From positions 637,009 to 701,008 of the forward strand of contig OZ246402.1 in assembly GCA_965230975.1 (NCBI GenBank): a stretch of 64,000 nucleotides of DNA. The letters are read 5' to 3'. Under the pieces are notes generated by a model that had not been told where the DNA came from, did no database searches, and worked only from the letters and a program-made list of their open reading frames with translations. Below, one piece after another: positions 1 through 64,000 of this stretch. A program made the translations under genes and the position numbers. The stretch comes from an uncultured Candidatus Saccharibacteria bacterium (lineage in GTDB: Bacteria > Patescibacteriota > Dojkabacteria > J137). How positions within the stretch are numbered: position 1 is the stretch's first letter; every line of letters starts with the position of its first letter.

Positions 1-628
1 AAATATCAATCTCTATTGTTTTTAGAATTTCTTTTGACCATACTATCTTTTTATCCAGAATTGTTTTGAACTGATAGTATTCAAGGAAGAGTATGGAATT
101 TAATAAATTAAAGTAATTAATTTTACTTAGAAAATAGTTTTTAGAATCTACATTTTTCAATCCTACATCAATTGCATTTAATAGTATTAACAAGTAATTC
201 TTTAGATTATCAATCGCCCCTAGAAATAAAATAATATTTTCAGTTTCATCTATATTATTAAGTGCATTAACAAGCTCATTTAGTTCAGCAATTATAAGGT
301 CGCATTTTTCTGCTAGTGAAATACTAGTTAATAAACCTGGGTAATAATTTAGTCCTCGCAATAGTACCTTTGTCTTAGTCTGAACAATCCTATATTTATT
401 AGTTGAGAAATATATACCTAGAGGAGTTAGGTTTGATTTATTTTTAAAAGTATTCAAAGGTAATTGATAAGCACCTGTTGTATGAATTGATTTTTTTATT
501 AAATCAAAGTTTTTATCTAGGGTAAGAATATTATCTTCTATTAAAGAATATCTATGTGCATATGTTTCCCAATTACCTTGAATAAGCCTACTGGGCAAAT
601 TCACAGTATGTCCTAATATGTTTTTCAT
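1..628 (-). CDS. Hypothetical protein, partial. The gene runs off the 5' edge of the window; its ATG is at 628-626 on the minus strand
   Basis: Minus-strand translation from 628 is uninterrupted (MKNILGHTVNLPSRLIQGNWETYAHRYSLIEDNIL...) down to base 1. It is absent from the ORF track, presumably because no stop lies inside the window. Confidence 0.35.
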   Translation of the reverse strand, partial: MKNILGHTVNLPSRLIQGNWETYAHRYSLIEDNILTLDKNFDLIKKSIHTTGAYQLPLNTFKNKSNLTPLGIYFSTNKYRIVQTKTKVLLRGLNYYPGLLTSISLAEKCDLIIAELNELVNALNNIDETENIILFLGAIDNLKNYLLILLNAIDVGLKNVDSKNYFLSKINYFNLLNSILFLEYYQFKTILDKKIVWSKEILKTIEIDI

Positions 629-747
629 AGATTTAGTATAAGAAGTCGATGCTTTATATCACAATACAGTCAAGGTTGCATTGTATCGCAATACAATTTT
701 TAATAATTTGAAGATTATACAAAGAATGTATAAGAAATAGAAGCTAA

Positions 748-1299
748 TTATCGAAATTTTCCAAGCCCAGTAGTGTTCTCTCCTTCATCAAGTTCGTCCT
801 CGTCATCTGATATCATTTCCGGATCCATTTCACCAGTGAACATTGGATCAAGTCCGTAAGCCAATTTTAGATCAATTGGTAGATTATAGTTTGCTATCCA
901 GACTCTACGATCATATTTCTCAATACGAATAGGTCTTGCCAGAGCCTCTGGTTCTGTAAGTTCAAAAAGTGTTATGTATCTTTTCCCCGAAACTCGTTCG
1001 AACATCCTTCTAGCGTGCTCTTCATCATCAAGTCCAACTCTATCTTGAATTGTCAATAAAATATCAAGAATCTGCATAGGGTTGGATATCTCATGATATG
1101 TAACTTTAGGGATTAAAATTCTACCAACTACTGGACCACCCGACTCCTTTACGTATAACATATCACCATCCTTGATGGCATTATAGGGTGCTATCCGTCT
1201 ATCGCTCAGTTTAATATCAATTGTTTTCTCACCATTAAACATCATGTTGATATAGTCTTTATTTCCACGTTTTCTGCTATAAATTCCTAAATGATTCAT
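748..1299 (-). CDS. ASCH/PUA-like domain protein with an acidic C-terminal tail
   Basis: GEKTIDIKLSDRR...IKDGDMLYV resembles the ASCH motif G-K-T-I-E-x-R followed by a GD beta-strand. The C-terminus is rich in D/E. Confidence 0.45.
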   Translation of the reverse strand: MNHLGIYSRKRGNKDYINMMFNGEKTIDIKLSDRRIAPYNAIKDGDMLYVKESGGPVVGRILIPKVTYHEISNPMQILDILLTIQDRVGLDDEEHARRMFERVSGKRYITLFELTEPEALARPIRIEKYDRRVWIANYNLPIDLKLAYGLDPMFTGEMDPEMISDDEDELDEGENTTGLGKFR

Positions 1300-1325
1300 A
1301 AAATGATCTACCTGTTATATAATTA

Positions 1326-1850
1326 TTGCAATGTAAATTATATTCTATGGACGATTCATTTGAAAGTACAATTGAATTTATCAAGACGGAGAAACTGAAA
1401 GGTAACAGTGTGGTATTGATGAAAGGTGTTTTTGATTTAATACATTCTGATCACATTAAATGCTTTGAGTTACTTAAGCAGAATGCGGATATTCTCGTTG
1501 TCCTAATTATTGGAAATAAAGCTACAGCTAAAATCAAGCCAGGTAGACCAATACAAGATGAACAATCACGGATGAAAATTATCTCTAGTCTTAAGGCTGT
1601 AGATTTCTGCACGCTTGATTATGATTCGACTGACCCGTTAACAGGAGAATATTCGAAAGATGTCGACATTCATAAGTTAAGACAACTTAATCCTGATATA
1701 TGGGCTGTTTCGCAAGGTCGCAAAGCGAAGTTTGAAAACTATGATTTGGGTGATATCAAGATTATAGAAGTTCCAGAAGGGCAGGATCATTCTACTACAA
1801 AGATTATCGAGAAGATTTTAGAAGTATACTCAAATCAACAAAAATCTTAA
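1326..1850 (+). CDS. Cytidylyltransferase-family nucleotidyltransferase (HxGH class, TagD/ECT/CCT-like)
   Basis: VVLMKGVFDLIHSDH matches the (T/H)xGH nucleotidyltransferase signature GxFDxxHxGH. The size is about 170 aa. Confidence 0.55.
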   Translation: MQCKLYSMDDSFESTIEFIKTEKLKGNSVVLMKGVFDLIHSDHIKCFELLKQNADILVVLIIGNKATAKIKPGRPIQDEQSRMKIISSLKAVDFCTLDYDSTDPLTGEYSKDVDIHKLRQLNPDIWAVSQGRKAKFENYDLGDIKIIEVPEGQDHSTTKIIEKILEVYSNQQKS

Positions 1851-2777
1851 TTCATCTTTTAATATCGCAACAGAAGACACAAATCTTGGGTCTTCCATGT
1901 CAATATCATTATCTTGATAGTAGGCTAATAACTGGATTTCTCTAATAACAGAAAAGAGACTAACTTGCTGAGCAAATTCTCCTAGTTTTATATTAAGTAG
2001 CTTTGAAAGTTTTTGCTCATGACGTTCATAGAGACCTAACTTATCTGCTTCCCTTAGAAGCTTTTTGAACTGTGCAAAATCTATAAATCCTAAAGACTTG
2101 ACTGCATTAGCCCAGTCGATTACATAAATAGAATTGTCGCTACTAATGATATTCTGCAACTCTAAATCTGCATGTTCCAAAACAATAGGTAATGATAGTT
2201 TATATGCATCCAATAATCTATTTTTTATTGAATTCCTATTTTTGAATGCGACATGAATAGCTTCTATATTTGAAAATTCCACAGATTTACCAATTTTCGA
2301 AATAGGATTCAGAAACATCCAGTCAATATTTTTTTGAATATCGATTTTTTGCCCTTCAAATAAAGTTTTAAAGTGTAGATATTTATCAGTTAGCCAATTT
2401 TTAAGCTGGTCGAAATCGATATCCTTACTATTAGTATTAATCCAACTTAAGATAAGGATGCCTTCCGATTTATCGGCAAAAATTAATTTTGGAGTGCCTA
2501 ATGCAGATGCAATTAGATACTTCTCATAAATATCTATCTCTCTTGCCTGCCATTGTTCTGGATTAAATACTTTTACAGCATATGTAACTTCATTTTTAGG
2601 TAGCTCGACTTTGTAGACGTCAGAAGCCTTACCCTGAGGCATATAAGTTATGACAGGTTGTTCCTTTTTCAGCCTAATTGGGAACTGCGCACTAAATAAA
2701 ATGCTTTCAATTTTAGCTAGCTGTTTCACTTCAATTTTTATCATATTTACTAACAATTCGATCAATGGGTTTAACAC
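1830..2777 (-). CDS. Phosphotransferase of the APH/choline-kinase (protein-kinase-like) fold
   Basis: HADLELQNII...IYVIDWANA matches the Brenner HxDxxxxN catalytic motif and the downstream D of the DFG-equivalent in aminoglycoside/choline kinase family enzymes. Confidence 0.5.
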   Translation of the reverse strand: MLNPLIELLVNMIKIEVKQLAKIESILFSAQFPIRLKKEQPVITYMPQGKASDVYKVELPKNEVTYAVKVFNPEQWQAREIDIYEKYLIASALGTPKLIFADKSEGILILSWINTNSKDIDFDQLKNWLTDKYLHFKTLFEGQKIDIQKNIDWMFLNPISKIGKSVEFSNIEAIHVAFKNRNSIKNRLLDAYKLSLPIVLEHADLELQNIISSDNSIYVIDWANAVKSLGFIDFAQFKKLLREADKLGLYERHEQKLSKLLNIKLGEFAQQVSLFSVIREIQLLAYYQDNDIDMEDPRFVSSVAILKDELRFLLI

Positions 2778-3570
2778 CTTGCTTATCGTATTCCTGATAC
2801 TTTTTGATTAGATCAGAATGCCAATTCCTATTTGTCCACTCAGAGTAATCTTTATATTTATCATCCAGTCTTTTAAGGTTGGTGACAATTGACTCATAAG
2901 TAGCATCATTACAAATACCCATTTCCCCATATAGACGTGTGTAGTTAATCAGCACTAAGGGTAAATAACTGAAACCTTCTGGATATACTTTTGCGAGTTG
3001 TAGACTGTAATCGTAGTCTTCATAAAGAGTTAGCGACTCATCCCAGCCTTCAATTAACTTGGTTGCTTCCGCTATATGTATTAAACCATTTGGATCGCCT
3101 TCAAATTCATGACTCCAAAGATCCGCAATGGTGGGATATGGAGACTTTGTACTTTCTTCTTTATACGTTCTAAACTCCCCGTCCACTAAGTGTAATAATC
3201 TAAAATTCAGCGCTGGATAGAGAAACTTGATTTCTTTATTAGATGAAAATTTTTCCAGTGAACTTTCAAGCCAAGTAGAATACGCAGTATTATCACTATC
3301 CAGATAAGCTATGTAGTCTCCGCTTGCTAGTTGATATCCCTGCTTACGTGCTCCTGCTGGACTGTGAGCAAATTGATTTTTAACATATTTAATTCTGTGA
3401 TCAGCCCTAAACTCTCGCATTAGCTTTTCTGTATCATCCGTTGAACGATCATCAACAACTACTAATTCCCAATTACTGTGTGTTTGACTTTGAATGCTTA
3501 AGATTGCCTTCCAAAGTACGTAGGCTCTGTTGTATGTTGGCATTACTATCGATACTTTTTTATCTTTCAT
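2731..3570 (-). CDS. Family 2 glycosyltransferase
   Basis: The N-terminal VSIVMPTYNRAYVLWKAILSIQSQTHSNWELVVVDDRSTDDT is the typical GT2 opening, followed by the DxD region YLDSDN. Confidence 0.75.
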   Translation of the reverse strand: MKDKKVSIVMPTYNRAYVLWKAILSIQSQTHSNWELVVVDDRSTDDTEKLMREFRADHRIKYVKNQFAHSPAGARKQGYQLASGDYIAYLDSDNTAYSTWLESSLEKFSSNKEIKFLYPALNFRLLHLVDGEFRTYKEESTKSPYPTIADLWSHEFEGDPNGLIHIAEATKLIEGWDESLTLYEDYDYSLQLAKVYPEGFSYLPLVLINYTRLYGEMGICNDATYESIVTNLKRLDDKYKDYSEWTNRNWHSDLIKKYQEYDKQGVKPIDRIVSKYDKN

Positions 3571-3648
3571 TTGTAAACTATAAGATCTATATAAGTGATT
3601 ATACCTTGAAGACCAAGATTAATCGCAAAATTTAACGTGCTCTAAATA

Positions 3649-4158
3649 CTATAAAATTCTTTCGAATTTGCGAGATGTTGTATCAGGCCAATAAATGTAA
3701 ACCTCTTTAAAGTAATCACTAGATAAAAACTCATTCTCGAATTCTTTACTAATTCGGTCTAAGGTGGAATCAGTAAAAAGAGGATCATAAATCCATAAAA
3801 TCAATATTCCTTTTCCATATTGATCTAAGGCATTTGTATAAGATTTCTTATTTATCTTTCTCTCTACTCCTTCAACAGTAGAATACGAAATCATTTTGTC
3901 TGGTTCAATTATAACTTCTTGGGGGCGTTGATAATCTCCTCCAGTTGCAAATGAGTACACATCTCTTGCTTCTTCTTCGCTCCTAAATACATCAGTTATT
4001 TCTATCCATTCAAGCAACTCCTTATTAGATTTTAGAATTGCATCAGGTGGATCTGGAGTTTCGTGCACTGAATAAATATTTGAATCTGAACTTATATGTT
4101 TTGCAAAATCCGTTGCTACAGCTAGTTCGTGTAGCCTTTTAACTTCTTGTGTTGTCAT
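3649..4158 (-). CDS. Hypothetical protein
   Basis: A 169-aa ORF six nucleotides downstream of the 4165-5007 ORF on the same strand. I recognised no motif. Confidence 0.35.
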   Translation of the reverse strand: MTTQEVKRLHELAVATDFAKHISSDSNIYSVHETPDPPDAILKSNKELLEWIEITDVFRSEEEARDVYSFATGGDYQRPQEVIIEPDKMISYSTVEGVERKINKKSYTNALDQYGKGILILWIYDPLFTDSTLDRISKEFENEFLSSDYFKEVYIYWPDTTSRKFERIL

Positions 4159-4164
4159 GACTAA

Positions 4165-5007
4165 TTATATCAATGTAAATTGAATTGTATTCGATAATCC
4201 ACGTTGTGTTGCTTGTACATTTATTAAGCCTTTTAGAGCATTTACATAATTAATTAGAAAAGAATAATAGGAGTCTACATAGTTAACATAAAAACTATCC
4301 ATCAAGTTTTCCTCAATTATATCTAAATCTTTATAGTTAGCTCTAATACGATACCAGTAGATTAATTCAAATATATTAATTGGGTTTCTATCTAAACTAG
4401 CTCGTTTCTCCCGATCTATTCTTGTTCTAATAGCTCCGCCCTTACAATTTCTTCTTAAATCTTCTGTCTTATATCTATGAATAATCTTAAGTATTTGTAT
4501 ACATCGCTGATCATGATTATTTGTAAGATTACTCAAATTAGCACCAGCTGGAATACTAATTGTCTTTAAACTAACTCCACTTTCCGTCCAATTAAAATAT
4601 GGTTGAGTAAAGCTAATTTCACCGCTTTTTATTAGCTGGGTTATAGCTTTTAATGATCCAATATGTGAAGCATTCAGATTTGTTAGGTTACCTGAATCTA
4701 AATATTGGATTAGGCACATCAAATGATAGATCGTATAGTAACCTTTAACCGGTAGCCAAATACTTAATAGTTTTGCGTATGCATTGTTTGTATGTGCCAT
4801 ATTAACCTCCATTTCTATGCTTTCTAATGTCAAATTAGCTAGTCCTAATTTATTATTAAGAGCTCGACTTGCAGACAGTTGGCTTCTATAAGTCTTATTT
4901 AAATTACAGCTTAACTGACTTGAAATTGCACTTAAAAATTCCAAATAGTTTTGATGGGTTGTAAAATCTTGTGAAGGTTGGAAATTAAAATTTGCAGGTA
5001 ATGGCAT
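4165..5007 (-). CDS. Hypothetical protein
   Basis: A 280-aa ORF. It forms a probable two-gene operon with 3649-4158. Confidence 0.35.
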   Translation of the reverse strand: MPLPANFNFQPSQDFTTHQNYLEFLSAISSQLSCNLNKTYRSQLSASRALNNKLGLANLTLESIEMEVNMAHTNNAYAKLLSIWLPVKGYYTIYHLMCLIQYLDSGNLTNLNASHIGSLKAITQLIKSGEISFTQPYFNWTESGVSLKTISIPAGANLSNLTNNHDQRCIQILKIIHRYKTEDLRRNCKGGAIRTRIDREKRASLDRNPINIFELIYWYRIRANYKDLDIIEENLMDSFYVNYVDSYYSFLINYVNALKGLINVQATQRGLSNTIQFTLI

Positions 5008-5066
5008 ATTTAGGAATTTATGTATATGCCTTGGATTATAACTCCACTAGATGATTTAAGACTAAT

Positions 5067-6098
5067 TTATAACAACATCTCAGCTCCATCCTTATCAACA
5101 AATTTCCACTTCTTATTACTACCAGAAGTCTTCTTATGCTTCTTAAAGAATTTTTTATTATCTTCAACCATATAAACTGTAAAGTAAGTCTTACCTTCTG
5201 AATCTTTTAATTCACGTCCAATAAGTTCACCATTTCGTTGCATTTTTCTAACTGTAGCAGAATGTATTCCAAACTCACTTTTAAATTGCCAACTTGCAAT
5301 CCAAAGATCATGGTTTTTAATAATTTCAGCTGGTATTACTCTTTCTTTTACATTTCTTCTACAATCAACACATTGAATACCATCTAAAGTCCACCAAGAT
5401 TCACTGGCTTTAAGACCTCTAGAGCAAAGATTGCATGAATAACCAGATTCTCGATCTTCTAAAAAGAAACCTTCAGGTTCCTTTTCTAATCTTTTCTTTC
5501 TTAACCTCTCAGTTATTTCTACCTTAGCAAATAATCTTGCTATTTCTGCGGTATTTGAATATTTAGAAAGTTTCTCGGGATCTAATTCTGCTTTAGGTTC
5601 TTCTTTCTTTTTACCAAACAATTCGTGCAAATCTTCATCTCTTTCATATCCTTTTAATCGTCCTGAAATATATCCTAATCTATATGAAGTACCCTCTGGT
5701 GCAAGTCTCCAGTTTGTTATCTCTAAAGCTTCTTTAATTATTTTTTCTAATTCTTTAGTACTATCTTTGGTGTTTCTATTTGTATCATTATCTTGAACAG
5801 AGAATGGGACTATGACGAATCGAGTAATTTCAGGTTTATCTAAAGCTAATCTTTTAAATTTATATTTAACTAGCTTTTTATTAAGTAACTTTTCAAGCTC
5901 AATAATGGTTAGCTTTTCTACATTAAAGGTTTTTTCATAAACAGGATCTTGATGTTTTTGAAGTTCATATTCATATACTTCATTCATAAACTTTAGTTGT
6001 TCAAATCCATCTAGTAACTCCTCGCCTTTTTCTTTTGATAAACAAAACTCAGGTCTATATTTTTCAAGTAATTCTTTCTCTTTTTGTTTTTTCTGCAC
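5067..6098 (-). CDS. Hypothetical Cys-cluster protein. It is possibly the C-terminal portion of a gene interrupted by an in-frame TGA (see 6261-6692)
   Basis: The ORF starts at GTG. It contains CNLCSRG...CVDCRR. The 54 codons upstream, up to the TGA of the preceding ORF, are in the same frame and encode a CPKC-x17-CTSC zinc ribbon with no start codon. Confidence 0.45.
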   Translation of the reverse strand: MQKKQKEKELLEKYRPEFCLSKEKGEELLDGFEQLKFMNEVYEYELQKHQDPVYEKTFNVEKLTIIELEKLLNKKLVKYKFKRLALDKPEITRFVIVPFSVQDNDTNRNTKDSTKELEKIIKEALEITNWRLAPEGTSYRLGYISGRLKGYERDEDLHELFGKKKEEPKAELDPEKLSKYSNTAEIARLFAKVEITERLRKKRLEKEPEGFFLEDRESGYSCNLCSRGLKASESWWTLDGIQCVDCRRNVKERVIPAEIIKNHDLWIASWQFKSEFGIHSATVRKMQRNGELIGRELKDSEGKTYFTVYMVEDNKKFFKKHKKTSGSNKKWKFVDKDGAEMLL

Positions 6099-6260
6099 TC
6101 TTTCTTCTTCATCTTTTTTAAAGTCATTAACTTCTACATCCTTATAACTACATGAAGTACATTTTATTGTAGTAGTAACTATATCACCCTTTCGTTTATA
6201 ACTATGTTTAACTTCTGACTTACATTTTGGACAAAGATCGGGCTCATGTACCCATTCTGT

Positions 6261-6692
6261 TCAATCTTCAAAGATATGTTTTCTTTCTTTACATACAGGA
6301 CATTCAAGGAAGAACAACACTTTCTGAGGTTTAGTATCATGCCAATCAAGTGTTTTTAATTTTACTGTCATTAACTTCTTACAAGTAGTGCATTTGATAG
6401 CTGGTGCAGGAGTATTATCATATTTATCTTGTTTCTGTTTATCCTCATTCATCCATTCATTGATTTCAGATTCTCGATTCTTGTACCTATGGAGCTTAAT
6501 ACTTAGAAGTTGTTGATTAAGGACATAATTCCAGCCTTTATTAATTTCTTCTATTGGAGTATTTTTGATTTCAGGAGATTTGAGTGAATCTTTAGCAACT
6601 TTGTTTATAAATTCGGCTTTATCGAGGCAAAGTTCAATAGTTAGTAAGTCGTAACGATCTTCATAGTATTGTTCATCTTGAAGATATTTCAT
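6261..6692 (-). CDS. Hypothetical zinc-ribbon protein. It is possibly the N-terminal portion of an interrupted gene
   Basis: The C-terminus CTTCKK-x22-CPVCK is a zinc ribbon. The ORF ends with TGA at 6263-6261, in frame with the downstream ORF. It lies immediately downstream of lexA. Confidence 0.45.
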   Translation of the reverse strand: MKYLQDEQYYEDRYDLLTIELCLDKAEFINKVAKDSLKSPEIKNTPIEEINKGWNYVLNQQLLSIKLHRYKNRESEINEWMNEDKQKQDKYDNTPAPAIKCTTCKKLMTVKLKTLDWHDTKPQKVLFFLECPVCKERKHIFED

Positions 6693-6704
6693 TAGATTTA
6701 ATAA

Positions 6705-7331
6705 TTATGCTTTAAAATCTTTGATAATCTGTATTACCTTTCCACAAATGGTGAATTTATATTGATCTTCTATATCTATGAATATAGGAGCATAGAATTT
6801 AGTGCTTTGAGATACTAGAGCAATCCTCTGATTATCTTCGTCAGTATAAATTTTTTTTATACAAGCACACCCGTCAATTATTGATACGACACAATCTCCA
6901 CTTTGAGGTGAAGTATTGGTACTATCAATGATTGCAAAATCTCCACTTTCTAGGTGTTTCCCATCGATCTTGAATTTGTTCATTGAATCTCCTATGGCTC
7001 TTATAGCAAATATTCCTCTCTTTTTTTTGATAATATTTTTGGAAACTTTTAATGAATCTGATATTGTGTCGCTAGCTAATAAGGTAGGTACTCCACAATT
7101 TGCCTCACCAAGTATAGGTATGTCTATAATTTCGTTATACGATTTTAAATCTTGGAAGATAGGTATATCTTTTTGAATAAATCCCTTTTTTTTGACCTGT
7201 TCAAGATGGTATTTTACTGTTTGCGGGTGTGAAACACCAATCAGTTTGCCCAATTTTCTTAAACTAATCTTTTCAATATCATATATTTTAGATATCTCTA
7301 CTATTTTATTCTGTGTATTATTGAAATTCAT
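6705..7331 (-). CDS. lexA: LexA-family transcriptional repressor (S24 peptidase)
   Basis: An N-terminal wHTH (LRKLGKLIGVSHPQTVKYHLEQ) plus AIRAIGDSMNKFKIDGKHLESGDFAIID (Ser nucleophile) and CIKKI (Lys), in the characteristic LexA/S24 arrangement. Length is 208 aa. Confidence 0.8.
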   Translation of the reverse strand: MNFNNTQNKIVEISKIYDIEKISLRKLGKLIGVSHPQTVKYHLEQVKKKGFIQKDIPIFQDLKSYNEIIDIPILGEANCGVPTLLASDTISDSLKVSKNIIKKKRGIFAIRAIGDSMNKFKIDGKHLESGDFAIIDSTNTSPQSGDCVVSIIDGCACIKKIYTDEDNQRIALVSQSTKFYAPIFIDIEDQYKFTICGKVIQIIKDFKA

Positions 7332-7554
7332 AAATAATTATATCACTATAATATACATTCAATCAATACTATTGACTTATTGACGAATCCGTAACATTTA
7401 CCTATTGTTTTTAGTTATGGATTATTTTATAATCTTTTCAATCTGAGGGCAAATAAAAAGCCCCACGCAAAGCATGAGGCAGTTTAGACAACTCCATTAT
7501 GAATTAAAATTCCAGGCTTTGCAAGATAAAAATTTTATTTATTAGGATATTTAT

Positions 7555-7734
7555 ATGTTCTATTTTGAGCTATACCTGGACAGAATAAATCAATGGAGAT
7601 GGAGGATCAAAAGTAGCGGTAATTATAAAACATTGGCTGATAGTGGAGAAAGTTATTACAACAAAGCTGATGCTATATATGCTATTAATTTGATAAAAAA
7701 CAATGCATTCTCTGCAATAATAATTGGTACATGA
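7555..7734 (+). CDS. DUF1508 (YegP/UPF0339) domain protein, 59 aa. It is not in the ORF track
   Basis: FELYLDRINQWRWRIKSSGNYKTLADSGESYYNKADAIYAINLIKNNA matches the YegP-repeat consensus (FEvykdk.g.wRfrLkA.NGeiia.Se.Y.sk..a.ngI.svk.NA). A rho-independent terminator follows. Confidence 0.6.
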   Translation: MFYFELYLDRINQWRWRIKSSGNYKTLADSGESYYNKADAIYAINLIKNNAFSAIIIGT

Positions 7735-7739
7735 CTACA

Positions 7740-7764
7740 GGAGCTCGATATAGAGCTCCTTTTT
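7740..7764 (+). terminator. Rho-independent terminator
   Basis: A perfect 7-bp stem GGAGCTC / GAGCTCC with a 6-nt loop, followed by TTTTT, directly after the DUF1508 ORF. Confidence 0.65.
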
Positions 7765-7779
7765 AATTTTTATAAGTAA

Positions 7780-8322
7780 TTGATGAAGACAATAGAACAA
7801 ACAATAAATATTGCGGGTATAATTTTTACAATAAAGGACGTGATCCTAATAATCCCCTTCTTATTGACAGTCGTTGGCGCTATATATTTAGCAATTAAAA
7901 CGAATATTAGATTCTCACAAAATCTAAAGCGTCCGGTTCTTTTTTTAAGTTTAGACACTGATAAAACCTGTGACTTAACTTTAGAAAAGGAAATAATCAA
8001 AAAAGCAAAATTTAAGATGACGTATGAGGCAGTACAAAATATTAGGAAATTTGAAAGTGGTGAACTTCAGGAATACTCCTGTTTAATTATTGGTTTTCAA
8101 AAAGATAAAAGTAGTTTTGAAGAACTAATTAAGGTCCTTTCACTAGTAAAATCAAATCAAAACATCCCCGTAATTATATATACTTTTGGAACAACTGCAT
8201 TTACTCCTGACCAATACAATAAAATATACGAAACCTATTCATTATATTCGATGGCAAATGTCCCGCTTAGGCTCATATCCGATTTATTTAATATTTTAGC
8301 AATTTATCCCAATGGAAAATAA
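7780..8322 (+). CDS. Small membrane protein with 1-2 N-terminal TM segments and a C-terminal alpha/beta domain
   Basis: Hydrophobic segments IAGIIFTI and VILIIPFLLTVVGAIYLAI lie within the first 40 aa. The stop overlaps the start of the next gene by 11 nt. Confidence 0.45.
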   Translation: MMKTIEQTINIAGIIFTIKDVILIIPFLLTVVGAIYLAIKTNIRFSQNLKRPVLFLSLDTDKTCDLTLEKEIIKKAKFKMTYEAVQNIRKFESGELQEYSCLIIGFQKDKSSFEELIKVLSLVKSNQNIPVIIYTFGTTAFTPDQYNKIYETYSLYSMANVPLRLISDLFNILAIYPNGK

Positions 8323-9400
8323 AACAAAGACAAATTTTAGTGAATATATCTCTGGAAAAATAACACCTAAGGAAAAAGAAAGGTCAATAATTTCTGAGCT
8401 TTACACAGAGCTATCAACAATTCTTGCTGACCAATGTTTTCAGACTGGGTCATACGCTAGATTTACTGCAAACACACCAGTGCACGACCTAGATGTTATT
8501 TGGAAATTACCTTCGGAAACTGCTCAAAGAATAAGGACTATGATGGCAAGGGCAATTAATCCTAATGATGTTGATGTTAAGGATATTCTAAACGAACTAA
8601 GAAATAAACTTGAAAGAGAGTATAAAACTTTAAATCGACAGGTTTCATTTGGAGTTCAATCACATTCCGTTACGTTAGATTTCCAAATTCCAATAGAGAA
8701 CGGAGAAATATTTGACATATCTATTGATGTTGTTCCAGGAATAATATTACCTGAGAATGACAAATTTAATGAACCTCTTTTTCTCGTTCCTGAAATAGCG
8801 CTGATGTCCAGATATAAAAGATTGATGAAGTATGAGAGGAAGGATCCCATAAATTGGATTAAATCAGATCCAAAAGGCTACATTGAATATGCCAGGCATA
8901 TGAATAATGAAAATGAACTATTTAGAAAATGTACCAAATTTCTAAAGTCTTGGAAAAACAAACAAAAGTATCTATTTGAAGATTTTAAATTAAAATCTTT
9001 TCATATAGAACTAATTGTGGCGGACTTAATTAGTAAAAAATCACACCAACTTGGTATAGACGTTTTGAAAGAATTCTTTTTAAAATTGCCAGAGTTTTTA
9101 AAGACGCCTCAATTTGTAGATTTTGCATATGAAAATGATAGTTCAAAGTATGTTGACGAATATATTGAAGATGTTCCAGAAAATGTTAAAAATTATATTT
9201 TAGCTAAGAGCCAAGAGGCTTGGGCTAAGATATCGGTGATTCATAGTGATAATGATACCAACATAGGCAGTATCTTTGATGAGATAACTCAAGTAGATGA
9301 GCAAAGTATCGAACCACAAGTAAAGATTAAATCAAATATTCCATATAAGCCATATTCTATTAATAATGAAGATAACCGAACAAGACTTACTTTACCTTAA
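8312..9400 (+). CDS. Pol-beta-superfamily nucleotidyltransferase (cGAS/DncV-like CD-NTase or SMODS-like)
   Basis: QTGSYARFTANTPVHDLDVIW fits the GS-x9-13-hDhD motif. A third acidic residue sits on a downstream strand (FDISIDVVPG). The 362-aa length and C-terminal helical region fit the family. Confidence 0.55.
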   Translation: MENKTKTNFSEYISGKITPKEKERSIISELYTELSTILADQCFQTGSYARFTANTPVHDLDVIWKLPSETAQRIRTMMARAINPNDVDVKDILNELRNKLEREYKTLNRQVSFGVQSHSVTLDFQIPIENGEIFDISIDVVPGIILPENDKFNEPLFLVPEIALMSRYKRLMKYERKDPINWIKSDPKGYIEYARHMNNENELFRKCTKFLKSWKNKQKYLFEDFKLKSFHIELIVADLISKKSHQLGIDVLKEFFLKLPEFLKTPQFVDFAYENDSSKYVDEYIEDVPENVKNYILAKSQEAWAKISVIHSDNDTNIGSIFDEITQVDEQSIEPQVKIKSNIPYKPYSINNEDNRTRLTLP

Positions 9401-10094
9401 GAACAATCAGCCAGAACTAAAGTTTACCCCACCAAACGTGATTCGTGGCAGGTTAAACTTTACAATGGAATATAATGCCAGTAAATTTCCTGGCTACAAA
9501 ATCTTCCATTTCAATGAAAACTTGGTGGAATCAGAATATTTGATTAAAGACAGTTATAATATTGAGATAAATACTGATGGTGATCTCTATGGATTGCCCG
9601 TATGTTTTTGTGTAGATAAACAAATAAATCAACAATATGAAGATCTTAAAGATAGTCCTAACCTAAAAGTTAATTGCATAAATGATCTTCACCTTAACCA
9701 AGATGCAGACTGCACTTTCTGTCTAGGATTTCCAATGGATTTTATAGATAGAAATTTGGCTAATTTGAGTCTTGAAGATTATCTTGAGGATTTTGTAGTA
9801 CCCTTTCTATATTATCAGACCTATATCTTCCGAAATCGTAAAGAACCTTGGCGTAGTTATGGTCACGGTCCTTTAATAGGACTTGGGGAATATTTTTACG
9901 AAATACGAAACGAAAAATCTAAAGCCAACGAGTCAGTAAAAAGAATTACTCCAACATTCAGAGAAAGGATTAAAGGTGTCAACATCATTTATAGTGAAAA
10001 TTGTATTTGCGGGTCTGGAAGGAAGTGGAGAGATTGCCATTTCAGAGCCGCAATGGGTTTGAAATTTATTAGGAGAATTTTATTAAGAGGTTAG
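9366..10094 (+). CDS. Hypothetical protein with a C-terminal SEC-C-like metal-binding motif
   Basis: The C-terminal CICGSGRKWRDCH resembles the SEC-C motif CPCGSGKKYKxCC. The gene overlaps the NTase gene by 35 nt, consistent with an operon. Confidence 0.45.
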   Translation: MKITEQDLLYLKNNQPELKFTPPNVIRGRLNFTMEYNASKFPGYKIFHFNENLVESEYLIKDSYNIEINTDGDLYGLPVCFCVDKQINQQYEDLKDSPNLKVNCINDLHLNQDADCTFCLGFPMDFIDRNLANLSLEDYLEDFVVPFLYYQTYIFRNRKEPWRSYGHGPLIGLGEYFYEIRNEKSKANESVKRITPTFRERIKGVNIIYSENCICGSGRKWRDCHFRAAMGLKFIRRILLRG

Positions 10095-10192
10095 CTTTAT
10101 ATTGCATAGCTTTCTATATCAATTGCTTAGCCATTCACACAGTTTTGTAATATAATCATTTCATAATACAATCAAGCATCTATAATAGTTTA

Positions 10193-13100
10193 ATGCTTAA
10201 TCAACAAAATATGAACAATGATTTAACATTCATTACAAATGAAGTAGGTAAATCCCTGCTTGATAGATTTAATACATTGATACCGAACTATACAAAAGAA
10301 TTCGACACTATAGTTGGGTACTTTTTTATTAGTGGATTTCATAAGATATATAGATCATTGGAAAACGTTGATAAAGTTAGGGTATTAGTTGGCTTATCTG
10401 TAGACAAAAAAGTTGCAGACCTAGTTACTTCAGACAGTTTACAAGCTAGATTTGACCTTGAATCCACGAAACAAATAAAAAGTGATATTGTAAGGAAAAT
10501 TCAAGATGAGGTTGCTGACTCAGAAGATACAAAAGAAGTTGAAGAGGGTATTAGAAAATTTGTGGAATGGTTAAAGAGTGGTAAGTTAGAAGTAAAGATA
10601 TATACTAAATCACCTCTTCATGCAAAAGTATATATTCTTACTTTTCAGGAAGGCGACAGAGATCCAGGAATGGTGATTACTGGCTCAAGTAATTTAACTG
10701 CAGGTGGTTTGGATGGTAACTTAGAGTTTAATGTTCAATTGCGAGATCCACGTGACTATTCCTATGCACTTGAGAAGTTTGAGCAACTTTGGGCTGAATC
10801 TGTAGAAATCACAGATCAATATATAACTACAGTTGAGCAGAAAACTCATATCTCTGATTCTATTACTCCTTACGAATTATACTTGAAATTTCTATATGAA
10901 TATTTCAAGAATGATTTAAACTATGAAAATGATGATGAGGATACACTACCAGAGGGCTATTTGGATCTAGATTATCAAAGACAAGCTGTTATAAATGCAA
11001 AAAGAATATTGGAGGAATATGGTGGTGTGTTTATTGCTGATGTAGTTGGACTTGGTAAAACTTTTATTACTTCAAGATTAGTTAAAGCACTAAATCAAAA
11101 AACATTAGTTATAGCTCCACCAGCGCTACTAGATGAGAATAATCCAGGTTCCTGGTTCAATGTATTTGATGAATTCGGGATTAGACATCGAAAATTTGAA
11201 TCAATTGGAAAGTTAGATCATATTCTTGCAATGGGCATACATGAGAATGTGGAAGTTGTAGTAATAGATGAATCCCATAGATTTAGAAATCAATCTACAG
11301 AAACGTATAATAAATTGGCTGAAATTTGCAAAGGGAAAAAAGTCATATTGGTTAGTGCAACGCCGTTTAACAATACTCCAAGTGATCTATTGTCTCAAAT
11401 TAAATTATTTCAGAATTCTAGAAAAAGTAGTATACCGAACCTCTCTGATCTAGATAATTTCTTCTCAAGGTTGAATGGTAAACTAAAGGGTCTAGATAGG
11501 AAGAGAGATTATGAAGAATATATGTCTACAGTAAAGGATAATGCTAAAGAAATAAGGGAAAAAATTTTGAAGTATTTGATGGTTAGAAGAACAAGAAGTG
11601 AAATTAGAAAATACTACGAAACTGATTTGTCCAAACAAAAATTAAGATTCCCTGATGTGATCGAACCAACCCCAGTATTTTACGAATTTAATGATCTCGA
11701 AGACAGAGCATTTCAAGAAACTATGGATTTTATTAAAGTCTTTAAATATAGTCGATATACTCCAATGCTCTACTATAAGGGAACAATTACTGAACAAGAG
11801 AAGCAAGGTCAAAGAAATTTAACTACTTTTATGAAGATGTTACTTGTAAAAAGATTTGAAAGTAGCATATATGCTTTTAAGAAAACTTTAGAAAGGTTTA
11901 TACATTCGTATGAGCTAATGATAGAAGAATATGGGAAAGGCAATGTTTATGTTAGTAATAAAAATGCAAACAAGTTATTCGAACTACTTTCAGAGCAAGA
12001 TGAAGATGGCTTATTAGATTTAATAAGTGGTGGCAAGGCAGAGGTATATAAATCTATAGACTTTAGAGACGAAATCTTGCTTGATATGAAATTTGACTTG
12101 AATATTCTAAAACAAGTATCTGCCAGCTGGGAAAACGTAAAACGTGATGTAAAACTTGAGAGGTTTTTAAATATACTTGAGTCTGATAAGGTTTTAAACC
12201 GAAATAAATTATTAATATTCACTGAATCACAGGAAACTGCTGATTATTTATCAGATAAAATTGGAGAAAAGTACCCTAACTCGGTTTTAAATTATACTGG
12301 AGCATCTTCTATTTCAAAAAGGTTTGAAGTGATTACTAATTTTGATGCAAAGTCAAAAGTACAAGAAGATACATATAGAATACTAGTTACAACTGATGTC
12401 TTGGCTGAGGGTGTTAATTTACATAGATCTAACTGTGTAATTAATTACGATATTCCATGGAACCCGACAAGAATGATTCAAAGAGTGGGTAGAATAAATA
12501 GAGTTGATACTAAATTCAAAGAAATTTATACTTACAATTTCTTCCCGACATCACAAGCAAATGATGAATTAAAATTAAAGGAATCGGCTGAAGCTAAAAT
12601 TAATATGTTTATTGAGTTACTAGGTAATGATGCAAGACTGTTAACTGATGGAGAGGAGATTAAGTCACATGACTTATTTAACAAATTGCTTTCAAAAGAA
12701 ACTTTAACTGGAGAGGACGAGAGTTTTGAAAGTGAATTAAAATACCTACAAGTAATACAGTCCATTAGAGACACAGATGTGGACTTATTTTCTAAGATAA
12801 AGGTCCTACCTAAAAAAGCACGTACAGGTAAAGTTTCCAAAGCAAACGAAATCGCACTAGTTTCCTATTTCCAAAAAGGAAATATTGATAAGTTCATACT
12901 CACAGCTGGCAATCTAACGAGTGAACTTGGTTTTTTTGATGCAGTAAAACTTATTGAATCTGAGGCGGACGTAAAGTCAAAAAAAATCTCTGAGGATTAT
13001 TACGAATATTTAAGCAAGAACAAGAATCTGTTTGATGAGTTAATAAATCAAAATATAGATGAAACTATTATCAAAAGAGGTGGTGATTCTGCTCAAAAAC

Positions 13101-13396
13101 TTGTTAAAAGATTAGGAATTTTGCTTAAGGGTATGAATAATTTAACAGAAGATCAAGACGAATATTTGAACAAGGTTATGGATAAAGCCGAAGAAGGAGC
13201 ACTATCGCGTGGAGTTGCAAAAAAATTATGGGATCTAATTAACTCTAGCGATATAGGATTAGATTCACAAAAAGTGTACTTTTCGATAAAAAAGAATTTA
13301 TCAGATAACTGGCTGAAAGATACCTTCACCGAATCAAGCCATATATCGGAAGGGAAAAGAGAAGTAATATTGTCTCAAATGATATTTCCAAATTAA
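10193..13396 (+). CDS. PLD-family nuclease fused to an SNF2-family helicase
   Basis: N-terminal HKD motif LHAKVYILTF...GSSNLTAGG. SNF2 motifs: I ADVVGLGKTFIT, II VVVIDESHRFRN, III LVSATPFNN, VI VINYDIPWNPTRMIQRVGRINR. Confidence 0.8.
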   Translation: MLNQQNMNNDLTFITNEVGKSLLDRFNTLIPNYTKEFDTIVGYFFISGFHKIYRSLENVDKVRVLVGLSVDKKVADLVTSDSLQARFDLESTKQIKSDIVRKIQDEVADSEDTKEVEEGIRKFVEWLKSGKLEVKIYTKSPLHAKVYILTFQEGDRDPGMVITGSSNLTAGGLDGNLEFNVQLRDPRDYSYALEKFEQLWAESVEITDQYITTVEQKTHISDSITPYELYLKFLYEYFKNDLNYENDDEDTLPEGYLDLDYQRQAVINAKRILEEYGGVFIADVVGLGKTFITSRLVKALNQKTLVIAPPALLDENNPGSWFNVFDEFGIRHRKFESIGKLDHILAMGIHENVEVVVIDESHRFRNQSTETYNKLAEICKGKKVILVSATPFNNTPSDLLSQIKLFQNSRKSSIPNLSDLDNFFSRLNGKLKGLDRKRDYEEYMSTVKDNAKEIREKILKYLMVRRTRSEIRKYYETDLSKQKLRFPDVIEPTPVFYEFNDLEDRAFQETMDFIKVFKYSRYTPMLYYKGTITEQEKQGQRNLTTFMKMLLVKRFESSIYAFKKTLERFIHSYELMIEEYGKGNVYVSNKNANKLFELLSEQDEDGLLDLISGGKAEVYKSIDFRDEILLDMKFDLNILKQVSASWENVKRDVKLERFLNILESDKVLNRNKLLIFTESQETADYLSDKIGEKYPNSVLNYTGASSISKRFEVITNFDAKSKVQEDTYRILVTTDVLAEGVNLHRSNCVINYDIPWNPTRMIQRVGRINRVDTKFKEIYTYNFFPTSQANDELKLKESAEAKINMFIELLGNDARLLTDGEEIKSHDLFNKLLSKETLTGEDESFESELKYLQVIQSIRDTDVDLFSKIKVLPKKARTGKVSKANEIALVSYFQKGNIDKFILTAGNLTSELGFFDAVKLIESEADVKSKKISEDYYEYLSKNKNLFDELINQNIDETIIKRGGDSAQKLVKRLGILLKGMNNLTEDQDEYLNKVMDKAEEGALSRGVAKKLWDLINSSDIGLDSQKVYFSIKKNLSDNWLKDTFTESSHISEGKREVILSQMIFPN

Positions 13397-16300
13397 TGAA
13401 TACTCAAGCCAAACTCAAAGTTAAAACACTGTTTGAAAATAGATTTAATAAGGAAAAGTTCGTCTCATTTATTGCTGACTTGCTTAATGAAGTTGAAAAT
13501 GACACCTCCTTCCCTCCACTAAGGGGAAGATATATTAAAGCACCATTTCAAAATGGAATTCATGAATATGAGAGGGTTTGTAAATATATAGATTCATTAG
13601 GAAACCAGATAGATGTACTTATAGTTAAATTGAAAGACAAAAGTAAATTAGAAAATGCAAGGACTTTTCAAAGGAACTTCGTTGTTGACTATCTTAATGG
13701 TGGGCGAGGAGGAAAACTTAAAGATGGTGCATTAGTTGCTTTTTATTCCGATGATATTTCAGATTGGAGATTTTCTTTTGTAAAGCTGGAATATGAACTT
13801 AAAGAAGAAAACGGAAAAATAAAAGAGAACAAAAAAATGAATTCAGCTAAGCGATACTCATTCCTTGTTGGTGAGAATGAAAATTCGCACACGGCTCAAA
13901 GCCAGTTACTACCTCTGCTCGAAGATGATATTAATAACCCTACTTTAAAACAAATTGAAGATGTGTTCGGAGTTGAGATAGTAACTAAAGAGTTTTTTGA
14001 AAAATATAAAGAGCTCTTTTTACAAGTTAACAACCATCTCGAAGAAATTGTAAGAAAAGATACCAATGTAAAAAATGATTTTGAAAGTAAAGAAATTAGT
14101 ATAGGTGACTTTGCTAAGAAATTATTAGGTCAAATAGTGTTCCTATACTTTTTACAAAAAAAAGGATGGTTCGGTGTTCCCATGACCAAAAAATGGGGAG
14201 AAGGAGATAGAAGATTTTTAAGAAGTATTTTTGAAAAATCTAATAAAGAGAGTAAGAACTTTTTTAATGATTATCTGGAACCTCTATTTTATGAGGCGTT
14301 AGCCAAAGAAAGAGATGGTAATTACTATAGTAGATTCGAGTGTAAAATTCCTTTTTTGAATGGAGGATTATTTGACCCTATCGGTGATTATGATTGGTGG
14401 AATACTGTTATCAATTTGCCAAATGATCTCTTTTCAAATAACTATATTTCCCAAGATAAACATAAAGATATAGGTACGGGAATCTTGGATGTTTTTGATA
14501 GATACAACTTCACAGTTAGGGAAGATGAACCTCTTGAAAAAGAAGTAGCAATCGATCCTGAAATGCTCGGCAAGGTATTCGAGAATATGCTTGAAGTAAA
14601 AGATCGAAAATCGAAAGGTACATATTATACTCCTCGAGAAATTGTTCACTATATGTGCCAGGAAAGTTTAATAAATTATCTAGAGAGTAATTTAAGTACG
14701 GTTAGTAGAGATGATCTAGTTTACCTTGTAAAAAAAGCCGAGTACGATAAGGAAAAAGAGCAAGCTGGGGTTGAGGGTATAAAAGTTTATGAAATCAACT
14801 CAAAATTTCCGGAGGATATTAAGATTTATTCAAATGAAATTGATCAGTTGCTTGCGGATATTAAAGTATGTGACCCAGCAATTGGTTCTGGTGCATTCCC
14901 AGTTGGTATGATGAATGAAATTGTAAAAGTCAGGTCTATCTTAACAGAATTCTTGCCAAACAATAGTAATCGTAGTGAGTATGAATTTAAAAGACATGCT
15001 ATAGCGAATTCTATACATGGAGTTGATATAGATCAAGGTGCAGTTGAAATTGCGAAACTTAGACTTTGGCTCTCTCTTATTGTTGATGAAGACGATATTA
15101 GCAACATAAAGCCCTTACCAAATCTTGATTATAAAATTATGCAGGGTAATAGTCTTATTGAGGAATTTGAAGGAATAAAACTATTTGATGATAGCCTATT
15201 AAACAATGATGATTCCTATAAACATGAAATTATGAAGCTGAAGGATAGACAGCACGTTCTTCAAAAAGAATACTTTGAAATTTACCATGATAATACAAAG
15301 AAAAGTGAAACAGATCAGATTAACAAGGAATTAGAATTGATTAAAAAGAAGCTAATTGATCTTAATAAACCTCAGAAAGTAAACGATGGCGAAATTGATC
15401 TATTTAAGACTAGAGATGAAGCCAAAGAGAAAGCTGATCAGTTACAAGTATTACAAAAGAAGTTTTTTGAAGCATCACAAAAGTCTGAAAAGGAAAGAAT
15501 TAAGCAACAAATTGATGATTTGATATGGGATTTGATTGAGACTACAGTTAGACATGAAGGTAGTAGCGATAAATTGGCCCATATACAAAAAATTAGAAGG
15601 TCTAATAATAAACCCTTCTTTTTATGGAAATTGAATTTTGCTGATGTGTTTAAAGAAAAAGGAGGTTTTGATGTTGTAATTGCAAATCCACCGTATGTAA
15701 AAGAATATACGCAAAAAGATGCATTTGATGGATTGAGAAAATCACCATATTATAAAGGGAAAATGGATCTGTGGTACTTTTTTGCTTGTTTTGGAATAGA
15801 TATTCTTCATGAAGGGGGAATACTTACATTAATTGCACAAAATAACTGGGTTACAAGTTATGGAGCTTCGAAGATGAGAGATAAAATAATTACTGAAACA
15901 CAAATATTAACACTAATCGATTTTGGAAATTACATGATTTTTGACACTGCTGATATCCAAACTATGGTTATGATTTTCAGTAAAGTAAAGCCATTGGGAA
16001 ACTATCATTTCAACCTAAGAAGAATAGTAGGAAAGCCTCACAGCCCCTCAATAATTAATGACTTACTTGAGGAGAAGAAGGCTGAGAATATAGAAATATT
16101 ACATCCCAATATTAAGCCGGATTCATTAATCAATAAAAGTTTCTCATTCAATAATGTTCAATCTAATAAACTACTAAATAAGTTGACTAAGGACTCCATA
16201 TTTCTTAATGGTGATAAAGAAATTGCTCAAGGTATTGTGCCTAATCCAGATGTAGTAAATAGTAGAAATATAAAAAAGATACCTGAATCAATGGTCCGAA

Positions 16301-17055
16301 GTTTGGAGATACAGGTAGGAGATGGCGTATTTGTAGTTGATGAGAATAAATTTTCTGACTTAACACTGAAAGAAAAGTTAATATTGAAACCACTCTACGA
16401 ACCATTTCAATTTGAAAAATATTTCATACCAAAGAAGACTTCAAAGAAGTTAATTTACTTTATAAAAGGTTTAAATCCAGCAGATTATCCCACACTCATA
16501 GAACATCTCAGTAAGTACAAAGAAATAATGCTTGATCGTAGAGAAAATATAAATGGAAGACTTGAATATTATCATTTGCATTGGCCAAGAGACGAAAAGT
16601 TCTTTAAAGAAGGAAAAAAAATTCTTTGTGTAAGAAAATCAAGTTATCCATTGTTTATTTACACCGAAAATCCAGCTTATGTAATGATGTCTGTAAATAT
16701 TATTAAATCTGATAGAATTAACCTTAAGTACCTTACTGCAATACTTAATAGTAGAATTGTAGCTTTCTGGTTACAAAAAAGAGGAAAATTACAAGGTTCA
16801 AACTTTCAACTAGATAAAGAGCCCCTAACCGAAATTCCAATACGACTAGCGAGCGTAGATAGTGTTAAATCAATTGTTGATATAGTTGACCAAATTCTCG
16901 CCATAACAGAAAAGTCAGATTATCTAAACAATGAAATTGAGAAATCTCAAATAAAATCTCTACAAACAAAAATTGATCAAATGATTTATAAACTGTACGA
17001 ATTATCTGATGAAGAGATTAAAATAGTTAAAGAAGAAACTCAGCATCTTTATTAA
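13396..17055 (+). CDS. Large gamma-class N6-adenine DNA methyltransferase (Eco57I/PglX/DrmMI-like), 1219 aa
   Basis: Motif X GTYYTPREIV, motif I DPAIGSGAFP, motif IV VIANPPYV. There is a long coiled-coil insertion between motifs I and IV and a C-terminal TRD-like region. The start overlaps the upstream stop (TAATG). Confidence 0.8.
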   Translation: MNTQAKLKVKTLFENRFNKEKFVSFIADLLNEVENDTSFPPLRGRYIKAPFQNGIHEYERVCKYIDSLGNQIDVLIVKLKDKSKLENARTFQRNFVVDYLNGGRGGKLKDGALVAFYSDDISDWRFSFVKLEYELKEENGKIKENKKMNSAKRYSFLVGENENSHTAQSQLLPLLEDDINNPTLKQIEDVFGVEIVTKEFFEKYKELFLQVNNHLEEIVRKDTNVKNDFESKEISIGDFAKKLLGQIVFLYFLQKKGWFGVPMTKKWGEGDRRFLRSIFEKSNKESKNFFNDYLEPLFYEALAKERDGNYYSRFECKIPFLNGGLFDPIGDYDWWNTVINLPNDLFSNNYISQDKHKDIGTGILDVFDRYNFTVREDEPLEKEVAIDPEMLGKVFENMLEVKDRKSKGTYYTPREIVHYMCQESLINYLESNLSTVSRDDLVYLVKKAEYDKEKEQAGVEGIKVYEINSKFPEDIKIYSNEIDQLLADIKVCDPAIGSGAFPVGMMNEIVKVRSILTEFLPNNSNRSEYEFKRHAIANSIHGVDIDQGAVEIAKLRLWLSLIVDEDDISNIKPLPNLDYKIMQGNSLIEEFEGIKLFDDSLLNNDDSYKHEIMKLKDRQHVLQKEYFEIYHDNTKKSETDQINKELELIKKKLIDLNKPQKVNDGEIDLFKTRDEAKEKADQLQVLQKKFFEASQKSEKERIKQQIDDLIWDLIETTVRHEGSSDKLAHIQKIRRSNNKPFFLWKLNFADVFKEKGGFDVVIANPPYVKEYTQKDAFDGLRKSPYYKGKMDLWYFFACFGIDILHEGGILTLIAQNNWVTSYGASKMRDKIITETQILTLIDFGNYMIFDTADIQTMVMIFSKVKPLGNYHFNLRRIVGKPHSPSIINDLLEEKKAENIEILHPNIKPDSLINKSFSFNNVQSNKLLNKLTKDSIFLNGDKEIAQGIVPNPDVVNSRNIKKIPESMVRSLEIQVGDGVFVVDENKFSDLTLKEKLILKPLYEPFQFEKYFIPKKTSKKLIYFIKGLNPADYPTLIEHLSKYKEIMLDRRENINGRLEYYHLHWPRDEKFFKEGKKILCVRKSSYPLFIYTENPAYVMMSVNIIKSDRINLKYLTAILNSRIVAFWLQKRGKLQGSNFQLDKEPLTEIPIRLASVDSVKSIVDIVDQILAITEKSDYLNNEIEKSQIKSLQTKIDQMIYKLYELSDEEIKIVKEETQHLY

Positions 17056-17069
17056 ATGTTTTCATAATT

Positions 17070-17774
17070 ATGAATTCTGCAAACCAAGGTTCATCATTTG
17101 ATTCATATAAAAGACATACAGAAAAGATCCTTAGTACTTTTGTTGGTATACAGAAAATAGCAAATCTTCCTGGAGAAACTATCAAAAAAGCTTATGCTCC
17201 AATTGAAAAGATCTTTGAACAGTTAAGGTACATGATTTATGTCGATCCAGATACTTTCAATACTCTTTCTGGTTTATATCAATCTGTTCAAATAGATAGC
17301 AGTATAAAATACCCTGATAAATATATAATCTACACCAATGCAGTAAAAACTCCTCAATATGATGGTCAGCAATTTATTGTTACCAAAGAGATTGCTTTAG
17401 TAATTGCCAAATTAGATTATCAGTATAGGCATAAGATTTATGGGAAAGTGAATAAAGTGCCTTTTAATAAACACTCTTCAGTACTAGAGATAGATGGTAC
17501 CTCTTTTCAAATCAAAAAGGATTTAGAAACTTTTAACTTATGCTTAATGTTATTTGGGTCAAAACAATATATTGAAAAGATATGGAAATGGGAAGATATA
17601 AAGACAAAAGTACTCGATCACGGAAAAGAAGTTATAGATGATGAAAATGCATTTAAACTCAAAGTATATCGTTTAAATAAGAGAATTGAGAATAAAATTG
17701 GCTTTATAGATATCATTTTGTACAAAAATAAAACTGTCCGTGTAAATCCCCAATATATCTACTTTTTCAAATAG
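17070..17774 (+). CDS. Hypothetical protein
   Basis: A 234-aa ORF immediately after the methyltransferase. No recognisable motif. Confidence 0.4.
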   Translation: MNSANQGSSFDSYKRHTEKILSTFVGIQKIANLPGETIKKAYAPIEKIFEQLRYMIYVDPDTFNTLSGLYQSVQIDSSIKYPDKYIIYTNAVKTPQYDGQQFIVTKEIALVIAKLDYQYRHKIYGKVNKVPFNKHSSVLEIDGTSFQIKKDLETFNLCLMLFGSKQYIEKIWKWEDIKTKVLDHGKEVIDDENAFKLKVYRLNKRIENKIGFIDIILYKNKTVRVNPQYIYFFK

Positions 17775-17841
17775 CAACCGAACCTTACCGAACACCACTT
17801 TCTGCAACAATACAATAAATTATTTATTATTTTATTGTTGT

Positions 17842-19167
17842 ATGGAAGAAAAACTTCAAACAGTTTATGTAAACATAAACGACCTCGTTAATGCTGATTA
17901 CAATCCTAGAAAATGGGATGAAAAGGCTCTCTCGGACTTAAAGGAAAGCATAAAGCGCTTCGGATTAGTTGATCCTGCAATCGTGAACATTGCCGAGAAC
18001 AGAAAGAATATAGTCATTGGTGGTCATATGCGTATTGAAGCAGCAAAAGCCCTGGGGGTTACTGAGATGCCAGTAATCTATCTAAATATCCCAAACGTCG
18101 AAAAAGAAAAAGAACTTAATATAAGGCTCAATAAGAATCATGGAGAATTCGATTTTGAACTTCTTGCAAATTTCGCCGAAGATTTTCTTACAGATATTGG
18201 CTTTAATTCAGAAGAACTAGATTCTATTTTCGATTGGGACGATGAAACCCCAGAAATATTTGATTTAGAGAAAGAGCTTGAAAAGTTAAATATCAAAAAC
18301 ATTGAGATTCAAAAGGGTGATGTATGGCAATTAGGTGAAAGCAGATTAATGTGTGGTGATTCTACAGTTAATGAAGATATGCATAAGCTTTTAAACAATG
18401 AGAAAGCTGACATGTGCTTTACTGATCCACCTTACATTCTTGATTATCTTCACGGTAAGAAAAAGAATGGTAAAGCAACAGAAGGATTTGGTGCTAAAAG
18501 AAATCGTAAATATCTAGAAACAGACATTCTTCCTGACAACTTCACTGAACTTTGGATGAAAAATATCTCAGAAGTTTCCAAAGATAATTTCCACATAATC
18601 GTTTATGAAAACTGGAAAAACATTAGAACAATATGGGGTGAAATGGAAAAGTATTGGAAAGTTAAAAACATGATTGTCTGGCATCTACCAAATCGTAATC
18701 AAGGCTTTGCCCCGAAATATAAATTCTTTTCGAAACATGATATTGCAATGGTCGGTTCAACCGAAGATAAAGAAGAATTGGATTTAAATCCTGAGGATGA
18801 ACTTTTGCAAAATGAGTATGAAACTGCTTTATATGCAATATCAGGTAAGCCTCAATGGGAAGGTTATGAAAAGGGAAAGACGATACAACCAACTGATTTT
18901 ATTGAATATAAAGCCTCTGATGAAAAAAGTTCGGGGCAAGGAATAATATTTGGAACGAAACCATTAGAAATCCTAATTCCCTACATCAAAGTACTTACTA
19001 AACGTGGAGATCTAATTGTTGAGCCTTTTGGAGGAAGCGGATCAACATTGATCGCTTCAACGAAAATGAAAAGAAGATGTTATCTAATGGAGAAATCTCC
19101 AGTTTATGCCGAAGTAATCAAAAATCGTTGGGAGAAATTAACTGGTGAGAAAGGAGTAAAGATATGA
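17842..19167 (+). CDS. ParB-like nuclease domain fused to an N6/N4 DNA methyltransferase (DPPY class)
   Basis: N-terminal ParB/Srx signature YNPRKW...GLVDPAIVN...GGHMRIEAAKALG. Methyltransferase motif IV MCFTDPPY. C-terminal SAM motif EPFGGSGST. Confidence 0.75.
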   Translation: MEEKLQTVYVNINDLVNADYNPRKWDEKALSDLKESIKRFGLVDPAIVNIAENRKNIVIGGHMRIEAAKALGVTEMPVIYLNIPNVEKEKELNIRLNKNHGEFDFELLANFAEDFLTDIGFNSEELDSIFDWDDETPEIFDLEKELEKLNIKNIEIQKGDVWQLGESRLMCGDSTVNEDMHKLLNNEKADMCFTDPPYILDYLHGKKKNGKATEGFGAKRNRKYLETDILPDNFTELWMKNISEVSKDNFHIIVYENWKNIRTIWGEMEKYWKVKNMIVWHLPNRNQGFAPKYKFFSKHDIAMVGSTEDKEELDLNPEDELLQNEYETALYAISGKPQWEGYEKGKTIQPTDFIEYKASDEKSSGQGIIFGTKPLEILIPYIKVLTKRGDLIVEPFGGSGSTLIASTKMKRRCYLMEKSPVYAEVIKNRWEKLTGEKGVKI

Positions 19168-19565
19168 AAAATCTAAAAAAAGAACTAATTGAACAACTAC
19201 GAAAAACTCCGATTATAGAAGTTGCTTGTAAGAAAGTTGGAATTGGTAGAGCGACCTTTTATAGATGGAAGAAAAGAGATGGCAAATTTGCTGATGAAGC
19301 AGAATCAGCAATTCTTGAAGGATCACAAGTTGTAAATGATATGGCTGAAAGTCAGTTAATTAATTCTATCAAGAACGGAAATTTAACTGGAATTATTTTT
19401 TGGCTTAAGAATCATCATAAACAATACTCACCTAAACTTGAAGTAACAACAAAAAGTGCAGATCTACCACTAACAGAAGAACAAAAGGAAGTTATTCGAA
19501 AGTCATTAAGTATGGCTTTTAATTTATCTATTAATGATACAAACGATGAACATGAAACAAATTAA
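19164..19565 (+). CDS. HTH protein, candidate terminase small subunit
   Basis: HTH KKVGIGRATFYRWKK. Its position immediately upstream of the terminase large subunit overlaps it, in the typical TerS-TerL arrangement. Confidence 0.4.
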   Translation: MKNLKKELIEQLRKTPIIEVACKKVGIGRATFYRWKKRDGKFADEAESAILEGSQVVNDMAESQLINSIKNGNLTGIIFWLKNHHKQYSPKLEVTTKSADLPLTEEQKEVIRKSLSMAFNLSINDTNDEHETN

Positions 19566-21084
19566 TAAGGATTTTGAAATACCAATGGAAATAATTGAAA
19601 AGATTTTAGTTGATAAAAGAGCGAGAAAAGAACTTACTCGAGAAAGTCATTACTGGTTCTTTCATCTTTACTTTAGTGAGTATGTTAAATATCCAACAGC
19701 AGATTTTCAAAGAGAAATGTTTAGCATCACAGAAGATGATGAAGTAAAAATGGCAGTTCTAATTGCTTTCAGAGGTTCCGCTAAGTCAACAATAATGACA
19801 ATGTCGTATCCTCTCTGGGCGATTTTAGGAAAGCAACAAAAGAAATGTGTTGTAATAATTTCTCAAACTCAACAACAAGTCAGAACTCACTTTGCAAATT
19901 TAAAAAGAGAACTAGAAAATAATGAAGTATTAAGAAACGACTTAGGTTCATTGGAGGAAGAATCTGATGAATGGGGATCGTATTCTTTAGTTCTACCTAA
20001 ATTCAATGCAAGACTTATTGCAGCATCAAGTGAACAAAGTATCAGAGGAATTAGGCATGGAGCAAATAGACCTGATTTAATTATTTGCGATGATGTTGAA
20101 GATTTAACTACTATAAAAACAAAGGAAGGCAGAGATAAAACATATTCTTGGCTATCTGGAGAAGTTATTCCGCTAGGGGATCAGAATACAAAGATAATAA
20201 TGATTGGAAATCTTCTGCACGAGGATTCTCTGTTAATGAGACTTAAAAAGAAAATCACGGAGGAAAATATGAATGCTATCTTCAGAGAATATCCTTTAGT
20301 TGATGATCAAAATAATATTCTTTGGTTAAGTAAGTTTAAAGATATAGATGCAATCAATGATTATAAAAAGATAATCGGGGATGATAAAGCTTGGCAAAGA
20401 GAATATATGCTTAAAATTATTCCAGAAGATGATCAATTAGTTTATCAAGAATGGATTCAGTATTACAATGAACTCCCAAAGAGTACTCAAGATTATAGAT
20501 ACACTATTATAGGTGTCGATTTAGCAATTTCAACAAGTGCTTCGGCTGACTATACTGCTATGGTTACAGCACATGTATTTGGAAATCTTGAAAACTTAAA
20601 AGTCTATATACTTCCTTTCCCTTTTAACAAAAGAGTTGAATTCACTACAATAACTGAAGTTATAAAACAAAAAGGAAAAGAACAACATTATGGAAGAAGA
20701 CCTGATATCTATATAGAAGAGGTGGGATTCCAAACAGCAGTAATTCATCAGTTAAAAAACCAAGGACTAAATACTAAAGGATTTAAAGTTCATGGACAAG
20801 ATAAAAGATCGAGATTAAATTCTGTAACTCCATTTATAAAGTTAGGACGAGTATTATTTCCCCAAAAAGGAGCTGAAGAACTAATTCAACAATTAGTCTA
20901 CTTCGGAGTGGAAAAGCATGATGATTTAGTGGATGCATTTTCCATGGTTCTTTTAAAAGTTGCGGAAAAGGATAGACCGGGAATTCAAGTCATAACAGGT
21001 GAAGCGGCTGCACTTTTGAGAGGTGGCGGTGGAAGCTGGTATGGCGGTGATTATTGGAGTTCAGGAAGTAGTCGATCGTTTTAA
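19534..21084 (+). CDS. Phage terminase large subunit
   Basis: Walker A-like AFRGSAKST, Walker B LIICDDVED and a C-terminal nuclease region. The tail is an unusual Gly-rich RGGGGSWYGGDYWSSGSS. Confidence 0.65.
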   Translation: MIQTMNMKQINKDFEIPMEIIEKILVDKRARKELTRESHYWFFHLYFSEYVKYPTADFQREMFSITEDDEVKMAVLIAFRGSAKSTIMTMSYPLWAILGKQQKKCVVIISQTQQQVRTHFANLKRELENNEVLRNDLGSLEEESDEWGSYSLVLPKFNARLIAASSEQSIRGIRHGANRPDLIICDDVEDLTTIKTKEGRDKTYSWLSGEVIPLGDQNTKIIMIGNLLHEDSLLMRLKKKITEENMNAIFREYPLVDDQNNILWLSKFKDIDAINDYKKIIGDDKAWQREYMLKIIPEDDQLVYQEWIQYYNELPKSTQDYRYTIIGVDLAISTSASADYTAMVTAHVFGNLENLKVYILPFPFNKRVEFTTITEVIKQKGKEQHYGRRPDIYIEEVGFQTAVIHQLKNQGLNTKGFKVHGQDKRSRLNSVTPFIKLGRVLFPQKGAEELIQQLVYFGVEKHDDLVDAFSMVLLKVAEKDRPGIQVITGEAAALLRGGGGSWYGGDYWSSGSSRSF

Positions 21085-21126
21085 AATCTCCTAGACTTAA
21101 TAAGAGAACAGCGGTACTGTCTTGGT

Positions 21127-22443
21127 GTGAAAACACTGAATCAACCAATACGGTACTGCTTATACGCTAGAAAATCATCTGAATCAGATGAGAAGCAGGC
21201 AATGAGCATAGATGGTCAACTGATGGAAATGAGAGAACTTGCAAAAAGGGAAAAGATCGAAATAATAGAAGTTATTACAGAAAGCCATTCAGCCAAAGAA
21301 ACAGGACAAAGATCTCAATTTAATTATATGGTTGAGAGCATTTCTAAAGGAAAATATAACGCAATAATTACTTGGGCTCCAGATAGAATTTCAAGAAATG
21401 CAGGCGATCTGGGACGAGTTGTTGACTTAATGGATCAAGGAAAATTACTTTTTATAAAGACTCACTCTCAGACTTTCAGTAATAACCCAAATGAAAAGTT
21501 TTTGCTTATGATTTTGTGTTCTCAAGCAAAGCTCGAAAACGATAATCGAGGTATTAATGTTAAGAGAGGCTTGAGGAATAAATGTGGTATTGGAATTCGA
21601 CCTGGAATGGCTCCAATTGGTTACTTAAATACAATGAGAGGAAATAGGATTGCTTCTGTAGACTTAGATCCTGAGCGAGCTCCTATAATTAAAGAAATGT
21701 TTTACAAGGTTGCAAACCAAGGATATTCCGGAAGGATGATTAAAAAGTGGCTTGATAAACAAAACTTTAAAACTAAGAAAGGATATTCAATAAGTCTAGG
21801 TAGAATTTATGTTGCTCTTAATAACCCATTTTATTATGGAGAATTCCGCTACGGAAAGAAATGGTATAAGGGAACTCATGAACCATTAATTACAAAGTAC
21901 ATTTTTGATAAAGCACAGATTCAATTGGAAGTAGTTCCGAAACAATGGAACAAACAAGTCTTCCCATTTAAAAAGATTTGTAAATGCGGAACTTGTGGTG
22001 GAAGTATAACTGCTGAAATTAAATATCGTAGAACGAAAGCAGGTAAGATAAACACCCACATTTATTATCACTGCAATAGAATTAGAGATTACGAATGCAA
22101 GGAGCCATATATTACAGAAGAAGAATTGATCAAACAATTAATAATTTTGCTACCCAATCTTAAATTGAATACTAAATATTTATGGATGGAATTTGATGAG
22201 GAGATTAAAAGACTAAATCATTTAAAAGGTATTATTTATAATCAACAAGAAGCAAGCATACAACTTACACCACATAATCTTAATAAGTTGAAATCAGAAG
22301 ATTTAAGTCCCGAAGAATATCTAATGCTACAAAGTTATTTACTGCACATTCTTCAATTTGGAACTCCTGAAGAGAGACTAAGGATTCTGACTGGAATTCA
22401 ATCTAAATTTGAATTAACTCAAAGAGTGTTGGTAGCAAAGTAA
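21127..22443 (+). CDS. Large serine recombinase (integrase)
   Basis: N-terminal resolvase domain YARKSS...DRISR with the catalytic Ser in RKSS. C-terminal zinc ribbon CKCGTCGG...YYHCNRIRDYEC. Length is 438 aa. Confidence 0.8.
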   Translation: MKTLNQPIRYCLYARKSSESDEKQAMSIDGQLMEMRELAKREKIEIIEVITESHSAKETGQRSQFNYMVESISKGKYNAIITWAPDRISRNAGDLGRVVDLMDQGKLLFIKTHSQTFSNNPNEKFLLMILCSQAKLENDNRGINVKRGLRNKCGIGIRPGMAPIGYLNTMRGNRIASVDLDPERAPIIKEMFYKVANQGYSGRMIKKWLDKQNFKTKKGYSISLGRIYVALNNPFYYGEFRYGKKWYKGTHEPLITKYIFDKAQIQLEVVPKQWNKQVFPFKKICKCGTCGGSITAEIKYRRTKAGKINTHIYYHCNRIRDYECKEPYITEEELIKQLIILLPNLKLNTKYLWMEFDEEIKRLNHLKGIIYNQQEASIQLTPHNLNKLKSEDLSPEEYLMLQSYLLHILQFGTPEERLRILTGIQSKFELTQRVLVAK

Positions 22444-22469
22444 ATTAATTCCCTTTAATTATAATTCTA

Positions 22470-23216
22470 TTGTATCAATTGGTTAGATACTGCTATTCTC
22501 TGACTATGAAATATATAGTTGTATCAATGACATCCACAAGACCAGACAAATATGGGACTGCTTTTTCGAAAGAAGCACTTTTTGATGGAGCTAAACAAAT
22601 AAATATAAAATACCTACCGGTAAATATAGAGCATGATCGTTCCAATGTTATAGGTGTGGTTTTATATGCAGAGGTCCATGAATTACTAGATGGCGAATGG
22701 TTTCTAATGAATGTTTCTGGACTATTTGAGGAAAACGATGATAAAGAATTATTTAAGGCTGGATTGTCAAATATCGAGAGCTCAAATCCAAAATACCCTA
22801 AGCTAATTGCAGATGAGCTAGAGAACTTTAGGTTACATTTAAAAACCGTGCCTATAACTAAATACAAAATACCTAATACTCTTGAAGGTCAAATTGAACA
22901 GTATCTAGACAGGACAAAAGTCGATGAAAACGGGAATGTCTATGAAATCCGTGCATTTATTGATTCGGTAGGCGATCTAAAAATAGAGATCTATCCTAAT
23001 GATCACAACCCACCACATTTTCATATCACATCAAGGCAAAGAGGCATTAATGCAAGGTTTAATTTAACTACACTTAAATTTATTGACAATAAGAAAGGAA
23101 GTCGCGGTAGATTAACTTCCAACGATATTAAAAAGTTGGAAAGTTTTTTTGAGATGCATCCTCAAGCCCAAGAAGAACTTAGGAAAAGGTATGAAGATTT
23201 TAATCAAAACAACTGA
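22470..23216 (+). CDS. DUF4160-containing protein
   Basis: C-terminal IYPNDHNPPHFHI is the DUF4160 signature. The N-terminal half is unassigned. The true start is possibly at 22506. Confidence 0.45.
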   Translation: MYQLVRYCYSLTMKYIVVSMTSTRPDKYGTAFSKEALFDGAKQINIKYLPVNIEHDRSNVIGVVLYAEVHELLDGEWFLMNVSGLFEENDDKELFKAGLSNIESSNPKYPKLIADELENFRLHLKTVPITKYKIPNTLEGQIEQYLDRTKVDENGNVYEIRAFIDSVGDLKIEIYPNDHNPPHFHITSRQRGINARFNLTTLKFIDNKKGSRGRLTSNDIKKLESFFEMHPQAQEELRKRYEDFNQNN

Positions 23217-23524
23217 ATAGAGAACAACATTCGGACCTAAAGTATCATTCCTGAATAATCAATACTCACAACAAAAAAGCTTAGAACCAGAGAGGTATGT
23301 TTAAAAGCCTAATATGGCTATTTTCAGGCTAAAACAACGATTTTGAGACATTTACGAATTATTGGAAGCCAATGTACAACACCATTCAACGCTACCAAGG
23401 TAGGTAGACGGGTCTTGCGAAACCATTTTAAAATGGCGGGGGCGACGATATTCTCACTAAAGTTTTTAAGTCTATATAAATGCCAATGGGTAAATAATTC
23501 CATTGGCATTTAAGATTAAGTTTA

Positions 23525-23776
23525 TCAGGAATTTCTTCTAGTTCTTTCAACTTTTCCTAAAATCAATTTCATCATATCTTCTCTGTCAGCTGCTAAAGAA
23601 TCGTCACTCATTTGTTCCTCAGTATAGATTCTTTCAAGGACTTTTGAAGCAACAGCCTCATTACTTAAAGTTGGCTCTTCTTGAAGAACATTCTTAATTT
23701 CAGTTCTTATTGACTCATTTATTGTTGCACCAATACTTCTTAGTCCATGTTCAATCACATTATCTAGACCATCCAT
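23525..23776 (-). CDS. Hypothetical small protein
   Basis: An 83-aa ORF between the island cargo and tRNA-Ser. No motif. Confidence 0.25.
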   Translation of the reverse strand: MDGLDNVIEHGLRSIGATINESIRTEIKNVLQEEPTLSNEAVASKVLERIYTEEQMSDDSLAADREDMMKLILGKVERTRRNS

Positions 23777-24066
23777 AAATATTATACTAATAAATAATAC
23801 TTAGATTAAACATTAAATCTTGAGCTTTTGCAACTCAATCATTTTATATTGGTTAAAATTTACAAAGTTTAAAAATAATTAGTTTTAATCGTGAACACCC
23901 ACAATAAAAAATATTAGAACCAAAAGATATTAAACTTAAGCCAAAATCAGAGGTATTCAGTAAAAAAGTAGGTATTTTAAGAAAATGAAATTCTTGGACA
24001 AAATTCGACAAGACTGTTAATGCTTTGACACCATAGTACCCAGGTCTTGTAGGATACTATAGGATA

Positions 24067-24157
24067 TGGCGGAGGAGACAGGATTCGAACCTGCGTCCCA
24101 GTTGCCCGGGAACAGTCTTTCCAGGACTGCGCACTAGACCAACTATGCGACTCCTCC
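24067..24157 (-). tRNA. tRNA-Ser (anticodon GGA), with a long variable arm and CCA encoded
   Basis: The minus strand reads GGAGGAGUCGCAUAGUUGGUCUAGUGCGCAGUCCUGGAAAGACUG...GGUUCGAAUCCUGUCUCCUCCGCCA. The anticodon loop is CUGGAAA, the T-loop is GGUUCGAAUCC, and the acceptor stem is 7 bp. Confidence 0.85.
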
Positions 24158-24233
24158 TTGAATACTCAAATGTGCTTGTAATTTTAACAGATATTTAGCA
24201 TAATTCGCACAAAAATATAATAGTAGCAAAGCA

Positions 24234-25043
24234 ATGCAATATCATTTAAATACAGAAAACACAGTAGAACTACCCGAAGAGGTCTTAAGGTACAAACACT
24301 TGTATTCTATACTAACATTTCTAACACCATACACCCTTTCCAGGCTTATAAAAATAATAGAAACATTTATACATAACCCAACATCAGTAACGCTAGAATC
24401 CGGTGAAAACATTACCATAATTAAACCAAGCAAAAGATTCACACAACGTCCCGCAGAATTTCCTGCAACTGAAATAATTAATTGGGCTTTAAAGATGCAA
24501 TTTATATCAAGCGTTACATATATTTCTTCAGATACCGGAACATTTGCCAAAGGATATCAATTTTACCAGCTAGAAGAAGCCATAAAACTAATAATTGGAT
24601 TAATGCACCTACCAAATATAGATGAGTTTTTAACTATACTAAATTCAATAGCAATTCAAACCTTTCCATCAGGAGTAAAAATGCAAGACTATAAAACTCT
24701 TTCTGGCATTTTAAGATTCTTAAAAAGTTTAGAGCCAATAGATTCTAATAATGTGGATATAGTTAATCAACTAAAAACTTACCTAACACCAGAAAATAAA
24801 GATATAAGTTCTACAAATACTAAATATCAAATAAGCTTGTGCTTTACAGCGGGTTTAATTAATGAATATAACGAATTAACTCAAAAGGGAGTTAGATTTA
24901 TCTCATCGTTGCTAGCATTAAAAAATTATTTACAAGAAATGCAATCAACTGACTATTCTCTTATAGATGGGATGGATAGTGTTTCTACAATAATTTCTGA
25001 GTTAAATATAAACTACCCACAATATCCAGGTTTTGAGGCATAA
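24234..25043 (+). CDS. Hypothetical protein
   Basis: A 269-aa ORF with no motif. Confidence 0.35.
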   Translation: MQYHLNTENTVELPEEVLRYKHLYSILTFLTPYTLSRLIKIIETFIHNPTSVTLESGENITIIKPSKRFTQRPAEFPATEIINWALKMQFISSVTYISSDTGTFAKGYQFYQLEEAIKLIIGLMHLPNIDEFLTILNSIAIQTFPSGVKMQDYKTLSGILRFLKSLEPIDSNNVDIVNQLKTYLTPENKDISSTNTKYQISLCFTAGLINEYNELTQKGVRFISSLLALKNYLQEMQSTDYSLIDGMDSVSTIISELNINYPQYPGFEA

Positions 25044-25132
25044 TAACACATTAAAAACTTTCTAAAATACACAAACCTCTTTTAACTTGACTAATAAATG
25101 TATATAATCTGACACCTATTATTAGTAACAAA

Positions 25133-25657
25133 ATGGCCCAATGCAGATATGATTTAGAAAGTAATTCCTATTTAAAAACCAGGTGGCAAAGCATAGCCAT
25201 TAATATTCCAGTTAAACCTCTACATTCTAATCATCAAGAACATATACCAGATATCGCGCAAAGAATACTTTATTATACAAATCAAGAAAACCTAGCAAAT
25301 ATGCGAGTTATAGATTTTTTTGAATATATAAAAAGCTACGGATACAGTGATGAAGTATTAAAGTCTTATGAGCAAGTTGTAAAAGCTATTAAAGCTCTTA
25401 AAGAAACAAGTGTGTTTATTGAATATATTGATGAAAAGCAATATACATTAGGGTTAATTGCAAATTGGATCTCATCAGGGCAATTTATAGAAACTACAAA
25501 TAACAAGTTGGGAAAATATAACTTTATAAGAATGCGAGGAATGGGCTTAAATTTATTACTTGTATTAATAAAATTCTTATCTGAACTTGGCCTTGTAGAT
25601 TACGAGCTTGCAATGAAACACTTATATTCTATAGAAGATTATGTCTTAGAACAATAA
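25133..25657 (+). CDS. Hypothetical protein
   Basis: A 174-aa ORF with no motif. Confidence 0.35.
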   Translation: MAQCRYDLESNSYLKTRWQSIAINIPVKPLHSNHQEHIPDIAQRILYYTNQENLANMRVIDFFEYIKSYGYSDEVLKSYEQVVKAIKALKETSVFIEYIDEKQYTLGLIANWISSGQFIETTNNKLGKYNFIRMRGMGLNLLLVLIKFLSELGLVDYELAMKHLYSIEDYVLEQ

Positions 25658-25737
25658 TTAGATACTTCTAATCTTTATATAGCATAGTTTGGTACACCCG
25701 CGTTATAATCTAAGGTTAATCTTTTTTAGGAATAAAA

Positions 25738-28700
25738 ATGGACCAGCAATATAAATCATTAGACAACTTTATTAGAATAAGTGGTGCAAGAACCAATAAC
25801 TTAAAAAATATCTCCGTTGATATTCCAAAACACAAACTAACTGTAATAACAGGTTTGTCGGGCTCGGGTAAATCTTCATTAGCATTTGATACCATATATG
25901 CAGAGGGTCAAAGAAAATACGTAGAATCTTTATCTTCTTATGCAAGGCAATTCTTAGGCTTAATGGAAAAGCCAGATGTAGATACAATAGAAGGCTTATC
26001 CCCAGCAATATCAATAGATCAAAAAACATCAGGTCATAATCCAAGGTCAACAGTAGGTACTGTAACAGAAATCTATGATTACCTTAGACTTTTATTTGCA
26101 AGAGTTGGGCACCCAAGAAGTCATATTTCGGGCAGAAGGTTAGAAAAACAAACAGTACAACAAATTGTAGATAGCATATTAAATTATCCAGCACAATTTG
26201 GTGTAGCAGAAGTTAAAATCATTTTACTATCACCATTAGTAAAAAATAGAAAAGGAACATACGAAGAGCTTTTTTCAAGGTTTTTATCCCAAGGTTATGC
26301 CAGAATTAGGGTAGATGGCAAAGTTTATTCTTTAGAAGAAGATATTAAACTAGATAAATTTGTTAAACACAATATAGAGCTTGTGGTAGATAGACTTGTT
26401 GTTAAGCCTGAAAGTGCTACAGATGCAGAATTTATGAAGCGTTTAACTGATTCTGTAGAGTTATGTGTAAACTTAGGTGAGGGGGAAATCTTAGTCAATC
26501 TCGTAGATTTTGCTAGCTTGAATTTTGACTCATTTAAAATGAAAGTTGATTCGCTTGGAGATGTATTTTACTCAGAAAAGTTAGTTGATCAAGAAACAGG
26601 AGAATCTTTCCCAGAAATTGAACCACATTCATTCTCATTTAATTCTCCATTTGGTGCCTGTCCGGTATGTAACGGCTTAGGAAGTGTAAAAGAGATAGAT
26701 GAATCTATGGTTTTTAACCCAAGGCTTACAATTAGCGAGGGCGGCATTTACCCTTGGTCAAGGCTTATGGAAAACGAAGATTCAATGACTTTTAAACTAA
26801 TAGAAACCGTAGCAAAAGAAGAGGGTTTCTCTATTAAAACACCAATAGGTAAATTATCAGAAGAACAACGTAATTTAATTTTATATGGCAAAAAAAATAA
26901 AAAATACCCAATAAGCTATTCGGGTCAAGGTGGTAATAGAACCTGGATGGCAGAATTTGAGGGCGTAATTCCAAACTTATTAAGAAGATATAACGAAACT
27001 GATTCTGAATATATTAGATCAGAAATAGAGCAATTTATGATAGAAAAAGAGTGTGATGAATGTAAGGGATATAGGCTTAAAAAAGAAACTTTAGCTGTAA
27101 CAATTAGAGGGAAAAATATAGTTGATATTGGTAGCATGTCTATCTCTGATGCTCACGAATGGATTACTGCTTTTAACAATCCCCCAACAGGGACCAACAA
27201 ACCTGGAACAATGCAACAACTATTCAACTTGGCAATAATTAATCCTTCAGAAGATGATATTTCTGAACAAGAGCGAGAGATTGGAAAGCAAATATTTAAA
27301 GAGATAGCTGTGAGATTAAACTTCTTAGTTTCTGTGGGCTTAGATTATTTATCTTTAAACAGAAGTGCTCGTACACTATCGGGCGGAGAAGCTCAAAGAA
27401 TAAGACTTGCTTCACAAATTGGAACTGGTTTAACAGGTGTTTTATATGTTTTAGATGAACCTTCTATCGGTTTGCATCAAAGAGACAATGAAAGATTAAT
27501 AAATACACTAGAAAGATTAAGAGATATTGGTAACACTGTAATTGTTGTTGAACATGATGAAGATACAATGAAAAGAGCAGATCACATTTTAGACATTGGT
27601 CCAGGAGCCGGAGAACATGGAGGCAAGGTTGTAGCACAAGGCACAATAGAAGATATAAAAGCATCTAAAGATTCGATTACGGGTAAGTACCTAAGTGGAA
27701 ATATTGTAATTACCAAAGAAAATATTTACAAAGAAATAGAGAGTATAGATGCTTTAAATAAAACGACAAACGGTGCAACAACAAATGAAAAGGGAAAATT
27801 AATTTTTACAAACGTTAAACATCACAATTTAAAAGGTGTTGATTTAGAAGTACCATTAGGCAAATTTGTTTGTGTTACTGGTGTTTCTGGTTCTGGTAAG
27901 TCATCTTTGATTAACGATGTGGTTTACAAAGCACTTTCAAAAGAACTTTATGGTTCTAAAGATAATCCCGGTCAATATTCAGAAATGCGTGGGATTGAAA
28001 ATATAGATAAAATTGTAGATATAGATCAATCTCCAATTGGAAGAACTCCAAGATCTAACCCTGCAACTTATACAGGAATATTCAACACTATTAGAGATAT
28101 TTTCTCTCAAACTAAGGAATCTAAAATTAGAGGGTATAAACCTGGTAGGTTTAGTTTTAATGTTAAGGGTGGTAGGTGTGAAAAGTGTGAAGGTGCTGGT
28201 GTAATCAAAATTTCGATGCAATTTTTGCCAGATGTTTATGTAACTTGCGAAGAGTGCCATGGTCATAGATACAATAGAGAAACTTTGCAAATTGATTATA
28301 AGGGCAAAAATATTTCAGATGTTTTAAACATGACTGTAGAAGAAGGAGTGAGCTTTTTTGAAAATATAAATATGATTGGGCCTAAATTGCAAACTTTACA
28401 AGATGTTGGTTTAGGCTATATTAGGCTTGGTCAGGGTGCTACCACTTTATCGGGTGGAGAATCTCAAAGGGTTAAACTTGCATCAGAGCTTTCCAAAAGG
28501 TCTACAGGTAAAACTTTATATATTTTAGATGAGCCAACTACTGGGTTACATTTTGAAGATGTTAGAAAACTTTTGATTGTATTGCATGGTTTGGTTGCAA
28601 AAGGTAATTCTGTGTTAGTTATTGAACATAACTTAGATTTGATTAAAACTGCAGATTGGATTATTGATTTAGGCCCAGAAGGAGGTGAAAAAGGTGGGTA

Positions 28701-28782
28701 CATTTTGGCAGAAGGAACACCTAATCAAATTGCTAACGTGAGTGAAAGTTATACGGGGCAGTGGTTAAAAAAGATAATATAA
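25738..28782 (+). CDS. uvrA: Excinuclease ABC subunit A
   Basis: [61 protein letters not shown], two ABC modules, zinc fingers ([14 protein letters not shown]) and LSGGEAQR / LSGGESQR signatures. Length is 1014 aa. Confidence 0.95.
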   Translation: [1014 protein letters not shown]

Positions 28783-28801
28783 GGTTCAGACCAATGTGGG
28801 G

Positions 28802-28829
28802 TTGACGCTTGATAGTGGCGACATATGTT
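28802..28829 (+). promoter_or_regulatory. Candidate sigma70-like promoter
   Basis: TTGACG (28802-28807), a 16-nt spacer, then TATGTT (28824-28829). It implies the downstream gene starts at the internal ATG at 28860 rather than 28809. Confidence 0.3.
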
Positions 28830-29303
28830 ATAATTACTCATACTTTTAAAATATGTTTTATGGATGATATGAATGCTAGGATTTTCAGAGATAACTCACC
28901 TGAATCATTGAACAGACTGTATTTAACAGAAGAAAGAAAGCAAGAAATAAAGTTAGCTTTATCAACTTTAAGAAATAAATTTAGATCAATATTTACATTC
29001 ACCACTCCATCCTTTGGACAAAGCAACTTGGAAATAGCAACACAATTATATACTGCTTACATTAATGATACACCATCATTAATATTAGCATTAACAGATT
29101 TTGCTAATAATTACCCAGAAACATATAATTATATAATGAGTTTTATTTTGGGTACAAGATTAGAAGAATTAGAAAATGCAATTAAAATCTTTGAAGAGTC
29201 TTCTGGTGAAGATAAACTAAAGTTCGACCATATAAGTAAAGCAGTTGTTAGCCAATTCAATTTGCTTAGAATCTTTTTAGATATTGATATTGAAGAATCT
29301 TAA
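28809..29303 (+). CDS. Hypothetical protein. The start is probably internal, at 28860
   Basis: A 164-aa ORF. Its first 17 codons overlap a promoter-like sequence. Confidence 0.35.
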   Translation: MIVATYVIITHTFKICFMDDMNARIFRDNSPESLNRLYLTEERKQEIKLALSTLRNKFRSIFTFTTPSFGQSNLEIATQLYTAYINDTPSLILALTDFANNYPETYNYIMSFILGTRLEELENAIKIFEESSGEDKLKFDHISKAVVSQFNLLRIFLDIDIEES

Positions 29304-29860
29304 ACAATTTCTAATGTAGACCTAATTTGCTTAATAGCACTTGATACATTATCTTGGATTCTTTTATCCAGTTCAATAATTTTAGATTCACTTTGAGCCA
29401 AAATTAATCTTTTTTGCTGTGCTGTGGCATAGGTTCCCAGGTTGTCTAGCAATTTAGATATTATATTGTAAGAATTAATATCACCATTTTGAATAAAAGC
29501 TAACCTATTTAAATTATTGATTAGTTCAGATGTAATTGCTCCAACATATATTTGAAGGTTTAAAATAACTTTCTCTGCTAAGTAATTATCGTTTAAGTCA
29601 AGGTCATCTAGTCCTGTCGCAATTAAGTACTGATCTAGATCGAATTCGAAACTATACTTGTTAGTAACTTTATTATTAATGTTTTTTTTGAGAGTAAGCA
29701 GTAGCGATTTTACAGAATTAGTTTCTTTTGCATTAATTAAGGAAGGTAATAGATATATAGTTATAAATTCTTCAAAAGTACTAGCTTTATTTGTAAATCT
29801 AAAAAGATTACCTGCAATTTCTGCACCTTTAGCATCTGCTATTTGTTGTTCTGTTGGCAT
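29300..29860 (-). CDS. Hypothetical protein
   Basis: A 186-aa ORF with no motif. Confidence 0.35.
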   Translation of the reverse strand: MPTEQQIADAKGAEIAGNLFRFTNKASTFEEFITIYLLPSLINAKETNSVKSLLLTLKKNINNKVTNKYSFEFDLDQYLIATGLDDLDLNDNYLAEKVILNLQIYVGAITSELINNLNRLAFIQNGDINSYNIISKLLDNLGTYATAQQKRLILAQSESKIIELDKRIQDNVSSAIKQIRSTLEIV

Positions 29861-30005
29861 AATACTTTATTTTATCACTTATATTTAAACAGTGGAACGA
29901 GTGCGAATTTATAAATATTAAATTTGAGGTGTTATTCATTCAAAACCTATAGTATAATTCTCGTCTTGGGCATTGTTTGTGGAGTTTAATCGAACTTTAT
30001 AAATA

Positions 30006-32486
30006 ATGTCTAAGCCAAAGTTAATCAAAACATTGCCTCATTTACACCCTCTTTTTTTCAATAAAGAGGCGTTAACTATATCTAGCGAATACTATTCGTT
30101 TACAGCCCGAGATTTTTTGGCTAACATGCAGGTTTTAAGCTTAAAGGAGATTAGGTTTAAGGAAGTTTTAAGATACCTTGAAGCGAACGATTTTGAACGA
30201 GTACCAAAAAATCTCGAGATAAAACAATATTCCTTACGAGGAGATGTAATAACCGCTTGGTTTGTGGGGTATGAATCACCAATAAGAATGGAATTCTTTG
30301 GAGAGGATTTAGAAAAGATGTATTTGGTAGATGAGATATATTCTAAAAAACTTAAAGATATTAAATACTTGGTTATTGGCGGAATAAATGGAAAAGATGA
30401 TTTAAATTCTATAAAAATATCTTTGCCAGAAATAACAAACGAACATTTTGACACAAAATATTTAGAGGTAGAAAAACTAATATTCACAAATTCAATACAA
30501 AATGTAGAGGGTAATGGCTACCAAATAATTAAAACTGATTATCAATTTCCACAACTATTTTATTCAAGGTTAGACCTTTTTGAAAAAGAAGTTGAAAGAT
30601 TAGAAAATCAAGGGTATCACATATATATAAAGACAGAAAACGAAGACTCTTTAGGTTATGAGTTACAAAAATACTTAGATTTACCAAAAGAAAATTCACT
30701 TTTACAAAATATTAAAAATATTGAGTTACTAGCAGGTTTTATTTCAGAGCAGGAAAAGTTGGCAGTATTTACAGATAGAGAACTATTTGGAACTATCTTC
30801 TTAACAAGACCCGAAAGACTTAAAAAATCCACATCTAATATTCAAAGACTTTTGCAACAATTTGAAGGCAATATTGAAATGGGAGATTACGTTGTTCACG
30901 AAGATTACGGAATTGGTATTTATTCTGGTTTAACCCAAGAGATGATAGATGATCAAATGTACGAATATCTATTACTAAAATACGATAAAGAAGATGAATT
31001 GTACGTGCCTATTAATCAAATAGAAAAGATAACCAAATATATTGGTAATGAAGGTGTAGACCCAAAAGTCACAAGGTTAGGTGGTGTAAGTTGGGAGAAT
31101 GTTAAAAGAAAAATTAAAGCCTCTACAAGATTATTGGCAAAAGAACTTATAGAACACTTTGCAAAAAGAGAGGTTTCTAAAGCAAAAGCGATTCCTAATA
31201 AAGATTCTAAAGATTTTAATAAGTTTGTTGAGGAGTTTAAACATGTAGAAACAGATGATCAAATTAGAGCTGTAAACGAGATTGTTGCAGACATGGAAAA
31301 GCCAGTACCAATGGATAGGCTTTTGGTTGGTGACGTTGGTTTTGGTAAAACAGAGGTGTTTATGAGGGCTGCTTTTAAAGCTGTAGAAGATGGTGGGCAA
31401 GTTGCAGTTTTGTCCCCAACAACTGTTTTAACATCTCAACACGATGAGGTCTTTAAAGAGCGTTTTAAAAACTTTCCAATAAGAATAGAGTCAATTTCCC
31501 GATTTAACACCCCACTAGAAAATAAAAAGATTATTGAGGCAGCAAATGATGGGAAAGTAGATATTTTGATTGGAACACACAGACTTTTAAGTAGTGATGT
31601 TAAATTTAAGAACTTGCAATTGGTTATTGTAGATGAAGAGCAGAGATTTGGTGTTAAACAAAAAGAGAAGATTAAACAATTAAATTACGAAGCTCATGTT
31701 TTAGCTGTAAGTGCAACCCCAATACCAAGAACTTTAAGTATGGCGTTATCAACCATTCAAGAGATTTCAATAATCACAACTCCGCCAAAGGGTCGAAAAT
31801 CTATACATACAGAAATTGTTAAAGATGATTGGAACCACATTGCCAAGGCAATTCAATTTGAAATAAATCGTGGTGGCCAAGTTTTCTTTTTACACAACAA
31901 GATTCAAAACATGGGTTTTATAGAAGAAAAACTTGGCCAGCTTGTTCCTGGTTTACGTATAGTTTCTGCACATGGTCAAATGAACTCAGATAAGCTAGAT
32001 GGCATTATGGATGACTTTTACCACAAGAAATATGATTTATTAATTTCTACCACAATAATTGAAAATGGGCTCGACCTGCCAAATGTTAATACAATTATAG
32101 TTAATAACGCACATAGATTTGGTTTATCCCAACTTTACCAGTTAAGAGGCCGGGTTGGCAGGTCCGACAGGCAATCATTTTGCTATCTTTTATATCAAGG
32201 TCAAGATTTGAAAGCTTTAGAGCAAGAGGATGAAAAGTCTAATAAAAGAAAAAGAAACAAAAAGTATTTAGAAAGATTAAACTCTTTAGTTGAAAATCAA
32301 GATTTGGGCGCAGGTTTTAGAATCGCAAGTAAAGATTTAGAGATTCGAGGCGCAGGTAATTTATTGGGCGAGCAACAGAGTGGCCATATTGCTGCAATTG
32401 GTTATGCACTTTATGTAGAATTACTAGCTCAAGAGGTAGAAAAGATTAGAGAGGTTATGAACCCTTCATACAAACCTTTGATTTAA
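30006..32486 (+). CDS. mfd: Transcription-repair coupling factor, short form (826 aa)
   Basis: RNAP-interacting motif GDYVVHEDYGIGIY. Helicase motif I GDVGFGKTEV and motif II LVIVDEEQRFGV. A C-terminal TRCF-like region is present. The N-terminus is about 200-300 aa shorter than E. coli Mfd. Confidence 0.85.
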   Translation: MSKPKLIKTLPHLHPLFFNKEALTISSEYYSFTARDFLANMQVLSLKEIRFKEVLRYLEANDFERVPKNLEIKQYSLRGDVITAWFVGYESPIRMEFFGEDLEKMYLVDEIYSKKLKDIKYLVIGGINGKDDLNSIKISLPEITNEHFDTKYLEVEKLIFTNSIQNVEGNGYQIIKTDYQFPQLFYSRLDLFEKEVERLENQGYHIYIKTENEDSLGYELQKYLDLPKENSLLQNIKNIELLAGFISEQEKLAVFTDRELFGTIFLTRPERLKKSTSNIQRLLQQFEGNIEMGDYVVHEDYGIGIYSGLTQEMIDDQMYEYLLLKYDKEDELYVPINQIEKITKYIGNEGVDPKVTRLGGVSWENVKRKIKASTRLLAKELIEHFAKREVSKAKAIPNKDSKDFNKFVEEFKHVETDDQIRAVNEIVADMEKPVPMDRLLVGDVGFGKTEVFMRAAFKAVEDGGQVAVLSPTTVLTSQHDEVFKERFKNFPIRIESISRFNTPLENKKIIEAANDGKVDILIGTHRLLSSDVKFKNLQLVIVDEEQRFGVKQKEKIKQLNYEAHVLAVSATPIPRTLSMALSTIQEISIITTPPKGRKSIHTEIVKDDWNHIAKAIQFEINRGGQVFFLHNKIQNMGFIEEKLGQLVPGLRIVSAHGQMNSDKLDGIMDDFYHKKYDLLISTTIIENGLDLPNVNTIIVNNAHRFGLSQLYQLRGRVGRSDRQSFCYLLYQGQDLKALEQEDEKSNKRKRNKKYLERLNSLVENQDLGAGFRIASKDLEIRGAGNLLGEQQSGHIAAIGYALYVELLAQEVEKIREVMNPSYKPLI

Positions 32487-32504
32487 GGTTATCTTTGACT
32501 GTAT

Positions 32505-33350
32505 TTAACCTTCTTTTGGCTCACTAACATCAAAGTGATTTGTCCAACCGAGTCCGTTTTCTCTTAATACAGCTGTTATTAGGGCAATTAAAGTCCGTGA
32601 ATATTGCGGTCCAAGTGGTAAAAATGGGTCAAATCTGTATTCCCTATATTTACTTTCTTCTAAATCTTTATTTTCAGCTCTAAGTTGTAGGCTTAACTTG
32701 CACAATGCAAGGTAAATAATAAAATCAATAAGACCAGTTACAATTAAATAAATTTGTGGGTTTTTAATATCTAAATTTAAAACCAATGCTATTGCAAAAA
32801 AAGAAAGTACCCATATTTGACTTGCCTCTAAAACCCTATCTGTTATAGTTTTATCATTAAATTTAGCTAGAATAATATCCCGTAATGACTTATCTGTGTA
32901 TTGGTTTAAATAAGTAACCCATTCGTCAATGTTATTAATATCTTTCTCGGAATTTTGGATTTTTTGAATAATAAGCTGTCTATTAAGATGCATTTCTACC
33001 GGTATTTTTCGAATAGTGTTATTAATTAAATGTAAATGTAAATCTTGTACATCTGATTTTAGTATTCTAAATTTTTTTGCCCGTTTTACTTTACCTTTAG
33101 ATCTATCCATAACCATTGTGTCACCAATACTACCTCCAAAAGAGACCACTACTTCATCTTGTCCAAGATTTTCAAAAATAATATCTATATCCGATAAACC
33201 AATAAATTTAGCAAGCCGCTCCAAGTTTTTGGGGTTGAAAACAAGTTTGGAAGCATCTGTTCCATCTGGGAACTGAAGTTTTACATAAACCGCAGATTCT
33301 GGGTTTTTATATTCAAAAACATTTTTTGGTTTATTTTCAAGATTATCCAC
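32505..33350 (-). CDS. Hypothetical membrane protein
   Basis: 281 aa with C-terminal hydrophobic segments (VLSFFAIALVLNL, IYLIVTGLIDFIIYLAL). Confidence 0.4.
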   Translation of the reverse strand: MDNLENKPKNVFEYKNPESAVYVKLQFPDGTDASKLVFNPKNLERLAKFIGLSDIDIIFENLGQDEVVVSFGGSIGDTMVMDRSKGKVKRAKKFRILKSDVQDLHLHLINNTIRKIPVEMHLNRQLIIQKIQNSEKDINNIDEWVTYLNQYTDKSLRDIILAKFNDKTITDRVLEASQIWVLSFFAIALVLNLDIKNPQIYLIVTGLIDFIIYLALCKLSLQLRAENKDLEESKYREYRFDPFLPLGPQYSRTLIALITAVLRENGLGWTNHFDVSEPKEG

Positions 33351-33543
33351 ATTAGTAATTTTGCAGGATTATAGCAGGTAGTATTTAAATTAGTAAATTT
33401 GCTATCAAAATCCTGAGCAAAGGAATAAAATATAAAAATTATCTAAAATTTATCAGTTCTTAGGCTAAATCAGACATAAAAAGAATAATTGTAAGGTTAC
33501 AGCCCTCTTTACTAGATAATTCAAACAATTAATTTATTATCAC

Positions 33544-36465
33544 TTGTTTATGACAGATGCAGTAAGAACATTGCAATCTAGCGATTTAGCAGATAATTTA
33601 TCAAATAATACTACTTATGATCTTTTGATATCAGATTTATTAAAAAAATATGAATCTAGTGGAGTAGCGTTTGCCCCTAACGATGTTAAGTATCTTTTAC
33701 TCTTTGCAAAAGAGATGCACGAAAGATGGAAAGATGGGTTAAATGGCGCAACAGCAGTAAGATCAACAACTGATATTAATTGGTTAAAAAACCATGAATC
33801 ACCAACAGAAGATGACCGAGTGTTGGTTGGCAAGTTAGCCGATGGTACTCAAGGTGCTATTATCTCTAACTGTACTTTTGATGAATTGCCACTTGATTGG
33901 AAACTTGAAAACATACAAGATTTATTAGAGGCATTCAAAATTGTTCAAGAATTTTATAAATCGGGTAGAAATATTAATAGTAAAAATATTCAAGAAGTTT
34001 CAAAGTTACTGCACACAGCATGGGTAGAAAGAACAATTGCAAGAACACCCGAAAGAGAATCTCAAATAGAAAAAGATTACGATAAGTTAAGTGCACTTTA
34101 TTTGCACCGAAATAATGCATATAGATTAGAAATGGCGAGAGATATGCTATTAAGGTTAAGGTTCTTAAATGGTGGCATTACAGAAATTAAAGACAGGAAT
34201 AGCTTAAGGCAATCTATGCAACTTGAAGTTGCAAGCAGAAAAAGATTACCAGTCCCGGTTGGATACCCAGAAGAATGGGGAAATCCGAATTTGTCTAAAA
34301 TGACTTTTACCGATCAAGAGATTTCAACTTGGGTTGAATCTGATATGCGTGGTGAAGTTTTAATACAAATGATATTGCAAAAAAGTGGAAAAACTCTATC
34401 TGAAGTAGCAAATTTAAATAACGATACGGGTCTAGGATTTTCAATTTATCCAATTCATGACAATTTGATTAAGAAACAAGGTAAATTATTAACACAAGAT
34501 AAATGGAAAATCAGAAGTGCAAATGAATATATCAGAGGAATTTACCCAGAAGATATAATCGAACGTTTGAAATCAGGAGTCAATATCCCACTATCAATTG
34601 ACCCAAGATCAGGAGAATTAACATTCTATCAGGGTTTTTACTGGGACCCAGGCTTGAATTTTGCCGGAGATGCAGTTTTAGCTGGTGCAACTATAGTGGA
34701 TGGCAGGTTAGCATTTTCTGTACTTACAATTGACCCAGCAGTGTTCCCAGGTTATAAGGCAATTCCGGGTGGAATGGTTGAGTCTGGAGATATTCAAATC
34801 AAAGGGGCAATTGCAAATAGCACTCAATTACGAGAGCTATACGAAGAAACTCATGTTCAAATTAGCCCAGAATGCAGAGTTCCAGGTACCGAACTTCAAA
34901 GAAAGGTTGTAGAAGGTAGAGGTACTTTAACAAATGTGGCATTTAGCGAAGCATTTGTTTACTTAATTCCAATTGATAGTCCTTTCGAAATTAATGCTAC
35001 ACCTGGCGATGATGCACTAGGTGCTCGAATGCAAGTTGCTAATTCAGATTTATTTAAGCAGTTTCACTCACCAACACATGTTGAATTTGTACAAGAAGCA
35101 ATTAAGATTTTTGAACAACAAAACCCGGGTCTTGTTGTTGGTGAAGATGGATACATCTATTTGACTGAAGGCGTTGAGATAAACAAGGTAGATGGTGAGC
35201 TAATGTTAAAGACGGGTTATAGATTTGATAGTGTTAACGGTAAAGTTGTATCTATTGAATCTGAAGAATTCACTAAGAACTTAAAGGTTGTAGAAGATGA
35301 AGCTGAGGCTTATGCATCCTTTAGAAACATTATTGGTGAAAATAGTAAATTTAATAAGAATATTTTTGAATTATTCAATTCAGAATATACCTCTAATCTT
35401 AAAGTATGGGGTCAAACTACAATTACTAACCTTACTGATGCTCAATTAACTCAAATAAAACAATGGGCAGAATCTGGATTTGGTAAAGGTAAGTTCTTTG
35501 TAAAAGTTTTAGGTAAAGACGTGATTATAGAAAGAGCATTCTACAAATCCGCCCCTAAAAAGATGGTAAGGCTTTATGTACCAGAAAAATTAGAAGATAG
35601 AAGGGCTTTAATTAGAGCTGAACTCTCAAATCTTTTAGAATCAGAAGAAAACAAGTTCTTGTTTGAAGATTTAAGAGGTGTAGTATCCTTAATTGGAGGT
35701 GCATCTTTAATATCTGCCGAAAAAGCTGGGTCTATAGATCGCAGGCTTCAAGATATTCTTGTAATTGTGCAACAAAAGCTTAATGGTAAATTTGCTGTTG
35801 TAGATGGTGGTACAGATACTGGCGTTATGAAATCTGTAGGTAATGCAGAAAGAAGGCTAAATGGAATGTTAACAAGCATAGGTGTTTCTCCATTGGGCGG
35901 AATGACAAACTGGTTTGCACCCTTAAATACTCAACACGATTTATCTTTAGTTTTAAATAATTGTAATGACTTTGGTGAAGAAACTGAATTCATGATGATT
36001 TTAATTTCAGAATTAATTAACTTAATGAATAGAGGCAGTGCATTCACAATCTTAGCAAATGGAGGAAAAATTACGGTTGTAGAAGCATTTAGTAATGTAA
36101 GAGAGGGTAGAAAGGTCTTAGTTTTGAGTGATTCTGGTAGAACTTGTGACTTACTTGAAACAATGTTAGCCGGGAATTCAGTAAAGATTGGCGCTACTGG
36201 TAGAGAAACTTTAGCCGGAGACGATACTAAGAACTTGAACGAAATTGTGAATCAGCTACTAAAAACTTACAACGAGCAAGGCTTTGCCGATGAAATTACT
36301 AAGTGTATTGTATCAAATGAAGGTAAGAAGATTATGGAATTCGATATTTCAAGAAGTCCTGTCATTTTAGAAAGATTAAGACAAGACTTTATTGTTGCTA
36401 AGGGGTCTACAATGTCCGAACTTGAGGCAGATGTAAATGCAATTCTGTCTTTAGCGCAAGTATAA
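33544..36465 (+). CDS. Large multidomain protein (973 aa) with a Nudix-like motif and a C-terminal SLOG/LOG/DprA-like Rossmann segment
   Basis: PGGMVESGDIQIKGAIANSTQLRELYEETHV resembles the Nudix box REUxEExGU, with divergent spacing. AVVDGGTDTGVMKSVGNAERRLNG resembles the LOG/DprA glycine-rich nucleotide-binding motif. Confidence 0.45.
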   Translation: MFMTDAVRTLQSSDLADNLSNNTTYDLLISDLLKKYESSGVAFAPNDVKYLLLFAKEMHERWKDGLNGATAVRSTTDINWLKNHESPTEDDRVLVGKLADGTQGAIISNCTFDELPLDWKLENIQDLLEAFKIVQEFYKSGRNINSKNIQEVSKLLHTAWVERTIARTPERESQIEKDYDKLSALYLHRNNAYRLEMARDMLLRLRFLNGGITEIKDRNSLRQSMQLEVASRKRLPVPVGYPEEWGNPNLSKMTFTDQEISTWVESDMRGEVLIQMILQKSGKTLSEVANLNNDTGLGFSIYPIHDNLIKKQGKLLTQDKWKIRSANEYIRGIYPEDIIERLKSGVNIPLSIDPRSGELTFYQGFYWDPGLNFAGDAVLAGATIVDGRLAFSVLTIDPAVFPGYKAIPGGMVESGDIQIKGAIANSTQLRELYEETHVQISPECRVPGTELQRKVVEGRGTLTNVAFSEAFVYLIPIDSPFEINATPGDDALGARMQVANSDLFKQFHSPTHVEFVQEAIKIFEQQNPGLVVGEDGYIYLTEGVEINKVDGELMLKTGYRFDSVNGKVVSIESEEFTKNLKVVEDEAEAYASFRNIIGENSKFNKNIFELFNSEYTSNLKVWGQTTITNLTDAQLTQIKQWAESGFGKGKFFVKVLGKDVIIERAFYKSAPKKMVRLYVPEKLEDRRALIRAELSNLLESEENKFLFEDLRGVVSLIGGASLISAEKAGSIDRRLQDILVIVQQKLNGKFAVVDGGTDTGVMKSVGNAERRLNGMLTSIGVSPLGGMTNWFAPLNTQHDLSLVLNNCNDFGEETEFMMILISELINLMNRGSAFTILANGGKITVVEAFSNVREGRKVLVLSDSGRTCDLLETMLAGNSVKIGATGRETLAGDDTKNLNEIVNQLLKTYNEQGFADEITKCIVSNEGKKIMEFDISRSPVILERLRQDFIVAKGSTMSELEADVNAILSLAQV

Positions 36466-36492
36466 GGTTAATAGCTATAATGTAACTCCCCC

Positions 36493-36522
36493 GGGCCTCA
36501 GTTTCACTGAGGCCCTTTATTT
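36493..36522. terminator. Rho-independent terminator. It is probably bidirectional, sitting between convergent genes
   Basis: GGGCCTCAG-tttca-CTGAGGCCC is a 9-bp GC-rich perfect stem followed by TTTATTT. Confidence 0.7.
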
Positions 36523-36572
36523 AGAGCTTTTTAAATCAAAGTTTTATTGACAAAGATAAAGACTATTTGTGA

Positions 36573-36953
36573 TCAAGCTTCGTAGTTTTGGTTAAAGCTT
36601 CTATTAAGTTCTTCTAATCTATCTTGCAAATTTATTTCGAACATCTCTCTGCTATAATCATGAATTACTATTAAGGCATCTGTAATTCTACTTTTTTCTT
36701 TATCTGTTGTTGCATGCTTTAGTAATTGATCTAGAGTTGTAATTGCATCTTTGTATTCAATATTGTAGTAATTTAGTACATCTAAATACACGCAAAGCTT
36801 ATCGGGGTCATCTTCTTCACATCTCAAGTCTAATTCATAGTCTTCAAGCAATTTATTTGTATGCAATAAAAACATTGTTGGAGTTAATTGGGAGGCTTCT
36901 ATAAACCATGGAGGAGTTTGTACTCTTGGATTATAATGATTTGCTAATGCCAT
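36573..36953 (-). CDS. Hypothetical protein
   Basis: A 126-aa ORF. Confidence 0.35.
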   Translation of the reverse strand: MALANHYNPRVQTPPWFIEASQLTPTMFLLHTNKLLEDYELDLRCEEDDPDKLCVYLDVLNYYNIEYKDAITTLDQLLKHATTDKEKSRITDALIVIHDYSREMFEINLQDRLEELNRSFNQNYEA

Positions 36954-37107
36954 AATTTAATCTTAGATACATGCATTTTAATACTTAAATTATAAAAGTA
37001 AACACCATTTTCTTTTATAGGATATGATTTCTTAAACTTTAAATAGATAGTATAATTCAAAGGCAGGCAGTGCAACTGTAAAACAATATAACTATAAAAC
37101 TATTATT

Positions 37108-38187
37108 ATGAACTTATCTTTAGGAATTGTGGGTTTACCAAATGTAGGTAAATCAACACTATTTAATGCATTAACTAATCAGCAAGTACCAGCAGAGAAC
37201 TATCCATTTACAACTATAGATCCAAATAGTGGAGTAGTTGCAGTAAAAGACAAAAGGTTAGATTTTTTAGTAAAAGTTGCTAACCCCGCAAAGATTACAC
37301 CAGCTGTTGTAGAATTCGTAGATATTGCAGGTTTAATTAAAGGTGCGGCATCTGGAGAGGGTTTAGGTAATAAATTTTTAGCTAATATTAAAGAGGTTAG
37401 TGCAATTGTGCATGTTGTTAGAGCTTTTCATAACAATAACATAACACACGTGGAAAACTCTGTTAACCCAACAAGAGATATAGAGCTTATAAATACAGAG
37501 CTTATTTTAAAAGATTTAGAAACTGTAGAAAAAAGAATAAAAGACTTACAAAGTAGATCTAGAGCAGATAGCAAGCTTTTAAAAGCCTACGAACATGTTA
37601 CAAAATTACACATTCATTTAAGCGAAGGTAAGTTAGGGGTAGATTTTCCGTATACCCAAGATGAATTGATAGATAAGGAAAGAAAAGATCTCTTTTTACT
37701 AACGGATAAACCAGTTATATATTTAATAAACTCTACCGATGGCGAACAGTCAGAACTTGCTCAACAAGTAATTAAAGCAATTGGAAATAAACCATACATT
37801 GTAATGGATGTAAAAACTGAACATGAGTTATCTGCCATGAACGACGAAGATAGAGCAATGTTTATGCAAGATTTAGGCATGGAAGATACTGGTTTAAATC
37901 AACTAACTAGAGTTGCGTATAAAACATTAGGCTTAATATCTTTCTTTACAGAAGGTCCTGAAGAGGTTAGAGCCTGGACAATTAAACAAGGTTTTAAAGC
38001 ACCTCAAGCTGCTGGGACAATTCATACAGATTTTGAAAAAAAGTTTATTACTGCAGAAATATGTTCTTATGAAGATTTTGAAGCAGTAGGGAGTTGGAAC
38101 AATGCCAAAGCTCAAGGCAAATTAAGATTAGAAGGTAAAGAATACTTAATGAAAGATGGTGATATTGTTATATTTAGGCACGGTTAA
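37108..38187 (+). CDS. ychF: Ribosome-binding ATPase YchF (Obg-family GTPase)
   Basis: G1 motif LSLGIVGLPNVGKSTLFNALT, G3 DIAGLIKGA, a C-terminal TGS domain. Length is 359 aa. Confidence 0.9.
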   Translation: MNLSLGIVGLPNVGKSTLFNALTNQQVPAENYPFTTIDPNSGVVAVKDKRLDFLVKVANPAKITPAVVEFVDIAGLIKGAASGEGLGNKFLANIKEVSAIVHVVRAFHNNNITHVENSVNPTRDIELINTELILKDLETVEKRIKDLQSRSRADSKLLKAYEHVTKLHIHLSEGKLGVDFPYTQDELIDKERKDLFLLTDKPVIYLINSTDGEQSELAQQVIKAIGNKPYIVMDVKTEHELSAMNDEDRAMFMQDLGMEDTGLNQLTRVAYKTLGLISFFTEGPEEVRAWTIKQGFKAPQAAGTIHTDFEKKFITAEICSYEDFEAVGSWNNAKAQGKLRLEGKEYLMKDGDIVIFRHG

Positions 38188-38207
38188 AACATAAAACCAG
38201 ACACATC

Positions 38208-39095
38208 TTAGTTAGGGTAAGAGACGGGCCCAGAAACCGGGTAAGAAGGTACACTCACTAAATTAATTTTCTTTCTTGTGTAGTTAAGAGTTACTAGCTT
38301 TTTATTGCCATAAGTGTCTGCTAATGTGAACCTTACTATATTAGAACCCTCTTCTAAATCAATTTGTTTGGTAAAATAACCGTCACTATCTGCAACTAAT
38401 AGCTCATCATCAAAAATAATTTTAGAATTAACTTCTGTATATCCATACAATCTTACAAATCTCTCTTGTGTAATAAAATTATCTCTTGGAGAGATTGATA
38501 TAAGTTCTGGCGGGGTAAAGTCTTTAAAAAACTCATACAAATAACCTTGATCGCTTAAAAATGTTATTAAAGATTTATACCTATCATCAGAGGTTAATTT
38601 AGATCTTTCAAAATCGTATTGTTCAATTTGTGAACCAACAAACAATAGTTGCGAATTTAAATTTAAAATTTTATTGTTAAAAGCCGCATCTCCATCGGTT
38701 GTTATAACACCATCTTCTGCATCAATTAAAACTTTATATTTATTTGCTAACAAATATCTGCTACCTTGAAGTTCTAAATTAAAATTCTGACCACTTAGTA
38801 AAACGGTACCTTTATTTAACTTTAAACTATCACTTGTTAATTCAATACTAGAACCAGCTAAACCATAGATTTGAAAATCGTCCGTTATTAAAGTGAAGTT
38901 GTTATCTAGTTCAATAAGGTTGCCAGTAATAGTTTTTTTATTTGAAACTCCATTAGCAAACTCTGTAACTTGAAAGCTAGTTATGCTTGGCTTTCTATTA
39001 TTTTGAATATATGTATAAATAACTATTGCGTTAATCGCAATAAATACAATGGCGCAAAAAGTTATAATTATTCTTAAGTAAATTTTCTTTTCCAT
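38208..39095 (-). CDS. Hypothetical membrane-anchored protein
   Basis: N-terminal TM IYLRIIITFCAIVFIAINAIVIYTY, then a beta-rich extracytoplasmic region. Confidence 0.4.
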   Translation of the reverse strand: MEKKIYLRIIITFCAIVFIAINAIVIYTYIQNNRKPSITSFQVTEFANGVSNKKTITGNLIELDNNFTLITDDFQIYGLAGSSIELTSDSLKLNKGTVLLSGQNFNLELQGSRYLLANKYKVLIDAEDGVITTDGDAAFNNKILNLNSQLLFVGSQIEQYDFERSKLTSDDRYKSLITFLSDQGYLYEFFKDFTPPELISISPRDNFITQERFVRLYGYTEVNSKIIFDDELLVADSDGYFTKQIDLEEGSNIVRFTLADTYGNKKLVTLNYTRKKINLVSVPSYPVSGPVSYPN

Positions 39096-39246
39096 TATTA
39101 AGCTATAAGTAAACTTAGTCTATCAAAATTTTAGTAAGAGTTTAATACAAAAGATTAGGTATTTATAAATCAATCCATATTGCCTCAAAAAGAGTATGAT
39201 AGTATCATCTTAGGATTAAATAAAATTTACTTTTTAATATAAGTTT

Positions 39247-40179
39247 ATGTCTTCTTTAAAAGTCATGGGACATGTAAACCCAGATACAGATTCAACATGC
39301 TCACCAATAGTATATGCATGGTATTTATCTAATTTTAAAGGTTTAGAAGCTAAGGCATATTTGGCTGGTGAACCTAATAAAGAAGCACTTTACGTTTTAA
39401 ACAAGTTTGGTATTGAAAAACCAACAATTATTTCTCAACTTTCAGAAGGAGATAAAATAGTATTGATAGACACTAACAATGCAGATGAGTTGTTGCCAGG
39501 ATTTGAAAAGAGCGAGATAGTTGAAATTGTGGATCACCACAAATTGTTTGGCAATTTAATAACATCATCTCCAATAAAAATAACAATGGAACCAGTTGCT
39601 TGCGTAGCAACTATTATTTGGGAAAAAATAAAATCTGAAAATCAATCTACCATGCCAATTGAAATGGCTGGTTTATTATTATCTTCTATTCTTTCAGATA
39701 CACTTAAGTTTACTAGTCCCACAACCACAGCTAAAGATAAAACTGCAGCAAATGAACTTGCAGAAATTGCATTAGTAGATATTAACGAGTTATCTAGTGC
39801 AATGTTTGAGGCAAAGTCTGACTTAAGCGGAATGACTGCAGATGATATTTTACATGTAGATAGCAAGGTTTTTGAATTTGGAGATAAGAAATTAAGAATC
39901 TCAGTTTTAGAAACTACAAAACCTGCAAATGCTCTCTCTATGATAGAAGACATAAAGCTTAGAATGAATGAACTAAAAAGAGAAGGTATAGATGGAGTTA
40001 TGTTATATGTTGTAGATATTTTAAATACATCTTCAGAAGTTATTGTTCCATCAGAGTTTGAAAGAGATATTGTTAGCAAAGCTCATAATGTAGAATTTAC
40101 AGGCGAAACAGTTACATTACCTGGAGTAGTATCTAGAAAAAAGCAAATAGCACCAAACATTGAAAAAGTTTTAAGCTAA
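39247..40179 (+). CDS. ppaC: Manganese-dependent inorganic pyrophosphatase (family II, DHH)
   Basis: N-terminal GHVNPDTDSTCSPIVYAWYL and IVDHHKL DHH motifs. The 310-aa length is typical. Confidence 0.85.
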   Translation: MSSLKVMGHVNPDTDSTCSPIVYAWYLSNFKGLEAKAYLAGEPNKEALYVLNKFGIEKPTIISQLSEGDKIVLIDTNNADELLPGFEKSEIVEIVDHHKLFGNLITSSPIKITMEPVACVATIIWEKIKSENQSTMPIEMAGLLLSSILSDTLKFTSPTTTAKDKTAANELAEIALVDINELSSAMFEAKSDLSGMTADDILHVDSKVFEFGDKKLRISVLETTKPANALSMIEDIKLRMNELKREGIDGVMLYVVDILNTSSEVIVPSEFERDIVSKAHNVEFTGETVTLPGVVSRKKQIAPNIEKVLS

Positions 40180-41453
40180 TTAATATCTGTCTCAGATATC
40201 TCTTTAAGCTGTCCTTGTGGCAGCTTAATTAGTTTTGGAGAGAAAAAGAAAGTAACTATCCCAACTAAAGCAGATATTATTGCTATTAATCCAAAAGTTG
40301 CAGAATAGCCAATTAAGTCAGAAATAAATCCAACAAAAATCGGTGTAAGAATATACGCAATAGATGAATTAGCTCTAGAAATACCAAGCAAATGAGATCT
40401 TTGCTCTCCAAGTCTATCTAGTAAGTCGGAATAAACAGCATCATTTAATGGTTGAACAAAAGATAGTAAAAAGCTTGCTAAAACAATTATAGAAACTATT
40501 AATAAATGGTTATCTCCGGCAAAAGCAATACAACCTAAGACCAGTGCCCCAAAAATTAAAGATATTTGAGATATTTTTTGTTTTGATTTTTGAGGCTTTA
40601 GTTTTGTAATAATCAAACTACCTAAAATCATTGGAAAAAAGAATAAAGATATTATTAACCATTCCATGCCGGATTCTCCAAAAACCTGTATGCCATAAAT
40701 GCCTCCAATAGTCCAAAATGCTGCTTGAATAGCTGTGATTATTATTCCAACACTTACAGTTGGCCAAACTCTAACTAATAATACTTTCCAATACTTAAGT
40801 TCAGTTAAGACATTTACCTTATATTTATAAGATTCATCATTAACAAACCCATTTCTTTTATTTTTAATAGAAAAAATTACAAAGATTGCAAACATCAAAG
40901 CCATTGCTTGAATAATTACTATGGTCAAAGTTGTATTTTGAATACTAGAAAGTAACAATGCAGAGGCTAATATTGGAGCTATGATAGATGTTGTTTGCCA
41001 AGTTAAAGATATTAAAGCCCAATCTTTACTGTAATTAATTTTATTATCTTCATTTACAACAAATAGCTGTTCTGAAAACATTATGAATTCAAAGTAAACA
41101 CCCCAAATAACAGATCCGTACAGAAAAGCCCAAGCTAGCGTGAATTCTTTACCCAAATAAATAGCTATTGGGAATGTAAAAGCCAAAATAATGGCACCCA
41201 GCAAAAAGAACTTCCAGCTTTTTGTTTTAAATAGTTGTGGAAAAGTAAAATCACAAATTAGCCCAACTACAGAAGATGCAGCCATAATTAAACCCATTAA
41301 GCCATTAGACTTTAGTGTATCTGCAACTACAATTGGGAATATAAAAGATAAAAGACTATCTGCAAAAATAATAAAAAAGAATGGAACACAAAATAGCAAT
41401 ATACTGCTTATTTTATTAGACCAACTATTTTCGAATAAATGAAGGGCTTGCAT
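40176..41453 (-). CDS. MFS-type transporter
   Basis: 425 aa with about 12 hydrophobic segments spaced throughout. Confidence 0.6.
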   Translation of the reverse strand: MQALHLFENSWSNKISSILLFCVPFFFIIFADSLLSFIFPIVVADTLKSNGLMGLIMAASSVVGLICDFTFPQLFKTKSWKFFLLGAIILAFTFPIAIYLGKEFTLAWAFLYGSVIWGVYFEFIMFSEQLFVVNEDNKINYSKDWALISLTWQTTSIIAPILASALLLSSIQNTTLTIVIIQAMALMFAIFVIFSIKNKRNGFVNDESYKYKVNVLTELKYWKVLLVRVWPTVSVGIIITAIQAAFWTIGGIYGIQVFGESGMEWLIISLFFFPMILGSLIITKLKPQKSKQKISQISLIFGALVLGCIAFAGDNHLLIVSIIVLASFLLSFVQPLNDAVYSDLLDRLGEQRSHLLGISRANSSIAYILTPIFVGFISDLIGYSATFGLIAIISALVGIVTFFFSPKLIKLPQGQLKEISETDIN

Positions 41454-41609
41454 TTACACAGTTTATATAAAAGTATGTGGTAAACGCAAGCCCTTAGGTG
41501 TAATTTAGTTTATAATCGTTATTGCTCAATGCTAAAAAGCTATTTTAAAATCTAAAGATGAACCTTATAGTAGATATCTTCTTTACAGAATGCATTATTG
41601 TAATTAAAA

Positions 41610-42911
41610 TTGGGAGTTTCTTATACATACAAATTAATGAAAAGACTTACAAATTTATTAAAATCATTAGCTTTAGTTGCTTTACTAATTGCATTATTAT
41701 TTATTTCTTTACCTCAAATTAATTTAAATATAGGTGATTCATCATATAAATATAATTTAGCTGATGAGCTATTAAAACCACAAGGTATTGGGTTTACAGA
41801 TTTTAAAAAGGGTAGTGGCCTTTACTCTACAAATGTTGTAACAGCATCCTTTTCAGAAGATACCACTTTTGAAACAGTAAATTCTGCTTATCAAATTATA
41901 GTAAATAGAATCAAAACTGCCTTGCTTACAGATATTAAGGCATCTATTTCGCAAGTTGATAACTTGTATTCTATTAAGTTTGAGTTTCCAAATTACTATG
42001 TTAACCCATCACAATATGTACAGTGGTTAACAGCAAAAGCAGATATTTACTTTGCAACTGCAGAAGAAACACCTCAAATTTTAGATTTAAATGATTATGA
42101 TATTTCCGGTGAAATCAAAAATGAATACTCCATAAATTATAAAGATCATTTATCTTTCTACTTTAGTACTGACAAGCAAAATCTGGTTTCTTCTTATTTA
42201 AGTAGTTCACAATATTTCTTAATGTATATAGATGGCACCCCTGCCATGTATGTCTTAGATTTTGACAACTACTTAGATACAAATTTAGGAAGAGTAAGGG
42301 CAGTTTCAATTTTAAGCATGTCGTCTTCAAGTGAAAGGGAAATAATTGATTATATTAATATTGTAAAGTCTTATTTTAACTCTTCAGAACTACCAGTAGT
42401 TTTAAATACAGATAGTGTTTTACAAGAAATTCCTGCAACATCAAAGTATGCTTCTTTGTCTGTAATCGCTTTGGTAATGTTCTTGTTAACTATTTTACCA
42501 AGTCTTTTACTTTCACCTACTTTAAACCTTGGAATTATATATAAAAGGTTGGTTTGGTCGTTAGTATTTGGACTACTATTTGTAGGTTTTCTTAAATTTT
42601 TTGGTGCAATTTTAAATATGGATTTACTTGTAGGGTACATATCTACATTACTAATTGTACATATGTTTATTATTAATTGGGGTAATATTAAATCTCCAAG
42701 AAAAGTATTGTTAGCCTTAACTTTAGTATTTGGGTTTATTACCAAGTTCCATTTTATTAATTATTCAATTGGGTCTATTGGTGGAACTGTAGTAGTAGGT
42801 TTAATAGCTTTTATTTTATCTACATATTATTTACCTTTGATAGATTTTGTTAAGCTTATAGCTAAATTTATACTATACAAAATTAAGAATATTAGATTTA
42901 AAAGAAAATAA
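41610..42911 (+). CDS. Hypothetical membrane protein
   Basis: An N-terminal TM, a large soluble region and C-terminal multi-TM segments. Confidence 0.4.
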   Translation: MGVSYTYKLMKRLTNLLKSLALVALLIALLFISLPQINLNIGDSSYKYNLADELLKPQGIGFTDFKKGSGLYSTNVVTASFSEDTTFETVNSAYQIIVNRIKTALLTDIKASISQVDNLYSIKFEFPNYYVNPSQYVQWLTAKADIYFATAEETPQILDLNDYDISGEIKNEYSINYKDHLSFYFSTDKQNLVSSYLSSSQYFLMYIDGTPAMYVLDFDNYLDTNLGRVRAVSILSMSSSSEREIIDYINIVKSYFNSSELPVVLNTDSVLQEIPATSKYASLSVIALVMFLLTILPSLLLSPTLNLGIIYKRLVWSLVFGLLFVGFLKFFGAILNMDLLVGYISTLLIVHMFIINWGNIKSPRKVLLALTLVFGFITKFHFINYSIGSIGGTVVVGLIAFILSTYYLPLIDFVKLIAKFILYKIKNIRFKRK

Positions 42912-43544
42912 ATGAATACATTAAAAAAGATTTCTCAAAATAACATCTTGTTTATAATTTTAAACATAGTATTAGTTATTGCCGGAGTTATTTATTTCTA
43001 TATTAATAGACCTTTATCTAATTTAAAAGACTTTGTATATGCATTTACAATTGCGTTTTTTGCTATAAATTTACTTGATTTAGCCATTAAGGTGGTTATT
43101 TTAAAACAAAAGAGTGACCTTATATTAATTGAAAAGCCATTAAGAATAACTTTTCTTGCGGGTTGTTATTTGCTTTTATCACTGTTTATTAATGTAGATA
43201 ATGTATTTCAAATATTCTTTATTACTTTTTTAATTGCTGCAATTGCTTTAGTTTTAGATTTTGTAGTAGAACATTATTTGATTTTAATTCTAATGTTTAG
43301 TTTGTCACTTATTTTTCTAACAAATAATTGGGTTTTAGTGATTAATGTTTTACCAATTCTTTTTGTTTACTTTTTTAATAAGTTTGAAACTATAAATAAG
43401 CAAAGAATCTTATCTTTAATTAAAAACTCAAATCAATCTACTAAGCTATCTATTGAATCTTCTAATTCTCAAAAAGCAAAATTAAAAGTAACTAAAAAGA
43501 AGGTTGCTAAAATCTCAAAACCTAGCAAAAAGACTAGACGTTAA
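42912..43544 (+). CDS. Hypothetical polytopic membrane protein
   Basis: 210 aa, mostly hydrophobic, with a basic C-terminal tail. Confidence 0.4.
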   Translation: MNTLKKISQNNILFIILNIVLVIAGVIYFYINRPLSNLKDFVYAFTIAFFAINLLDLAIKVVILKQKSDLILIEKPLRITFLAGCYLLLSLFINVDNVFQIFFITFLIAAIALVLDFVVEHYLILILMFSLSLIFLTNNWVLVINVLPILFVYFFNKFETINKQRILSLIKNSNQSTKLSIESSNSQKAKLKVTKKKVAKISKPSKKTRR

Positions 43545-43562
43545 ATAAATTAGTTATTAAAA

Positions 43563-44927
43563 CTACTTTATTACAACAGTTTTAATATTAGTAAATTCTC
43601 GTATTCCAAAGTAAGATAACTCTCTCCCAAAGCCAGATCTTTTTATGCCTCCGTAAGGTAGACGTGGGTCAGATCTGACTGGTTGATTTATAAATACATT
43701 TGCAACTTCAAACTTTGAAATGAATTGTTTTGCATAATTAATATCTTTTGTCCAAATTGATGCTCCCAAGCCGTACTTGGTATTATTTGCAAGTTCAATA
43801 GCTTCTTGCATTGTTGTGAATTTACAAACTGCTAAAACAGGCCCAAAAACCTCTTCGTCAAATAGTGGCATTCCAGGTCTAACATTGCTTACTATTGTTG
43901 GCTCAAAGAAATAACCTTTCCCCTTTTTACGATTTCCACCCACTTCTAATTTTGCTCCTTTTTCAATTGATTCTAGCACCTGTCTTTGTACTTCATTTAA
44001 ACCTTGTTCAGTCGCAACTGGTCCAATTTCTGTTGTTAAATCAAATGGATCACCCATTTTTACCTTTGCAAGTCTCTCTTTTGCAAGTTTAATAAATTGA
44101 GTATAAATATCTTCTTGTACAAAAACTCTTTTTGGAGAGTTGCATGCTTGACCTGCATTTCTTAATCTATTATCTACAAGTGTATTTACAGTACTTTCAA
44201 GGTCAGCATCTTTTAAAATAATAAATGCATCGCTACCGCCAAGCTCTAATAATGATTTTTTAATCTCACTGCCAGCAATGGCAGAAACTTTAGAACCTGC
44301 ATTTTCGCTACCTGAAAAACTAACTCCATTTACTCTAGGGTCTCTAATTATTGGTTCGACTCTTCCACTAGAGACTAATAAAGTTTGAAAAACTCCTTTT
44401 GGAAAACCTGCTTGTGTCATAACTTCTTCTATTAAAAGTGCAGATTGTGGCACATTTGAAGAATGTTTTAATAAAACTGTGTTTCCAGCACTAATTGTAG
44501 GAATTATAAATCTGAAAGCCATCCAAAAAGGGAAGTTCCAGGGGGCAATCCCAAGAATTGTACCCAGTGGCTCATATTTTACATAGCTAGCCATAGCTTC
44601 TGTTTCAATAACTTCATCTTTTAAAAATTCAGATATATTACCTTCATAATATCTTGCTAATAAAGAAGATTTTTCAATTTCGCTATAAACGGATTTAATT
44701 GGTTGTCCAATTTCTAATGTTGCTGATTTTGCAAGCTCTTCTTTCCTTTCAATTAATATATCTGCTAAGTTTGTTAGTAATCTGTTTCTCTCTTCGCAAG
44801 ATGAGTCTTTCCATGTTGCGAAAGCTTTTTTGGACAGTTCAATCTTTTGTTGTAAATCTTCTTCTGAAATTTCTGAGTATTCTTTGATTAATTCTTCTGT
44901 AGCTGGGTTAGTTGTAGCTATTGCCAT
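43563..44927 (-). CDS. NAD(P)-dependent aldehyde dehydrogenase
   Basis: Catalytic Glu motif LELGGSDAF and catalytic Cys motif NAGQACNSPKR. Length is 454 aa. Confidence 0.8.
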   Translation of the reverse strand: MAIATTNPATEELIKEYSEISEEDLQQKIELSKKAFATWKDSSCEERNRLLTNLADILIERKEELAKSATLEIGQPIKSVYSEIEKSSLLARYYEGNISEFLKDEVIETEAMASYVKYEPLGTILGIAPWNFPFWMAFRFIIPTISAGNTVLLKHSSNVPQSALLIEEVMTQAGFPKGVFQTLLVSSGRVEPIIRDPRVNGVSFSGSENAGSKVSAIAGSEIKKSLLELGGSDAFIILKDADLESTVNTLVDNRLRNAGQACNSPKRVFVQEDIYTQFIKLAKERLAKVKMGDPFDLTTEIGPVATEQGLNEVQRQVLESIEKGAKLEVGGNRKKGKGYFFEPTIVSNVRPGMPLFDEEVFGPVLAVCKFTTMQEAIELANNTKYGLGASIWTKDINYAKQFISKFEVANVFINQPVRSDPRLPYGGIKRSGFGRELSYFGIREFTNIKTVVIK

Positions 44928-45007
44928 AATATTAATAACAAAAATAAGACATTATCTATATTACTATAGTTAATTGTTTTTAATTCAAAATTTATTATTC
45001 TAGGGTA

Positions 45008-45802
45008 TTAAATGTTAGATCTTAAACTTTGCAAAGCACCATACAGCCCAGAGAAATCATCTAGTTGGTTGGTTTTTATAATTGGAGCATATTTAACCCT
45101 TGAGAATTCTTTAAAAAAGCTAGAAACGCTTTTGATATCAATATTGCCTCTGGTAACAATGCCTCCACCCAAAATAAAGGAATCTACTGGGTAAATCATA
45201 AATATATTCAATACAATTACAGCAAGTTGCTTTTCTATATTTAACCAAAAATCCCTATCTTCTTTTTGGGGGATATTTCCATTAAAGGCCTTTCTAATTG
45301 CTCCTCCGGAAATCAGTTCTTCAAAGCTTTTATTTGAATCAATATTAGCGATCATATGTCCTGGCTCAAAAAACTGTGAGTTTTGCAATTTCCCGTTTAT
45401 TACAATGCCACCACCAATACCGGTTCCAAGAGTTAGGTAGCAAATACTTGAATATCCTTTCCCAGATCCAAATGAATATTCACCCAGAGCGGCCATTTGA
45501 GCATCGTTTTTAATTACTATATTATTGCAATTAAGAATGTTTTTAAAATCTTGAAGTATATTTTTATTTACAAAGTCTGGTAGGTTTGGTGAAAATTTAA
45601 GCACTCCGTTTTCTATTATCCCTGCAATACCACCACAACATTTTTCAATTTCTTTATTTTTCAGTAGATTGTTTAATTCAGCTAATTCTTCTTGGTAATT
45701 ATTTTTTGTATAAAAAACCGTAGGTTCTGATTCAAACGAGTTTAAATCTTTGGAAAAAGCGAATCGCGTTTTTGTACCTCCAATATCAAATACCATGTAC
45801 AT
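45008..45802 (-). CDS. ROK-family sugar kinase (glucokinase-like)
   Basis: N-terminal MVFDIGGTKTRFA and the glycine-rich ROK signature LTLGTGIGGGIVINGK. Confidence 0.7.
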   Translation of the reverse strand: MYMVFDIGGTKTRFAFSKDLNSFESEPTVFYTKNNYQEELAELNNLLKNKEIEKCCGGIAGIIENGVLKFSPNLPDFVNKNILQDFKNILNCNNIVIKNDAQMAALGEYSFGSGKGYSSICYLTLGTGIGGGIVINGKLQNSQFFEPGHMIANIDSNKSFEELISGGAIRKAFNGNIPQKEDRDFWLNIEKQLAVIVLNIFMIYPVDSFILGGGIVTRGNIDIKSVSSFFKEFSRVKYAPIIKTNQLDDFSGLYGALQSLRSNI

Positions 45803-46009
45803 AGTAATTAGTATTAAAATTAAGAGTATTTAAATTAAGCCAATAGCAATGTCTGCTAGCTTAATATAGCTCATTTTATATATTTATAACATCATAAATA
45901 TTAAAAAAATATAAATAGTAAAAGTGAAATAATAGTGAAGTGTGTAAATTTTTATTGTGCGAATAGAACTTATCGCTTAAAATGAGAAATTATTTGTCAG
46001 CATTCAACT

Positions 46010-46810
46010 ATGGAAAACCCTGTAGAAACTGTCACTATTAACATAGAGCCATTTATAACTCCAATTGCAATGGTGTTATCTTCCCTAATTTTGGCTGGGG
46101 GATTTATTATTGGGCTAAATAGCCTAAGCGGCAAGTTAACTGTTGGTAATACAACCGCAACAACAGATACTACAACTGGCACCACGCCAGTTACGCTTGA
46201 TACAATTAAGGCTTTATTTACATCAGATAATATTACTTTTGGAGATCCAAACAGTAATCTTTTATTTGTAGAGGTATCTGACCCAAGTTGTCCTTACTGC
46301 CACATTGCAGGTGGGAAAAATCCTGAACTTAACCAGTCTGCAGGTGCTCAATTTACATTGGTTGCGAACGGTGGTACTTATGTAGCCCCTGTAGAAGAAA
46401 TGAAAAAACTTGTAGACCAAGGAAAAGCTGCATTTACATGGATTTACTCTAATGGTCATGGTAATGGTGAATTAGGTACAAAAGCACTTTATTGTGCTCA
46501 TGAGCAAGGTAAGTTCTGGCAGGCACACGATTTATTAATGTCTAGTTCAGGTTATTCTTTGCTTAACGATAATGTTAAAAATGACATAACAAAAGCTGGG
46601 GTTGTAGCTGACTTCTTGTCATCTGCATTAGATTCCGGTGCATTAAAAAGCTGTTTAGAAAGTGGTAAATACGATTCCAGAATTGCAAGTGATCAATCAA
46701 CAGCAAGATCATTAGGCGTTCAAGGTACTCCTGGGTTCTTTGTAAACACAACAAACTTCCCTGGTGCATATAATTGGACTGATATGCAAAGTGCTGTAGG
46801 TTCGGTTTAA
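46010..46810 (+). CDS. DsbA-like thiol-disulfide oxidoreductase with an N-terminal TM anchor
   Basis: N-terminal TM ITPIAMVLSSLILAGGFIIGL. CPYC active site (EVSDPSCPYCH). Second Cys pair C...C. Confidence 0.6.
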   Translation: MENPVETVTINIEPFITPIAMVLSSLILAGGFIIGLNSLSGKLTVGNTTATTDTTTGTTPVTLDTIKALFTSDNITFGDPNSNLLFVEVSDPSCPYCHIAGGKNPELNQSAGAQFTLVANGGTYVAPVEEMKKLVDQGKAAFTWIYSNGHGNGELGTKALYCAHEQGKFWQAHDLLMSSSGYSLLNDNVKNDITKAGVVADFLSSALDSGALKSCLESGKYDSRIASDQSTARSLGVQGTPGFFVNTTNFPGAYNWTDMQSAVGSV

Positions 46811-46884
46811 TTAAAACTTGTTAAATTTTAAGCTGGTGAGAAAGAAATTTCTTGCCAGTTTTTTTGTGATATTTGTTAGAAATA

Positions 46885-47238
46885 TTAGCCTATTGCAACT
46901 TGTATTAACTTGCCGTTATCTACATTCATTAAGCTAATGTACCCAATAGTTTTATTTTGAGTAGATATAGAATCTAGAAACTTGTTAAAGTGATCTAAAG
47001 AGAAGGGTGAGGTCCAATTTAAAATTACAGGTGGCGTAAACATTGCAAGAATAACAGTATACTTTTTACCCTTCTTTTTTATAATTATACCTTTTGTATT
47101 TGAGTTTACGGGAGTAGAAGGATTTGCCATGCCAAAATTTGTTGCTAATTGAACAACAGATTCTCCAACCTTATCTGGATTAGTTTCAAAAGATCCAATT
47201 ACTTTTTGATTGTTTAAAAGACCGTCTATAATGTTCAT
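46885..47238 (-). CDS. Hypothetical protein
   Basis: A 117-aa ORF. Confidence 0.3.
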   Translation of the reverse strand: MNIIDGLLNNQKVIGSFETNPDKVGESVVQLATNFGMANPSTPVNSNTKGIIIKKKGKKYTVILAMFTPPVILNWTSPFSLDHFNKFLDSISTQNKTIGYISLMNVDNGKLIQVAIG

Positions 47239-47391
47239 TTTTGTTTACTAGTAACTGCAAAGCTTAATATTGCTATGTATTAATTATATCATTCTGACAC
47301 CATAATGTGAAGACAGATATTATTTGCATAATAGATTGAAATTGGTTTAACTAAAAAGTATTATGTATAAGTTAGATTAATATAAAAACTT

Positions 47392-48063
47392 ATGGGTATT
47401 TTTGATGCTAAAAAAATAAGTACACAAGAACATTTAGATATAGAGGATATACGAGATGATTTAGTAATACTTAAGACTGGTAAGGTTTCATTAGTTATAG
47501 AAACGACATCTTTAAATTTCGATTTATTAGATAGTAAAGAGCAAGATGCAAAAATATATGGATTTGCCTCGTTCTTAAACTCTATAAGATTCCCAATTCA
47601 AATTGTAATAAGAACACAAAGAACAGATATTGCTAAGTACATTGGTCTTTTAGAAGATTACAAAAGAAAAAGTGGTTCAGAAAGTATTATGCAACAAGTA
47701 AGCATTTATCAAGATTTTATTAATAATCTAACAGAAGCTACTCAAATTTTAGATAAAAGATTTTTTACTGTTATTCCAACTACTATAACTACAGAAGTAG
47801 ATTCAAATTCATTAAAACAATTGTTTGGTAAGCAAAAAAGAATAGTAAATGTACAACAGATTATAGAAAAAGCTAAAGAGGAACTTTACCCTAAGAGGGA
47901 TGCAATAATAAAACAATATGCAAATATGGGTGTGGCAGCAAGACAATTAACTACAGATGAACTAATTAAATTATATTATTCTGTTTATGAACCGGACAAA
48001 ACAGGTATAGAAGTTCTCAATATTAGAGAGAACGATGTAGAGGCCGGTTTAGTTAGAGGCTAA
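47392..48063 (+). CDS. Hypothetical protein, translationally coupled to the VirB4-like ATPase
   Basis: A 223-aa ORF ending 2 nt before the VirB4-like start. It could correspond to the N-terminal domain missing from the short VirB4 homolog. Confidence 0.35.
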   Translation: MGIFDAKKISTQEHLDIEDIRDDLVILKTGKVSLVIETTSLNFDLLDSKEQDAKIYGFASFLNSIRFPIQIVIRTQRTDIAKYIGLLEDYKRKSGSESIMQQVSIYQDFINNLTEATQILDKRFFTVIPTTITTEVDSNSLKQLFGKQKRIVNVQQIIEKAKEELYPKRDAIIKQYANMGVAARQLTTDELIKLYYSVYEPDKTGIEVLNIRENDVEAGLVRG

Positions 48064-48065
48064 AT

Positions 48066-49910
48066 ATGAAATTACCAATAATAGGAGATTTATTACCTAC
48101 AAAACAAACAAAAGATGCCGTAAGCAAAAAAGAGGAGCAGGCTTTAAATGCAGAAGCGCAGGTCGTGCAAAATTTTACAAAAGGATTAGTCAGTGTAAAA
48201 GATGTTATTGCCCCATCTGCAATTGAGGTTAATTTTAATAACTTAGCGATAGGTAGTAAATTTTTTAGATCTTACTTTGCAGTAGGCTTTCCAAGTGTTG
48301 TTACCCCAAATTGGTTAGAACCTTTAATAAATTTTGAATATCCAATAGACATAAGCACATTTTACTACCCATTTGATACAGGAGAAATTTTAAAAATGCT
48401 TAAAAGAAAAATTGCAGAAATGCAAGCTACTATGAGCATTCAAATGGAATCTGGAAGGCCTGCAGACCCTGTTTTAAAACAGCAATTGCAAGACGCCTTA
48501 ACCTTGCAGGAGCAATTGGCTGCAGGTAACGAAAAATTCTTTCAATATGCACTTTATTTGACAATTCATGCAGATAGTATTGAAGATCTAGATAAAGTTG
48601 GTAAAAACCTAGAGGCAACCATGGCCACATTAGGGGTAATAATTAAAGTTGCCACTCTACAGCAAGAAGAGGCGTTTCAAACAACTATACCTTATGGTGT
48701 AGATAAAATTAATATGTTTAGAAACTTAGATACAACTGCTATTGCCACAACATTTCCTTTTGTAAGTTCTGAACTTACAATGGAGAAAGGCGTTTTATAC
48801 GGAATCAATTTGCATAATAGCTCTTTAGTTATTTTTGACAGATTTTCTTTACCAAATGCAAATTCTGTTGTTTTAGCAACTTCTGGAGCGGGTAAATCTT
48901 ACGCTGTTAAGTTAGAAGCTGTTAGATCTTTAATGCTTGGTATTGATGTAACAATTATTGACCCTGAAAAAGAATTTGATAGGCTTTGTGATGCTGTAGG
49001 AGGAGAATATGTTTCTTTCTCTCAAGATGGTGCCCAAAAATTGAATCCATTTGAACTATCTGGTATTTACCAAAAAGATGAAGACGAGCTTAGATTTAAA
49101 ATCCTTACTCTATCGGGTTTAATTAGAATTTTGCTTGGGGGAAACTTAAGTGCAGAAGAAGCAGCAATTTTAGATAGAGCCATAATCTTAACTTATAAAG
49201 AAAAAGGTATTACTCCAGATCCATCTACTCATGCTAACGAAGCTCCTTTAATGGAAGATCTGTACAAGATTTTAAATGCAATGGCAGAAGAAGAGGCTCA
49301 TTCAATGGCTCGAAGACTAGAAAAGTATTTAAGAGGTTCTGCAGCAGGGGTTTTTGATCAAAGATCAACAGTGGACATTAAAAACAGATTTACAGTGTTT
49401 AGCATTAGAGATTTGGCAGATGATTTAAGACCAGCTGCCATGTATGTTATGTTAGATTATATATGGACTAAAATTAAAAGAGATAAAAGAAAGAGGTTGT
49501 TAATAATAGATGAGGCTTGGATAATGATGCAGTATGAAGATGCCGCTAGATTTGTATATTCTATTGCAAAAAGAGCAAGAAAATATGGTTTAGGTTTAAC
49601 AACAATTACACAAGATGTAGATGATTTTTTAGATTCTGTTTATGGTAAGGCTATTGTAAATAACTCTGCAATGCAAATTTTGTTAAAACAATCCCCGGCT
49701 GCTATTGATAAATTGCAAAAGGTCTTTTACCTAACTGATGGAGAAAAGAACTTTTTACTTTCTGCAGGAATAGGGCAGGGCATATTTTTTGCAGGAGCAA
49801 ACCATGTAGCTATTCAAACTATTGCTAGTGATAGTGAACATGGTTTAATTACTACAAATCCTAATGAGCTTTTACCTAAACCTGGAGCTACTCCAGAAGA
49901 ACAGGTATAA
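48066..49910 (+). CDS. VirB4/TrbE/CagE-family type IV secretion ATPase
   Basis: Walker A VLATSGAGKSYAVK and Walker B LLIIDEAWIMM, with the C-terminal motifs of VirB4-like ATPases. Length is 614 aa. Confidence 0.8.
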   Translation: MKLPIIGDLLPTKQTKDAVSKKEEQALNAEAQVVQNFTKGLVSVKDVIAPSAIEVNFNNLAIGSKFFRSYFAVGFPSVVTPNWLEPLINFEYPIDISTFYYPFDTGEILKMLKRKIAEMQATMSIQMESGRPADPVLKQQLQDALTLQEQLAAGNEKFFQYALYLTIHADSIEDLDKVGKNLEATMATLGVIIKVATLQQEEAFQTTIPYGVDKINMFRNLDTTAIATTFPFVSSELTMEKGVLYGINLHNSSLVIFDRFSLPNANSVVLATSGAGKSYAVKLEAVRSLMLGIDVTIIDPEKEFDRLCDAVGGEYVSFSQDGAQKLNPFELSGIYQKDEDELRFKILTLSGLIRILLGGNLSAEEAAILDRAIILTYKEKGITPDPSTHANEAPLMEDLYKILNAMAEEEAHSMARRLEKYLRGSAAGVFDQRSTVDIKNRFTVFSIRDLADDLRPAAMYVMLDYIWTKIKRDKRKRLLIIDEAWIMMQYEDAARFVYSIAKRARKYGLGLTTITQDVDDFLDSVYGKAIVNNSAMQILLKQSPAAIDKLQKVFYLTDGEKNFLLSAGIGQGIFFAGANHVAIQTIASDSEHGLITTNPNELLPKPGATPEEQV

Positions 49911-50089
49911 CTTAACCTATATTTTTATAATGCTTAAACCTTTTTTGGTTTTATTAATTATAAATAAATTTCAAACTGCAAGGTTTTTGTAAGAAATGTA
50001 TTTCATAATATTTGTATCAATTGATTTATTGTTTTAGTTTTTAATTAAAACAATCAGATATCTGAAATATTAATATTTATGTTCTTAAT

Positions 50090-50404
50090 ATGTACATGCA
50101 ACAATTTATAGTGTTAGGCAGATCAACAAAAGACCCAGAGCTTTTAGAATCTAAAAAAAAGACTAAATTTGCCAAATTCAGTTTAGCCGTTAATGAATTT
50201 AAGAAAGAAGATAAAACTGAAACAGCAGTTTTTTACGATGTAGTTGTTACTAATAAAACAGCAAAAAATCTTTCTGAAATTCTTAAGAAAGGTGATTTGG
50301 TTTTAGTTAAAGGTAAGCCTGAGTGCGAAGGTTATTTGTCAAAAGATAATCAACCCAAAGCAAAAATAACAATTTTGGTAGATGAATGGCACGTTATAAA
50401 ATAA
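50090..50404 (+). CDS. ssb: Single-stranded DNA-binding protein, OB-fold only (104 aa)
   Basis: QFIVLGRSTKDPEL...FAKFSLAVNEF...FYDVVVTNKTAKNLSEILKKGDLVLVKGK parallels the SSB pattern LIGRLTRDPELR...ANFTLAVNR...F..VVAWGKLAE..YLKKGSLVYVEG. There is no acidic tail. Confidence 0.65.
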   Translation: MYMQQFIVLGRSTKDPELLESKKKTKFAKFSLAVNEFKKEDKTETAVFYDVVVTNKTAKNLSEILKKGDLVLVKGKPECEGYLSKDNQPKAKITILVDEWHVIK

Positions 50405-50530
50405 GTTAATATGGCTCGCTTTGATACTATTGTTGAGAGGCGAGCTGGCTTATTTTAATTGGCCTACAACATGCTCCGAAGCCCACGTCCTGAAAAGATA
50501 ATAGTAGTTATCTTTTCGTAAAATAAATAA

Positions 50531-51808
50531 TTATAGTAACTTACCTGCTACATACCCAGAAGCCCAAGCCCAGGAAAGGTTAAACCCACCAACGTCTCCA
50601 TCTACGTCTAGTATTTCACCACAAAAGTATAATTTATCTAATTTAGAAGACTCGAGAGAGCTTAGTTTTATTTCGTGAGTATCAACACCCCCAGCAGTAA
50701 ATTCTGCTTCATTCCAGCTTCTAGTAGCCTGCACATCTACTATGTAGTTTGTAAGTTTTTCAATTATTAGGTTAGTTTCAAAATCATTAAGTTCGCTTAC
50801 TGTTTTTTGAGGGTTTACACCAATTGCCTTAATTAATGTTAAAGCAATTTTATTTGGGAATATGCCATAAAAACTTTTTTCTACAGTTTGATTAGGTCTT
50901 TTTTGCCATCTATTATTTAGTATTCCTAAAACTTGTTCTTTATTCTTTCCAGGGAAAAAGTTAAGTTTTATTTGACAATCAACTTTATGTAACCTATTTA
51001 TATGAATAGAAATCTCGCGACTAATATTTAATATAGCAGGGCCAGATAACCCATATTGGGTAAACATAACATCGTCAGTTCTCGTTTTAATATTCTTTCC
51101 ATCTATAATTGAAGTAACTTCTATTTCCATTTTTGTGCCTTGAAGTTCGTGGGATAACTGATTCTTTGACACAATTGGCAGTGCAGATGGAACCGGTTCA
51201 ATAATATTGTGCCCAAAATTTTGAGCTAGCTTGTACCCGGAACCATTTGAACCCAAAGCCGGGTAAGTTTTACCTCCTGCTGAAAGTATTAAGTATTCAC
51301 TTGAAAATTCTAAAGTAGATTCGATTTTGCCATCTATAGATAGTTGATTCGCTTTAAGTTGAAAATTTGAATTTTTATTTACTTCAAAAACATCTGTATT
51401 TAAGAATACTTTAATATTCAACCTATTTAATTCATCTTCTAATAATGCTGTCACCGTTTTTGCTTGGTCTGTTACAGGAAACAGTTTGCCAATATCAGTT
51501 TTTCTTTCTACATAAAGTTCTATTCCAAGATCATTAAAAAACTCAACAATATTTGGGTAAGAAAATTGGTTGAAAATTGATTCTATAAATTCAGCTGATG
51601 CCCCATAATAGTGGTCGGCAAAACTTTTATTTAAGTTTATATTTGTAATATTGCACCTTCCAGCACCGCATACTAATATTTTACGGCCCAATGCGAACGT
51701 TCTGTCTAAAATTGCTACAGACATTTCAGGATGATGTTTTTTAGCTGATATAGCAGCCATTTGACCAGCTGCACCCCCACCAATTATTATTAAGTCAAAG
51801 TTATTCAT
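50531..51808 (-). CDS. HI0933/BaiN-like FAD-dependent flavoprotein
   Basis: N-terminal Rossmann motif FDLIIIGGGAAGQMAAISAKK. The 425-aa length and C-terminal GG motifs are typical of the HI0933 family. Confidence 0.7.
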   Translation of the reverse strand: MNNFDLIIIGGGAAGQMAAISAKKHHPEMSVAILDRTFALGRKILVCGAGRCNITNINLNKSFADHYYGASAEFIESIFNQFSYPNIVEFFNDLGIELYVERKTDIGKLFPVTDQAKTVTALLEDELNRLNIKVFLNTDVFEVNKNSNFQLKANQLSIDGKIESTLEFSSEYLILSAGGKTYPALGSNGSGYKLAQNFGHNIIEPVPSALPIVSKNQLSHELQGTKMEIEVTSIIDGKNIKTRTDDVMFTQYGLSGPAILNISREISIHINRLHKVDCQIKLNFFPGKNKEQVLGILNNRWQKRPNQTVEKSFYGIFPNKIALTLIKAIGVNPQKTVSELNDFETNLIIEKLTNYIVDVQATRSWNEAEFTAGGVDTHEIKLSSLESSKLDKLYFCGEILDVDGDVGGFNLSWAWASGYVAGKLL

Positions 51809-52350
51809 TAATTTTGTAATTCTTCTATATATTCATTAATAATTTCTTCATCCTCAGGGCAAAAATCTGTGTAAATTGAAATAACTTCTGTAATTGGAAG
51901 TTGATATCTCTCTGCAATTTTGGATAGCGCAATATAAAGGTTAAGTCCGTTGTAATTTAAGGGACTAACAATAATATGTAGCTCTTTTTCTAGAATTCTG
52001 TGAGCATTCTGAGCCAAATATTGAGATACTATCAATGCGTTTTCTAAAGATTCTTTATTCCATCCAAGGTTTGCACAAAAATAATTTTCTAGTTTACTGC
52101 CAAATCTTTTGTTTACCAATATAAATTGGTCCAATACAAGTTTTATGGGTACTTTATACTTTAAAGAGATCTCGCTTAGAAGTTTAAATATATCTGCAAA
52201 TTGTATTTTTGTTAGTTCCGTGGATTCTTCCTCTAAAGTGCTACTTCGAGCCCAAGTTGTATATGCCATGTTAAAATCTTCATCTTGCAACTCTGTAGTC
52301 ATTATACTTAAAGGATCTGATAGTGGTGGCTCAGCAAGGTTTGGCTTCAT
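51808..52350 (-). CDS. Hypothetical protein
   Basis: A 180-aa ORF. Confidence 0.3.
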   Translation of the reverse strand: MKPNLAEPPLSDPLSIMTTELQDEDFNMAYTTWARSSTLEEESTELTKIQFADIFKLLSEISLKYKVPIKLVLDQFILVNKRFGSKLENYFCANLGWNKESLENALIVSQYLAQNAHRILEKELHIIVSPLNYNGLNLYIALSKIAERYQLPITEVISIYTDFCPEDEEIINEYIEELQN

Positions 52351-52418
52351 ATTAAAGATTTAATAATATACAAAATATTACTGTGTAATTTAAATTTTGG
52401 CAATGGAATAAACTCAAG

Positions 52419-52718
52419 TTATGTCTCGCCCTTTTTATTTTTGTAAGTAGATAATAACTTTAATACTTCTTCAAAGACTTTTTCTAATTCGTCTTCTTTT
52501 AAACCTAGCTTCCTGGCAATTTCTAAAAGTAGAGTAATAAGAATATTTTGAACACCGGTTTGAATTGGTACGGCACCAGAATTACCAAATTGATTATTCT
52601 GAGATTCAATAGCGCTTTCTCTTGATGTTTCTATCATTGATTGAACATCTCCAAATGCCTCTTTAAAAACACCAATTAGTTGGGATTTGGGAATATTCGG
52701 AGTATTTTCGCTATTCAT
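52419..52718 (-). CDS. Hypothetical protein
   Basis: A 99-aa ORF. Confidence 0.3.
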   Translation of the reverse strand: MNSENTPNIPKSQLIGVFKEAFGDVQSMIETSRESAIESQNNQFGNSGAVPIQTGVQNILITLLLEIARKLGLKEDELEKVFEEVLKLLSTYKNKKGET

Positions 52719-52793
52719 TTGTTTTTTATAAGCGCCGAATTATATAGTCTATAGGGTAAATATGTCTACAAGAAAGAATATCAATAGTAGATA

Positions 52794-53975
52794 TTATTTA
52801 TTTAAGAAGGTTTCTATAATATCTGCAATGTCGTTATGTGCATTTAAATTAATTAATGATTTACCATAAGTAATAGATTCATCTATTGGGTTTCCAAAAA
52901 AATCTAGTTTTTTATTTAAGCAATTCACACCTTTATCTAAAGTTTCTGTTAAAGTCTTGTATCCAAAATCTTTTTGCTCGATTATTTCTGCTAAACCGGT
53001 ACTTTTCATAAGTTTAGCGTTTCTAAGTTGCTCATTGTTAGAACTCCACGGTATTGGGATTAGAATAGATAACTTACCAAGCGCTAAATATTCTGTAATA
53101 CTATTTGCACCAGATCTGCCAATAATAATGTCTGATTTGTTTAATGCTTCACCAACTTCTTCGGGTAATATATAGTCTTTAGGTAAATATCTATCTTGAA
53201 TTAAAGCTGGTAATTTCTTTTTTGTATCTAGAGCAGTTGTAAAATCTCCTGTTGCACTTGAATTACCAGTTTGATGAATTATGTTGTACTTTTGAAGTAG
53301 TTCTTGTAACGAACTAAAAACTACCTTGTTTAAAATATGTGAGCCTTGATTTCCACCATAAATAAGTAGTGTGGGGAACCTTTTATCAAAGTTTTTTGTT
53401 AAAGAATCGGTTTTTGCGCTTAAAATCTCTTTTCTGATTGGATTTCCTGTTAAAACTGTTTTATCTTTTTTAAAATACTTAAATGAATTATCCCAACTAA
53501 TTAATACTTTGTTAGCAAATTTGCCAATAAGTCTGTTTGCAAGTCCACTAACAATTGTTTGTTCGTGTGTTATTACAGTAATCCCCTTTAATTTTGCAGA
53601 TAAAACTATAGGTACTGCTAAATAACTACCAAATGAGATAATAATTTGAGGATTATATTTGAATATTATATAAATAGATTTTATAAATCCAGCTGGAATT
53701 AAAGCTAATTGGTATATAACATAAGGGATATCTTTTAAACCAAAACTTCTAATAATTTTCCCTGTTTTTAATTCAATAAATGGAATATTTTGTAACGTTA
53801 TTGTTCTGTATTCAGGAGATAATGATTCATTTTTTTGTTGGTTATATTTATGACCTACCCATACAAAATTTGTGTATCCACGTTTTTTAAGCTCTGCTAT
53901 TACAGATAATGCGGGCGTCATGTGCCCACCGGTAATTAAAATTGGACGTGAGTTTTTTGTTTTATAGTTTAGCAA
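52794..53975 (-). CDS. murG: MurG-like GT28 glycosyltransferase (undecaprenyl-PP-MurNAc-pentapeptide GlcNAc transferase)
   Basis: N-terminal ILITGGHMTPALSVIAELKKRGY (GGTGGHxxPAL pattern) and the C-terminal GG loop LLIYGGNQGSHILN. Confidence 0.7.
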   Translation of the reverse strand: MLNYKTKNSRPILITGGHMTPALSVIAELKKRGYTNFVWVGHKYNQQKNESLSPEYRTITLQNIPFIELKTGKIIRSFGLKDIPYVIYQLALIPAGFIKSIYIIFKYNPQIIISFGSYLAVPIVLSAKLKGITVITHEQTIVSGLANRLIGKFANKVLISWDNSFKYFKKDKTVLTGNPIRKEILSAKTDSLTKNFDKRFPTLLIYGGNQGSHILNKVVFSSLQELLQKYNIIHQTGNSSATGDFTTALDTKKKLPALIQDRYLPKDYILPEEVGEALNKSDIIIGRSGANSITEYLALGKLSILIPIPWSSNNEQLRNAKLMKSTGLAEIIEQKDFGYKTLTETLDKGVNCLNKKLDFFGNPIDESITYGKSLINLNAHNDIADIIETFLNK

Positions 53976-54042
53976 GGTGTTATTTCAAATCACTATGAAT
54001 ATAGTTTAGCAGAAGAACATGATTTTATTAATAGAACACTAT

Positions 54043-54717
54043 CTATAAAATATAATCTGATTTATGAATATATGATTTATAAATTGACAAATCTTTATTT
54101 AAAATACATATATCAAGTTCAGGCCATCTATTCTCTAAATGTTTAATTTCATCAACAGATTTCCAGCTTAACGAATCTCCCAATCTCATTTTATTCTTTT
54201 TCAAATTAGTTATGTTTACAGAGTAAATACTGAAGGCATCGTCAAATATTATTTCGTTTGTAGAGTTAATAATTGTTTTTAAATGCAAACTTGTAAAACT
54301 AAAATTTTCTGAAGATAGTTCAAGTCCTGTGTATTGATAAAATACCCTAGATAATGAGATATTTATATTCTCTCCGAAAAATGGTTTCCCACTAGGCAAA
54401 TTGTAGAAATTGAGTCTAGCATTTGGATGGGACTTCACAAGATAGTTATTATTTTCATCATGGCAAATAAATCCTATGAAAAAGGTTTTAACACCTTTAT
54501 CTTCCAGCCTGAATGGTTCATATTTAGAAATTTCTTTTACACCATCTAAAGAAATAGAGTAAACACCATTATCTTTGTAAATTAATTTATTGCTTAATAA
54601 CTTATTCAAATGGAAAACGATATTATCTTCAAAATCGTAGCCAGAGGTAAGAGTAGCGTATCTTTGATTGTTTTGAAGAGATAGTCTTTTTAATAAAATT
54701 TTTTGCAGTTGATGCAT
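54043..54717 (-). CDS. Hypothetical protein
   Basis: A 224-aa ORF. Confidence 0.3.
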   Translation of the reverse strand: MHQLQKILLKRLSLQNNQRYATLTSGYDFEDNIVFHLNKLLSNKLIYKDNGVYSISLDGVKEISKYEPFRLEDKGVKTFFIGFICHDENNNYLVKSHPNARLNFYNLPSGKPFFGENINISLSRVFYQYTGLELSSENFSFTSLHLKTIINSTNEIIFDDAFSIYSVNITNLKKNKMRLGDSLSWKSVDEIKHLENRWPELDICILNKDLSIYKSYIHKSDYIL

Positions 54718-54752
54718 AGTGTAGCTGTCTACTCTAAAAAATAACTGACTAA

Positions 54753-55166
54753 TTGTTTAAAATTCTTTCTATTACTTTAAATATTAACATTACAATTATG
54801 TTTAAGGAACTTTTTGCAGTATGTTTACTAGTAAAAAATTTTGATGTTTCGTTAAGTTTTTATAAAGATAAACTTGGTCTTTCTGTAAACCAGATAAATG
54901 ACAATTTTGCTGATTTTAAATTAAATGGTACTTCATTAGCTATCTTTCAACTAGATGATGCAGTTTCAATGTTTTCAAAGAAATATATGAATTCTGGAGG
55001 AGGCAGTGTTTTTGCTTTTCAAGTAAATAATATTAAGGAATCAGTGAAGTCTCTTAAATCGAAAGGTGTAGTAATTTTTGAAGGTCCTAAAACAACACCT
55101 TGGGGTCAAAAAGTAGCATATTTTCAAGATCCAGATAATAATATTTGGGAGATATCTGAAAAATGA
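54753..55166 (+). CDS. VOC-family protein (glyoxalase/bleomycin-resistance fold)
   Basis: LGLSVNQI..DNFADFKLNGTSLAIF and C-terminal VAYFQDPDNNIWEI are typical VOC beta-alpha-beta-beta-beta modules. Confidence 0.6.
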   Translation: MFKILSITLNINITIMFKELFAVCLLVKNFDVSLSFYKDKLGLSVNQINDNFADFKLNGTSLAIFQLDDAVSMFSKKYMNSGGGSVFAFQVNNIKESVKSLKSKGVVIFEGPKTTPWGQKVAYFQDPDNNIWEISEK

Positions 55167-55579
55167 AAAATATATTTTCCAGTCAATACGAAAAATCTGT
55201 AATGTCGGAAGAATTATTGGAAATAGCATTTGATTTTGATAGAGATTTAAATAAGCTATGGGCGGTAGAAATAGCCACTGAAGAAATGCGGCTTTCAGAA
55301 CTTGAGTGGCATTTGGACATACCATTCTTTTGGCAAGAAAATAAACCTTTTAGTTTAAAGCCAAGAGATGTTTTCAATGATCCAGTAAGGTATAAGAAAT
55401 GGATGGATAAAATTATGAACGTAGATATAAGTTATCCAATTGATATTATTTTTTGGAAGGGGAGGTGGCAAATATTAGATGGTTTGCACAGATTGTGTAA
55501 ACTTTATCTGCTAGAAGTTGAGTTTACTAAGGTAAGAAAAATCCCTCTAGAATCTTTAAAGTTAATTATGCCAGATTAG
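55163..55579 (+). CDS. Hypothetical protein
   Basis: A 138-aa ORF overlapping the upstream stop by 4 nt. Confidence 0.3.
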   Translation: MKNIFSSQYEKSVMSEELLEIAFDFDRDLNKLWAVEIATEEMRLSELEWHLDIPFFWQENKPFSLKPRDVFNDPVRYKKWMDKIMNVDISYPIDIIFWKGRWQILDGLHRLCKLYLLEVEFTKVRKIPLESLKLIMPD

Positions 55580-55632
55580 TCTTTGGCTGCAAATTATTTG
55601 AAAAAGATTAACTTTATATTAATATTGTTTAT

Positions 55633-56292
55633 ATGAAATCTACTATTTATGCCCAGGTTCTAAATAAAATAATTGAATTTTACGAAGGTTACTCTAAAGT
55701 AATAAGGGGTACGACTCAACCTTATACTTATAACAGAATAAAATCTAAATTACCTAGTCTGGATTACAAACCCGATGTAGAGCTATTTAGAGAAACATTA
55801 GTAGAGCATGTGGGTTCGTTACCAATAGTTGCAAGTACTGTTTATCCGTATATAAATGATATAGAAGTAGATTTAGGTCATGCATTATTGCTTTTATCTA
55901 TTCACGATATTGGTGAATTATCAACTGGAGATGAAATAACTTTTTTAAAAGACAAGAATAATCCACCTAATGGAATCTCAGAAAAAGATTCTGCTATAAA
56001 GTTATTAGATCCGTACTATCACGATTTGTATTTAGAGGTTGAGGAAAGAAAAACTAAGTCTGCAAGATTTGCTAAAAGTATAGATAAAATTACACCTGAT
56101 ATTCTAGATTTAATATTGCCAGCAGAGATCACAATACTACGATATAAAGAATTAATGAAGAAATCACCTAAAGAAATAGTCCCTCTTATTAAAGAGTTTA
56201 AACATCCGTATATGCTTTGGAATCCGTTTATGACAAAATTCCATCTACATCTATTAGATGAAATAGATAAGAAGTTGAAAAGTTACTACTAA
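55633..56292 (+). CDS. HD-domain phosphohydrolase (YfbR-like)
   Basis: H...LLLSIHDIGELSTGD matches the H..HD..E..GD arrangement of HD hydrolases. Confidence 0.55.
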   Translation: MKSTIYAQVLNKIIEFYEGYSKVIRGTTQPYTYNRIKSKLPSLDYKPDVELFRETLVEHVGSLPIVASTVYPYINDIEVDLGHALLLLSIHDIGELSTGDEITFLKDKNNPPNGISEKDSAIKLLDPYYHDLYLEVEERKTKSARFAKSIDKITPDILDLILPAEITILRYKELMKKSPKEIVPLIKEFKHPYMLWNPFMTKFHLHLLDEIDKKLKSYY

Positions 56293-56323
56293 AATCTTTA
56301 GTTGAAGTTATTTGAAGTTTAAA

Positions 56324-56396
56324 AGCGGACGACGAGGCTCGAACTCGCGACCTCTTCCTTGGCAAGGAAGCGTTCTACCAATTGAACTACATCCGC
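56324..56396 (-). tRNA. tRNA-Gly (anticodon GCC); CCA is not encoded
   Basis: The minus strand reads GCGGAUGUAGUUCAAUUGGUAGAACGCUUCCUUGCCAAGGAAGAGGUCGCGAGUUCGAGCCUCGUCGUCCGCU. The anticodon loop is UUGCCAA and the T-loop is GUUCGAGCC. Confidence 0.85.
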
Positions 56397-56592
56397 ATTT
56401 AACAAGTGTAATTATATTCTAATTTCTATAAACAGTCTATAGATTGAAGTTTATTTAATGTTAAAATTACAAAAATTTAAACCTTAAGTTTACAGACCCT
56501 TCAATAGACCCATCAGAGGCAAATATTCAATTAAGTCGATTGAATTTAAAATATTTGGTTGCTTAAGAATATGTTTCTGTATAACATATTAT

Positions 56593-57327
56593 ATGACCCG
56601 AAAATTTATAAGCACAATTTTAATTGCTTCTACCTTAATTGTACTTTTAGGTCTAATAACATACTTCTTGACATCTTATTCCTATTTAAAATTGGTTAGT
56701 TTAATCAATTATTACGATAAAGATTTAGTAGTTGAATTGAACGGACAAAAACATGGTTTGAAGCCATTTGACACCCAGCTTTTAAAGATCAAAGATTTAA
56801 GAAATTTGAATGTGACAGCAACTATAGATGGCCAATCTGTTTATAATAAAAGTATATCTCTTTCTTATGAAAATCAGGTTCTTGGCCTATATTTTTCCGA
56901 TGTTCAGCATTGTTATTATCAAACAAATTTAAGTAGGGAACTAAGCACTTTAACTTTCAATACTATTTCAACTCCTAATGATTTCTTATTGCAGGATGCA
57001 AATATGGATTCTACTACTTATTTCATTCCTGGGTCGGCTAAATCAGATATAGATTTAAATAAAACTCTAATTGGCTACTTACCATTGCCTTGTTTTGAAA
57101 TATCGAATGCAGAAAGTATACTTGCCAATAATCAACTCTTTTGGAATTATAATTCACAGCTTCAAAGAGAGTATTATTTTAGCAATGTAGACAAAATAAA
57201 TACCTCTACAAATATAGATCAACTTGTTGAGATTAAAGGTGTAGGCGATGATAAATTAAACTTTCTATTTATAAATGGAACTATTCTATTTAGGCAACAG
57301 GAAGAAGAATACTTTATTGTAGATTAA
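56593..57327 (+). CDS. Hypothetical membrane-anchored protein
   Basis: N-terminal TM ISTILIASTLIVLLGLITYFL. Confidence 0.35.
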   Translation: MTRKFISTILIASTLIVLLGLITYFLTSYSYLKLVSLINYYDKDLVVELNGQKHGLKPFDTQLLKIKDLRNLNVTATIDGQSVYNKSISLSYENQVLGLYFSDVQHCYYQTNLSRELSTLTFNTISTPNDFLLQDANMDSTTYFIPGSAKSDIDLNKTLIGYLPLPCFEISNAESILANNQLFWNYNSQLQREYYFSNVDKINTSTNIDQLVEIKGVGDDKLNFLFINGTILFRQQEEEYFIVD

Positions 57328-57355
57328 TCTTAAATTTTATTGTAACTTAAATGTC

Positions 57356-60300
57356 TTATAAGTCTTGAATGGCTTCTTTACAGTAATCACATTCATGGCA
57401 AAGTGGATACCCACCTTCGTTACCCGAAAACTCTAAATTTCTAATTCTTGTTACAACATCTATAATCTTTTCTTTAACTAATTGAACATCTTCTTGAATT
57501 ACTGGAAATGTTTCTTTTTTATATAAACCGGATTTGTTAGGTTTTAAAAAGTCAATTTGAACTTCTGCTACCTTATACTTATCTAAGCCTAATTTTGGTT
57601 TAAAATACTTATCACAATCTGCCAATATGTAATAAAACAACAGCTGGTAATACATTCGTGGGTCAGCCTTCTTTGTTAAACCTTTAATCTCATTTTGGGA
57701 TTGTGGGTCTTTAACTTTATAGTCTACAACTCTAACAAGGTTTTGCTCTTTATTTAGCCATTCAATCTTATCAAGTTTACCTTTTAGGACAATAGGTTCC
57801 TGTCCAGGGATTTCAAATATAGTTTCAGATTTATGAAAGGTATATTCAACCTCTGCTGGTATTTCAAATTCAGATTTATAGTGCATTATATAATCTGTTA
57901 ATATTGCTTTCCCTTCTGTTAAGACCTGTTGATAAAGATCTGAGCTGTGCAAGTTTTTGTGTAGGTAGCTCTCAAAATATTTAAGCAAATCATCAATAGA
58001 GTAGTTTTCATGATTAATTAAATGTCTACCAAGCTTTTCTAATGCAAAGTGAATAGAAGACCCCAAGATTGCTGTTTTATTTGAAGGTCTTGGCAGTTTT
58101 ATTAAATGTTCATATTTAAATTTAAGTGGACATTCTATGTATGTTAAGAATGATGTTGCGGACAATTGAAATTTTTTAACAAGCGATTCTAAATACTTCT
58201 TTTCATCTTCAGAATGGTCTATTAAGTGATTTGATGTAAGTCTCTCTTTAAAGTATGCAATGTCTTCCGACTCGTATTTGCTTGAGTCGCTTTTATCAAT
58301 TAATTTATTATCAAGCTCGTAAATAAACTGACTTGGGGACACCTCTTTTTTACCTGTAGATGAATCGTATTGGTTTGAATATGTTAGGAACAATTTTTGC
58401 TTAGCTCTTGTTAAAGCTACGTAAAGCAAACGCCTTTCATCTTCCTCCTTTTCGTTACCAGTTTTTACATCTAATTTTGTTATTGGCAGCTTAAAGAAGT
58501 TTCTTTCCGGCTTTCCTTCCCAGTTTTTATCGTAGAGGTTCATAACAAATACGTAAGGGAACTCTAACCCTTTAGATTTATGGGCAGTCATTAAATTAAC
58601 ACCATTTCTTTCAATATCTAGTTCGTTTTCGGGTATTGAAATTCGATTTTCTTCGTATAGCTTTAAGTCATTTAAGAACTCGTTTAAATTGATTTTTTTG
58701 TCTGCAGTGTAAATAGATTTAATATAGTTGTAAAAGGAGTTTACAGAGTTTATATTCTCAATGTTCTTATCTTTAAAGAATACAAAGTCCAGATAACCAG
58801 ATTCTTGAAATATCCTTTCGGTTAAATCAATAAGATTTGTGTTTTCGCTTAAAGCTCTCCAGTCTGCGAGTTTTTGTGCAAATGTAATAAACTTTTCTGG
58901 TTCTGAAACACCTGCCGCTTTAAGTTGCTCTTCTGTTGAAATTATATTGAATAAAGAGGTCTTGTTAAAAGATGCCTGGTTAGTTACTTTAAATGTATCT
59001 AATCTTTTAAATCCTAAAAAGTCATAAAAGAGTATTTTGAATAATGTAAATTCTCTATCTTCATTGGTATACATTATTGTTTTAAGTAAGTTCAAAAATT
59101 GCTGAATAATTAGTTCATCTAGTGCATTGCTTCCTGCTGCTAATTTAAAAGGCAACCCTTTTTTGATCATCGCATTAATTAAGTCTTCTGCATCTGAATG
59201 GTTTCTGTAAAAAATTGCAATATCCGAGTATGCAATACCTGAATCATTTAGTTCTTTGATTTTTTCTGTAATAAATCTGACTTCGTATTCCCCATCTTTA
59301 AATTCAAAAACTTCTGCTTGTTGGTTGGTTATGCCACTTTCTGCTTTTAAGTCTTTATTAACATCTTTAATTAAGTTGCTTAAACGCATTGTATTTTTTT
59401 CTACCAAAGATTTTGATAAATCAAGAATAGCTTGGCTAGATCTGTAGTTTTTTGTAAGGGTAATGGTTTTTACATTTTCAAATTCTTTTGTAAAGAAAAG
59501 TAAATTTTCTACATTTGCTCCTTGAAATCTGTAAATAGCTTGGTCATCATCTCCTACAGCAAATATGTTTGGCGATTTATCAAAAGAACCTAAAAGTTTA
59601 AGTAGCTGGTTTTGAGACCCGTTTGTATCTTGGTATTCATCTACTAAGATATACAAATATTTCTCTTGGTTTTCTGCTAATAAATCTTTATCCTCTTCAA
59701 ATTTATTAATTACGTAAAGAATCATATCTTCGTAATCATAAAACCCTTTCTCTTTAATTAATTCCTGATATTTTTTATATAGTTCATAAAGTTCTAGATT
59801 TTTATCTTGCCTTTGTCTATTTGTTTGCCAATCTAGCTTTGGTTTACCTGTCCTACTATTTATATCTGGATTTGCTTCTAGTTCTTGAATTATCTCTTGG
59901 GTTCTGTTTAATAATTCTTCGGGTGAAATTCCTTCTCGTTTTAATGTTTGTATTCCATTAAGTATTTGGTTTTGGTAAAAGTAGGGGTCGTGTAATGGTT
60001 TTAAAGTATGTTTTGTATCTTGAGGTAAGCTATCTAAAACTTCTCGCATTATCTTTACTTTGTTTAGGTCGTCTAGTTGTTTTAAGTCTCTTGAAAAAGA
60101 GAACTTGTTTGGATTGCTTAATATAATTTCATTACAAAAGCTGTGGAATGTGTGTATTTTCACATAATAAGCTTCTGTACCAATATATCTTAAAAGCCTT
60201 TCGCGCATGGCTGTTACACCAGATTCTGTGAATGTTAAGCAAAGAATATTTCCAGGCAAAGCATCTGTTTTTTGTAATATGTTTGCAATTCTTAAAGAAA

Positions 60301-60418
60301 GCACTTGAGTTTTACCAGTACCAGGGCCAGCAATAACCAATACTGGACCTTCTAATGTATTTACAGCCTGATATTGTTCGGGGTTAAGCCTTACTTTTTC
60401 TATCTCTGAAGTGTTCAT
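57356..60418 (-). CDS. UvrD/PcrA-family helicase fused to a C-terminal PD-(D/E)xK (RecB/Cas4-like) nuclease with a Cys cluster
   Basis: Motif I VLVIAGPGTGKTQVL and the UvrD-like motifs through the helicase core. C-terminal VVDYKVK...YYQLLFY and CHECDYCK resemble an AddB/Cas4-type nuclease. Length is 1020 aa. Confidence 0.8.
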   Translation of the reverse strand: MNTSEIEKVRLNPEQYQAVNTLEGPVLVIAGPGTGKTQVLSLRIANILQKTDALPGNILCLTFTESGVTAMRERLLRYIGTEAYYVKIHTFHSFCNEIILSNPNKFSFSRDLKQLDDLNKVKIMREVLDSLPQDTKHTLKPLHDPYFYQNQILNGIQTLKREGISPEELLNRTQEIIQELEANPDINSRTGKPKLDWQTNRQRQDKNLELYELYKKYQELIKEKGFYDYEDMILYVINKFEEDKDLLAENQEKYLYILVDEYQDTNGSQNQLLKLLGSFDKSPNIFAVGDDDQAIYRFQGANVENLLFFTKEFENVKTITLTKNYRSSQAILDLSKSLVEKNTMRLSNLIKDVNKDLKAESGITNQQAEVFEFKDGEYEVRFITEKIKELNDSGIAYSDIAIFYRNHSDAEDLINAMIKKGLPFKLAAGSNALDELIIQQFLNLLKTIMYTNEDREFTLFKILFYDFLGFKRLDTFKVTNQASFNKTSLFNIISTEEQLKAAGVSEPEKFITFAQKLADWRALSENTNLIDLTERIFQESGYLDFVFFKDKNIENINSVNSFYNYIKSIYTADKKINLNEFLNDLKLYEENRISIPENELDIERNGVNLMTAHKSKGLEFPYVFVMNLYDKNWEGKPERNFFKLPITKLDVKTGNEKEEDERRLLYVALTRAKQKLFLTYSNQYDSSTGKKEVSPSQFIYELDNKLIDKSDSSKYESEDIAYFKERLTSNHLIDHSEDEKKYLESLVKKFQLSATSFLTYIECPLKFKYEHLIKLPRPSNKTAILGSSIHFALEKLGRHLINHENYSIDDLLKYFESYLHKNLHSSDLYQQVLTEGKAILTDYIMHYKSEFEIPAEVEYTFHKSETIFEIPGQEPIVLKGKLDKIEWLNKEQNLVRVVDYKVKDPQSQNEIKGLTKKADPRMYYQLLFYYILADCDKYFKPKLGLDKYKVAEVQIDFLKPNKSGLYKKETFPVIQEDVQLVKEKIIDVVTRIRNLEFSGNEGGYPLCHECDYCKEAIQDL

Positions 60419-60481
60419 CTGTTAATATTCTCACATAGATACCATCTTCATCAATAGTTTAATTACATTTCATTATTAACT

Positions 60482-61153
60482 TTGTTGACAACGCCTTTGA
60501 GTGATATAATTGCTATATATAAATATTGTTTTATGCAACCTGTGACAAACATGCTCCATAATCTTGAACTAGAAGATGTTAATTCTAAATCGATTGACGA
60601 GCTTATTACAAAATCTTCGTTAGGTACTCTTTCTGACAACACTTTATCAGCTCTAAATATTCTATTCCAAAATAATTATCTGGTTGATGAGGATGAACTT
60701 ATAAATAGTTGGAAAGAAATTGTAAGAAGTGATCATATTTCTAAAATGTACATAATGGGACATAGAAATGCAGGCACGATAGAGCTGGCTAATTCACTAA
60801 ATTCCATGGCTTCACAATCTGCAGGTTCTTACATTACAGATCTTCAAGCAATTTTAAATGAATTTAATATTGAATTACCTTATGCTGAATCAAGTGCTCT
60901 TAAACTATCTCAACAAGAAATAATTGAATTGTCAAAGACTACAACGCTTGCCTTCCTTAGGAAGTGTCAAGGCAGGTTAAAGGCTATTGGTTATGCAGAT
61001 AGTCGATACAGAGAAGGTATTATATTTATGCTCCCAGAAAATCTAGAAAGTTTAAAACTTTTTACTTACTACGAATTTGTGATACTAGCTACTTTAATCT
61101 TAAATGATGTAGTGACATGTCCAGTTAAGTTTGTAATACCCAAAAGAAAGTAA
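60482..61153 (+). CDS. Hypothetical protein
   Basis: A 223-aa ORF. Confidence 0.3.
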   Translation: MLTTPLSDIIAIYKYCFMQPVTNMLHNLELEDVNSKSIDELITKSSLGTLSDNTLSALNILFQNNYLVDEDELINSWKEIVRSDHISKMYIMGHRNAGTIELANSLNSMASQSAGSYITDLQAILNEFNIELPYAESSALKLSQQEIIELSKTTTLAFLRKCQGRLKAIGYADSRYREGIIFMLPENLESLKLFTYYEFVILATLILNDVVTCPVKFVIPKRK

Positions 61154-61224
61154 TTTGTTTATCAAATTTGAAATTAGTCACCGATTTACCTGGAGAACTC
61201 GCGACCCACTGCTTATCCCGATAA

Positions 61225-61297
61225 AGCTAACTGTGGGAATCGAACCCACAACCTATCGCTTACGATGCGATTGCTCTACCAATTGAGCTAAGTCAGC
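61225..61297 (-). tRNA. tRNA-Thr (anticodon CGU)
   Basis: The minus strand reads GCUGACUUAGCUCAAUUGGUAGAGCAAUCGCAUCGUAAGCGAUAGGUUGUGGGUUCGAUUCCCACAGUUAGCU. This is a canonical cloverleaf with anticodon loop AUCGUAA. Confidence 0.8.
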
Positions 61298-61490
61298 TTA
61301 ATCGGGACTCTACCAGCTGAGCTAAAGTGGCACAAATGATTATATTACAAATCTTATAGTAGTAAACCATAAAACTATTCCAATCTATCCTAGAGAATTC
61401 ATATCCTTTACATAACATAAATTACGTATCATAATAATATAGTTATAGGTTAAAACTTATAACTGAAAACTTAATACTTACAACCTGATT

Positions 61491-62534
61491 ATGTACAATC
61501 CAAAATTTAGCTATACAGATAAATTAGTATCAACTTTAGTTAAAATCGAAAACTCTAGAACTGTTTTGGCCAGCATGGACTTAACTTATGACAATAAATA
61601 CAAGCTTGCATTAAATGCAAAAACTCTAGACATGTTTCATTTAGGTCACTTTTTAGAACTAGATATGACTTTAAAAGATGCAGAAAAAATAGCAAATGGC
61701 TTAAAGTTAGATGACATTAAAGATGAAAATGCAATTAAATTAAAAAACTTTAGAGATGCAATCGATTTTACAAGATCAAATGTTTCAGATAGTTATGCAG
61801 AAGTAGATTTAAACACAATAATGCACTTTCATAAAATGGTATTGCACGGTTGGAAAAAGGGTTGGGAGTCAAAACTAAGAGGGTCAAGTGACACAATTCA
61901 AAATGATGACAATTGGTCAACACTACAAAATGCTGAGATAGAATCTGACAAAATAGAGTATGAATTATACGAATTAATTGAGTGGTATAAGAACTCTACA
62001 ATTACAATTACACCTGTAGTTAGAATCGGGATTTTTATATATAGGTTGATTGAGTTATACCCATTTGCCTTTGGTAATAAACTTACAATGCTTGCTTATG
62101 TAGATTATCTTTTGTTTAAGAATAATTATGCTAGCAAAATTTATTCTTCTGTTTTAAAGATTTTTGGTACAAATGAAATGAAGTTTTTTGAAAGTATAGA
62201 ATATTCAAGAAAGAATTTTGATTTATCAATTTGGTTAGAGGCTTTCTCTCATAGCATTTTTAGAGATTTAATGGAAATCAGGGAGCATGTAAATGAGTTT
62301 GTTAAAGCCGAAGAAAAGTCTAAAGATCAACCTTTCTTAGATTTAAATAAAAGACAATTAAAGGTTTTAAAGTACTTGCAAACTGTACCGATGTTAAAAA
62401 GAGAGGATTATTGTCACATGATGGAGGTATCCACAATGACAGCATTTAGAGATTTAAACGATTTAGTTAGAAAAAAACTATTAAAAGTAGAAGGACAGGG
62501 TAGAGGCACTAAGTATAGATTAGCTAGTATGTAA
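61491..62534 (+). CDS. Fic/DOC-family protein with a degenerate Fic motif and a C-terminal wHTH
   Basis: YPFAFGNKLTML stands in place of the canonical HPFx(D/E)GNGRxxR. The C-terminal EGQGRGTKYRL is typical of the Fic-associated wHTH. Confidence 0.55.
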   Translation: MYNPKFSYTDKLVSTLVKIENSRTVLASMDLTYDNKYKLALNAKTLDMFHLGHFLELDMTLKDAEKIANGLKLDDIKDENAIKLKNFRDAIDFTRSNVSDSYAEVDLNTIMHFHKMVLHGWKKGWESKLRGSSDTIQNDDNWSTLQNAEIESDKIEYELYELIEWYKNSTITITPVVRIGIFIYRLIELYPFAFGNKLTMLAYVDYLLFKNNYASKIYSSVLKIFGTNEMKFFESIEYSRKNFDLSIWLEAFSHSIFRDLMEIREHVNEFVKAEEKSKDQPFLDLNKRQLKVLKYLQTVPMLKREDYCHMMEVSTMTAFRDLNDLVRKKLLKVEGQGRGTKYRLASM

Positions 62535-63041
62535 AGGCTGTTTTTTAATCATCTCGATTTGTGCTGGCAGTGTTTCAGGCCCAACTTTTAATACTAAAGA
62601 ACCATTTGTTTGTTCTAATAATCTACCTGTTTGTATTAAATTAAGATTAATTTTATAAAGTGGATCGGTTAAAGAATTAAATGTTACAGAACAAATACAC
62701 TCCTCTGGTTCAAAATTGAATATAACTCTCCATGATATTGCAAATTTACCTTTAATATCTTTGTATACAATTGTAACTTGCCCCATTGTTTCTTCTTCAA
62801 ATATCGGCACATATTCTATCTCCGGATCGAGTTGGAAGTTATTAGAAAATAGAATTATATCTTCGGCAATAGCTGGAATGTTTGAATTATATGGATAGTC
62901 TAAAAGTAATCCAATATTCTGTTTAACTAAGTTATATGCGATTTTTTTATATATATCAATTCTTTGCAATCTATCTACAGATTCAAATCCCATTTTATGC
63001 ATAATTCCGTCTATCATAGTGTCAACGTTGAATGATGACAC
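62520..63041 (-). CDS. Hypothetical protein
   Basis: A 173-aa ORF. Confidence 0.3.
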   Translation of the reverse strand: MSSFNVDTMIDGIMHKMGFESVDRLQRIDIYKKIAYNLVKQNIGLLLDYPYNSNIPAIAEDIILFSNNFQLDPEIEYVPIFEEETMGQVTIVYKDIKGKFAISWRVIFNFEPEECICSVTFNSLTDPLYKINLNLIQTGRLLEQTNGSLVLKVGPETLPAQIEMIKKQPLHTS

Positions 63042-63073
63042 TATTTTACTATATCAGCTATGTTTTGTTAAGT

Positions 63074-63616
63074 CTATATTTCACTCATGTAAGTGTAGTA
63101 AATATAATACCTTTGGTCTTGCACGTAGATTTCCCCAACCTTTTCAGACCCAATACCATATTTTTCATGTAATGGATTTTGAAATCCTTGTTCACCCAAA
63201 TCGTTAGGATTAAGATAAAAAATAATCCTTTCACCATTAATTTGAAGTATTGGGTTATCTTTAGTATTAAATATTACTTTAATAGAACTGTCGTTACTGT
63301 TATTGCCATTCGGTATCATTACTGAAATTTCTAGGCTATCATCTACTGCAAAATTGAAGTCATAGTTATACCTAGAGATAGGTTTATCAACTAATTTAAG
63401 ATTATTAACAAATAATTCAGTATCTAGTAAAAGCTTATGAAATATATCTTCTAATATTATTTTATTGTATTTAAATAATCTAGAATTACTATCTTTTAAT
63501 AAAGCTATAAATTCAACTAAAAAGATAGATAAAATATTTCTGGCCTCCAATTCTGTTACCCCTATCTCTTGAGTCTTTTGACCTATGCGTTTTGCAAAGT
63601 TAGTAATTATTTGCAT
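63074..63616 (-). CDS. Hypothetical protein
   Basis: A 180-aa ORF directly downstream of the partial glyS. Confidence 0.3.
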   Translation of the reverse strand: MQIITNFAKRIGQKTQEIGVTELEARNILSIFLVEFIALLKDSNSRLFKYNKIILEDIFHKLLLDTELFVNNLKLVDKPISRYNYDFNFAVDDSLEISVMIPNGNNSNDSSIKVIFNTKDNPILQINGERIIFYLNPNDLGEQGFQNPLHEKYGIGSEKVGEIYVQDQRYYIYYTYMSEI

Positions 63617-64000
63617 TTAAGCAAAACACTCTTTTAAATATGTAGGCAAATCTTCTATCTTAATTCTTTCTTGCTTCATTGTGTCTCTATCCCTAATTGT
63701 CACAGCATTATCATTTAAAGAATCAAAGTCGATAGTTACACAGTATGGTGTTCCAATCTCATCTTGTCTTCTATATCTTTTACCAATAGATGCTGTTTCA
63801 TCGTATTGAGTCATGTAATCTTTTCTTATTAAGTTTTGAACTTCTAGTGCTTTGGCTTGTAATTCTGGTTTCTTAGATAAAGGCAATATTGCAACCTTGA
63901 TTGGAGCTAATGATTTTTTTAGCTTTAATACAACTCTAGAGTCTTTTTCTCCGTTTGAGTTTGTTAATTCCTCTTCTGTCCATGCTTCTTCTAAAACCAT
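63617..64000 (-). CDS. glyS: Glycyl-tRNA synthetase, C-terminal anticodon-binding domain. The gene is partial and continues beyond the window
   Basis: IKVAILPL...IGKRYRRQDEIGTPYCVTIDFDSL..NAVTIRDRDTMKQERI is the class II aaRS anticodon-binding domain, closest to the GlyRS pattern. The apparent Met at 64000 is an artefact of the window edge. Confidence 0.7.
   Translation of the reverse strand: MVLEEAWTEEELTNSNGEKDSRVVLKLKKSLAPIKVAILPLSKKPELQAKALEVQNLIRKDYMTQYDETASIGKRYRRQDEIGTPYCVTIDFDSLNDNAVTIRDRDTMKQERIKIEDLPTYLKECFA

What the first reader, a model, noticed from the sequence alone, without database searches (positions are those of the whole stretch)
5067..6692. Gene downstream of lexA is split by a single in-frame TGA, with tandem zinc ribbons spanning the break
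ORFs 6261-6692 and 5067-6098 are in the same frame and separated only by TGA at 6263-6261. The 54 intervening codons contain no start codon, yet they encode a clean CPKC-x17-CTSC zinc ribbon directly after the CTTC...CPVC ribbon that ends the upstream ORF. Coding therefore appears continuous across the stop. Options are a recent nonsense mutation (pseudogene), a sequencing error, programmed UGA readthrough or selenocysteine, or UGA reassignment. Reassignment is unlikely because other genes in the window are intact under the standard code.
Basis: seen in the sequence. Interest (0 to 1): 0.55.

Follow-up and report, generated by a model that had tools for sequence, protein, structure and literature searches.

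The report
Nonsense-mutated zinc-ribbon gene on mobile island
A single G-to-T change has turned a conserved glycine codon into a stop inside an uncharacterised 541-codon zinc-ribbon gene carried on a mobile defence island of a Dojkabacteria-like (Patescibacteria) genome, so it is an ordinary young pseudogene and not recoding, selenocysteine or a changed genetic code.

Summary
The minus-strand frame 5067-6704 is open except for one TGA at 6261-6263. The next 54 codons have no ATG, GTG or TTG, yet they encode a second zinc ribbon.

More than 650 homologs are single proteins of about 545 aa, all named ones from Patescibacteria. They have a nearly invariant Gly at this position, coded GGA in the close relatives. 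The break is therefore a GGA-to-TGA nonsense substitution.

- **Selenocysteine:** rejected. Homologs have Gly, not Cys, and there is no hairpin after the UGA.
- **UGA reassignment:** rejected. This is the only in-frame TGA joining two long open stretches in 64 kb.
- **Conserved readthrough:** rejected. The stop is not conserved among orthologs.
- **Assembly error:** unlikely. A separate Logan assembly is identical over 4.6 kb.

The gene lies at the far end of a roughly 20 kb island next to tRNA-Ser. The island carries a large serine recombinase, a CBASS system and restriction-modification genes. Close relatives (about 90% identical, dS about 0.45) carry their own lesions: TAA at codon 130, TGA at 167, a +1 frameshift at 171, and 5' deletions.

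Two points remain unexplained. The point lesions cluster at codons 130-171, and the same TGA at codon 144 occurs in a second genome on a different haplotype.

Verdict: ordinary, low interest.

The parts
5067..6692 (-). Ancestral gene of 541 codons. It belongs to an uncharacterised family of about 545 aa whose named members are all from Patescibacteria. Predicted layout: helical hairpin, two zinc ribbons, coiled coil, alpha/beta domain, third zinc ribbon, winged helix.
   Evidence: The closest intact relatives, P0001 and P0002, are 89% and 87% identical and 541 aa long.
6261..6263 (-). In-frame TGA at codon 144. It replaces GGA, a Gly conserved in at least 90% of homologs.
   Evidence: GGA is found at this codon in L001, L002, L004, L005 and L014.
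6261..6692 (-). N-terminal fragment ORF of 143 aa plus the stop. It covers the helical hairpin and zinc ribbon 1 (Cys codons at 6291-6392).
6099..6260 (-). Gap of 54 codons with no ATG, GTG or TTG. It encodes zinc ribbon 2 (Cys codons at 6150-6233) and cannot be translated without readthrough.
   Evidence: All four Cys are invariant in the family.
5067..6098 (-). C-terminal fragment ORF of 343 aa, from GTG at codon 199. It covers the coiled coil, the alpha/beta domain, zinc ribbon 3 (5361-5435) and the winged helix (about 5169-5288).
   Evidence: (P0004 is this ORF as deposited).
6705..7331 (-). LexA/CI-like repressor (HTH plus S24 peptidase), 12 nt upstream in the same orientation. It is probably the island's repressor rather than the host LexA.
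   Evidence: A LexA-like gene also neighbours a 38%-identical homolog in L021.
7337..7366 (-). Promoter-like site TTGATT-18-TATAAT with a TG extension, ending 5 nt before the ATG of the LexA-like gene. This would give a leaderless transcript for the operon.
   Evidence: This is a consensus match only.
3649..5007 (-). Two downstream ORFs in the same orientation: 280 aa with no family match, and 169 aa matching phrog_23471.
   Evidence: A homolog of the 169-aa ORF lies downstream of the intact copy in L016.
7780..10094 (+). CBASS operon transcribed divergently: transmembrane effector, oligonucleotide cyclase and E2-like protein.
10151..17055 (+). HKD+Snf2 helicase-nuclease and a type IIG restriction-modification enzyme.
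17746..22443 (+). Mobile-element module: ParB-N6/N4 methylase, small HTH protein, terminase-like protein and large serine recombinase (21085-22443).
23250..23461 (-). Displaced tRNA 3' fragment (..CGTCGCCCCCGCCA) followed by a conserved sequence of about 200 nt (the ~230 nt comparable repeat in L019/L020). In relatives this sequence directly follows tRNA-Ser and abuts the 5'-truncated gene copies. It marks the island's left end.
   Evidence: alignment A2.
24067..24157 (-). tRNA-Ser(GGA), the integration landmark of the island.

Best explanation
This is a young nonsense mutation. One G-to-T transversion changed GGA (Gly144) to TGA in a 541-codon accessory gene.

The gene is the distal gene of an integrated island of about 20 kb next to tRNA-Ser. 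The island carries a large serine recombinase and a terminase-like gene alongside CBASS, restriction-modification and Snf2 defence genes.

Under the standard genetic code, which this organism uses, translation ends after 143 residues. The next 54 codons encode the second, invariant zinc ribbon and have no start codon. The canonical full-length protein is therefore lost, apart from whatever trace arises from ordinary leaky UGA readthrough.

**Shown here:**
- The ancestral gene was continuous.
- The ancestral codon was GGA.
- The organism uses the standard code.
- The base call is reproduced in a separate assembly.
- The gene sits on an island.
- Sister lineages carry independent lesions.

**Inferred:**
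- The lesion is inactivating.
- It is recent, corresponding to less than about 3% neutral divergence.
- It is part of the usual decay of integrated elements.

The protein's own function is unknown. From its build (three zinc ribbons, a coiled coil and a C-terminal winged helix) and its constant defence-island setting beside LexA-like, HTH or NTPase genes, I infer a nucleic-acid-binding regulator or sensor of island or defence functions.
For: **Continuity.** There are 652 homologs. The 117 more distant of the best 120 cover 94-100% of the fused sequence as single proteins. G144 is conserved in at least 90% of 58 diverse homologs, and all 12 ribbon Cys are invariant.

**Ancestral codon.** The codon is GGA in L001, L002, L004, L005 and L014.

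**Standard code.**
- ORFs of 981-1248 aa contain no TGA.
- Six ORFs end in TGA.
- This is the only ORF fusion produced when TGA is read as sense.
- YchF places the organism near Candidatus Dojkabacteria.

**Not an artefact.** Logan contig L003 is identical over 4,626 nt.

**Recent.** Of 4,860 possible single-base changes, 331 would create a stop. The chance of no second stop falls below 4% after 3% neutral divergence, yet none is present. dN/dS is about 0.1 in every segment.

**Decay context, all verified in codon register:**
- L001 has GAA to TAA at codon 130.
- L014 has CGA to TGA at codon 167.
- L028 has a +1 A insertion at codon 171.
- L002 is truncated at codon 119, L013 at 126, L019 at 323 and L020 at 415.
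- L013 and L019 were made by microhomology deletions from the conserved sequence after tRNA-Ser into the gene.

**Island.** tRNA-Ser, a displaced tRNA fragment, the large serine recombinase, the terminase-like gene and the ParB-methylase are all present.

**Horizontal spread.** The gene is about 90% identical to the BroJett037 copies, while YchF is at most 66% identical to any YchF found on a contig as long as BroJett037's.
Against: - There is no sign of relaxed constraint in the window's copy. Private changes are 12 non-synonymous to 16 synonymous, against a neutral expectation of about 3:1. This fits a very recent lesion equally well as a tolerated one.
- The point lesions in the close clade cluster at codons 130-171 instead of being spread over the gene.
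- The identical TGA at codon 144 occurs in a second genome (BroJett037, L013) on a different haplotype. Simple neutral decay does not predict this.
- All five lesion-bearing alleles with DNA in hand have a start-capable codon (GTG or TTG) at position 199, against one of four intact alleles. That count is biased by how the alleles were found.
Confidence: 0.8

Rival explanations
1. The break is tolerated or even favoured. The C-terminal module of 343 aa would be made on its own from the internal GTG/TTG at codon 199, and perhaps the 143-aa N-terminal piece as well. Repeated hits at codons 118-171 would then reflect selection to uncouple or silence the zinc-ribbon part while keeping the rest.
For: - Five independent point lesions fall at codons 130-171, and two 5' truncations at codons 119 and 126. 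All leave the downstream 343-416 codons intact with no second lesion.
- dN/dS is about 0.1 and private N:S ratios are 0.4-1.1 in lesion carriers.
- Codon 199 is GTG or TTG in all five carriers and TTA in three of four intact alleles.
- The family's modules occur separately elsewhere. L024 has only the N-terminal 360 aa, and L025-L027 have only residues 360-519.
- Genes in this window lack obvious Shine-Dalgarno sequences, so an internal start in A-rich RNA is conceivable.
Against: - All eight Cys of ribbons 1 and 2 are invariant across the family, so the canonical function needs them.
- Deeper remnants also exist: truncations at codons 323 and 415, a lost stop codon, and a C-terminal frameshift in P0125. 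These show plain decay.
- The lesion census is biased towards long C-terminal ORFs.
- The association at codon 199 has Fisher p of about 0.05 before allowing for that bias.
Confidence: 0.12
2. The UGA is read through at a useful rate, as Gly or Trp, so a functional full-length protein is still made. This could be plain leakiness or an incipient ambiguous UGA=Gly decoding of the kind fixed in Gracilibacteria and Absconditabacteria.
For: - The stop replaces a conserved Gly. UGA=Gly is the known reassignment in two other Patescibacteria lineages (code 25; PMC8629427).
- The same TGA is present in a second genome.
- Both flanks remain intact.
- UGA is the leakiest bacterial stop codon (general knowledge).
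Against: - This is the only such TGA in 64 kb, or in about 197 kb including related loci.
- TGA ends real genes in this window.
- GGA is only 7 of 88 one-step routes to TGA, so a Gly origin is an unremarkable coincidence of roughly 8%.
- The second carrier, L013, is a 5'-truncated dead remnant.
- Sister lesions are TAA and a frameshift, which no UGA decoding can rescue.
- There is no stimulatory RNA structure.
- The organism groups with Dojkabacteria, not with the code-25 lineages.
Confidence: 0.05
3. The TGA is a sequencing or assembly error, and the real gene is intact.
For: The difference from GGA is a single base. I could not inspect reads.
Against: - The Logan assembly of SRR12762304 gives the same base within 4,626 identical nucleotides. 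The 343-aa product is recorded on three contigs.
- Both fragments are deposited as separate proteins from the 1.19 Mb NCBI contig.
- Comparable lesions in relatives are each seen in more than one sample.
Confidence: 0.02
4. UGA here encodes selenocysteine.
For: An in-frame UGA in a cysteine-rich metal-binding region fits the pattern superficially.
Against: - Homologs have Gly, never Cys, at this column.
- The 106 nt around and after the UGA fold worse than shuffled sequence (z = +1.05).
- No tRNA-Sec is found in the window.
Confidence: 0.01

Closest known systems
Ordinary bacterial pseudogene created by a nonsense substitution in an accessory or mobile-element gene
   Same: - A single-base change of a conserved sense codon to a stop.
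- Orthologs are continuous.
- The gene sits on a horizontally moving island.
- Sister lineages show independent stops, a frameshift and deletions.
   Different: - There is still no second lesion and no detectable relaxation of constraint.
- Lesions in the clade are clustered.
- One lesion is duplicated exactly in another genome.
Genetic code 25 (UGA = Gly) of Gracilibacteria and Absconditabacteria (PMC8629427)
   Same: - The organism belongs to the same superphylum, Patescibacteria.
- The UGA stands where homologs have Gly.
   Different: - Only one in-frame UGA occurs in 64 kb.
- UGA terminates other genes.
- The organism is Dojkabacteria-like.
- So this is neither a member of that system nor working like it.
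Bacterial selenoprotein genes (UGA plus a SECIS hairpin)
   Same: An in-frame UGA inside an otherwise conserved ORF.
   Different: - The homologous residue is Gly.
- There is no hairpin.
- No Sec machinery was seen.
Integrative islands at tRNA genes that carry defence cargo, such as prophage remnants and phage-satellite-like islands with serine recombinases
   Same: - tRNA-Ser landmark and a displaced tRNA 3' fragment.
- A large serine recombinase, a terminase-like gene and a CI/LexA-like repressor.
- Cargo of CBASS and restriction-modification genes.
   Different: - No capsid or tail genes are seen.
- The right-hand boundary is not mapped.
- The terminal zinc-ribbon gene has no counterpart in Pfam, PHROGs, PADLOC or the PDB.

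Membership tests
Pseudogene by nonsense mutation | Orthologs encode one continuous protein across the break | tested here: met
   117 of the 120 best hits are single proteins covering 94-100% of the fused sequence. Searches show the alignment running through the site.
Pseudogene by nonsense mutation | The stop differs by one base from a conserved sense codon | tested here: met
   GGA in five close relatives against TGA here. Gly is conserved in at least 90% of 58 homologs.
Pseudogene by nonsense mutation | Essential parts downstream cannot be translated by re-initiation | tested here: met
   There are 54 codons without ATG, GTG or TTG, and they contain four invariant Cys.
Pseudogene by nonsense mutation | The base call is real | tested here: inconclusive
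   The sequence is identical in Logan assembly L003. Raw reads could not be inspected, and the run may be the same one used for the NCBI genome.
Pseudogene by nonsense mutation | Relaxed selection after the lesion | tested here: inconclusive
   dN/dS is about 0.1, private N:S is 12:16, and there is no second lesion. This fits either a very young lesion or a tolerated one.
Selenoprotein gene | Cys or Sec at the aligned position in homologs | tested here: not met
   The residue is Gly.
Selenoprotein gene | SECIS hairpin just 3' of the UGA | tested here: not met
   Minimum free energy is -13.3 kcal/mol against a shuffled mean of -16.5, z = +1.05.
Selenoprotein gene | selA, selB, selC and selD present in the genome | not testable with these tools
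   Only 64 kb is available. It holds three ordinary tRNAs and no tRNA-Sec.
Genetic code 25 (UGA = Gly) | Frequent in-frame UGA at Gly positions across many genes | tested here: not met
   There is one case in 64 kb. ORFs of about 1,000 aa or more contain none.
Genetic code 25 (UGA = Gly) | UGA is not used as a terminator | tested here: not met
   Six ORFs of at least 100 codons end in TGA and would run on only 3-14 codons if it were read through. I did not check homolog C-termini for these ORFs.
Genetic code 25 (UGA = Gly) | tRNA-Gly(UCA) present and RF2 absent | not testable with these tools
   The window holds only tRNA-Gly(GCC) and no release-factor gene.
Programmed stop-codon readthrough | The stop codon is conserved among orthologs | tested here: not met
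   Orthologs have a sense codon here. TGA at codon 144 was seen in only one other sequence, a truncated remnant.
Programmed stop-codon readthrough | A stimulatory RNA structure or context | tested here: not met
   One search finds no structure. The context is UGA-A.
LexA (SOS repressor) for the upstream gene | Reaches the NCBIfam equivalog score | tested here: not met
   TIGR00498 scores 70.6 bits against a cut-off of 110.95. The S24 domain is clearly present at 6e-18. The best PHROG match is phrog_4, a transcriptional repressor.
Integrative island at a tRNA gene | tRNA landmark, duplicated tRNA 3' end and a recombinase gene next to it | tested here: met
   tRNA-Ser at 24067-24157, a tRNA fragment at about 23447-23461, and a large serine recombinase at 21085-22443.
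Integrative island at a tRNA gene | A defined second boundary (attR) and an empty site in a relative | not tested
   The right end lies somewhere between 3570 and 5067. No empty-site comparison was available.

The most novel reading that the evidence does not exclude
The stop may not be a dead end. The exact GGA-to-TGA change recurs on two haplotypes. Five independent point lesions are packed into codons 130-171, and each leaves the downstream ORF untouched.

This could mean that these Dojkabacteria-like lineages tolerate or favour interrupting the gene at the zinc-ribbon linker. Two mechanisms are conceivable:
- Appreciable UGA decoding as Gly, an intermediate step towards the code-25 state known elsewhere in Patescibacteria.
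- Selection for a stand-alone C-terminal module started at codon 199.
Probability: 0.07. Interest if true: 0.6.

Novelty: new member of a known kind. Interest (0 to 1): 0.2.

Why it matters
**Annotation.** The deposited genome lists two unrelated-looking hypothetical proteins of 143 and 343 aa. These should be one pseudogene of a 541-codon gene. The case also shows that an in-frame UGA at a Gly position in a Patescibacteria genome is not by itself evidence for code 25.

**By-products of some wider use:**
- A large, uncharacterised family of about 545 aa, known only from Patescibacteria, with three zinc ribbons and no detectable structural relative. It is consistently found in defence islands and is a candidate for functional study.
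- A family of islands linked to tRNA-Ser that moves between distant Dojkabacteria-like hosts and decays by microhomology deletions.

If the minority reading were right, it would bear on how stop-codon reassignment begins. The evidence here does not support that reading.

Tried and rejected
**Family and structure searches that found nothing**
- Pfam, NCBIfam, PADLOC and PHROGs scans of both fragments and of intact P0001 gave no family, only sub-threshold zinc-ribbon noise.
- The AlphaFold2 model of P0001 is good (pLDDT 85). Foldseek against the PDB and BFVD found nothing below E = 0.01.
- A PDB sequence-profile search found nothing.

**Checks on the stop codon**
- SECIS or readthrough structure: none.
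- Reading TGA as sense fuses only this ORF pair.
- A release-factor motif search in the window found nothing.
- I looked for a nearby repeat that could template the G-to-T change. Only chance 7-9-mers turned up.

**Searches for more relatives**
- A JGI metagenome scan found no close relatives.
- A search with the 143-aa fragment returned only 3 hits, because the word index retrieves few candidates for short queries.
- Literature searches on BroJett037, on in-frame stops in Patescibacteria and on pseudogenes in defence islands of candidate phyla radiation bacteria returned nothing.

**Idea considered and dropped: the gene is itself a mobile cassette or insertion sequence**
- Homology between relatives starts exactly at the ATG and ends at the stop.
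- There is no room for terminal repeats, because upstream gaps are only 4-22 nt.
- Subsets of relatives share their flanks.
- The pattern therefore reflects a conserved ORF inside rearranging islands.
Full report
**1. The observation**

On the minus strand, the frame from 6704 to 5067 is open except for one TGA at 6263-6261. From ATG 6692 it holds 541 codons. The ORF list gives 6261-6692 (143 aa) and 5067-6098 (343 aa, GTG start) in the same frame.

The 54 codons between them (6260-6099) have no ATG, GTG or TTG. They encode CPKC-x20-CTSC.

This follows CTTC-x26-CPVC in the upstream ORF. The TGA, at codon 144, lies in the linker between the two ribbons.

In the whole 64 kb window this is the only TGA that separates two open stretches of at least 70 codons in one frame. 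It is also the only ORF pair that fuses if TGA is read as sense.

**2. Orthologs**

I searched with the fused sequence and found 652 homologs. The 117 more distant of the best 120 are single proteins of 529-649 aa covering 94-100% of the query. All named hits come from Patescibacteria: Dojkabacteria, Shapirobacteria, Daviesbacteria and the Microgenomates group.

Two intact relatives are 89% and 87% identical and exactly 541 aa long (P0001, P0002). In an alignment of 58 diverse members:
- G144 is conserved in at least 90%.
- All eight Cys of ribbons 1 and 2 are invariant.
- Four Cys of a third ribbon (C420, C423, C441, C444) and a WW pair are also invariant.

In the close relatives whose DNA I fetched, codon 144 is GGA. 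The break is therefore a single G-to-T change of a conserved glycine codon.

**3.

*Code reassignment.* The window has 31% G+C. Its ORFs of 981-1248 aa contain no TGA. Six ORFs of at least 100 codons end in TGA and would extend by only 3-14 codons if it were sense.

The YchF encoded in the window is closest to proteins named Candidatus Dojkabacteria. It is not close to the two Patescibacteria lineages that read UGA as Gly (PMC8629427).

That the lost residue is Gly is a modest coincidence. GGA accounts for 7 of the 88 one-step routes to TGA in this gene.

*Selenocysteine.* Homologs have Gly, not Cys. The 106 nt around and after the UGA fold worse than shuffled sequence (z = +1.05). No tRNA-Sec is present in the window.

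*Programmed readthrough.* The stop is not conserved among orthologs, and there is no stimulatory structure.

*Error.* A Logan assembly of run SRR12762304 (L003) is identical over 4,626 nt, including the TGA. Both fragments are on record from the 1.19 Mb NCBI contig. I could not see reads.

**4. Where the gene sits**

The surroundings are a defence island:
- A CBASS operon at 7780-10094.
- An HKD+Snf2 protein at 10151-13396.
- A type IIG restriction-modification enzyme at 13309-17055.

Further along is a mobile-element module:
- A ParB-methylase at 17746-19167.
- A small HTH protein.
- A terminase-like protein at 19510-21084.
- A large serine recombinase at 21085-22443.

Then comes tRNA-Ser(GGA) at 24067-24157. 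Between the recombinase and the tRNA, at about 23461-23250, lies a displaced tRNA 3' fragment followed by a conserved sequence of about 230 nt. Ordinary genes resume at 2731-3570 (glycosyltransferase) and from 25720 (UvrA, Mfd, YchF).

The gene is thus the distal gene of an integrated island of about 20 kb. The upstream 'lexA' has a clear S24 domain but reaches only 70.6 bits against the LexA equivalog cut-off of 110.95. Its best PHROG match is a phage-type repressor. It is better called a LexA/CI-like island repressor.

A promoter-like site ends 5 nt before that repressor's ATG, which would give a leaderless operon transcript.

Distant homologs of the zinc-ribbon gene are also in defence-type neighbourhoods, directly beside a variable partner:
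- A KAP NTPase.
- An AAA_21 protein.
- A small HTH protein.
- In a 38%-identical homolog, a LexA-like gene followed by a SMODS cyclase.

**5. Close relatives show a gene in decay**

All close copies align to the window in codon register without indels, apart from one insertion. Pairwise dS is 0.36-0.63 and dN/dS is 0.07-0.14 in every segment. The alleles are mosaics, so they recombine.

| Locus | State of the gene |
|---|---|
| L004, L005, L016, L018 | Intact |
| L001 | GAA to TAA at codon 130 |
| L014, L015 | CGA to TGA at codon 167 |
| L028 | Extra A at codon 171 |
| L002 | 5' deletion; homology begins at codon 119 |
| L013 (= L012, L017) | 5' deletion to codon 126, plus TGA at codon 144 |
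| L019 | 5' deletion to codon 323, stop codon lost |
| L020 | 5' deletion to codon 415 |

P0125, seen only at the protein level, has a C-terminal frameshift.

The truncated copies in L013, L019 and L020 each lie 80-1100 nt after a tRNA-Ser. They are preceded by the same conserved sequence that the window has at 23461-23250. The junctions in L013 and L019 show 6-7 nt of microhomology.

These copies are scars left when the island's interior was deleted. One genome, Patescibacteria group bacterium BroJett037, holds an intact copy and two such scars.

The gene is about 90% identical between the window and that genome. YchF is at most 66% identical to any YchF found on a contig as long as BroJett037's. 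The island is therefore shared horizontally between distant hosts.

**6. Age and consequence of the lesion**

Of the 4,860 possible single-base changes in the gene, 331 would create a stop. After 3% neutral divergence the chance of no further stop is below 4%.

The window's copy has no second lesion. Its private changes are 12 non-synonymous to 16 synonymous, far from the neutral ratio of about 3:1.

Either the lesion is young relative to the branch length (dS about 0.2) or it is tolerated. Because ribbon 2 is invariant in the family and cannot be translated here, I take the canonical function as lost. Ordinary UGA leakiness could still give traces of full-length protein.

No second copy from the 1.19 Mb contig appears among the best 120 homologs. 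This is probably the genome's only copy.

**7. What the protein is**

The family matches nothing in Pfam, NCBIfam, PADLOC or PHROGs. An AlphaFold2 model of P0001 is confident (pLDDT 85). It shows:
- A long helical hairpin (residues 7-93).
- Two zinc ribbons (96-190).
- A coiled coil (191-246).
- A small alpha/beta domain (about 290-350).
- A long helix, then a third zinc ribbon (416-441).
- A winged-helix-like end (469-508).

Foldseek found nothing below E = 0.01 in the PDB or in viral models. A PDB sequence profile also found nothing.

From the build and the neighbourhoods I infer a nucleic-acid-binding regulator or sensor tied to island or defence functions. This is inference only.

**8. What remains odd**

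The point lesions of the close clade sit at codons 130, 144, 144, 167 and 171, although stop-creating sites are spread along the gene. The TGA at codon 144 in BroJett037 is on a haplotype that differs from L002 (GGA) at 2 of 180 nt and from the window at 8 of 180 nt.

That points to a parallel mutation, a very short conversion tract or an old polymorphism. I found no templating repeat.

Codon 199 is start-capable in all five lesion carriers and in one of four intact alleles. My census is biased towards long C-terminal ORFs, and the BroJett037 carrier is a dead remnant. I therefore give the adaptive or recoding readings about 0.07 to 0.12.

**9. Verdict**

Interest is low (0.2). The uncharacterised protein family and the island family are the more useful by-products.

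Noticed in passing
window 7780-10094 (+): A complete-looking CBASS operon: transmembrane effector (7780-8322), oligonucleotide cyclase (8312-9400) and E2-like protein (9366-10094). It is transcribed divergently from the LexA-like/zinc-ribbon operon. A 59-aa DUF1508 ORF lies at 7555-7734.
   Followed up: partly
window 10151-17055 (+): An HKD+Snf2 protein (1081 aa) overlaps by 88 nt with a type IIG restriction-modification enzyme (1248 aa). They may form a two-gene defence unit.
   Followed up: no
window 17746-23216 (+): A mobile-element module without any capsid or tail genes: ParB-N6/N4 methylase, an HTH_Tnp_1_2 protein, a protein with a terminase RNaseH-like domain, a large serine recombinase and a DUF4160 protein. 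It could be a prophage remnant or a satellite-like island.
   Followed up: partly
window 23250-24157 (-): tRNA-Ser(GGA) is followed by an insert of about 600 nt holding a small ORF (about 23525-23776). After that comes a displaced tRNA 3' fragment and a conserved sequence of about 230 nt. The conserved sequence also follows tRNA-Ser(GCT) or tRNA-Ser(GGA) in L013, L019 and L020. It has no Rfam match and its role, perhaps an att site or element end, is not established.
   Followed up: partly
L013/L017, L016 and L020 (BOLA01000001.1, Patescibacteria group bacterium BroJett037): One genome carries three copies of the gene: an intact copy, a copy truncated at codon 126 that also has TGA at codon 144, and a remnant starting at codon 415. 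The two damaged copies each lie just after a tRNA-Ser gene.
   Followed up: yes
L013 about 4765 and L019 about 3000: The junctions between the conserved post-tRNA sequence and the truncated gene show microhomology of 6-7 nt (GTTGTT and AGAGATA). This indicates illegitimate deletions that removed the island interior.
   Followed up: yes
L001 against L004, codons 1-128; L013 against L002, codons 127-186: Alleles are mosaics. Blocks that are identical or nearly so switch abruptly to about 10% divergence. This implies frequent recombination or gene conversion among copies.
   Followed up: partly
window 37051-38187 (+) compared with 5067-6692 (-): The housekeeping YchF has few close relatives (84%, 78% and 73% identical, then 68% or less). 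It is at most 66% identical to any YchF on a contig of at least 1.11 Mb. The zinc-ribbon gene is about 90% identical in many lineages, which points to horizontal spread of the island gene.
   Followed up: partly
L024 8001-9080; L023 8001-9190; L025-L027: The family's modules occur separately in IMG/VR contigs. L024 is a natural form of about 360 aa lacking the C-terminal ribbon and winged helix. L023 has an in-frame stop at codon 74. L025-L027 have proteins matching only residues 360-519.
   Followed up: no
window 7337-7366 (-): The best promoter-like site in the region (TTGATT-18-TATAAT with a TG extension) ends 5 nt before the ATG of the LexA-like gene, suggesting a leaderless mRNA. Genes here generally lack an obvious Shine-Dalgarno sequence.
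   Followed up: no
window 33520-36465 (+): A 981-aa protein with a prokaryotic SLOG/LSDAT domain, a domain often tied to nucleotide-signal sensing in conflict systems. It lies outside the island, among housekeeping genes.
   Followed up: no
L028 2936-3481; L021 1154-2362; L014 1-2933: Relatives of the gene sit next to other defence genes: a Pycsar-type transmembrane effector (PycTM), Shedu SduA, and BrxC/BrxD-like and helicase genes. DUF2779 lies directly upstream in both L014 and L021.
   Followed up: no

What the first reader, a model, noticed from the sequence alone, without database searches (positions are those of the whole stretch)
7400..24160. Accessory island of about 16.5 kb flanked by tRNA-Ser(GGA), with a serine integrase, terminase genes, methylases and defence cargo
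From about 7.5 kb to the tRNA-Ser at 24067-24157 essentially all genes are on the plus strand. They encode mobile or defence functions: the NTase cassette, a PLD-SNF2 helicase, a giant methyltransferase, a ParB-methyltransferase, TerS and TerL, a large serine recombinase and DUF4160. Housekeeping genes (uvrA, mfd) resume after the tRNA. tRNA genes are classic integration sites. The element has terminase genes and an integrase but no capsid or tail genes, which suggests a phage satellite (PICI-like) or a decayed prophage that has been retained as a defence island.
Basis: inference. Interest (0 to 1): 0.7.

Follow-up and report, generated by a model that had tools for sequence, protein, structure and literature searches.

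The report
Terminase-carrying integrative defence island, virion-less
This is a mobile island from a widespread, apparently undescribed family in ultra-small (probably CPR/Patescibacteria) bacteria that keeps only a phage's DNA-packaging enzymes, a methylase and a serine integrase, sits at tRNA genes and carries swappable anti-phage defence genes, so it most likely spreads by hijacking the capsids of a helper phage.

Summary
The island belongs to a large recurrent family seen in over 160 fetched loci. Its core is a DNA methyltransferase, TerS, TerL and a large serine recombinase (LSR). There are no portal, capsid or tail genes, the defence cargo varies, and a tRNA gene lies just past the LSR with its 3' end facing it. 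The core TerL forms one clade, sister to real phages that do carry portal and capsid genes, and the core genes are under strong purifying selection, so this is not a decayed prophage.

In the window the element ends at 23439, not at the tRNA. A 620-bp miniature element of the same family (23447-24066) lies between it and tRNA-Ser(GGA), flanked by an imperfect 13-bp repeat of the tRNA terminus. Close relatives join the same right end directly to tRNA-Ser GGA, GCT or CGA. The left end is unresolved, but it probably includes the S24 repressor and a split unknown gene, back to about 5067.

The most likely mechanism, which is inferred, is a phage satellite that packages itself into a helper phage's capsids. 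It is not a PICI, cfPICI, PLE or P4-like element. I found no prior description.

The parts
5067..6692 (-). u541 family gene, split here into 343-aa (5067-6098) and 143-aa (6261-6692) ORFs. It is probably the terminal gene at the end of the element far from the recombinase. Function unknown.
   Evidence: 86-90% nt identity to L084 4204-5846 and L253 814-2432, with unrelated DNA beyond the stop codon. Family members sit at the LSR-distal end in about 15 loci. No Pfam or PHROGs hit.
6705..7331 (-). S24 (LexA/CI-like) self-cleaving repressor, transcribed divergently from the plus-strand block. Likely the induction switch.
   Evidence: Peptidase_S24 E=6e-18 and phrog_4 transcriptional repressor. 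GDSM...K motif present. Homologues lie next to, or divergent from, the methylase-TerS-TerL operon in 10 or more other loci.
7555..7734 (+). Small DUF1508 (YegP-like) ORF, first gene of the plus-strand block.
   Evidence: PF07411 E=1.2e-7.
7780..10094 (+). CBASS-like cargo: TM effector (7780-8322), CD-NTase/SMODS cyclase (8312-9400) and E2-like protein (9366-10094).
   Evidence: PADLOC: TM effector 3e-12, Cyclase PDLC00785 7e-60, E2 PDLC00872 7e-20. Pfam SMODS.
10193..17055 (+). Cargo pair: HKD(PLD)-SNF2 helicase (10193-13396) and Eco57I/type IIG-like methyltransferase (13396-17055), with overlapping stop and start codons.
   Evidence: Pfam PLDc_2, SNF2-rel_dom, Helicase_C; Eco57I, N6_Mtase, TaqI_C. 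PADLOC HKD+Snf2 3e-52; REase_MTase_IIG 2e-215. The same pair occurs in other slots and orientations in L087, L090, L091, L097, L106, L134, L139, L175 and L213.
17070..17774 (+). u234, a subclade-specific unknown protein directly upstream of the methylase.
   Evidence: Homologues at the same position in L083, L087, L091-L100 and L251-L253. 41 cluster representatives among 1.8 billion proteins. No fold or function obtained.
17842..19167 (+). Core: ParB-N-terminal domain fused to an N6/N4 DNA methyltransferase.
   Evidence: PF02195 + PF01555; phrog_498 8e-83. A methyltransferase precedes TerS in 64 of 65 loci.
19164..19565 (+). Core: small terminase subunit (TerS).
   Evidence: phrog_309, phrog_4102 and others. 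Present in 75 loci. dN/dS 0.04 against L084.
19534..21084 (+). Core: large terminase subunit (TerL), with ATPase and nuclease motifs intact.
   Evidence: phrog_38 2e-82 and Terminase_6C. Walker A FRGSAKST, Walker B LIICDDVED, and GVDLA and HDD nuclease motifs invariant in alignment A2. dN/dS 0.05-0.09.
21127..22443 (+). Core: large serine recombinase (integrase).
   Evidence: Resolvase + Recombinase + Zn_ribbon_recom; phrog_95 integrase 2e-56. YARKSS catalytic serine motif. Present in 31 of 34 loci with enough flank.
22470..23216 (+). Variable post-recombinase slot, here a DUF4160-domain protein.
   Evidence: PF13711 1.5e-6. Relatives carry unrelated genes in this slot.
23224..23433 (+). Conserved non-coding right-end block. 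It ends in the recombinase-arm motif GGTAGACGGGTCTTG (23403-23417), about 24 nt before the junction.
   Evidence: 69-89% identical in L084, L251, L252 and L253, always ending at TGGCGG. GGTC lies 15-36 nt before the tRNA end in 17 of 29 junctions, against a 3% background.
23434..23446 (+). Imperfect copy (TGGCGGGGGCGAC, 11/13) of the 3'-terminal 13 nt of tRNA-Ser. This is the junction between the main element and the mini-element.
   Evidence: All relatives diverge from one another immediately after TGGCGG.
23447..24066 (.). Miniature element of the same family: left arm GATATTCTCAC..., right arm ...CCCAGGTCTTGTAGGATACTATAGGATA, and only 83-aa (23525-23776, minus) and 61-aa ORFs.
   Evidence: Absent in L253, where the right-end block abuts tRNA-Ser(GGA) directly. 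Both arms recur at L252 16856-16913.
24067..24157 (-). tRNA-Ser(GGA), the integration target. Its 3'-terminal 13 nt (24067-24079, TGGCGGAGGAGAC) form the second copy of the repeat.
   Evidence: ARAGORN and Rfam. 89% identical to the L253 tRNA that directly abuts a related element.

Best explanation
The region from about 5067 (or at least 6705) to 23439 is one copy of a recurrent integrative mobile element. The host is a small-genome bacterium, probably from the CPR/Patescibacteria.

**Core and cargo.** The invariant core is a DNA methyltransferase, TerS, TerL and a large serine recombinase. Everything else is swappable cargo, mostly anti-phage systems. In this copy the cargo is a CBASS-like trio plus an HKD-SNF2 helicase paired with a type IIG-like methyltransferase.

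**Shown.**
- The recombinase end of the element is joined to the last bases (CCGCCA-3') of tRNA genes, mostly tRNA-Ser.
- Elements can stack in tandem at that site, as in the window, where a 620-bp mini-element sits between the main element and tRNA-Ser(GGA).

**Inferred.**
- The element is kept silent by its S24 (LexA/CI-like) repressor.
- On DNA damage or phage infection the repressor cleaves itself and the long plus-strand block is expressed.
- The recombinase excises the element.
- The element's own TerS and TerL recognise and cut its DNA and pump it into procapsids made by a helper phage. That helper would belong to the related phage lineage whose TerL is 37-45% identical and which does encode portal and capsid.
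- The fixed methyltransferase either licenses cutting at the packaging site or protects the transferred DNA.

While resident, the element pays its way through its defence cargo. Functionally this is a phage satellite that carries a defence island.
For: **Recurrence.**
- TerL has more than 3,300 relatives, and the source names that exist say Patescibacteria or Dojkabacteria.
- In the loci fetched from metagenomes and genomes, a methyltransferase precedes TerS in 64 of 65 and an LSR is present in 31 of 34 with enough flank. The IMG/VR loci show the same layout.
- Clustering shows that only these four families recur widely.

**No virion genes.**
- 144 ORFs downstream of TerL show no recurrent portal, capsid or tail family. 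They show R-M, nuclease, TIR and MADS components instead.
- The same scan finds portal (1e-103 to 1e-120) and major capsid genes right after TerL in the distant phage-type contigs.

**Separate lineage.** All 77 LSR-context TerLs fall in one clade of 129 leaves, and 15 of 16 phage-context TerLs lie outside it.

**Function retained.** dN/dS is 0.04-0.09 and catalytic motifs are intact.

**tRNA targeting.**
- 28 of 47 assessable LSRs have a tRNA within 3 kb past the stop codon, and all 28 are convergent.
- The same right-end block abuts tRNA-Ser GCT (L085), GGA (L253) and CGA (L252) at the same TGGCGG.

**Recent rearrangement at the junction.** L084 and L085 are 99.96% identical up to that base and then differ, and contig L086 ends there.

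**Cargo swapping.** The backbone is 80-90% identical between the window, L084, L251 and L253, but the cargo differs.

**Repressor.** An S24 gene lies next to the operon in 10 or more loci.
Against: - No excised circle or empty site was recovered.
- The left junction of the main element was not found, so this particular copy could be immobilised.
- No replication gene and no excision factor were identified.
- No known satellite carries TerL without a portal, and a TerL must dock on a compatible portal. The helper relationship is therefore pure inference.
- The host assignment rests on weak evidence: UvrA is only 61% identical to a Saccharibacteria MAG, and the rest comes from source names of TerL relatives.
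- dS is saturated in the more distant comparisons.
Confidence: 0.55

Rival explanations
1. The methylase-TerS-TerL module is itself an anti-phage device rather than a transfer device. The terminase would mis-cut or mis-package the DNA of an infecting related phage, and the methylase would mark self DNA. The island would then spread by other routes, such as natural transformation or conjugation followed by LSR integration.
For: - The methyltransferase is always coupled to the terminase (64/65), as in restriction-modification logic.
- The module always sits among defence genes.
- No replication module was found.
- Interference with helper packaging is a known satellite activity (general knowledge of SaPI/PICI biology).
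Against: - ParB-methylase upstream of TerS-TerL is also the arrangement in the related true phages (L224, L226, L228 and L235). The coupling is therefore inherited from phage packaging modules rather than being a defence innovation.
- Interference and self-transfer are not mutually exclusive.
Confidence: 0.2
2. A decayed prophage whose remaining genes are retained as a defence island.
For: - Terminase genes without structural genes, next to a tRNA.
- u541 is split in the window.
- The left att site was not found.
Against: - The same minimal set recurs in over 100 independent loci with different flanks and cargo.
- Strong purifying selection and intact motifs.
- The TerL clade is distinct from phage TerLs.
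- There are no virion gene fragments anywhere.
Confidence: 0.07
3. A driver of generalised or lateral transduction. The element stays integrated, its terminase starts headful packaging from a site in the element, and it exports neighbouring chromosomal DNA in helper capsids (GTA-like benefit to the host).
For: - No replication or excision factor was identified.
- TerL is most similar to headful-packaging Mu-like phage terminases, at 25-29% identity.
- The block is unidirectional and points towards the tRNA and host genes.
Against: - A conserved, selected integrase with precise tRNA junctions, and the same element at three different tRNA-Ser genes, show that the element itself moves.
Confidence: 0.1

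Closest known systems
PICI / SaPI-type phage-inducible chromosomal islands
   Same: Integrated island of about 10-18 kb. It has a divergent repressor, its own TerS, no virion genes, accessory (including defence) cargo and a fixed chromosomal target site. Transfer by hijacking a helper phage's capsids is presumed.
   Different: Serine rather than tyrosine integrase. It encodes TerL as well as TerS. No primase/replicase-ori module, capsid-size remodelling genes or Ppi-type interference genes were found. It has an obligatory methyltransferase. The host is probably a CPR bacterium.
Capsid-forming PICIs (cfPICI)
   Same: Satellites that carry both TerS and TerL.
   Different: cfPICIs also encode capsid, portal, protease and head-tail connector proteins. 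None of these occurs here.
PLE of Vibrio cholerae
   Same: Anti-phage island integrated and excised by a large serine recombinase (PMC6002521).
   Different: As far as I know, PLEs have no terminase genes. They integrate into Vibrio cholerae repeats rather than tRNA genes. No sequence relationship was tested.
SCC/SCCmec cassettes (Ccr large serine recombinases)
   Same: LSR-driven insertion at the 3' end of a conserved housekeeping gene, leaving it intact. Short direct repeats. Tandem arrays that include recombinase-less cassettes. Defence genes as cargo (PMC11470126).
   Different: The target is rlmH rather than a tRNA. SCC cassettes have no terminase genes.
Tycheposons (Prochlorococcus)
   Same: tRNA-targeting integrative elements with cargo. 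Some are PICI-like and carry a packaging gene. A minority use large serine recombinases (bioRxiv 10.1101/2020.12.28.424599).
   Different: Tycheposons mostly use tyrosine recombinases, carry replication modules, and have terS or a capsid gene but no TerL. The PICI-like ones carry no cargo.

Membership tests
PICI | Tyrosine-type integrase at one end | tested here: not met
   The integrase is a large serine recombinase (Resolvase + Recombinase + Zn ribbon).
PICI | Primase/replicase plus origin module | tested here: not met
   No primase, helicase-replicase or Rep domain in any element ORF, and none recurs in the family. The unknowns u234 and u541 cannot be excluded.
PICI | Own TerS and absence of virion and lysis genes | tested here: met
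   TerS at 19164-19565. No virion genes.
PICI | Induction by, and packaging into capsids of, a helper phage | not testable with these tools
   Needs experiments or particle-associated reads.
cfPICI | Own capsid, portal, protease and connector genes together with TerS and TerL | tested here: not met
   TerS and TerL are present, but there is no portal or capsid in the window or in 144 neighbouring ORFs across loci. The positive control worked on phage-type contigs.
Intact or decayed prophage | Virion structural and lysis genes, or recognisable fragments of them, within the att-bounded unit | tested here: not met
   None found. Core genes are under purifying selection.
Large-serine-recombinase integrative element | LSR with catalytic serine, recombinase domain and zinc ribbon, next to one end of the element | tested here: met
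   The LSR lies 1 kb from the mapped right end at 23439.
Large-serine-recombinase integrative element | Defined att junctions at both ends, and occupied versus empty sites | tested here: inconclusive
   The right junction is mapped to the base and shared by relatives at three tRNA-Ser genes. The left junction and an empty site were not found.
CBASS (cargo) | CD-NTase cyclase plus effector, with an optional E1/E2/JAB accessory protein | tested here: met
   Cyclase 7e-60, TM effector 3e-12, E2 7e-20 in PADLOC; SMODS in Pfam. Activity was not tested.
DISARM / BREX (considered for the helicase-methylase pair) | DISARM needs DrmA, DrmB (DUF1998) and DrmC. BREX needs BrxC and PglZ. | tested here: not met
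   Only partial hits to DrmD, DrmMI and PglX, weaker than the hits to HKD+Snf2 and type IIG models. There are no DrmA/B or PglZ/BrxC genes in the island.
LOOT RNA (Rfam RF03000), in relatives only | Match to the covariance model above the gathering score | tested here: not met
   Met in L253 (61.2 bits) and L251 (54.5 bits) against a 46.4-bit cut-off. The window has no match.

The most novel reading that the evidence does not exclude
This is the first recognised family of phage satellites in CPR/Patescibacteria, and a new satellite architecture: only the packaging enzymes (TerS and TerL) plus a methyltransferase, moved by a tRNA-targeting large serine recombinase. It would be a major vehicle for exchanging defence systems among these ultra-small bacteria, and the orphan LOOT RNA would be one of its components.
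Probability: 0.4. Interest if true: 0.85.

Novelty: new variant of a known kind. Interest (0 to 1): 0.74.

Why it matters
Little is known about how CPR/Patescibacteria exchange genes or resist phages. They have tiny genomes, and CRISPR is rare among them (PMC6509639).

A very common, compact element that combines a phage packaging motor, a serine integrase and interchangeable defence systems would explain how immunity genes move through these lineages. It would also add a new design to the catalogue of phage satellites, namely TerL without portal or capsid.

It gives a concrete genomic context to the orphan LOOT RNA. It provides natural tRNA-specific large serine recombinases with mapped junctions, which are of interest as genome-engineering tools. 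It also points to the phage lineage (TerL 37-45% identical, portal-MuF fusion) that could be the helper.

Tried and rejected
- **Composition:** GC content and skews give no boundary.
- **Annotated collections:** megablast of the island against annotated phages and plasmids found nothing.
- **Empty site:**
  - The exact-protein look-up found only the same organism.
  - The right-flank 269-aa protein is an orphan with a single 99% hit.
  - The UvrA-anchored genome scan found no relative above 61%.
- **u234 function:**
  - The AlphaFold model is unusable, with mean pLDDT 42.
  - The PDB profile search found nothing.
  - My guess of an OmpR/PhoB winged helix was rejected by hhalign, at probability below 1%.
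- **u541:** no Pfam or PHROGs hit, and no conserved DNA lies beyond it.
- **ATTCTCAC motif in L109:** it is part of a terminator hairpin, a coincidence. The motif is real only as the left arm of the mini-elements in the window and L252.
- **Far-left att copy:** the search gave hits at chance level only.
- **Right-arm sequences in IMG/VR:** the 17 hits to the 15-mer are all chance matches, and the 24-mer had none.
- **Apparent virion hits in L144 and L219:** these are trivial 97-aa and 159-aa partial matches.


Full report
**1. The observation**

The window has a flat GC content of about 0.31, so composition marks no island. tRNA-Ser(GGA) is at 24067-24157 on the minus strand. Between 7555 and 23216 all substantial ORFs are on the plus strand.

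- A CBASS-like trio: TM effector 7780-8322, CD-NTase 8312-9400 and E2-like 9366-10094.
- An HKD(PLD)-SNF2 helicase, 10193-13396.
- A 1219-aa Eco57I/type IIG-like methyltransferase, 13396-17055.
- An unknown 234-aa protein, u234.
- A ParB-N6/N4 methyltransferase, 17842-19167.
- TerS, 19164-19565.
- TerL, 19534-21084.
- A large serine recombinase (LSR), 21127-22443.
- A DUF4160 protein.

UvrA and an Mfd-like protein follow the tRNA. Immediately to the left, on the minus strand, lies an S24 LexA/CI-like repressor (6705-7331).

**2. It is one member of a large family**

The island has no match in annotated phages or plasmids. TerL, however, has more than 3,300 relatives at E<1e-20. Those with names are labelled Patescibacteria or Dojkabacteria. 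Many lie on long chromosomal contigs, including a 1.19 Mb record that carries the identical protein.

I fetched about 170 loci through TerL: from exact-protein look-ups, one metagenome scan and IMG/VR. Their gene order is very uniform:
- A methyltransferase precedes TerS in 64 of 65 loci, either ParB-fused or with a second methyltransferase alongside.
- An LSR is present in 31 of 34 loci with enough flanking DNA. It lies directly after TerL, after inserted cargo, or divergently upstream.

Every other family occurs in 12 loci or fewer.

**3. No virion genes, and not decay**

I pooled 144 ORFs lying within 4.5 kb downstream of TerL. No portal, capsid, tail or connector family recurs among them. 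The recurrent families are type I R-M subunits, nucleases, ThsB-TIR, methyltransferases and MADS components.

The test can detect virion genes. In contigs whose TerL is only 37-45% identical to the window's, the genes right after TerL are portal (phrog_2662, E=1e-103 to 1e-120), protease/scaffold and major head protein.

A neighbour-joining tree of 150 TerLs puts all 77 LSR-context sequences in one clade of 129 leaves. Fifteen of the 16 phage-context sequences lie outside it. The two apparent exceptions are trivial partial hits.

Between the window and relatives, dN/dS is 0.04-0.09 for TerS, TerL and LSR. The catalytic motifs of TerL, the LSR and the S24 protease are intact; dS is saturated for the distant pairs. 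The nearest TerLs in sequenced phages are only 25-29% identical, and several of those are Mu-like phages.

The element lineage therefore descends from, or is sister to, a phage lineage. It has kept only the packaging enzymes, and these remain under selection.

**4. Integration site and the true right end**

Of 47 LSRs that could be assessed, 28 have a tRNA gene within 3 kb past their stop codon. All 28 tRNAs are convergent with the LSR, so the tRNA 3' end faces the element. Seventeen are tRNA-Ser with four different anticodons. The rest are Gln, Asn, Tyr, Trp, Glu, Asp and Arg.

In the window's own subfamily, a conserved non-coding right-end block of about 215 bp (window 23224-23433) ends in ...GGTAGACGGGTCTTGCGAAACCATTTTAAAA, followed by TGGCGG. 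That hexamer is the reverse complement of the tRNA's CCGCCA-3' end. The same block runs directly into three different intact tRNAs:
- tRNA-Ser(GCT) in L085.
- tRNA-Ser(GGA) in L253. This tRNA is 89% identical to the window's.
- tRNA-Ser(CGA) in L252.

L084 and L085 are 99.96% identical over 13.6 kb up to exactly that point and then differ, and contig L086 ends there. That indicates recent recombination at the junction.

A GGTC-containing motif lies 15-36 nt before the tRNA end in 17 of 29 junctions, against a 3% background. The junctions are not fully independent. The motif is a plausible recombinase-binding arm.

**5. The 627-bp wedge**

In the window the right-end block stops at 23439, which is 627 bp short of the tRNA. 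The intervening DNA begins TGGCGGGGGCGAC-GATATTCTCAC. It ends ...CCCAGGTCTTGTAGGATACTATAGGATA, directly against the tRNA's TGGCGGAGGAGAC.

L252 has an internal site that reads ...GGGTCTTGTAGGATACTATAGGATA-TGGCGGAGGAGAC-GATATTCTCAC....

So 23447-24066 is a miniature element with both family-type arms. It is flanked by an imperfect 13-bp direct repeat of the tRNA terminus (23434-23446 and 24067-24079) and carries only 83-aa and 61-aa ORFs. The simplest history is that a second element inserted at the already occupied tRNA site. It was later reduced, or it is a non-autonomous cassette.

This resembles the tandem arrays of SCC cassettes made by Ccr serine recombinases at rlmH (PMC11470126).

**6. 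The left end**

Homology with L084 and L253 covers a gene I call u541 (window 5074-6692, 86-90% nt identity). It is intact at 541 aa in L084 and split in the window and in L253. Homology stops at its stop codon, and the DNA beyond it differs between genomes.

u541 relatives sit at the LSR-distal end, reading outward, in about 15 loci. S24 repressor genes accompany the operon in 10 or more loci. I therefore place the left end at about 5008-5073.

This boundary is not proven:
- No repeat of the tRNA terminus and no left-arm signature occurs there.
- No conserved DNA lies beyond u541.
- In L084 and L253 the u541 gene sits next to the same tRNA-synthetase gene at 91% identity. In that lineage u541 could therefore be host DNA.

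**7. Cargo is modular**

The backbone is 77-90% identical among the window, L084, L251, L252 and L253, but the cargo differs:
- The window: CBASS-like trio plus the HKD-SNF2/type IIG pair.
- L084: HamA plus a helicase-methylase fusion.
- L251 and L253: DUF2779, SNF2 or Cas3-like helicase, BrxC/D-like and TerB-domain proteins.
- L083: type I R-M plus an OLD nuclease.
- L252: almost no cargo.

One breakpoint lies inside the methyltransferase gene. The HKD-SNF2/type IIG pair occupies different slots in different elements.

**8. Mechanism**

*Shown:* a recurrent, selected, virion-less element with a serine integrase; precise tRNA-end junctions; tandem stacking; and cargo exchange.

*Inferred:* control by the S24 repressor, excision, and packaging of the element's own DNA by its TerS and TerL into capsids of a helper phage from the related portal-encoding lineage. 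For the methyltransferase, one possible role is licensing cleavage of the packaging site, by analogy with adenine-methylation-dependent pac cleavage in phage P1, which I recall from memory. The other is protecting the DNA in the next host.

*Against:* no circle junction, empty site, replication gene or excision factor was found. No known satellite has a TerL without a portal.

The rival explanations are an anti-phage role for the methylase-terminase module, lateral transduction, and a decayed prophage. The last is largely refuted. They are weighed in the rival section.

**9. Comparison with known systems, and novelty**

The element works most like a PICI-type satellite, but it fails PICI membership. 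It has a serine integrase, a TerL and no replication module. It also differs from the other candidates:
- cfPICIs, because it has no capsid genes.
- PLEs, which as far as I know have no terminase and which use a different target.
- Tycheposons, which mostly use tyrosine integrases, carry replication modules and have no TerL (bioRxiv 10.1101/2020.12.28.424599).

Its integration behaviour resembles SCC cassettes.

Full-text searches for combinations of Patescibacteria/CPR/Saccharibacteria with terminase, serine recombinase, satellite, integrase or defence terms found no description of such an element. I checked two relevant CPR papers directly, and neither mentions it. I rate it a new variant of a known kind, namely a satellite-like integrative defence island. 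The caveat is that the literature library is incomplete.

**10. Side finding**

In the closest relatives (L251-L253) a structured RNA heads the operon. It shows compensatory base changes and matches Rfam's orphan LOOT RNA above the gathering score.

A covariance model built from these three copies finds 24 more copies. All are in LSR-clade loci and none is in a phage-type contig. Several lie directly downstream of the LSR. The window itself has none.

Noticed in passing
L253 9145-9283, L251 6712-6855, L252 9015-9162; 24 further loci (e.g. L108 5618-5762, L109 1881-2035, L147 1443-1585, L175 1278-1428, L084 16326-16488): The orphan Rfam motif LOOT RNA (RF03000) is a recurrent component of this element family. 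It appears at the head of the operon or just after the recombinase, with compensatory base changes. It is absent from phage-type contigs and from the window.
   Followed up: partly
window 23447-24066: A 620-bp miniature element with family-type left and right arms, flanked by a 13-bp imperfect repeat of the tRNA-Ser terminus. It could be a deleted relic or a non-autonomous cassette mobilised in trans.
   Followed up: yes
L217, L224, L226, L228-L231, L233-L236, L241, L242, L248 (IMG/VR): True phages whose TerL is 37-45% identical to the window's. They have a ParB-methylase upstream and a ~700-aa portal fused to a MuF-like head-morphogenesis domain, then protease and major capsid genes. They are candidate helpers or ancestors of the element lineage.
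   Followed up: partly
L084 6824-9622 versus window 17842-19167: L084 has a 932-aa helicase-methyltransferase fusion next to a Hachiman HamA gene. It shares only its C-terminal 216 aa (89%) with the window's ParB-methyltransferase, so a cargo-exchange breakpoint lies inside the methylase gene (about window 18529).
   Followed up: partly
L254 7119-7404 versus L253 16240: Otherwise 99.96% identical strains differ by a 285-bp insert with a GIY-YIG ORF (86 aa) between tRNA-Ser(GGA) and tRNA-Cys. It looks like a homing-endonuclease insertion.
   Followed up: no
IMG/VR contigs 3300033402_000781 (L181/L184), 3300014205_009253 (L197/L208), 3300032737_000190 (L178/L211): Single contigs carry two separate copies of the methylase-TerS-TerL-LSR module, so one genome can hold several elements. 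That would allow homologous recombination between copies and flank shuffling.
   Followed up: no
window 10193-17055; L087 11662-18257; L090 11718-18206: The HKD-SNF2 helicase plus Eco57I/type IIG-like methyltransferase pair recurs in nine or more elements in different slots and orientations. It matches PADLOC's 'HKD+Snf2' model better than its DISARM or BREX components. It may be a distinct two-gene restriction-like system.
   Followed up: partly
loci L093, L100 and others (downstream-of-TerL ORFs in alignment A3): Components of the MADS methylation-associated defence system (mad2, mad5) appear as cargo in 5-7 loci, and ThsB-TIR proteins in 2.
   Followed up: no
window 5067-6692 and L253 807-2432: The u541 gene is split into two ORFs at the same place in the window (343 + 143 aa) and in L253 (343 + 166 aa), but is a single 541-aa ORF in L084 and L251. 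This could be a shared frameshift or a real two-gene form.
   Followed up: no
window 24234-25657: Two ORFs (269 and 174 aa) between tRNA-Ser and uvrA have no Pfam or PADLOC hit. The 269-aa protein has only one near-identical relative among 5.8 billion protein clusters, so it is a lineage-specific orphan.
   Followed up: partly

Follow-up and report, generated by a model that had tools for sequence, protein, structure and literature searches.

The 64,000-nucleotide stretch of DNA analyzed here, referred to below as the window, contains an operon of three co-directional genes, A, B and C. According to the ORF listing and the sequence, these lie on the plus strand at 7783-8322, 8312-9400 and 9366-10094, and consecutive genes overlap by 11 nt (A/B, 8312-8322) and by 35 nt (B/C, 9366-9400), exactly as an earlier note on this DNA had claimed. 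The genes and the features directly upstream of them are the following:

6705..7331, minus strand: HTH + Peptidase_S24 (LexA/CI-like) repressor, divergent from the operon (Pfam Peptidase_S24, 6e-18; PHROG transcriptional repressor / CI-like)
7739..7760, plus strand: terminator-like hairpin with a T-run, between the DUF1508 gene (7555-7734) and gene A
7783..8322, plus strand: gene A, predicted CBASS '1TM' effector, a single-pass membrane protein of 179 aa (PADLOC, HMM and synteny)
8312..9400, plus strand: gene B, CD-NTase/SMODS oligonucleotide cyclase, short form without an AGS-C domain, 362 aa (PADLOC, Pfam and PDB profile)
9366..10094, plus strand: gene C, E2-like (UBC-fold) CBASS regulator with a helical C-terminal extension and a SEC-C zinc knuckle, 242 aa

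The ORF of gene A spans 7780..8322 and opens with TTG; in the public annotation the gene begins with the ATG at 7783, which gives the 179-residue protein. The terminator-like hairpin ends approximately 20 nt before the start codon of gene A. A promoter scan performed no better than on shuffled sequence (15 sites, with 17.7 expected), and we therefore claim no promoter for the operon. HMMs of homologues from other genomes, with the window's own sequences left out, match A (1.5e-23), B (2.8e-108) and C (4.6e-36). Because A, B and C are the only matches among the 192 window ORFs of at least 40 aa that were scanned, we take them to be real genes and not chance ORFs.

The identity of the middle protein is the most readily established. 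B matches the PADLOC CBASS Cyclase model PDLC00785 (7.3e-60) and 23 further cyclase models, and its Pfam SMODS score of 28.3 bits is above the gathering score; its match to NCBIfam CBASS_cyclase_b (2e-15) lies below the cutoff of that model. We found 164 homologues of B, and the best PDB matches of the family profile are P. aeruginosa CdnD (6P82/6P8U, 1.6e-17) and E. coli CdnC (6P80). The catalytic residues are located as follows:

8447..8494, plus strand: catalytic motif of B, G46-S47 ... D59-L60-D61 (invariant alignment columns)
8726-8728, plus strand: third acidic residue of B, D139, in SIDVV (invariant alignment column)

Residues G46, S47, D59, D61 and D139 are invariant in the 20-sequence family alignment and constitute the GS...hDhD arrangement with a third Asp that had been recognized in the middle protein. 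A best alignment to MNT/AbiEii antitoxins, named in the earlier note as a finding that would count against a signaling enzyme, does not apply: we rejected this identity since Pfam, NCBIfam and PADLOC hold no such match for B, and CBASS cyclases align best. CdnG is absent among the PDB matches of the B family profile at E<=0.01, and clade G is not detectable by this route. Clade G makes up 73.65% of E2-CBASS cyclases (PMC12948482); because roughly a quarter of these cyclases belong elsewhere, clade G membership is not defining for E2-CBASS.

Gene A encodes a protein in which an N-terminal TM segment is followed by an alpha/beta domain of ~130 aa, predicted to be cytoplasmic and without Pfam coverage.

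7804..7899, plus strand: TM segment of A, residues 8-39, INIAGIIFTIKDVILIIPFLLTVVGAIYLAIK (Kyte-Doolittle)

With a Kyte-Doolittle value >1.6 in a 19-residue window as the criterion, A contains one long hydrophobic stretch, at approximately residues 8-39 and with a maximum of 2.77, next to K/R-rich sequence. This confirms, as one segment, the membrane-spanning region earlier noted at the N-terminus of the first protein. A single N-terminal stretch above the same threshold is present in 35 of the 37 members of the A family, the other two peaking at 1.56-1.57. The basic residues that follow the segment, KTNIRFSQNLKRP, suggest by the positive-inside rule that the C-terminal domain faces the cytoplasm. 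All 37 family members match the PADLOC model PDLC01057, 'C3a59 trans-membrane', 34 match PDLC00664, the CBASS 'Effector 1TM' (best 4.6e-79), and 20 match PDLC01158 (Mem_04), described as a 'membrane protein in type III operon, could be a CARF domain diverged beyond recognition'. The window's own A matches the C3a59 model only (3e-12), not the CBASS 1TM model directly, aside from a weak PADLOC match to 'Csx1 TM+CARF' (E 0.02). Pfam detects no family and no CARF/SAVED or other sensor domain in A, and PDB searches with A return no relative, only spurious TM matches. Through the accessory membrane protein models C3a59 and Mem_04, and in its layout of an N-terminal TM segment with a small cytoplasmic alpha/beta domain, A is like the membrane effectors that respond to cOA in type III CRISPR. 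Whereas those effectors pair with Cas10, A pairs with a CD-NTase. We presume that A also resembles the TM-CARF protein Cam1.

The third protein had been described as holding only a SEC-C motif, with no obvious fold, and the cassette as having no recognizable Cap2. Both descriptions are overturned by seven PADLOC CBASS E2 or E1-E2 models that match C (best 7e-20), which identify it as an E2-like CBASS regulator with the E2 (UBC) fold; PADLOC E2/E1-E2 models are likewise matched by 20/20 members of the C family. Its principal features are these:

9690..9722, plus strand: predicted active site of C, H109 (DLH109LN, HPN-like position) and C119 (TFC119LGF) (invariant residues)
9864-9866, plus strand: third invariant His of C, H167 (alignment)
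9996..10043, plus strand: SEC-C-type zinc knuckle of C, residues 211-226, ENC213IC215GSGRKWRDC224H225F (Pfam SEC-C)

H109, C119 and H167 are invariant in both a 20-sequence and a 77-sequence alignment, with the motif DLH-x(9)-C-L. In the E2 of Serratia marcescens, H87 and C101 are catalytic and H152 acts as a pH sensor (10.1101/2022.05.25.493364); based on their order and similar spacing, H109, C119 and H167 of C appear to be the equivalents of these three residues. A word-indexed homologue search with C alone had found 2 proteins only, and an AF2 model from a 3-sequence alignment was set aside (pLDDT 40.6). The structure model used here was obtained with AF2 on the 77-sequence alignment of representative-search matches, and the best structural match of C is the S. 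marcescens E2.

The SEC-C motif itself has a Pfam score of 25.0 bits (cutoff 20.4), and the C family profile matches PDB SecA zinc-domain peptides (2.7e-4). Among the 77 relatives, C213 and C224 of the knuckle are invariant and C215 and H225 nearly so; the motif is missing from 3 of the 20 locus-derived members of the family. Clustering at 50% identity puts the subfamily of E2 proteins with an invariant SEC-C knuckle at 442 clusters, of which 105 have E<=1e-10. Our search of the literature for SEC-C together with CBASS returned only an unrelated single-gene system, Rugutis. Could the SEC-C protein be unrelated to Cap2, and the operon a fifth kind of CBASS-like system outside types I-IV? The SEC-C motif is the sole domain that Pfam and NCBIfam see in C, neither Foldseek nor PDB sequence searches with C recovered an E2, and nothing in the S. 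marcescens E2, at 162 residues, corresponds to the C-terminal half of C with its helices and zinc knuckle. We nevertheless consider this reading very improbable, as it is already disfavored by the evidence on C; the PDB sequence and profile searches returned SecA zinc peptides only, C being too divergent for an E2 relative to surface in them.

Comparison with other genomes places C next to its presumed substrate. A single-sequence pattern search of genome contigs with B returned nothing and a family alignment was needed; with the B family alignment we assembled a sample of 50 loci from other genomes. The earlier note had asked whether the triad keeps its synteny elsewhere, and it does so in dozens of genomes across this sample. 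A homologue of gene A lies directly upstream of the cyclase in ~43 of the 50 loci, so that the order with the TM protein first, formerly read as a mismatch with the CBASS types, is the norm for this cyclase family. An E2 gene then follows every intact short cyclase (22 loci; 22/23 short cyclases in all), whereas none of the 24 long cyclases with a fused AGS-C domain is followed by one. This either/or distribution argues that the E2 gene and the fused AGS-C are alternative regulatory or sensing modules, and it agrees with published data in which AGS-C is confined to type I CBASS. We also considered C as a split-off AGS-C domain and rejected this origin, the two not being homologous (hhalign probability 0.35%). 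Cyclase and E2 also occur naturally fused in a single protein. In the nearest relatives (cyclase 63% identical), the same cyclase-E2 module is accompanied by a NucC nuclease (9e-75) in place of the TM protein. The effector gene is therefore both adjacent and exchangeable, A overlapping the cyclase gene and NucC substituting for it in the closest relatives. The hosts of the operon's relatives are mostly uncultivated Patescibacteria, and no relatives were found on IMG/VR viral contigs.

If C is a catalytic E2, its target would be expected at the C-terminus of the cyclase, where we note the following feature:

9341..9397, plus strand: C-terminal tail of B, P-Y-K-P-Y348-S349 and then 13 further residues, INNEDNRTRLTLP (candidate E2 processing/conjugation site)

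The penultimate C-terminal glycine is conserved in published E2-CBASS cyclases, in which it is the attachment site. S. marcescens CdnG ends in Y405-G406-E407; E407 is cleaved off by its E2, which attaches to G406, a position at which G406A is tolerated (10.1101/2022.05.25.493364). The ends of the B family, which read aromatic residue, small residue, X, COOH, parallel this arrangement: ~15 of 21 E2-associated short cyclases terminate in [QK]P[WY]-x-x-COOH, with G, A or S as the usual residue behind the aromatic one. The penultimate Gly is not conserved in the B family, which has G, A, S or C at the position and sometimes R or H; in place of the CdnG glycine, the window's B has Ser plus its 13-residue tail. 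Since the two closest relatives of B end in DPYKLHAML, the exact processing site in B is uncertain. By analogy with the S. marcescens system, we infer that the tail of B is the site of processing and conjugation by C.

It is also conceivable that the operon is CBASS but that C serves as a non-covalent adaptor or phage sensor through its zinc knuckle and helical extension, equivalent to AGS-C, with the conserved Cys and His residues being structural or metal-binding. The mutual exclusion of the E2 gene and the fused AGS-C on one cyclase family suggests equivalent roles, AGS-C is thought from published work to tune phage sensing, the SEC-C knuckle is conserved as strongly as the putative catalytic residues, and the cyclases do not keep their penultimate glycine. 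We regard such a role as unlikely, however, because the invariant His-(10 residues)-Cys...His arrangement matches H87/C101/H152 of the S. marcescens E2, the top structural match is that catalytic enzyme, and the cyclase ends retain the motif of aromatic residue, small residue, X and end. The Cys of C is moreover invariant, whereas inactive, UEV-like E2 variants normally lose it. A catalytic E2 is the reading we follow here.

Taken as a whole, the cassette is most likely an anti-phage operon of the E2-CBASS class (type II 'short' CBASS), with the order effector, cyclase, E2. The PADLOC and Pfam models support the earlier proposal of a CBASS nucleotide-signaling cassette composed of a CD-NTase/SMODS cyclase and a TM effector; the accompanying statement that it matches none of the CBASS types I-IV does not hold, as it fits E2-CBASS. 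E2-CBASS has been counted in 616 genomes (Xiao et al. mLife 2026, PMC12948482) and studied biochemically (Yan et al. preprint 10.1101/2022.05.25.493364). The S. marcescens CdnG-E2 prototype (PDB 8HSB) shares with the window's operon a cyclase gene followed by a small stand-alone E2 gene, a membrane effector, the invariant His...Cys...His of the E2, and the lack of an E1 domain and of JAB/Cap3. The two systems differ in several respects. The S. marcescens E2 has 162 aa, whereas C has 242 aa with additional C-terminal helices and the SEC-C zinc knuckle; the S. marcescens cyclase is CdnG, whereas B is nearest to CdnC/CdnD among solved structures; and the S. marcescens effector is a 2TM-SAVED protein, whereas A combines one TM segment (1TM) with an unclassified alpha/beta domain and comes first in the operon. 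An exonuclease gene is also part of the difference, the window's operon being without one. Canonical type II CBASS, such as Enterobacter cloacae Cap2-CdnD (PDB 7TO3), contains Cap2 (an E1-E2 fusion) and Cap3 (JAB), unlike the window, where neither an E1/adenylation domain nor a JAB isopeptidase was found in or beside the operon. Type I CBASS with a CD-NTase-AGS-C fusion (10.1101/2023.05.21.541620) and a 1TM effector has the cyclase family in common with the window (31-40% identity). In the 24 AGS-C loci among the 50, the TM-effector family is also the same, directly upstream and in unchanged order; the cyclases there have 434-499 aa with a fused Ig-like AGS-C and no E2 gene, whereas the window's cyclase is short and the E2 gene comes next. 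Type I is used here in the sense of the CBASS classification of Millman et al. 2020.

We propose that, upon phage infection, the cGAS/DncV-like nucleotidyltransferase B would make a cyclic oligonucleotide. The signal is probably a cyclic oligoadenylate, most likely one such as cA3; CdnC and CdnD make cA3, and NucC, which accompanies the same cyclase-E2 module in the nearest relatives, is a cA3-activated effector of both CBASS and type III CRISPR. C would act as a stand-alone E2-like cysteine enzyme (H109/C119/H167) that works without an E1 or JAB partner. On the model of the S. marcescens system, it may trim the tail of B after the P-[WY]-small motif and couple the new C-terminus of B covalently, either to C itself by a thioester or an isopeptide linkage or to further cyclase molecules. 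This linkage would keep the cyclase primed and activate it on infection. The cytoplasmic alpha/beta domain of A would then bind the signal, leading A to oligomerize and to permeabilize or depolarize the membrane, which would halt the production of phage through abortive infection or an arrest of growth. In the sister operons, the Ig-like AGS-C domain fused to the cyclase takes the place of the E2 gene.

The surroundings of the operon are in keeping with a role in defense. It is flanked by the genes for DUF1508, the S24 repressor and PLD-SNF2, and the prophage-like island contains the CI/LexA-like S24 repressor, the PLD-SNF2 protein, a type IIG R-M enzyme, a ParB-methylase, small and large terminase, a serine recombinase and tRNA-Ser, a content that bears out the mobile, defense-island setting beside an R-M-like module described previously. 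An Rfam scan across the window found three tRNAs and nothing more. One might instead suppose that the operon is not a defense system at all and that a minimal nucleotidyltransferase toxin-antitoxin pair, or a housekeeping nucleotide-signaling module, came to lie in the island by chance; the biology of the mostly uncultivated Patescibacteria hosts is, after all, poorly known. This we judge highly unlikely: Pfam, NCBIfam and PADLOC give no MNT/HEPN/AbiEii signal, A, B and C all match models built from CBASS operons, the swap to NucC in close relatives is a hallmark of CBASS modularity, and the island holds other defense genes (PLD-SNF2, type IIG R-M) along with phage-derived genes. Within the anti-phage operon that we favor, the S24 repressor is a candidate for the transcriptional regulator, or it may simply be the island's own repressor. 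An imperfect palindrome at 7356-7382 is a candidate binding site for it. Of the 50 other loci, 12 likewise have an S24 homologue directly upstream of the module; in L016, L019 and L009 it shares the strand of gene A and abuts or overlaps that gene, and at no other position in the 5-kb flanks was an S24 homologue found.

These data do not define a new type of immune system, as all three proteins match PADLOC CBASS/defense models and the architecture is that of type II short CBASS. The novelties within this known type are minor, namely the SEC-C zinc knuckle on E2, the recurrent LexA-like neighbor and the mostly Patescibacteria hosts. As a divergent example, the operon does broaden E2-CBASS to a SEC-C E2 subfamily and to cyclases outside clade G. 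A more far-reaching possibility, which we offer as a speculation with rather poor odds, is that the SEC-C E2 and the 1TM/alpha-beta effector mark a distinct, Patescibacteria-centered E2-CBASS lineage, in which the E2 replaces AGS-C phage sensing, the zinc knuckle, rather than or beside conjugation, couples detection to the cyclase, a LexA-like self-cleaving repressor gates expression, and the effector domain is a new cyclic-oligoadenylate sensor fold common to type III CRISPR. The alternation of the E2 gene with AGS-C on one cyclase family is a natural experiment on the roles of both regulators, and an unclassified membrane effector domain is common to this operon family and type III CRISPR loci. 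With CapH/CapP and CapW as the other two, the recurrent LexA-like neighbor may represent a third mode of transcriptional control in CBASS. The hosts are mainly ultra-small Patescibacteria, in which abortive-infection defenses are little studied.

The operon consists of three co-directional, overlapping genes (overlaps of 11 and 35 nt), just as the earlier note had read them, and the ORF listing places them as follows.

7780/7783-8322, plus strand: A, a transmembrane (TM) protein and predicted effector (179 aa from the ATG at 7783, where the public annotation starts it)
8312-9400, plus strand: B, a CD-NTase/SMODS cyclase
9366-10094, plus strand: C, a SEC-C-bearing, E2-like protein

Leave-window-out HMMs, made from homologues in other genomes, select exactly A, B and C (E-values 1.5e-23, 2.8e-108 and 4.6e-36) among the 192 window ORFs of at least 40 aa, so the genes are real members of conserved families. 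The note's core claim of a CBASS-like nucleotide-signalling defence operon is right. Its further claim, that no described CBASS type is matched, was wrong: the operon fits E2-CBASS, named type II short in PMC11153139, which with 616 genomes is one of the two branches of type II CBASS, the other being E1E2/JAB-CBASS with 1583 (PMC12948482). Existing PADLOC models find each of the three proteins. The operon is very probably an E2-CBASS with a 1TM effector, a divergent new member of a kind already known.

The identification of B as a CD-NTase is supported by PADLOC CBASS cyclase model PDLC00785 (7.3e-60), and 23 further cyclase models also match; no MNT/AbiEii signal emerged from the Pfam, NCBIfam, PADLOC or PDB profile searches. 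Its catalytic residues are G46-S47, D59-L-D61 and D139. Pfam SMODS scores narrowly above threshold (28.3 versus 26.5 bits), and NCBIfam CBASS cyclase models match with scores under their cutoffs. The structures found with a profile of 20 short family members include human OAS, the nearest being P. aeruginosa CdnD (6P82/6P8U, 1.6e-17) and E. coli CdnC (6P80). Many of the 164 homologues from a word-indexed search are 440-500 aa long and carry AGS-C (PF18134) C-terminal to the SMODS domain. For synteny, 50 other loci were sampled by a degenerate-pattern scan, one genome per species. Patescibacteria (Saccharibacteria, Peregrinibacteria, Parcubacteria and others) are the majority of hosts; the remainder are Gammaproteobacteria, Bacteroidetes, Ignavibacteriota, KSB1/Deferribacteres, Acidobacteriota and Woesearchaeota MAGs.

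The last gene of the operon encodes an E2, protein C. Pfam and NCBIfam detect solely its zinc motif (SEC-C, residues 211-226 in Pfam), which is all that had been recognized from the sequence; seven PADLOC CBASS 'E2' or 'E1-E2' models, however, match residues ~58-238 (best 7e-20), as they do 20 of 20 family members from other loci. The family alignment contains a UBC-like signature, D-[LM]-H-x-[YN]-...-G-x-x-L-C-L, and H109, C119 and H167 are invariant in both the 20-sequence and the 77-sequence alignments. Across the 77 sequences the zinc ligands C213 and C224 never vary, and C215 and H225 hardly do. The structure predicted from the 77-sequence alignment (pLDDT 94.2, pTM 0.89) runs from N to C terminus through a helix, an antiparallel sheet, the active-site loop, a long crossover helix, extra helices and the zinc knuckle; a 3-sequence alignment was inadequate for modelling (pLDDT 40.6). 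A search of 1.84 billion cluster representatives brings up 442 family members at E<=1e-3, of which 105 also pass E<=1e-10. Two members from this search, P0159 (666 aa) and P0266 (542 aa), are natural single-chain CD-NTase and C-family E2 fusions. Their cyclase parts fall in PADLOC families other than the window's, and thus E2-cyclase fusion arose in other clades.

In the prototype from S. marcescens, the E2 works without an E1; its C101 and H87 form a cysteine protease that cuts off the last cyclase residue, E407, whereupon the E2 becomes thioester-linked to G406, interconverting with an isopeptide bond to K159, and H152 acts as a pH sensor (10.1101/2022.05.25.493364). Infection leads to poly-cyclase chains and activated cGAMP synthesis, and C101A, H87A and G406R each abolish defence (10.1101/2022.05.25.493364). 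The invariant H109, C119 and H167 parallel H87, C101 and H152 in order and spacing, which makes them likely equivalents as judged from sequence. Most E2-associated cyclases here end [QK]-P-[W/Y]-[G/A/S]-x, resembling Y405-G406-E407 of S. marcescens CdnG. In the window cyclase, 13 further residues come after K-P-Y348-S349 and extend into gene C; because the cyclases of its two closest relatives end DPYKLHAML, the candidate attachment site on B is uncertain.

The TM region anticipated for A is present, as one N-terminal hydrophobic stretch (~residues 8-39) followed by basic residues. Neither a Pfam family nor a PDB relative was found for A. All 37 members of its family match PADLOC PDLC01057 ('C3a59 trans-membrane'), 34 of 37 match PDLC00664 (CBASS 'Effector, 1TM'; best 4.6e-79) and 20 of 37 match PDLC01158 ('membrane protein ... 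in type III operon, could be a CARF domain diverged beyond recognition'). Of these three models the window protein reaches only PDLC01057 (3e-12), making it a divergent member. The closest relatives of the module, loci L001 and L003 (cyclase 63%, E2 47% identical), encode a NucC endonuclease in place of A.

L001:128-826: NucC gene (PADLOC NucC effector 9e-75; Pfam DUF6602)
L003, upstream of 3619: equivalent NucC gene, same effector swap

Signalling modules that are nearly identical have here exchanged their effectors, a hint that cA3 is the signal. NucC, an effector known from CBASS and type III CRISPR systems, is activated by cA3, and CdnC and CdnD produce cA3. The NucC swap, the kinship of B with CdnC and CdnD and the tie between the A family and type III CRISPR point to a cyclic oligoadenylate, probably cA3, as the leading candidate, a tentative assignment. 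By analogy, we propose that C119 would covalently prime the cyclase, that cA3 would be the signal and that A would disrupt the membrane, the permeabilising role being modelled on other CBASS and CRISPR TM effectors.

The mobile, defence-rich setting proposed earlier is evident from the terminases, serine recombinase, PLD-SNF2 and type IIG R-M genes nearby.

6705-7331, minus strand: HTH-S24 (LexA/CI-like) gene, upstream of and divergent from the operon
7555-7734, plus strand: DUF1508 (YegP-like) gene, 59 aa, between the S24 gene and A
7739-7760: terminator-like hairpin of the DUF1508 gene, ending ~20 nt before the A start codon
10193-13396, plus strand: PLD(HKD)-SNF2 helicase fusion (PADLOC 'HKD+Snf2' 3e-52; DrmD-like and DrmC-like matches)
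13396-17055, plus strand: type IIG R-M enzyme, 1219 aa (1.8e-215; DrmMI-like and PglX-like matches)
within 17842-23216: ParB-N6/N4 methylase fusion, small and large terminase (large, PHROG 2e-82) and DUF4160 protein
21127-22443: large serine recombinase
24067-24157: tRNA-Ser, downstream, with housekeeping uvrA and mfd beyond

These phage-type and defence genes mark a prophage-derived integrative island stacked with defence genes. The contig is 1.19 Mb long at ~31% GC, and this size together with the closest relatives suggests that the host may be one of the Patescibacteria. At 17842-23216 and 24067-24157 the scans run identified no capsid or tail genes, which suggests that the element, with at least three defence modules on board, is a degraded prophage or satellite-like and integrative. 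Apart from the CBASS operon, the PLD-SNF2 and type IIG genes, which touch (stop and start both fall at 13396), look like a DISARM-like or R-M hybrid of two genes. A type IIG homologue adjoins the module in L032 too. The DUF1508 gene is absent from all related loci examined, and operon transcription by read-through past its hairpin is possible. Two Cys-rich proteins with zinc-ribbon-like motifs (5067-6098, minus strand, 343 aa; 6261-6692, minus strand, 143 aa) have a single fused-looking homologue directly downstream of the E2 gene (L011/L017:6743-7936; E 1e-25 and 1e-10) and may travel with the module.

In the window and in 12 of the 50 other loci, the gene immediately upstream of the module encodes a LexA-like S24 protein; such a gene occurs nowhere else in the 5-kb flanks. 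Three of these loci have it on the strand of A, abutting or overlapping that gene.

L016:3851-4477, same strand as A
L019:3692-4369, same strand as A
L009:3828-4484, same strand as A
L008, L011, L017, L025, L028, L030, L032, L041 and L003: the other S24 loci

The gene accompanies both E2-type and AGS-C-type operons, and the window copy is closely preceded by an imperfect palindrome (7356-7382). It may be a DNA-damage-responsive CBASS regulator, analogous to yet distinct from CapH/CapP and CapW; the literature searched held no S24 counterpart of these. Alternatively, the module may habitually settle next to prophage repressors, a cI-moron arrangement. In lambda, rexAB adjoins cI.

Neighbouring genes were called by running HMMs iteratively over every ORF of the 50 loci. 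The TM-first order, which had seemed odd, is the rule in this family: an A-like TM gene lies directly upstream of the cyclase in ~43 of the 50. Of the 23 short cyclases (296-362 aa), 22 have a C-like gene after them; the sole exception is L038, whose 296-aa cyclase looks truncated. None of the 24 long AGS-C cyclases (434-499 aa) has one. Homology between C and AGS-C was rejected (hhalign probability 0.35%). This exclusivity agrees with the published restriction of the Ig-like AGS-C fusion to type I CBASS (10.1101/2023.05.21.541620). Given the synteny split and the lack of C/AGS-C homology, a single cyclase-effector chassis carries one or the other of two regulatory modules, the E2 gene or the AGS-C domain.
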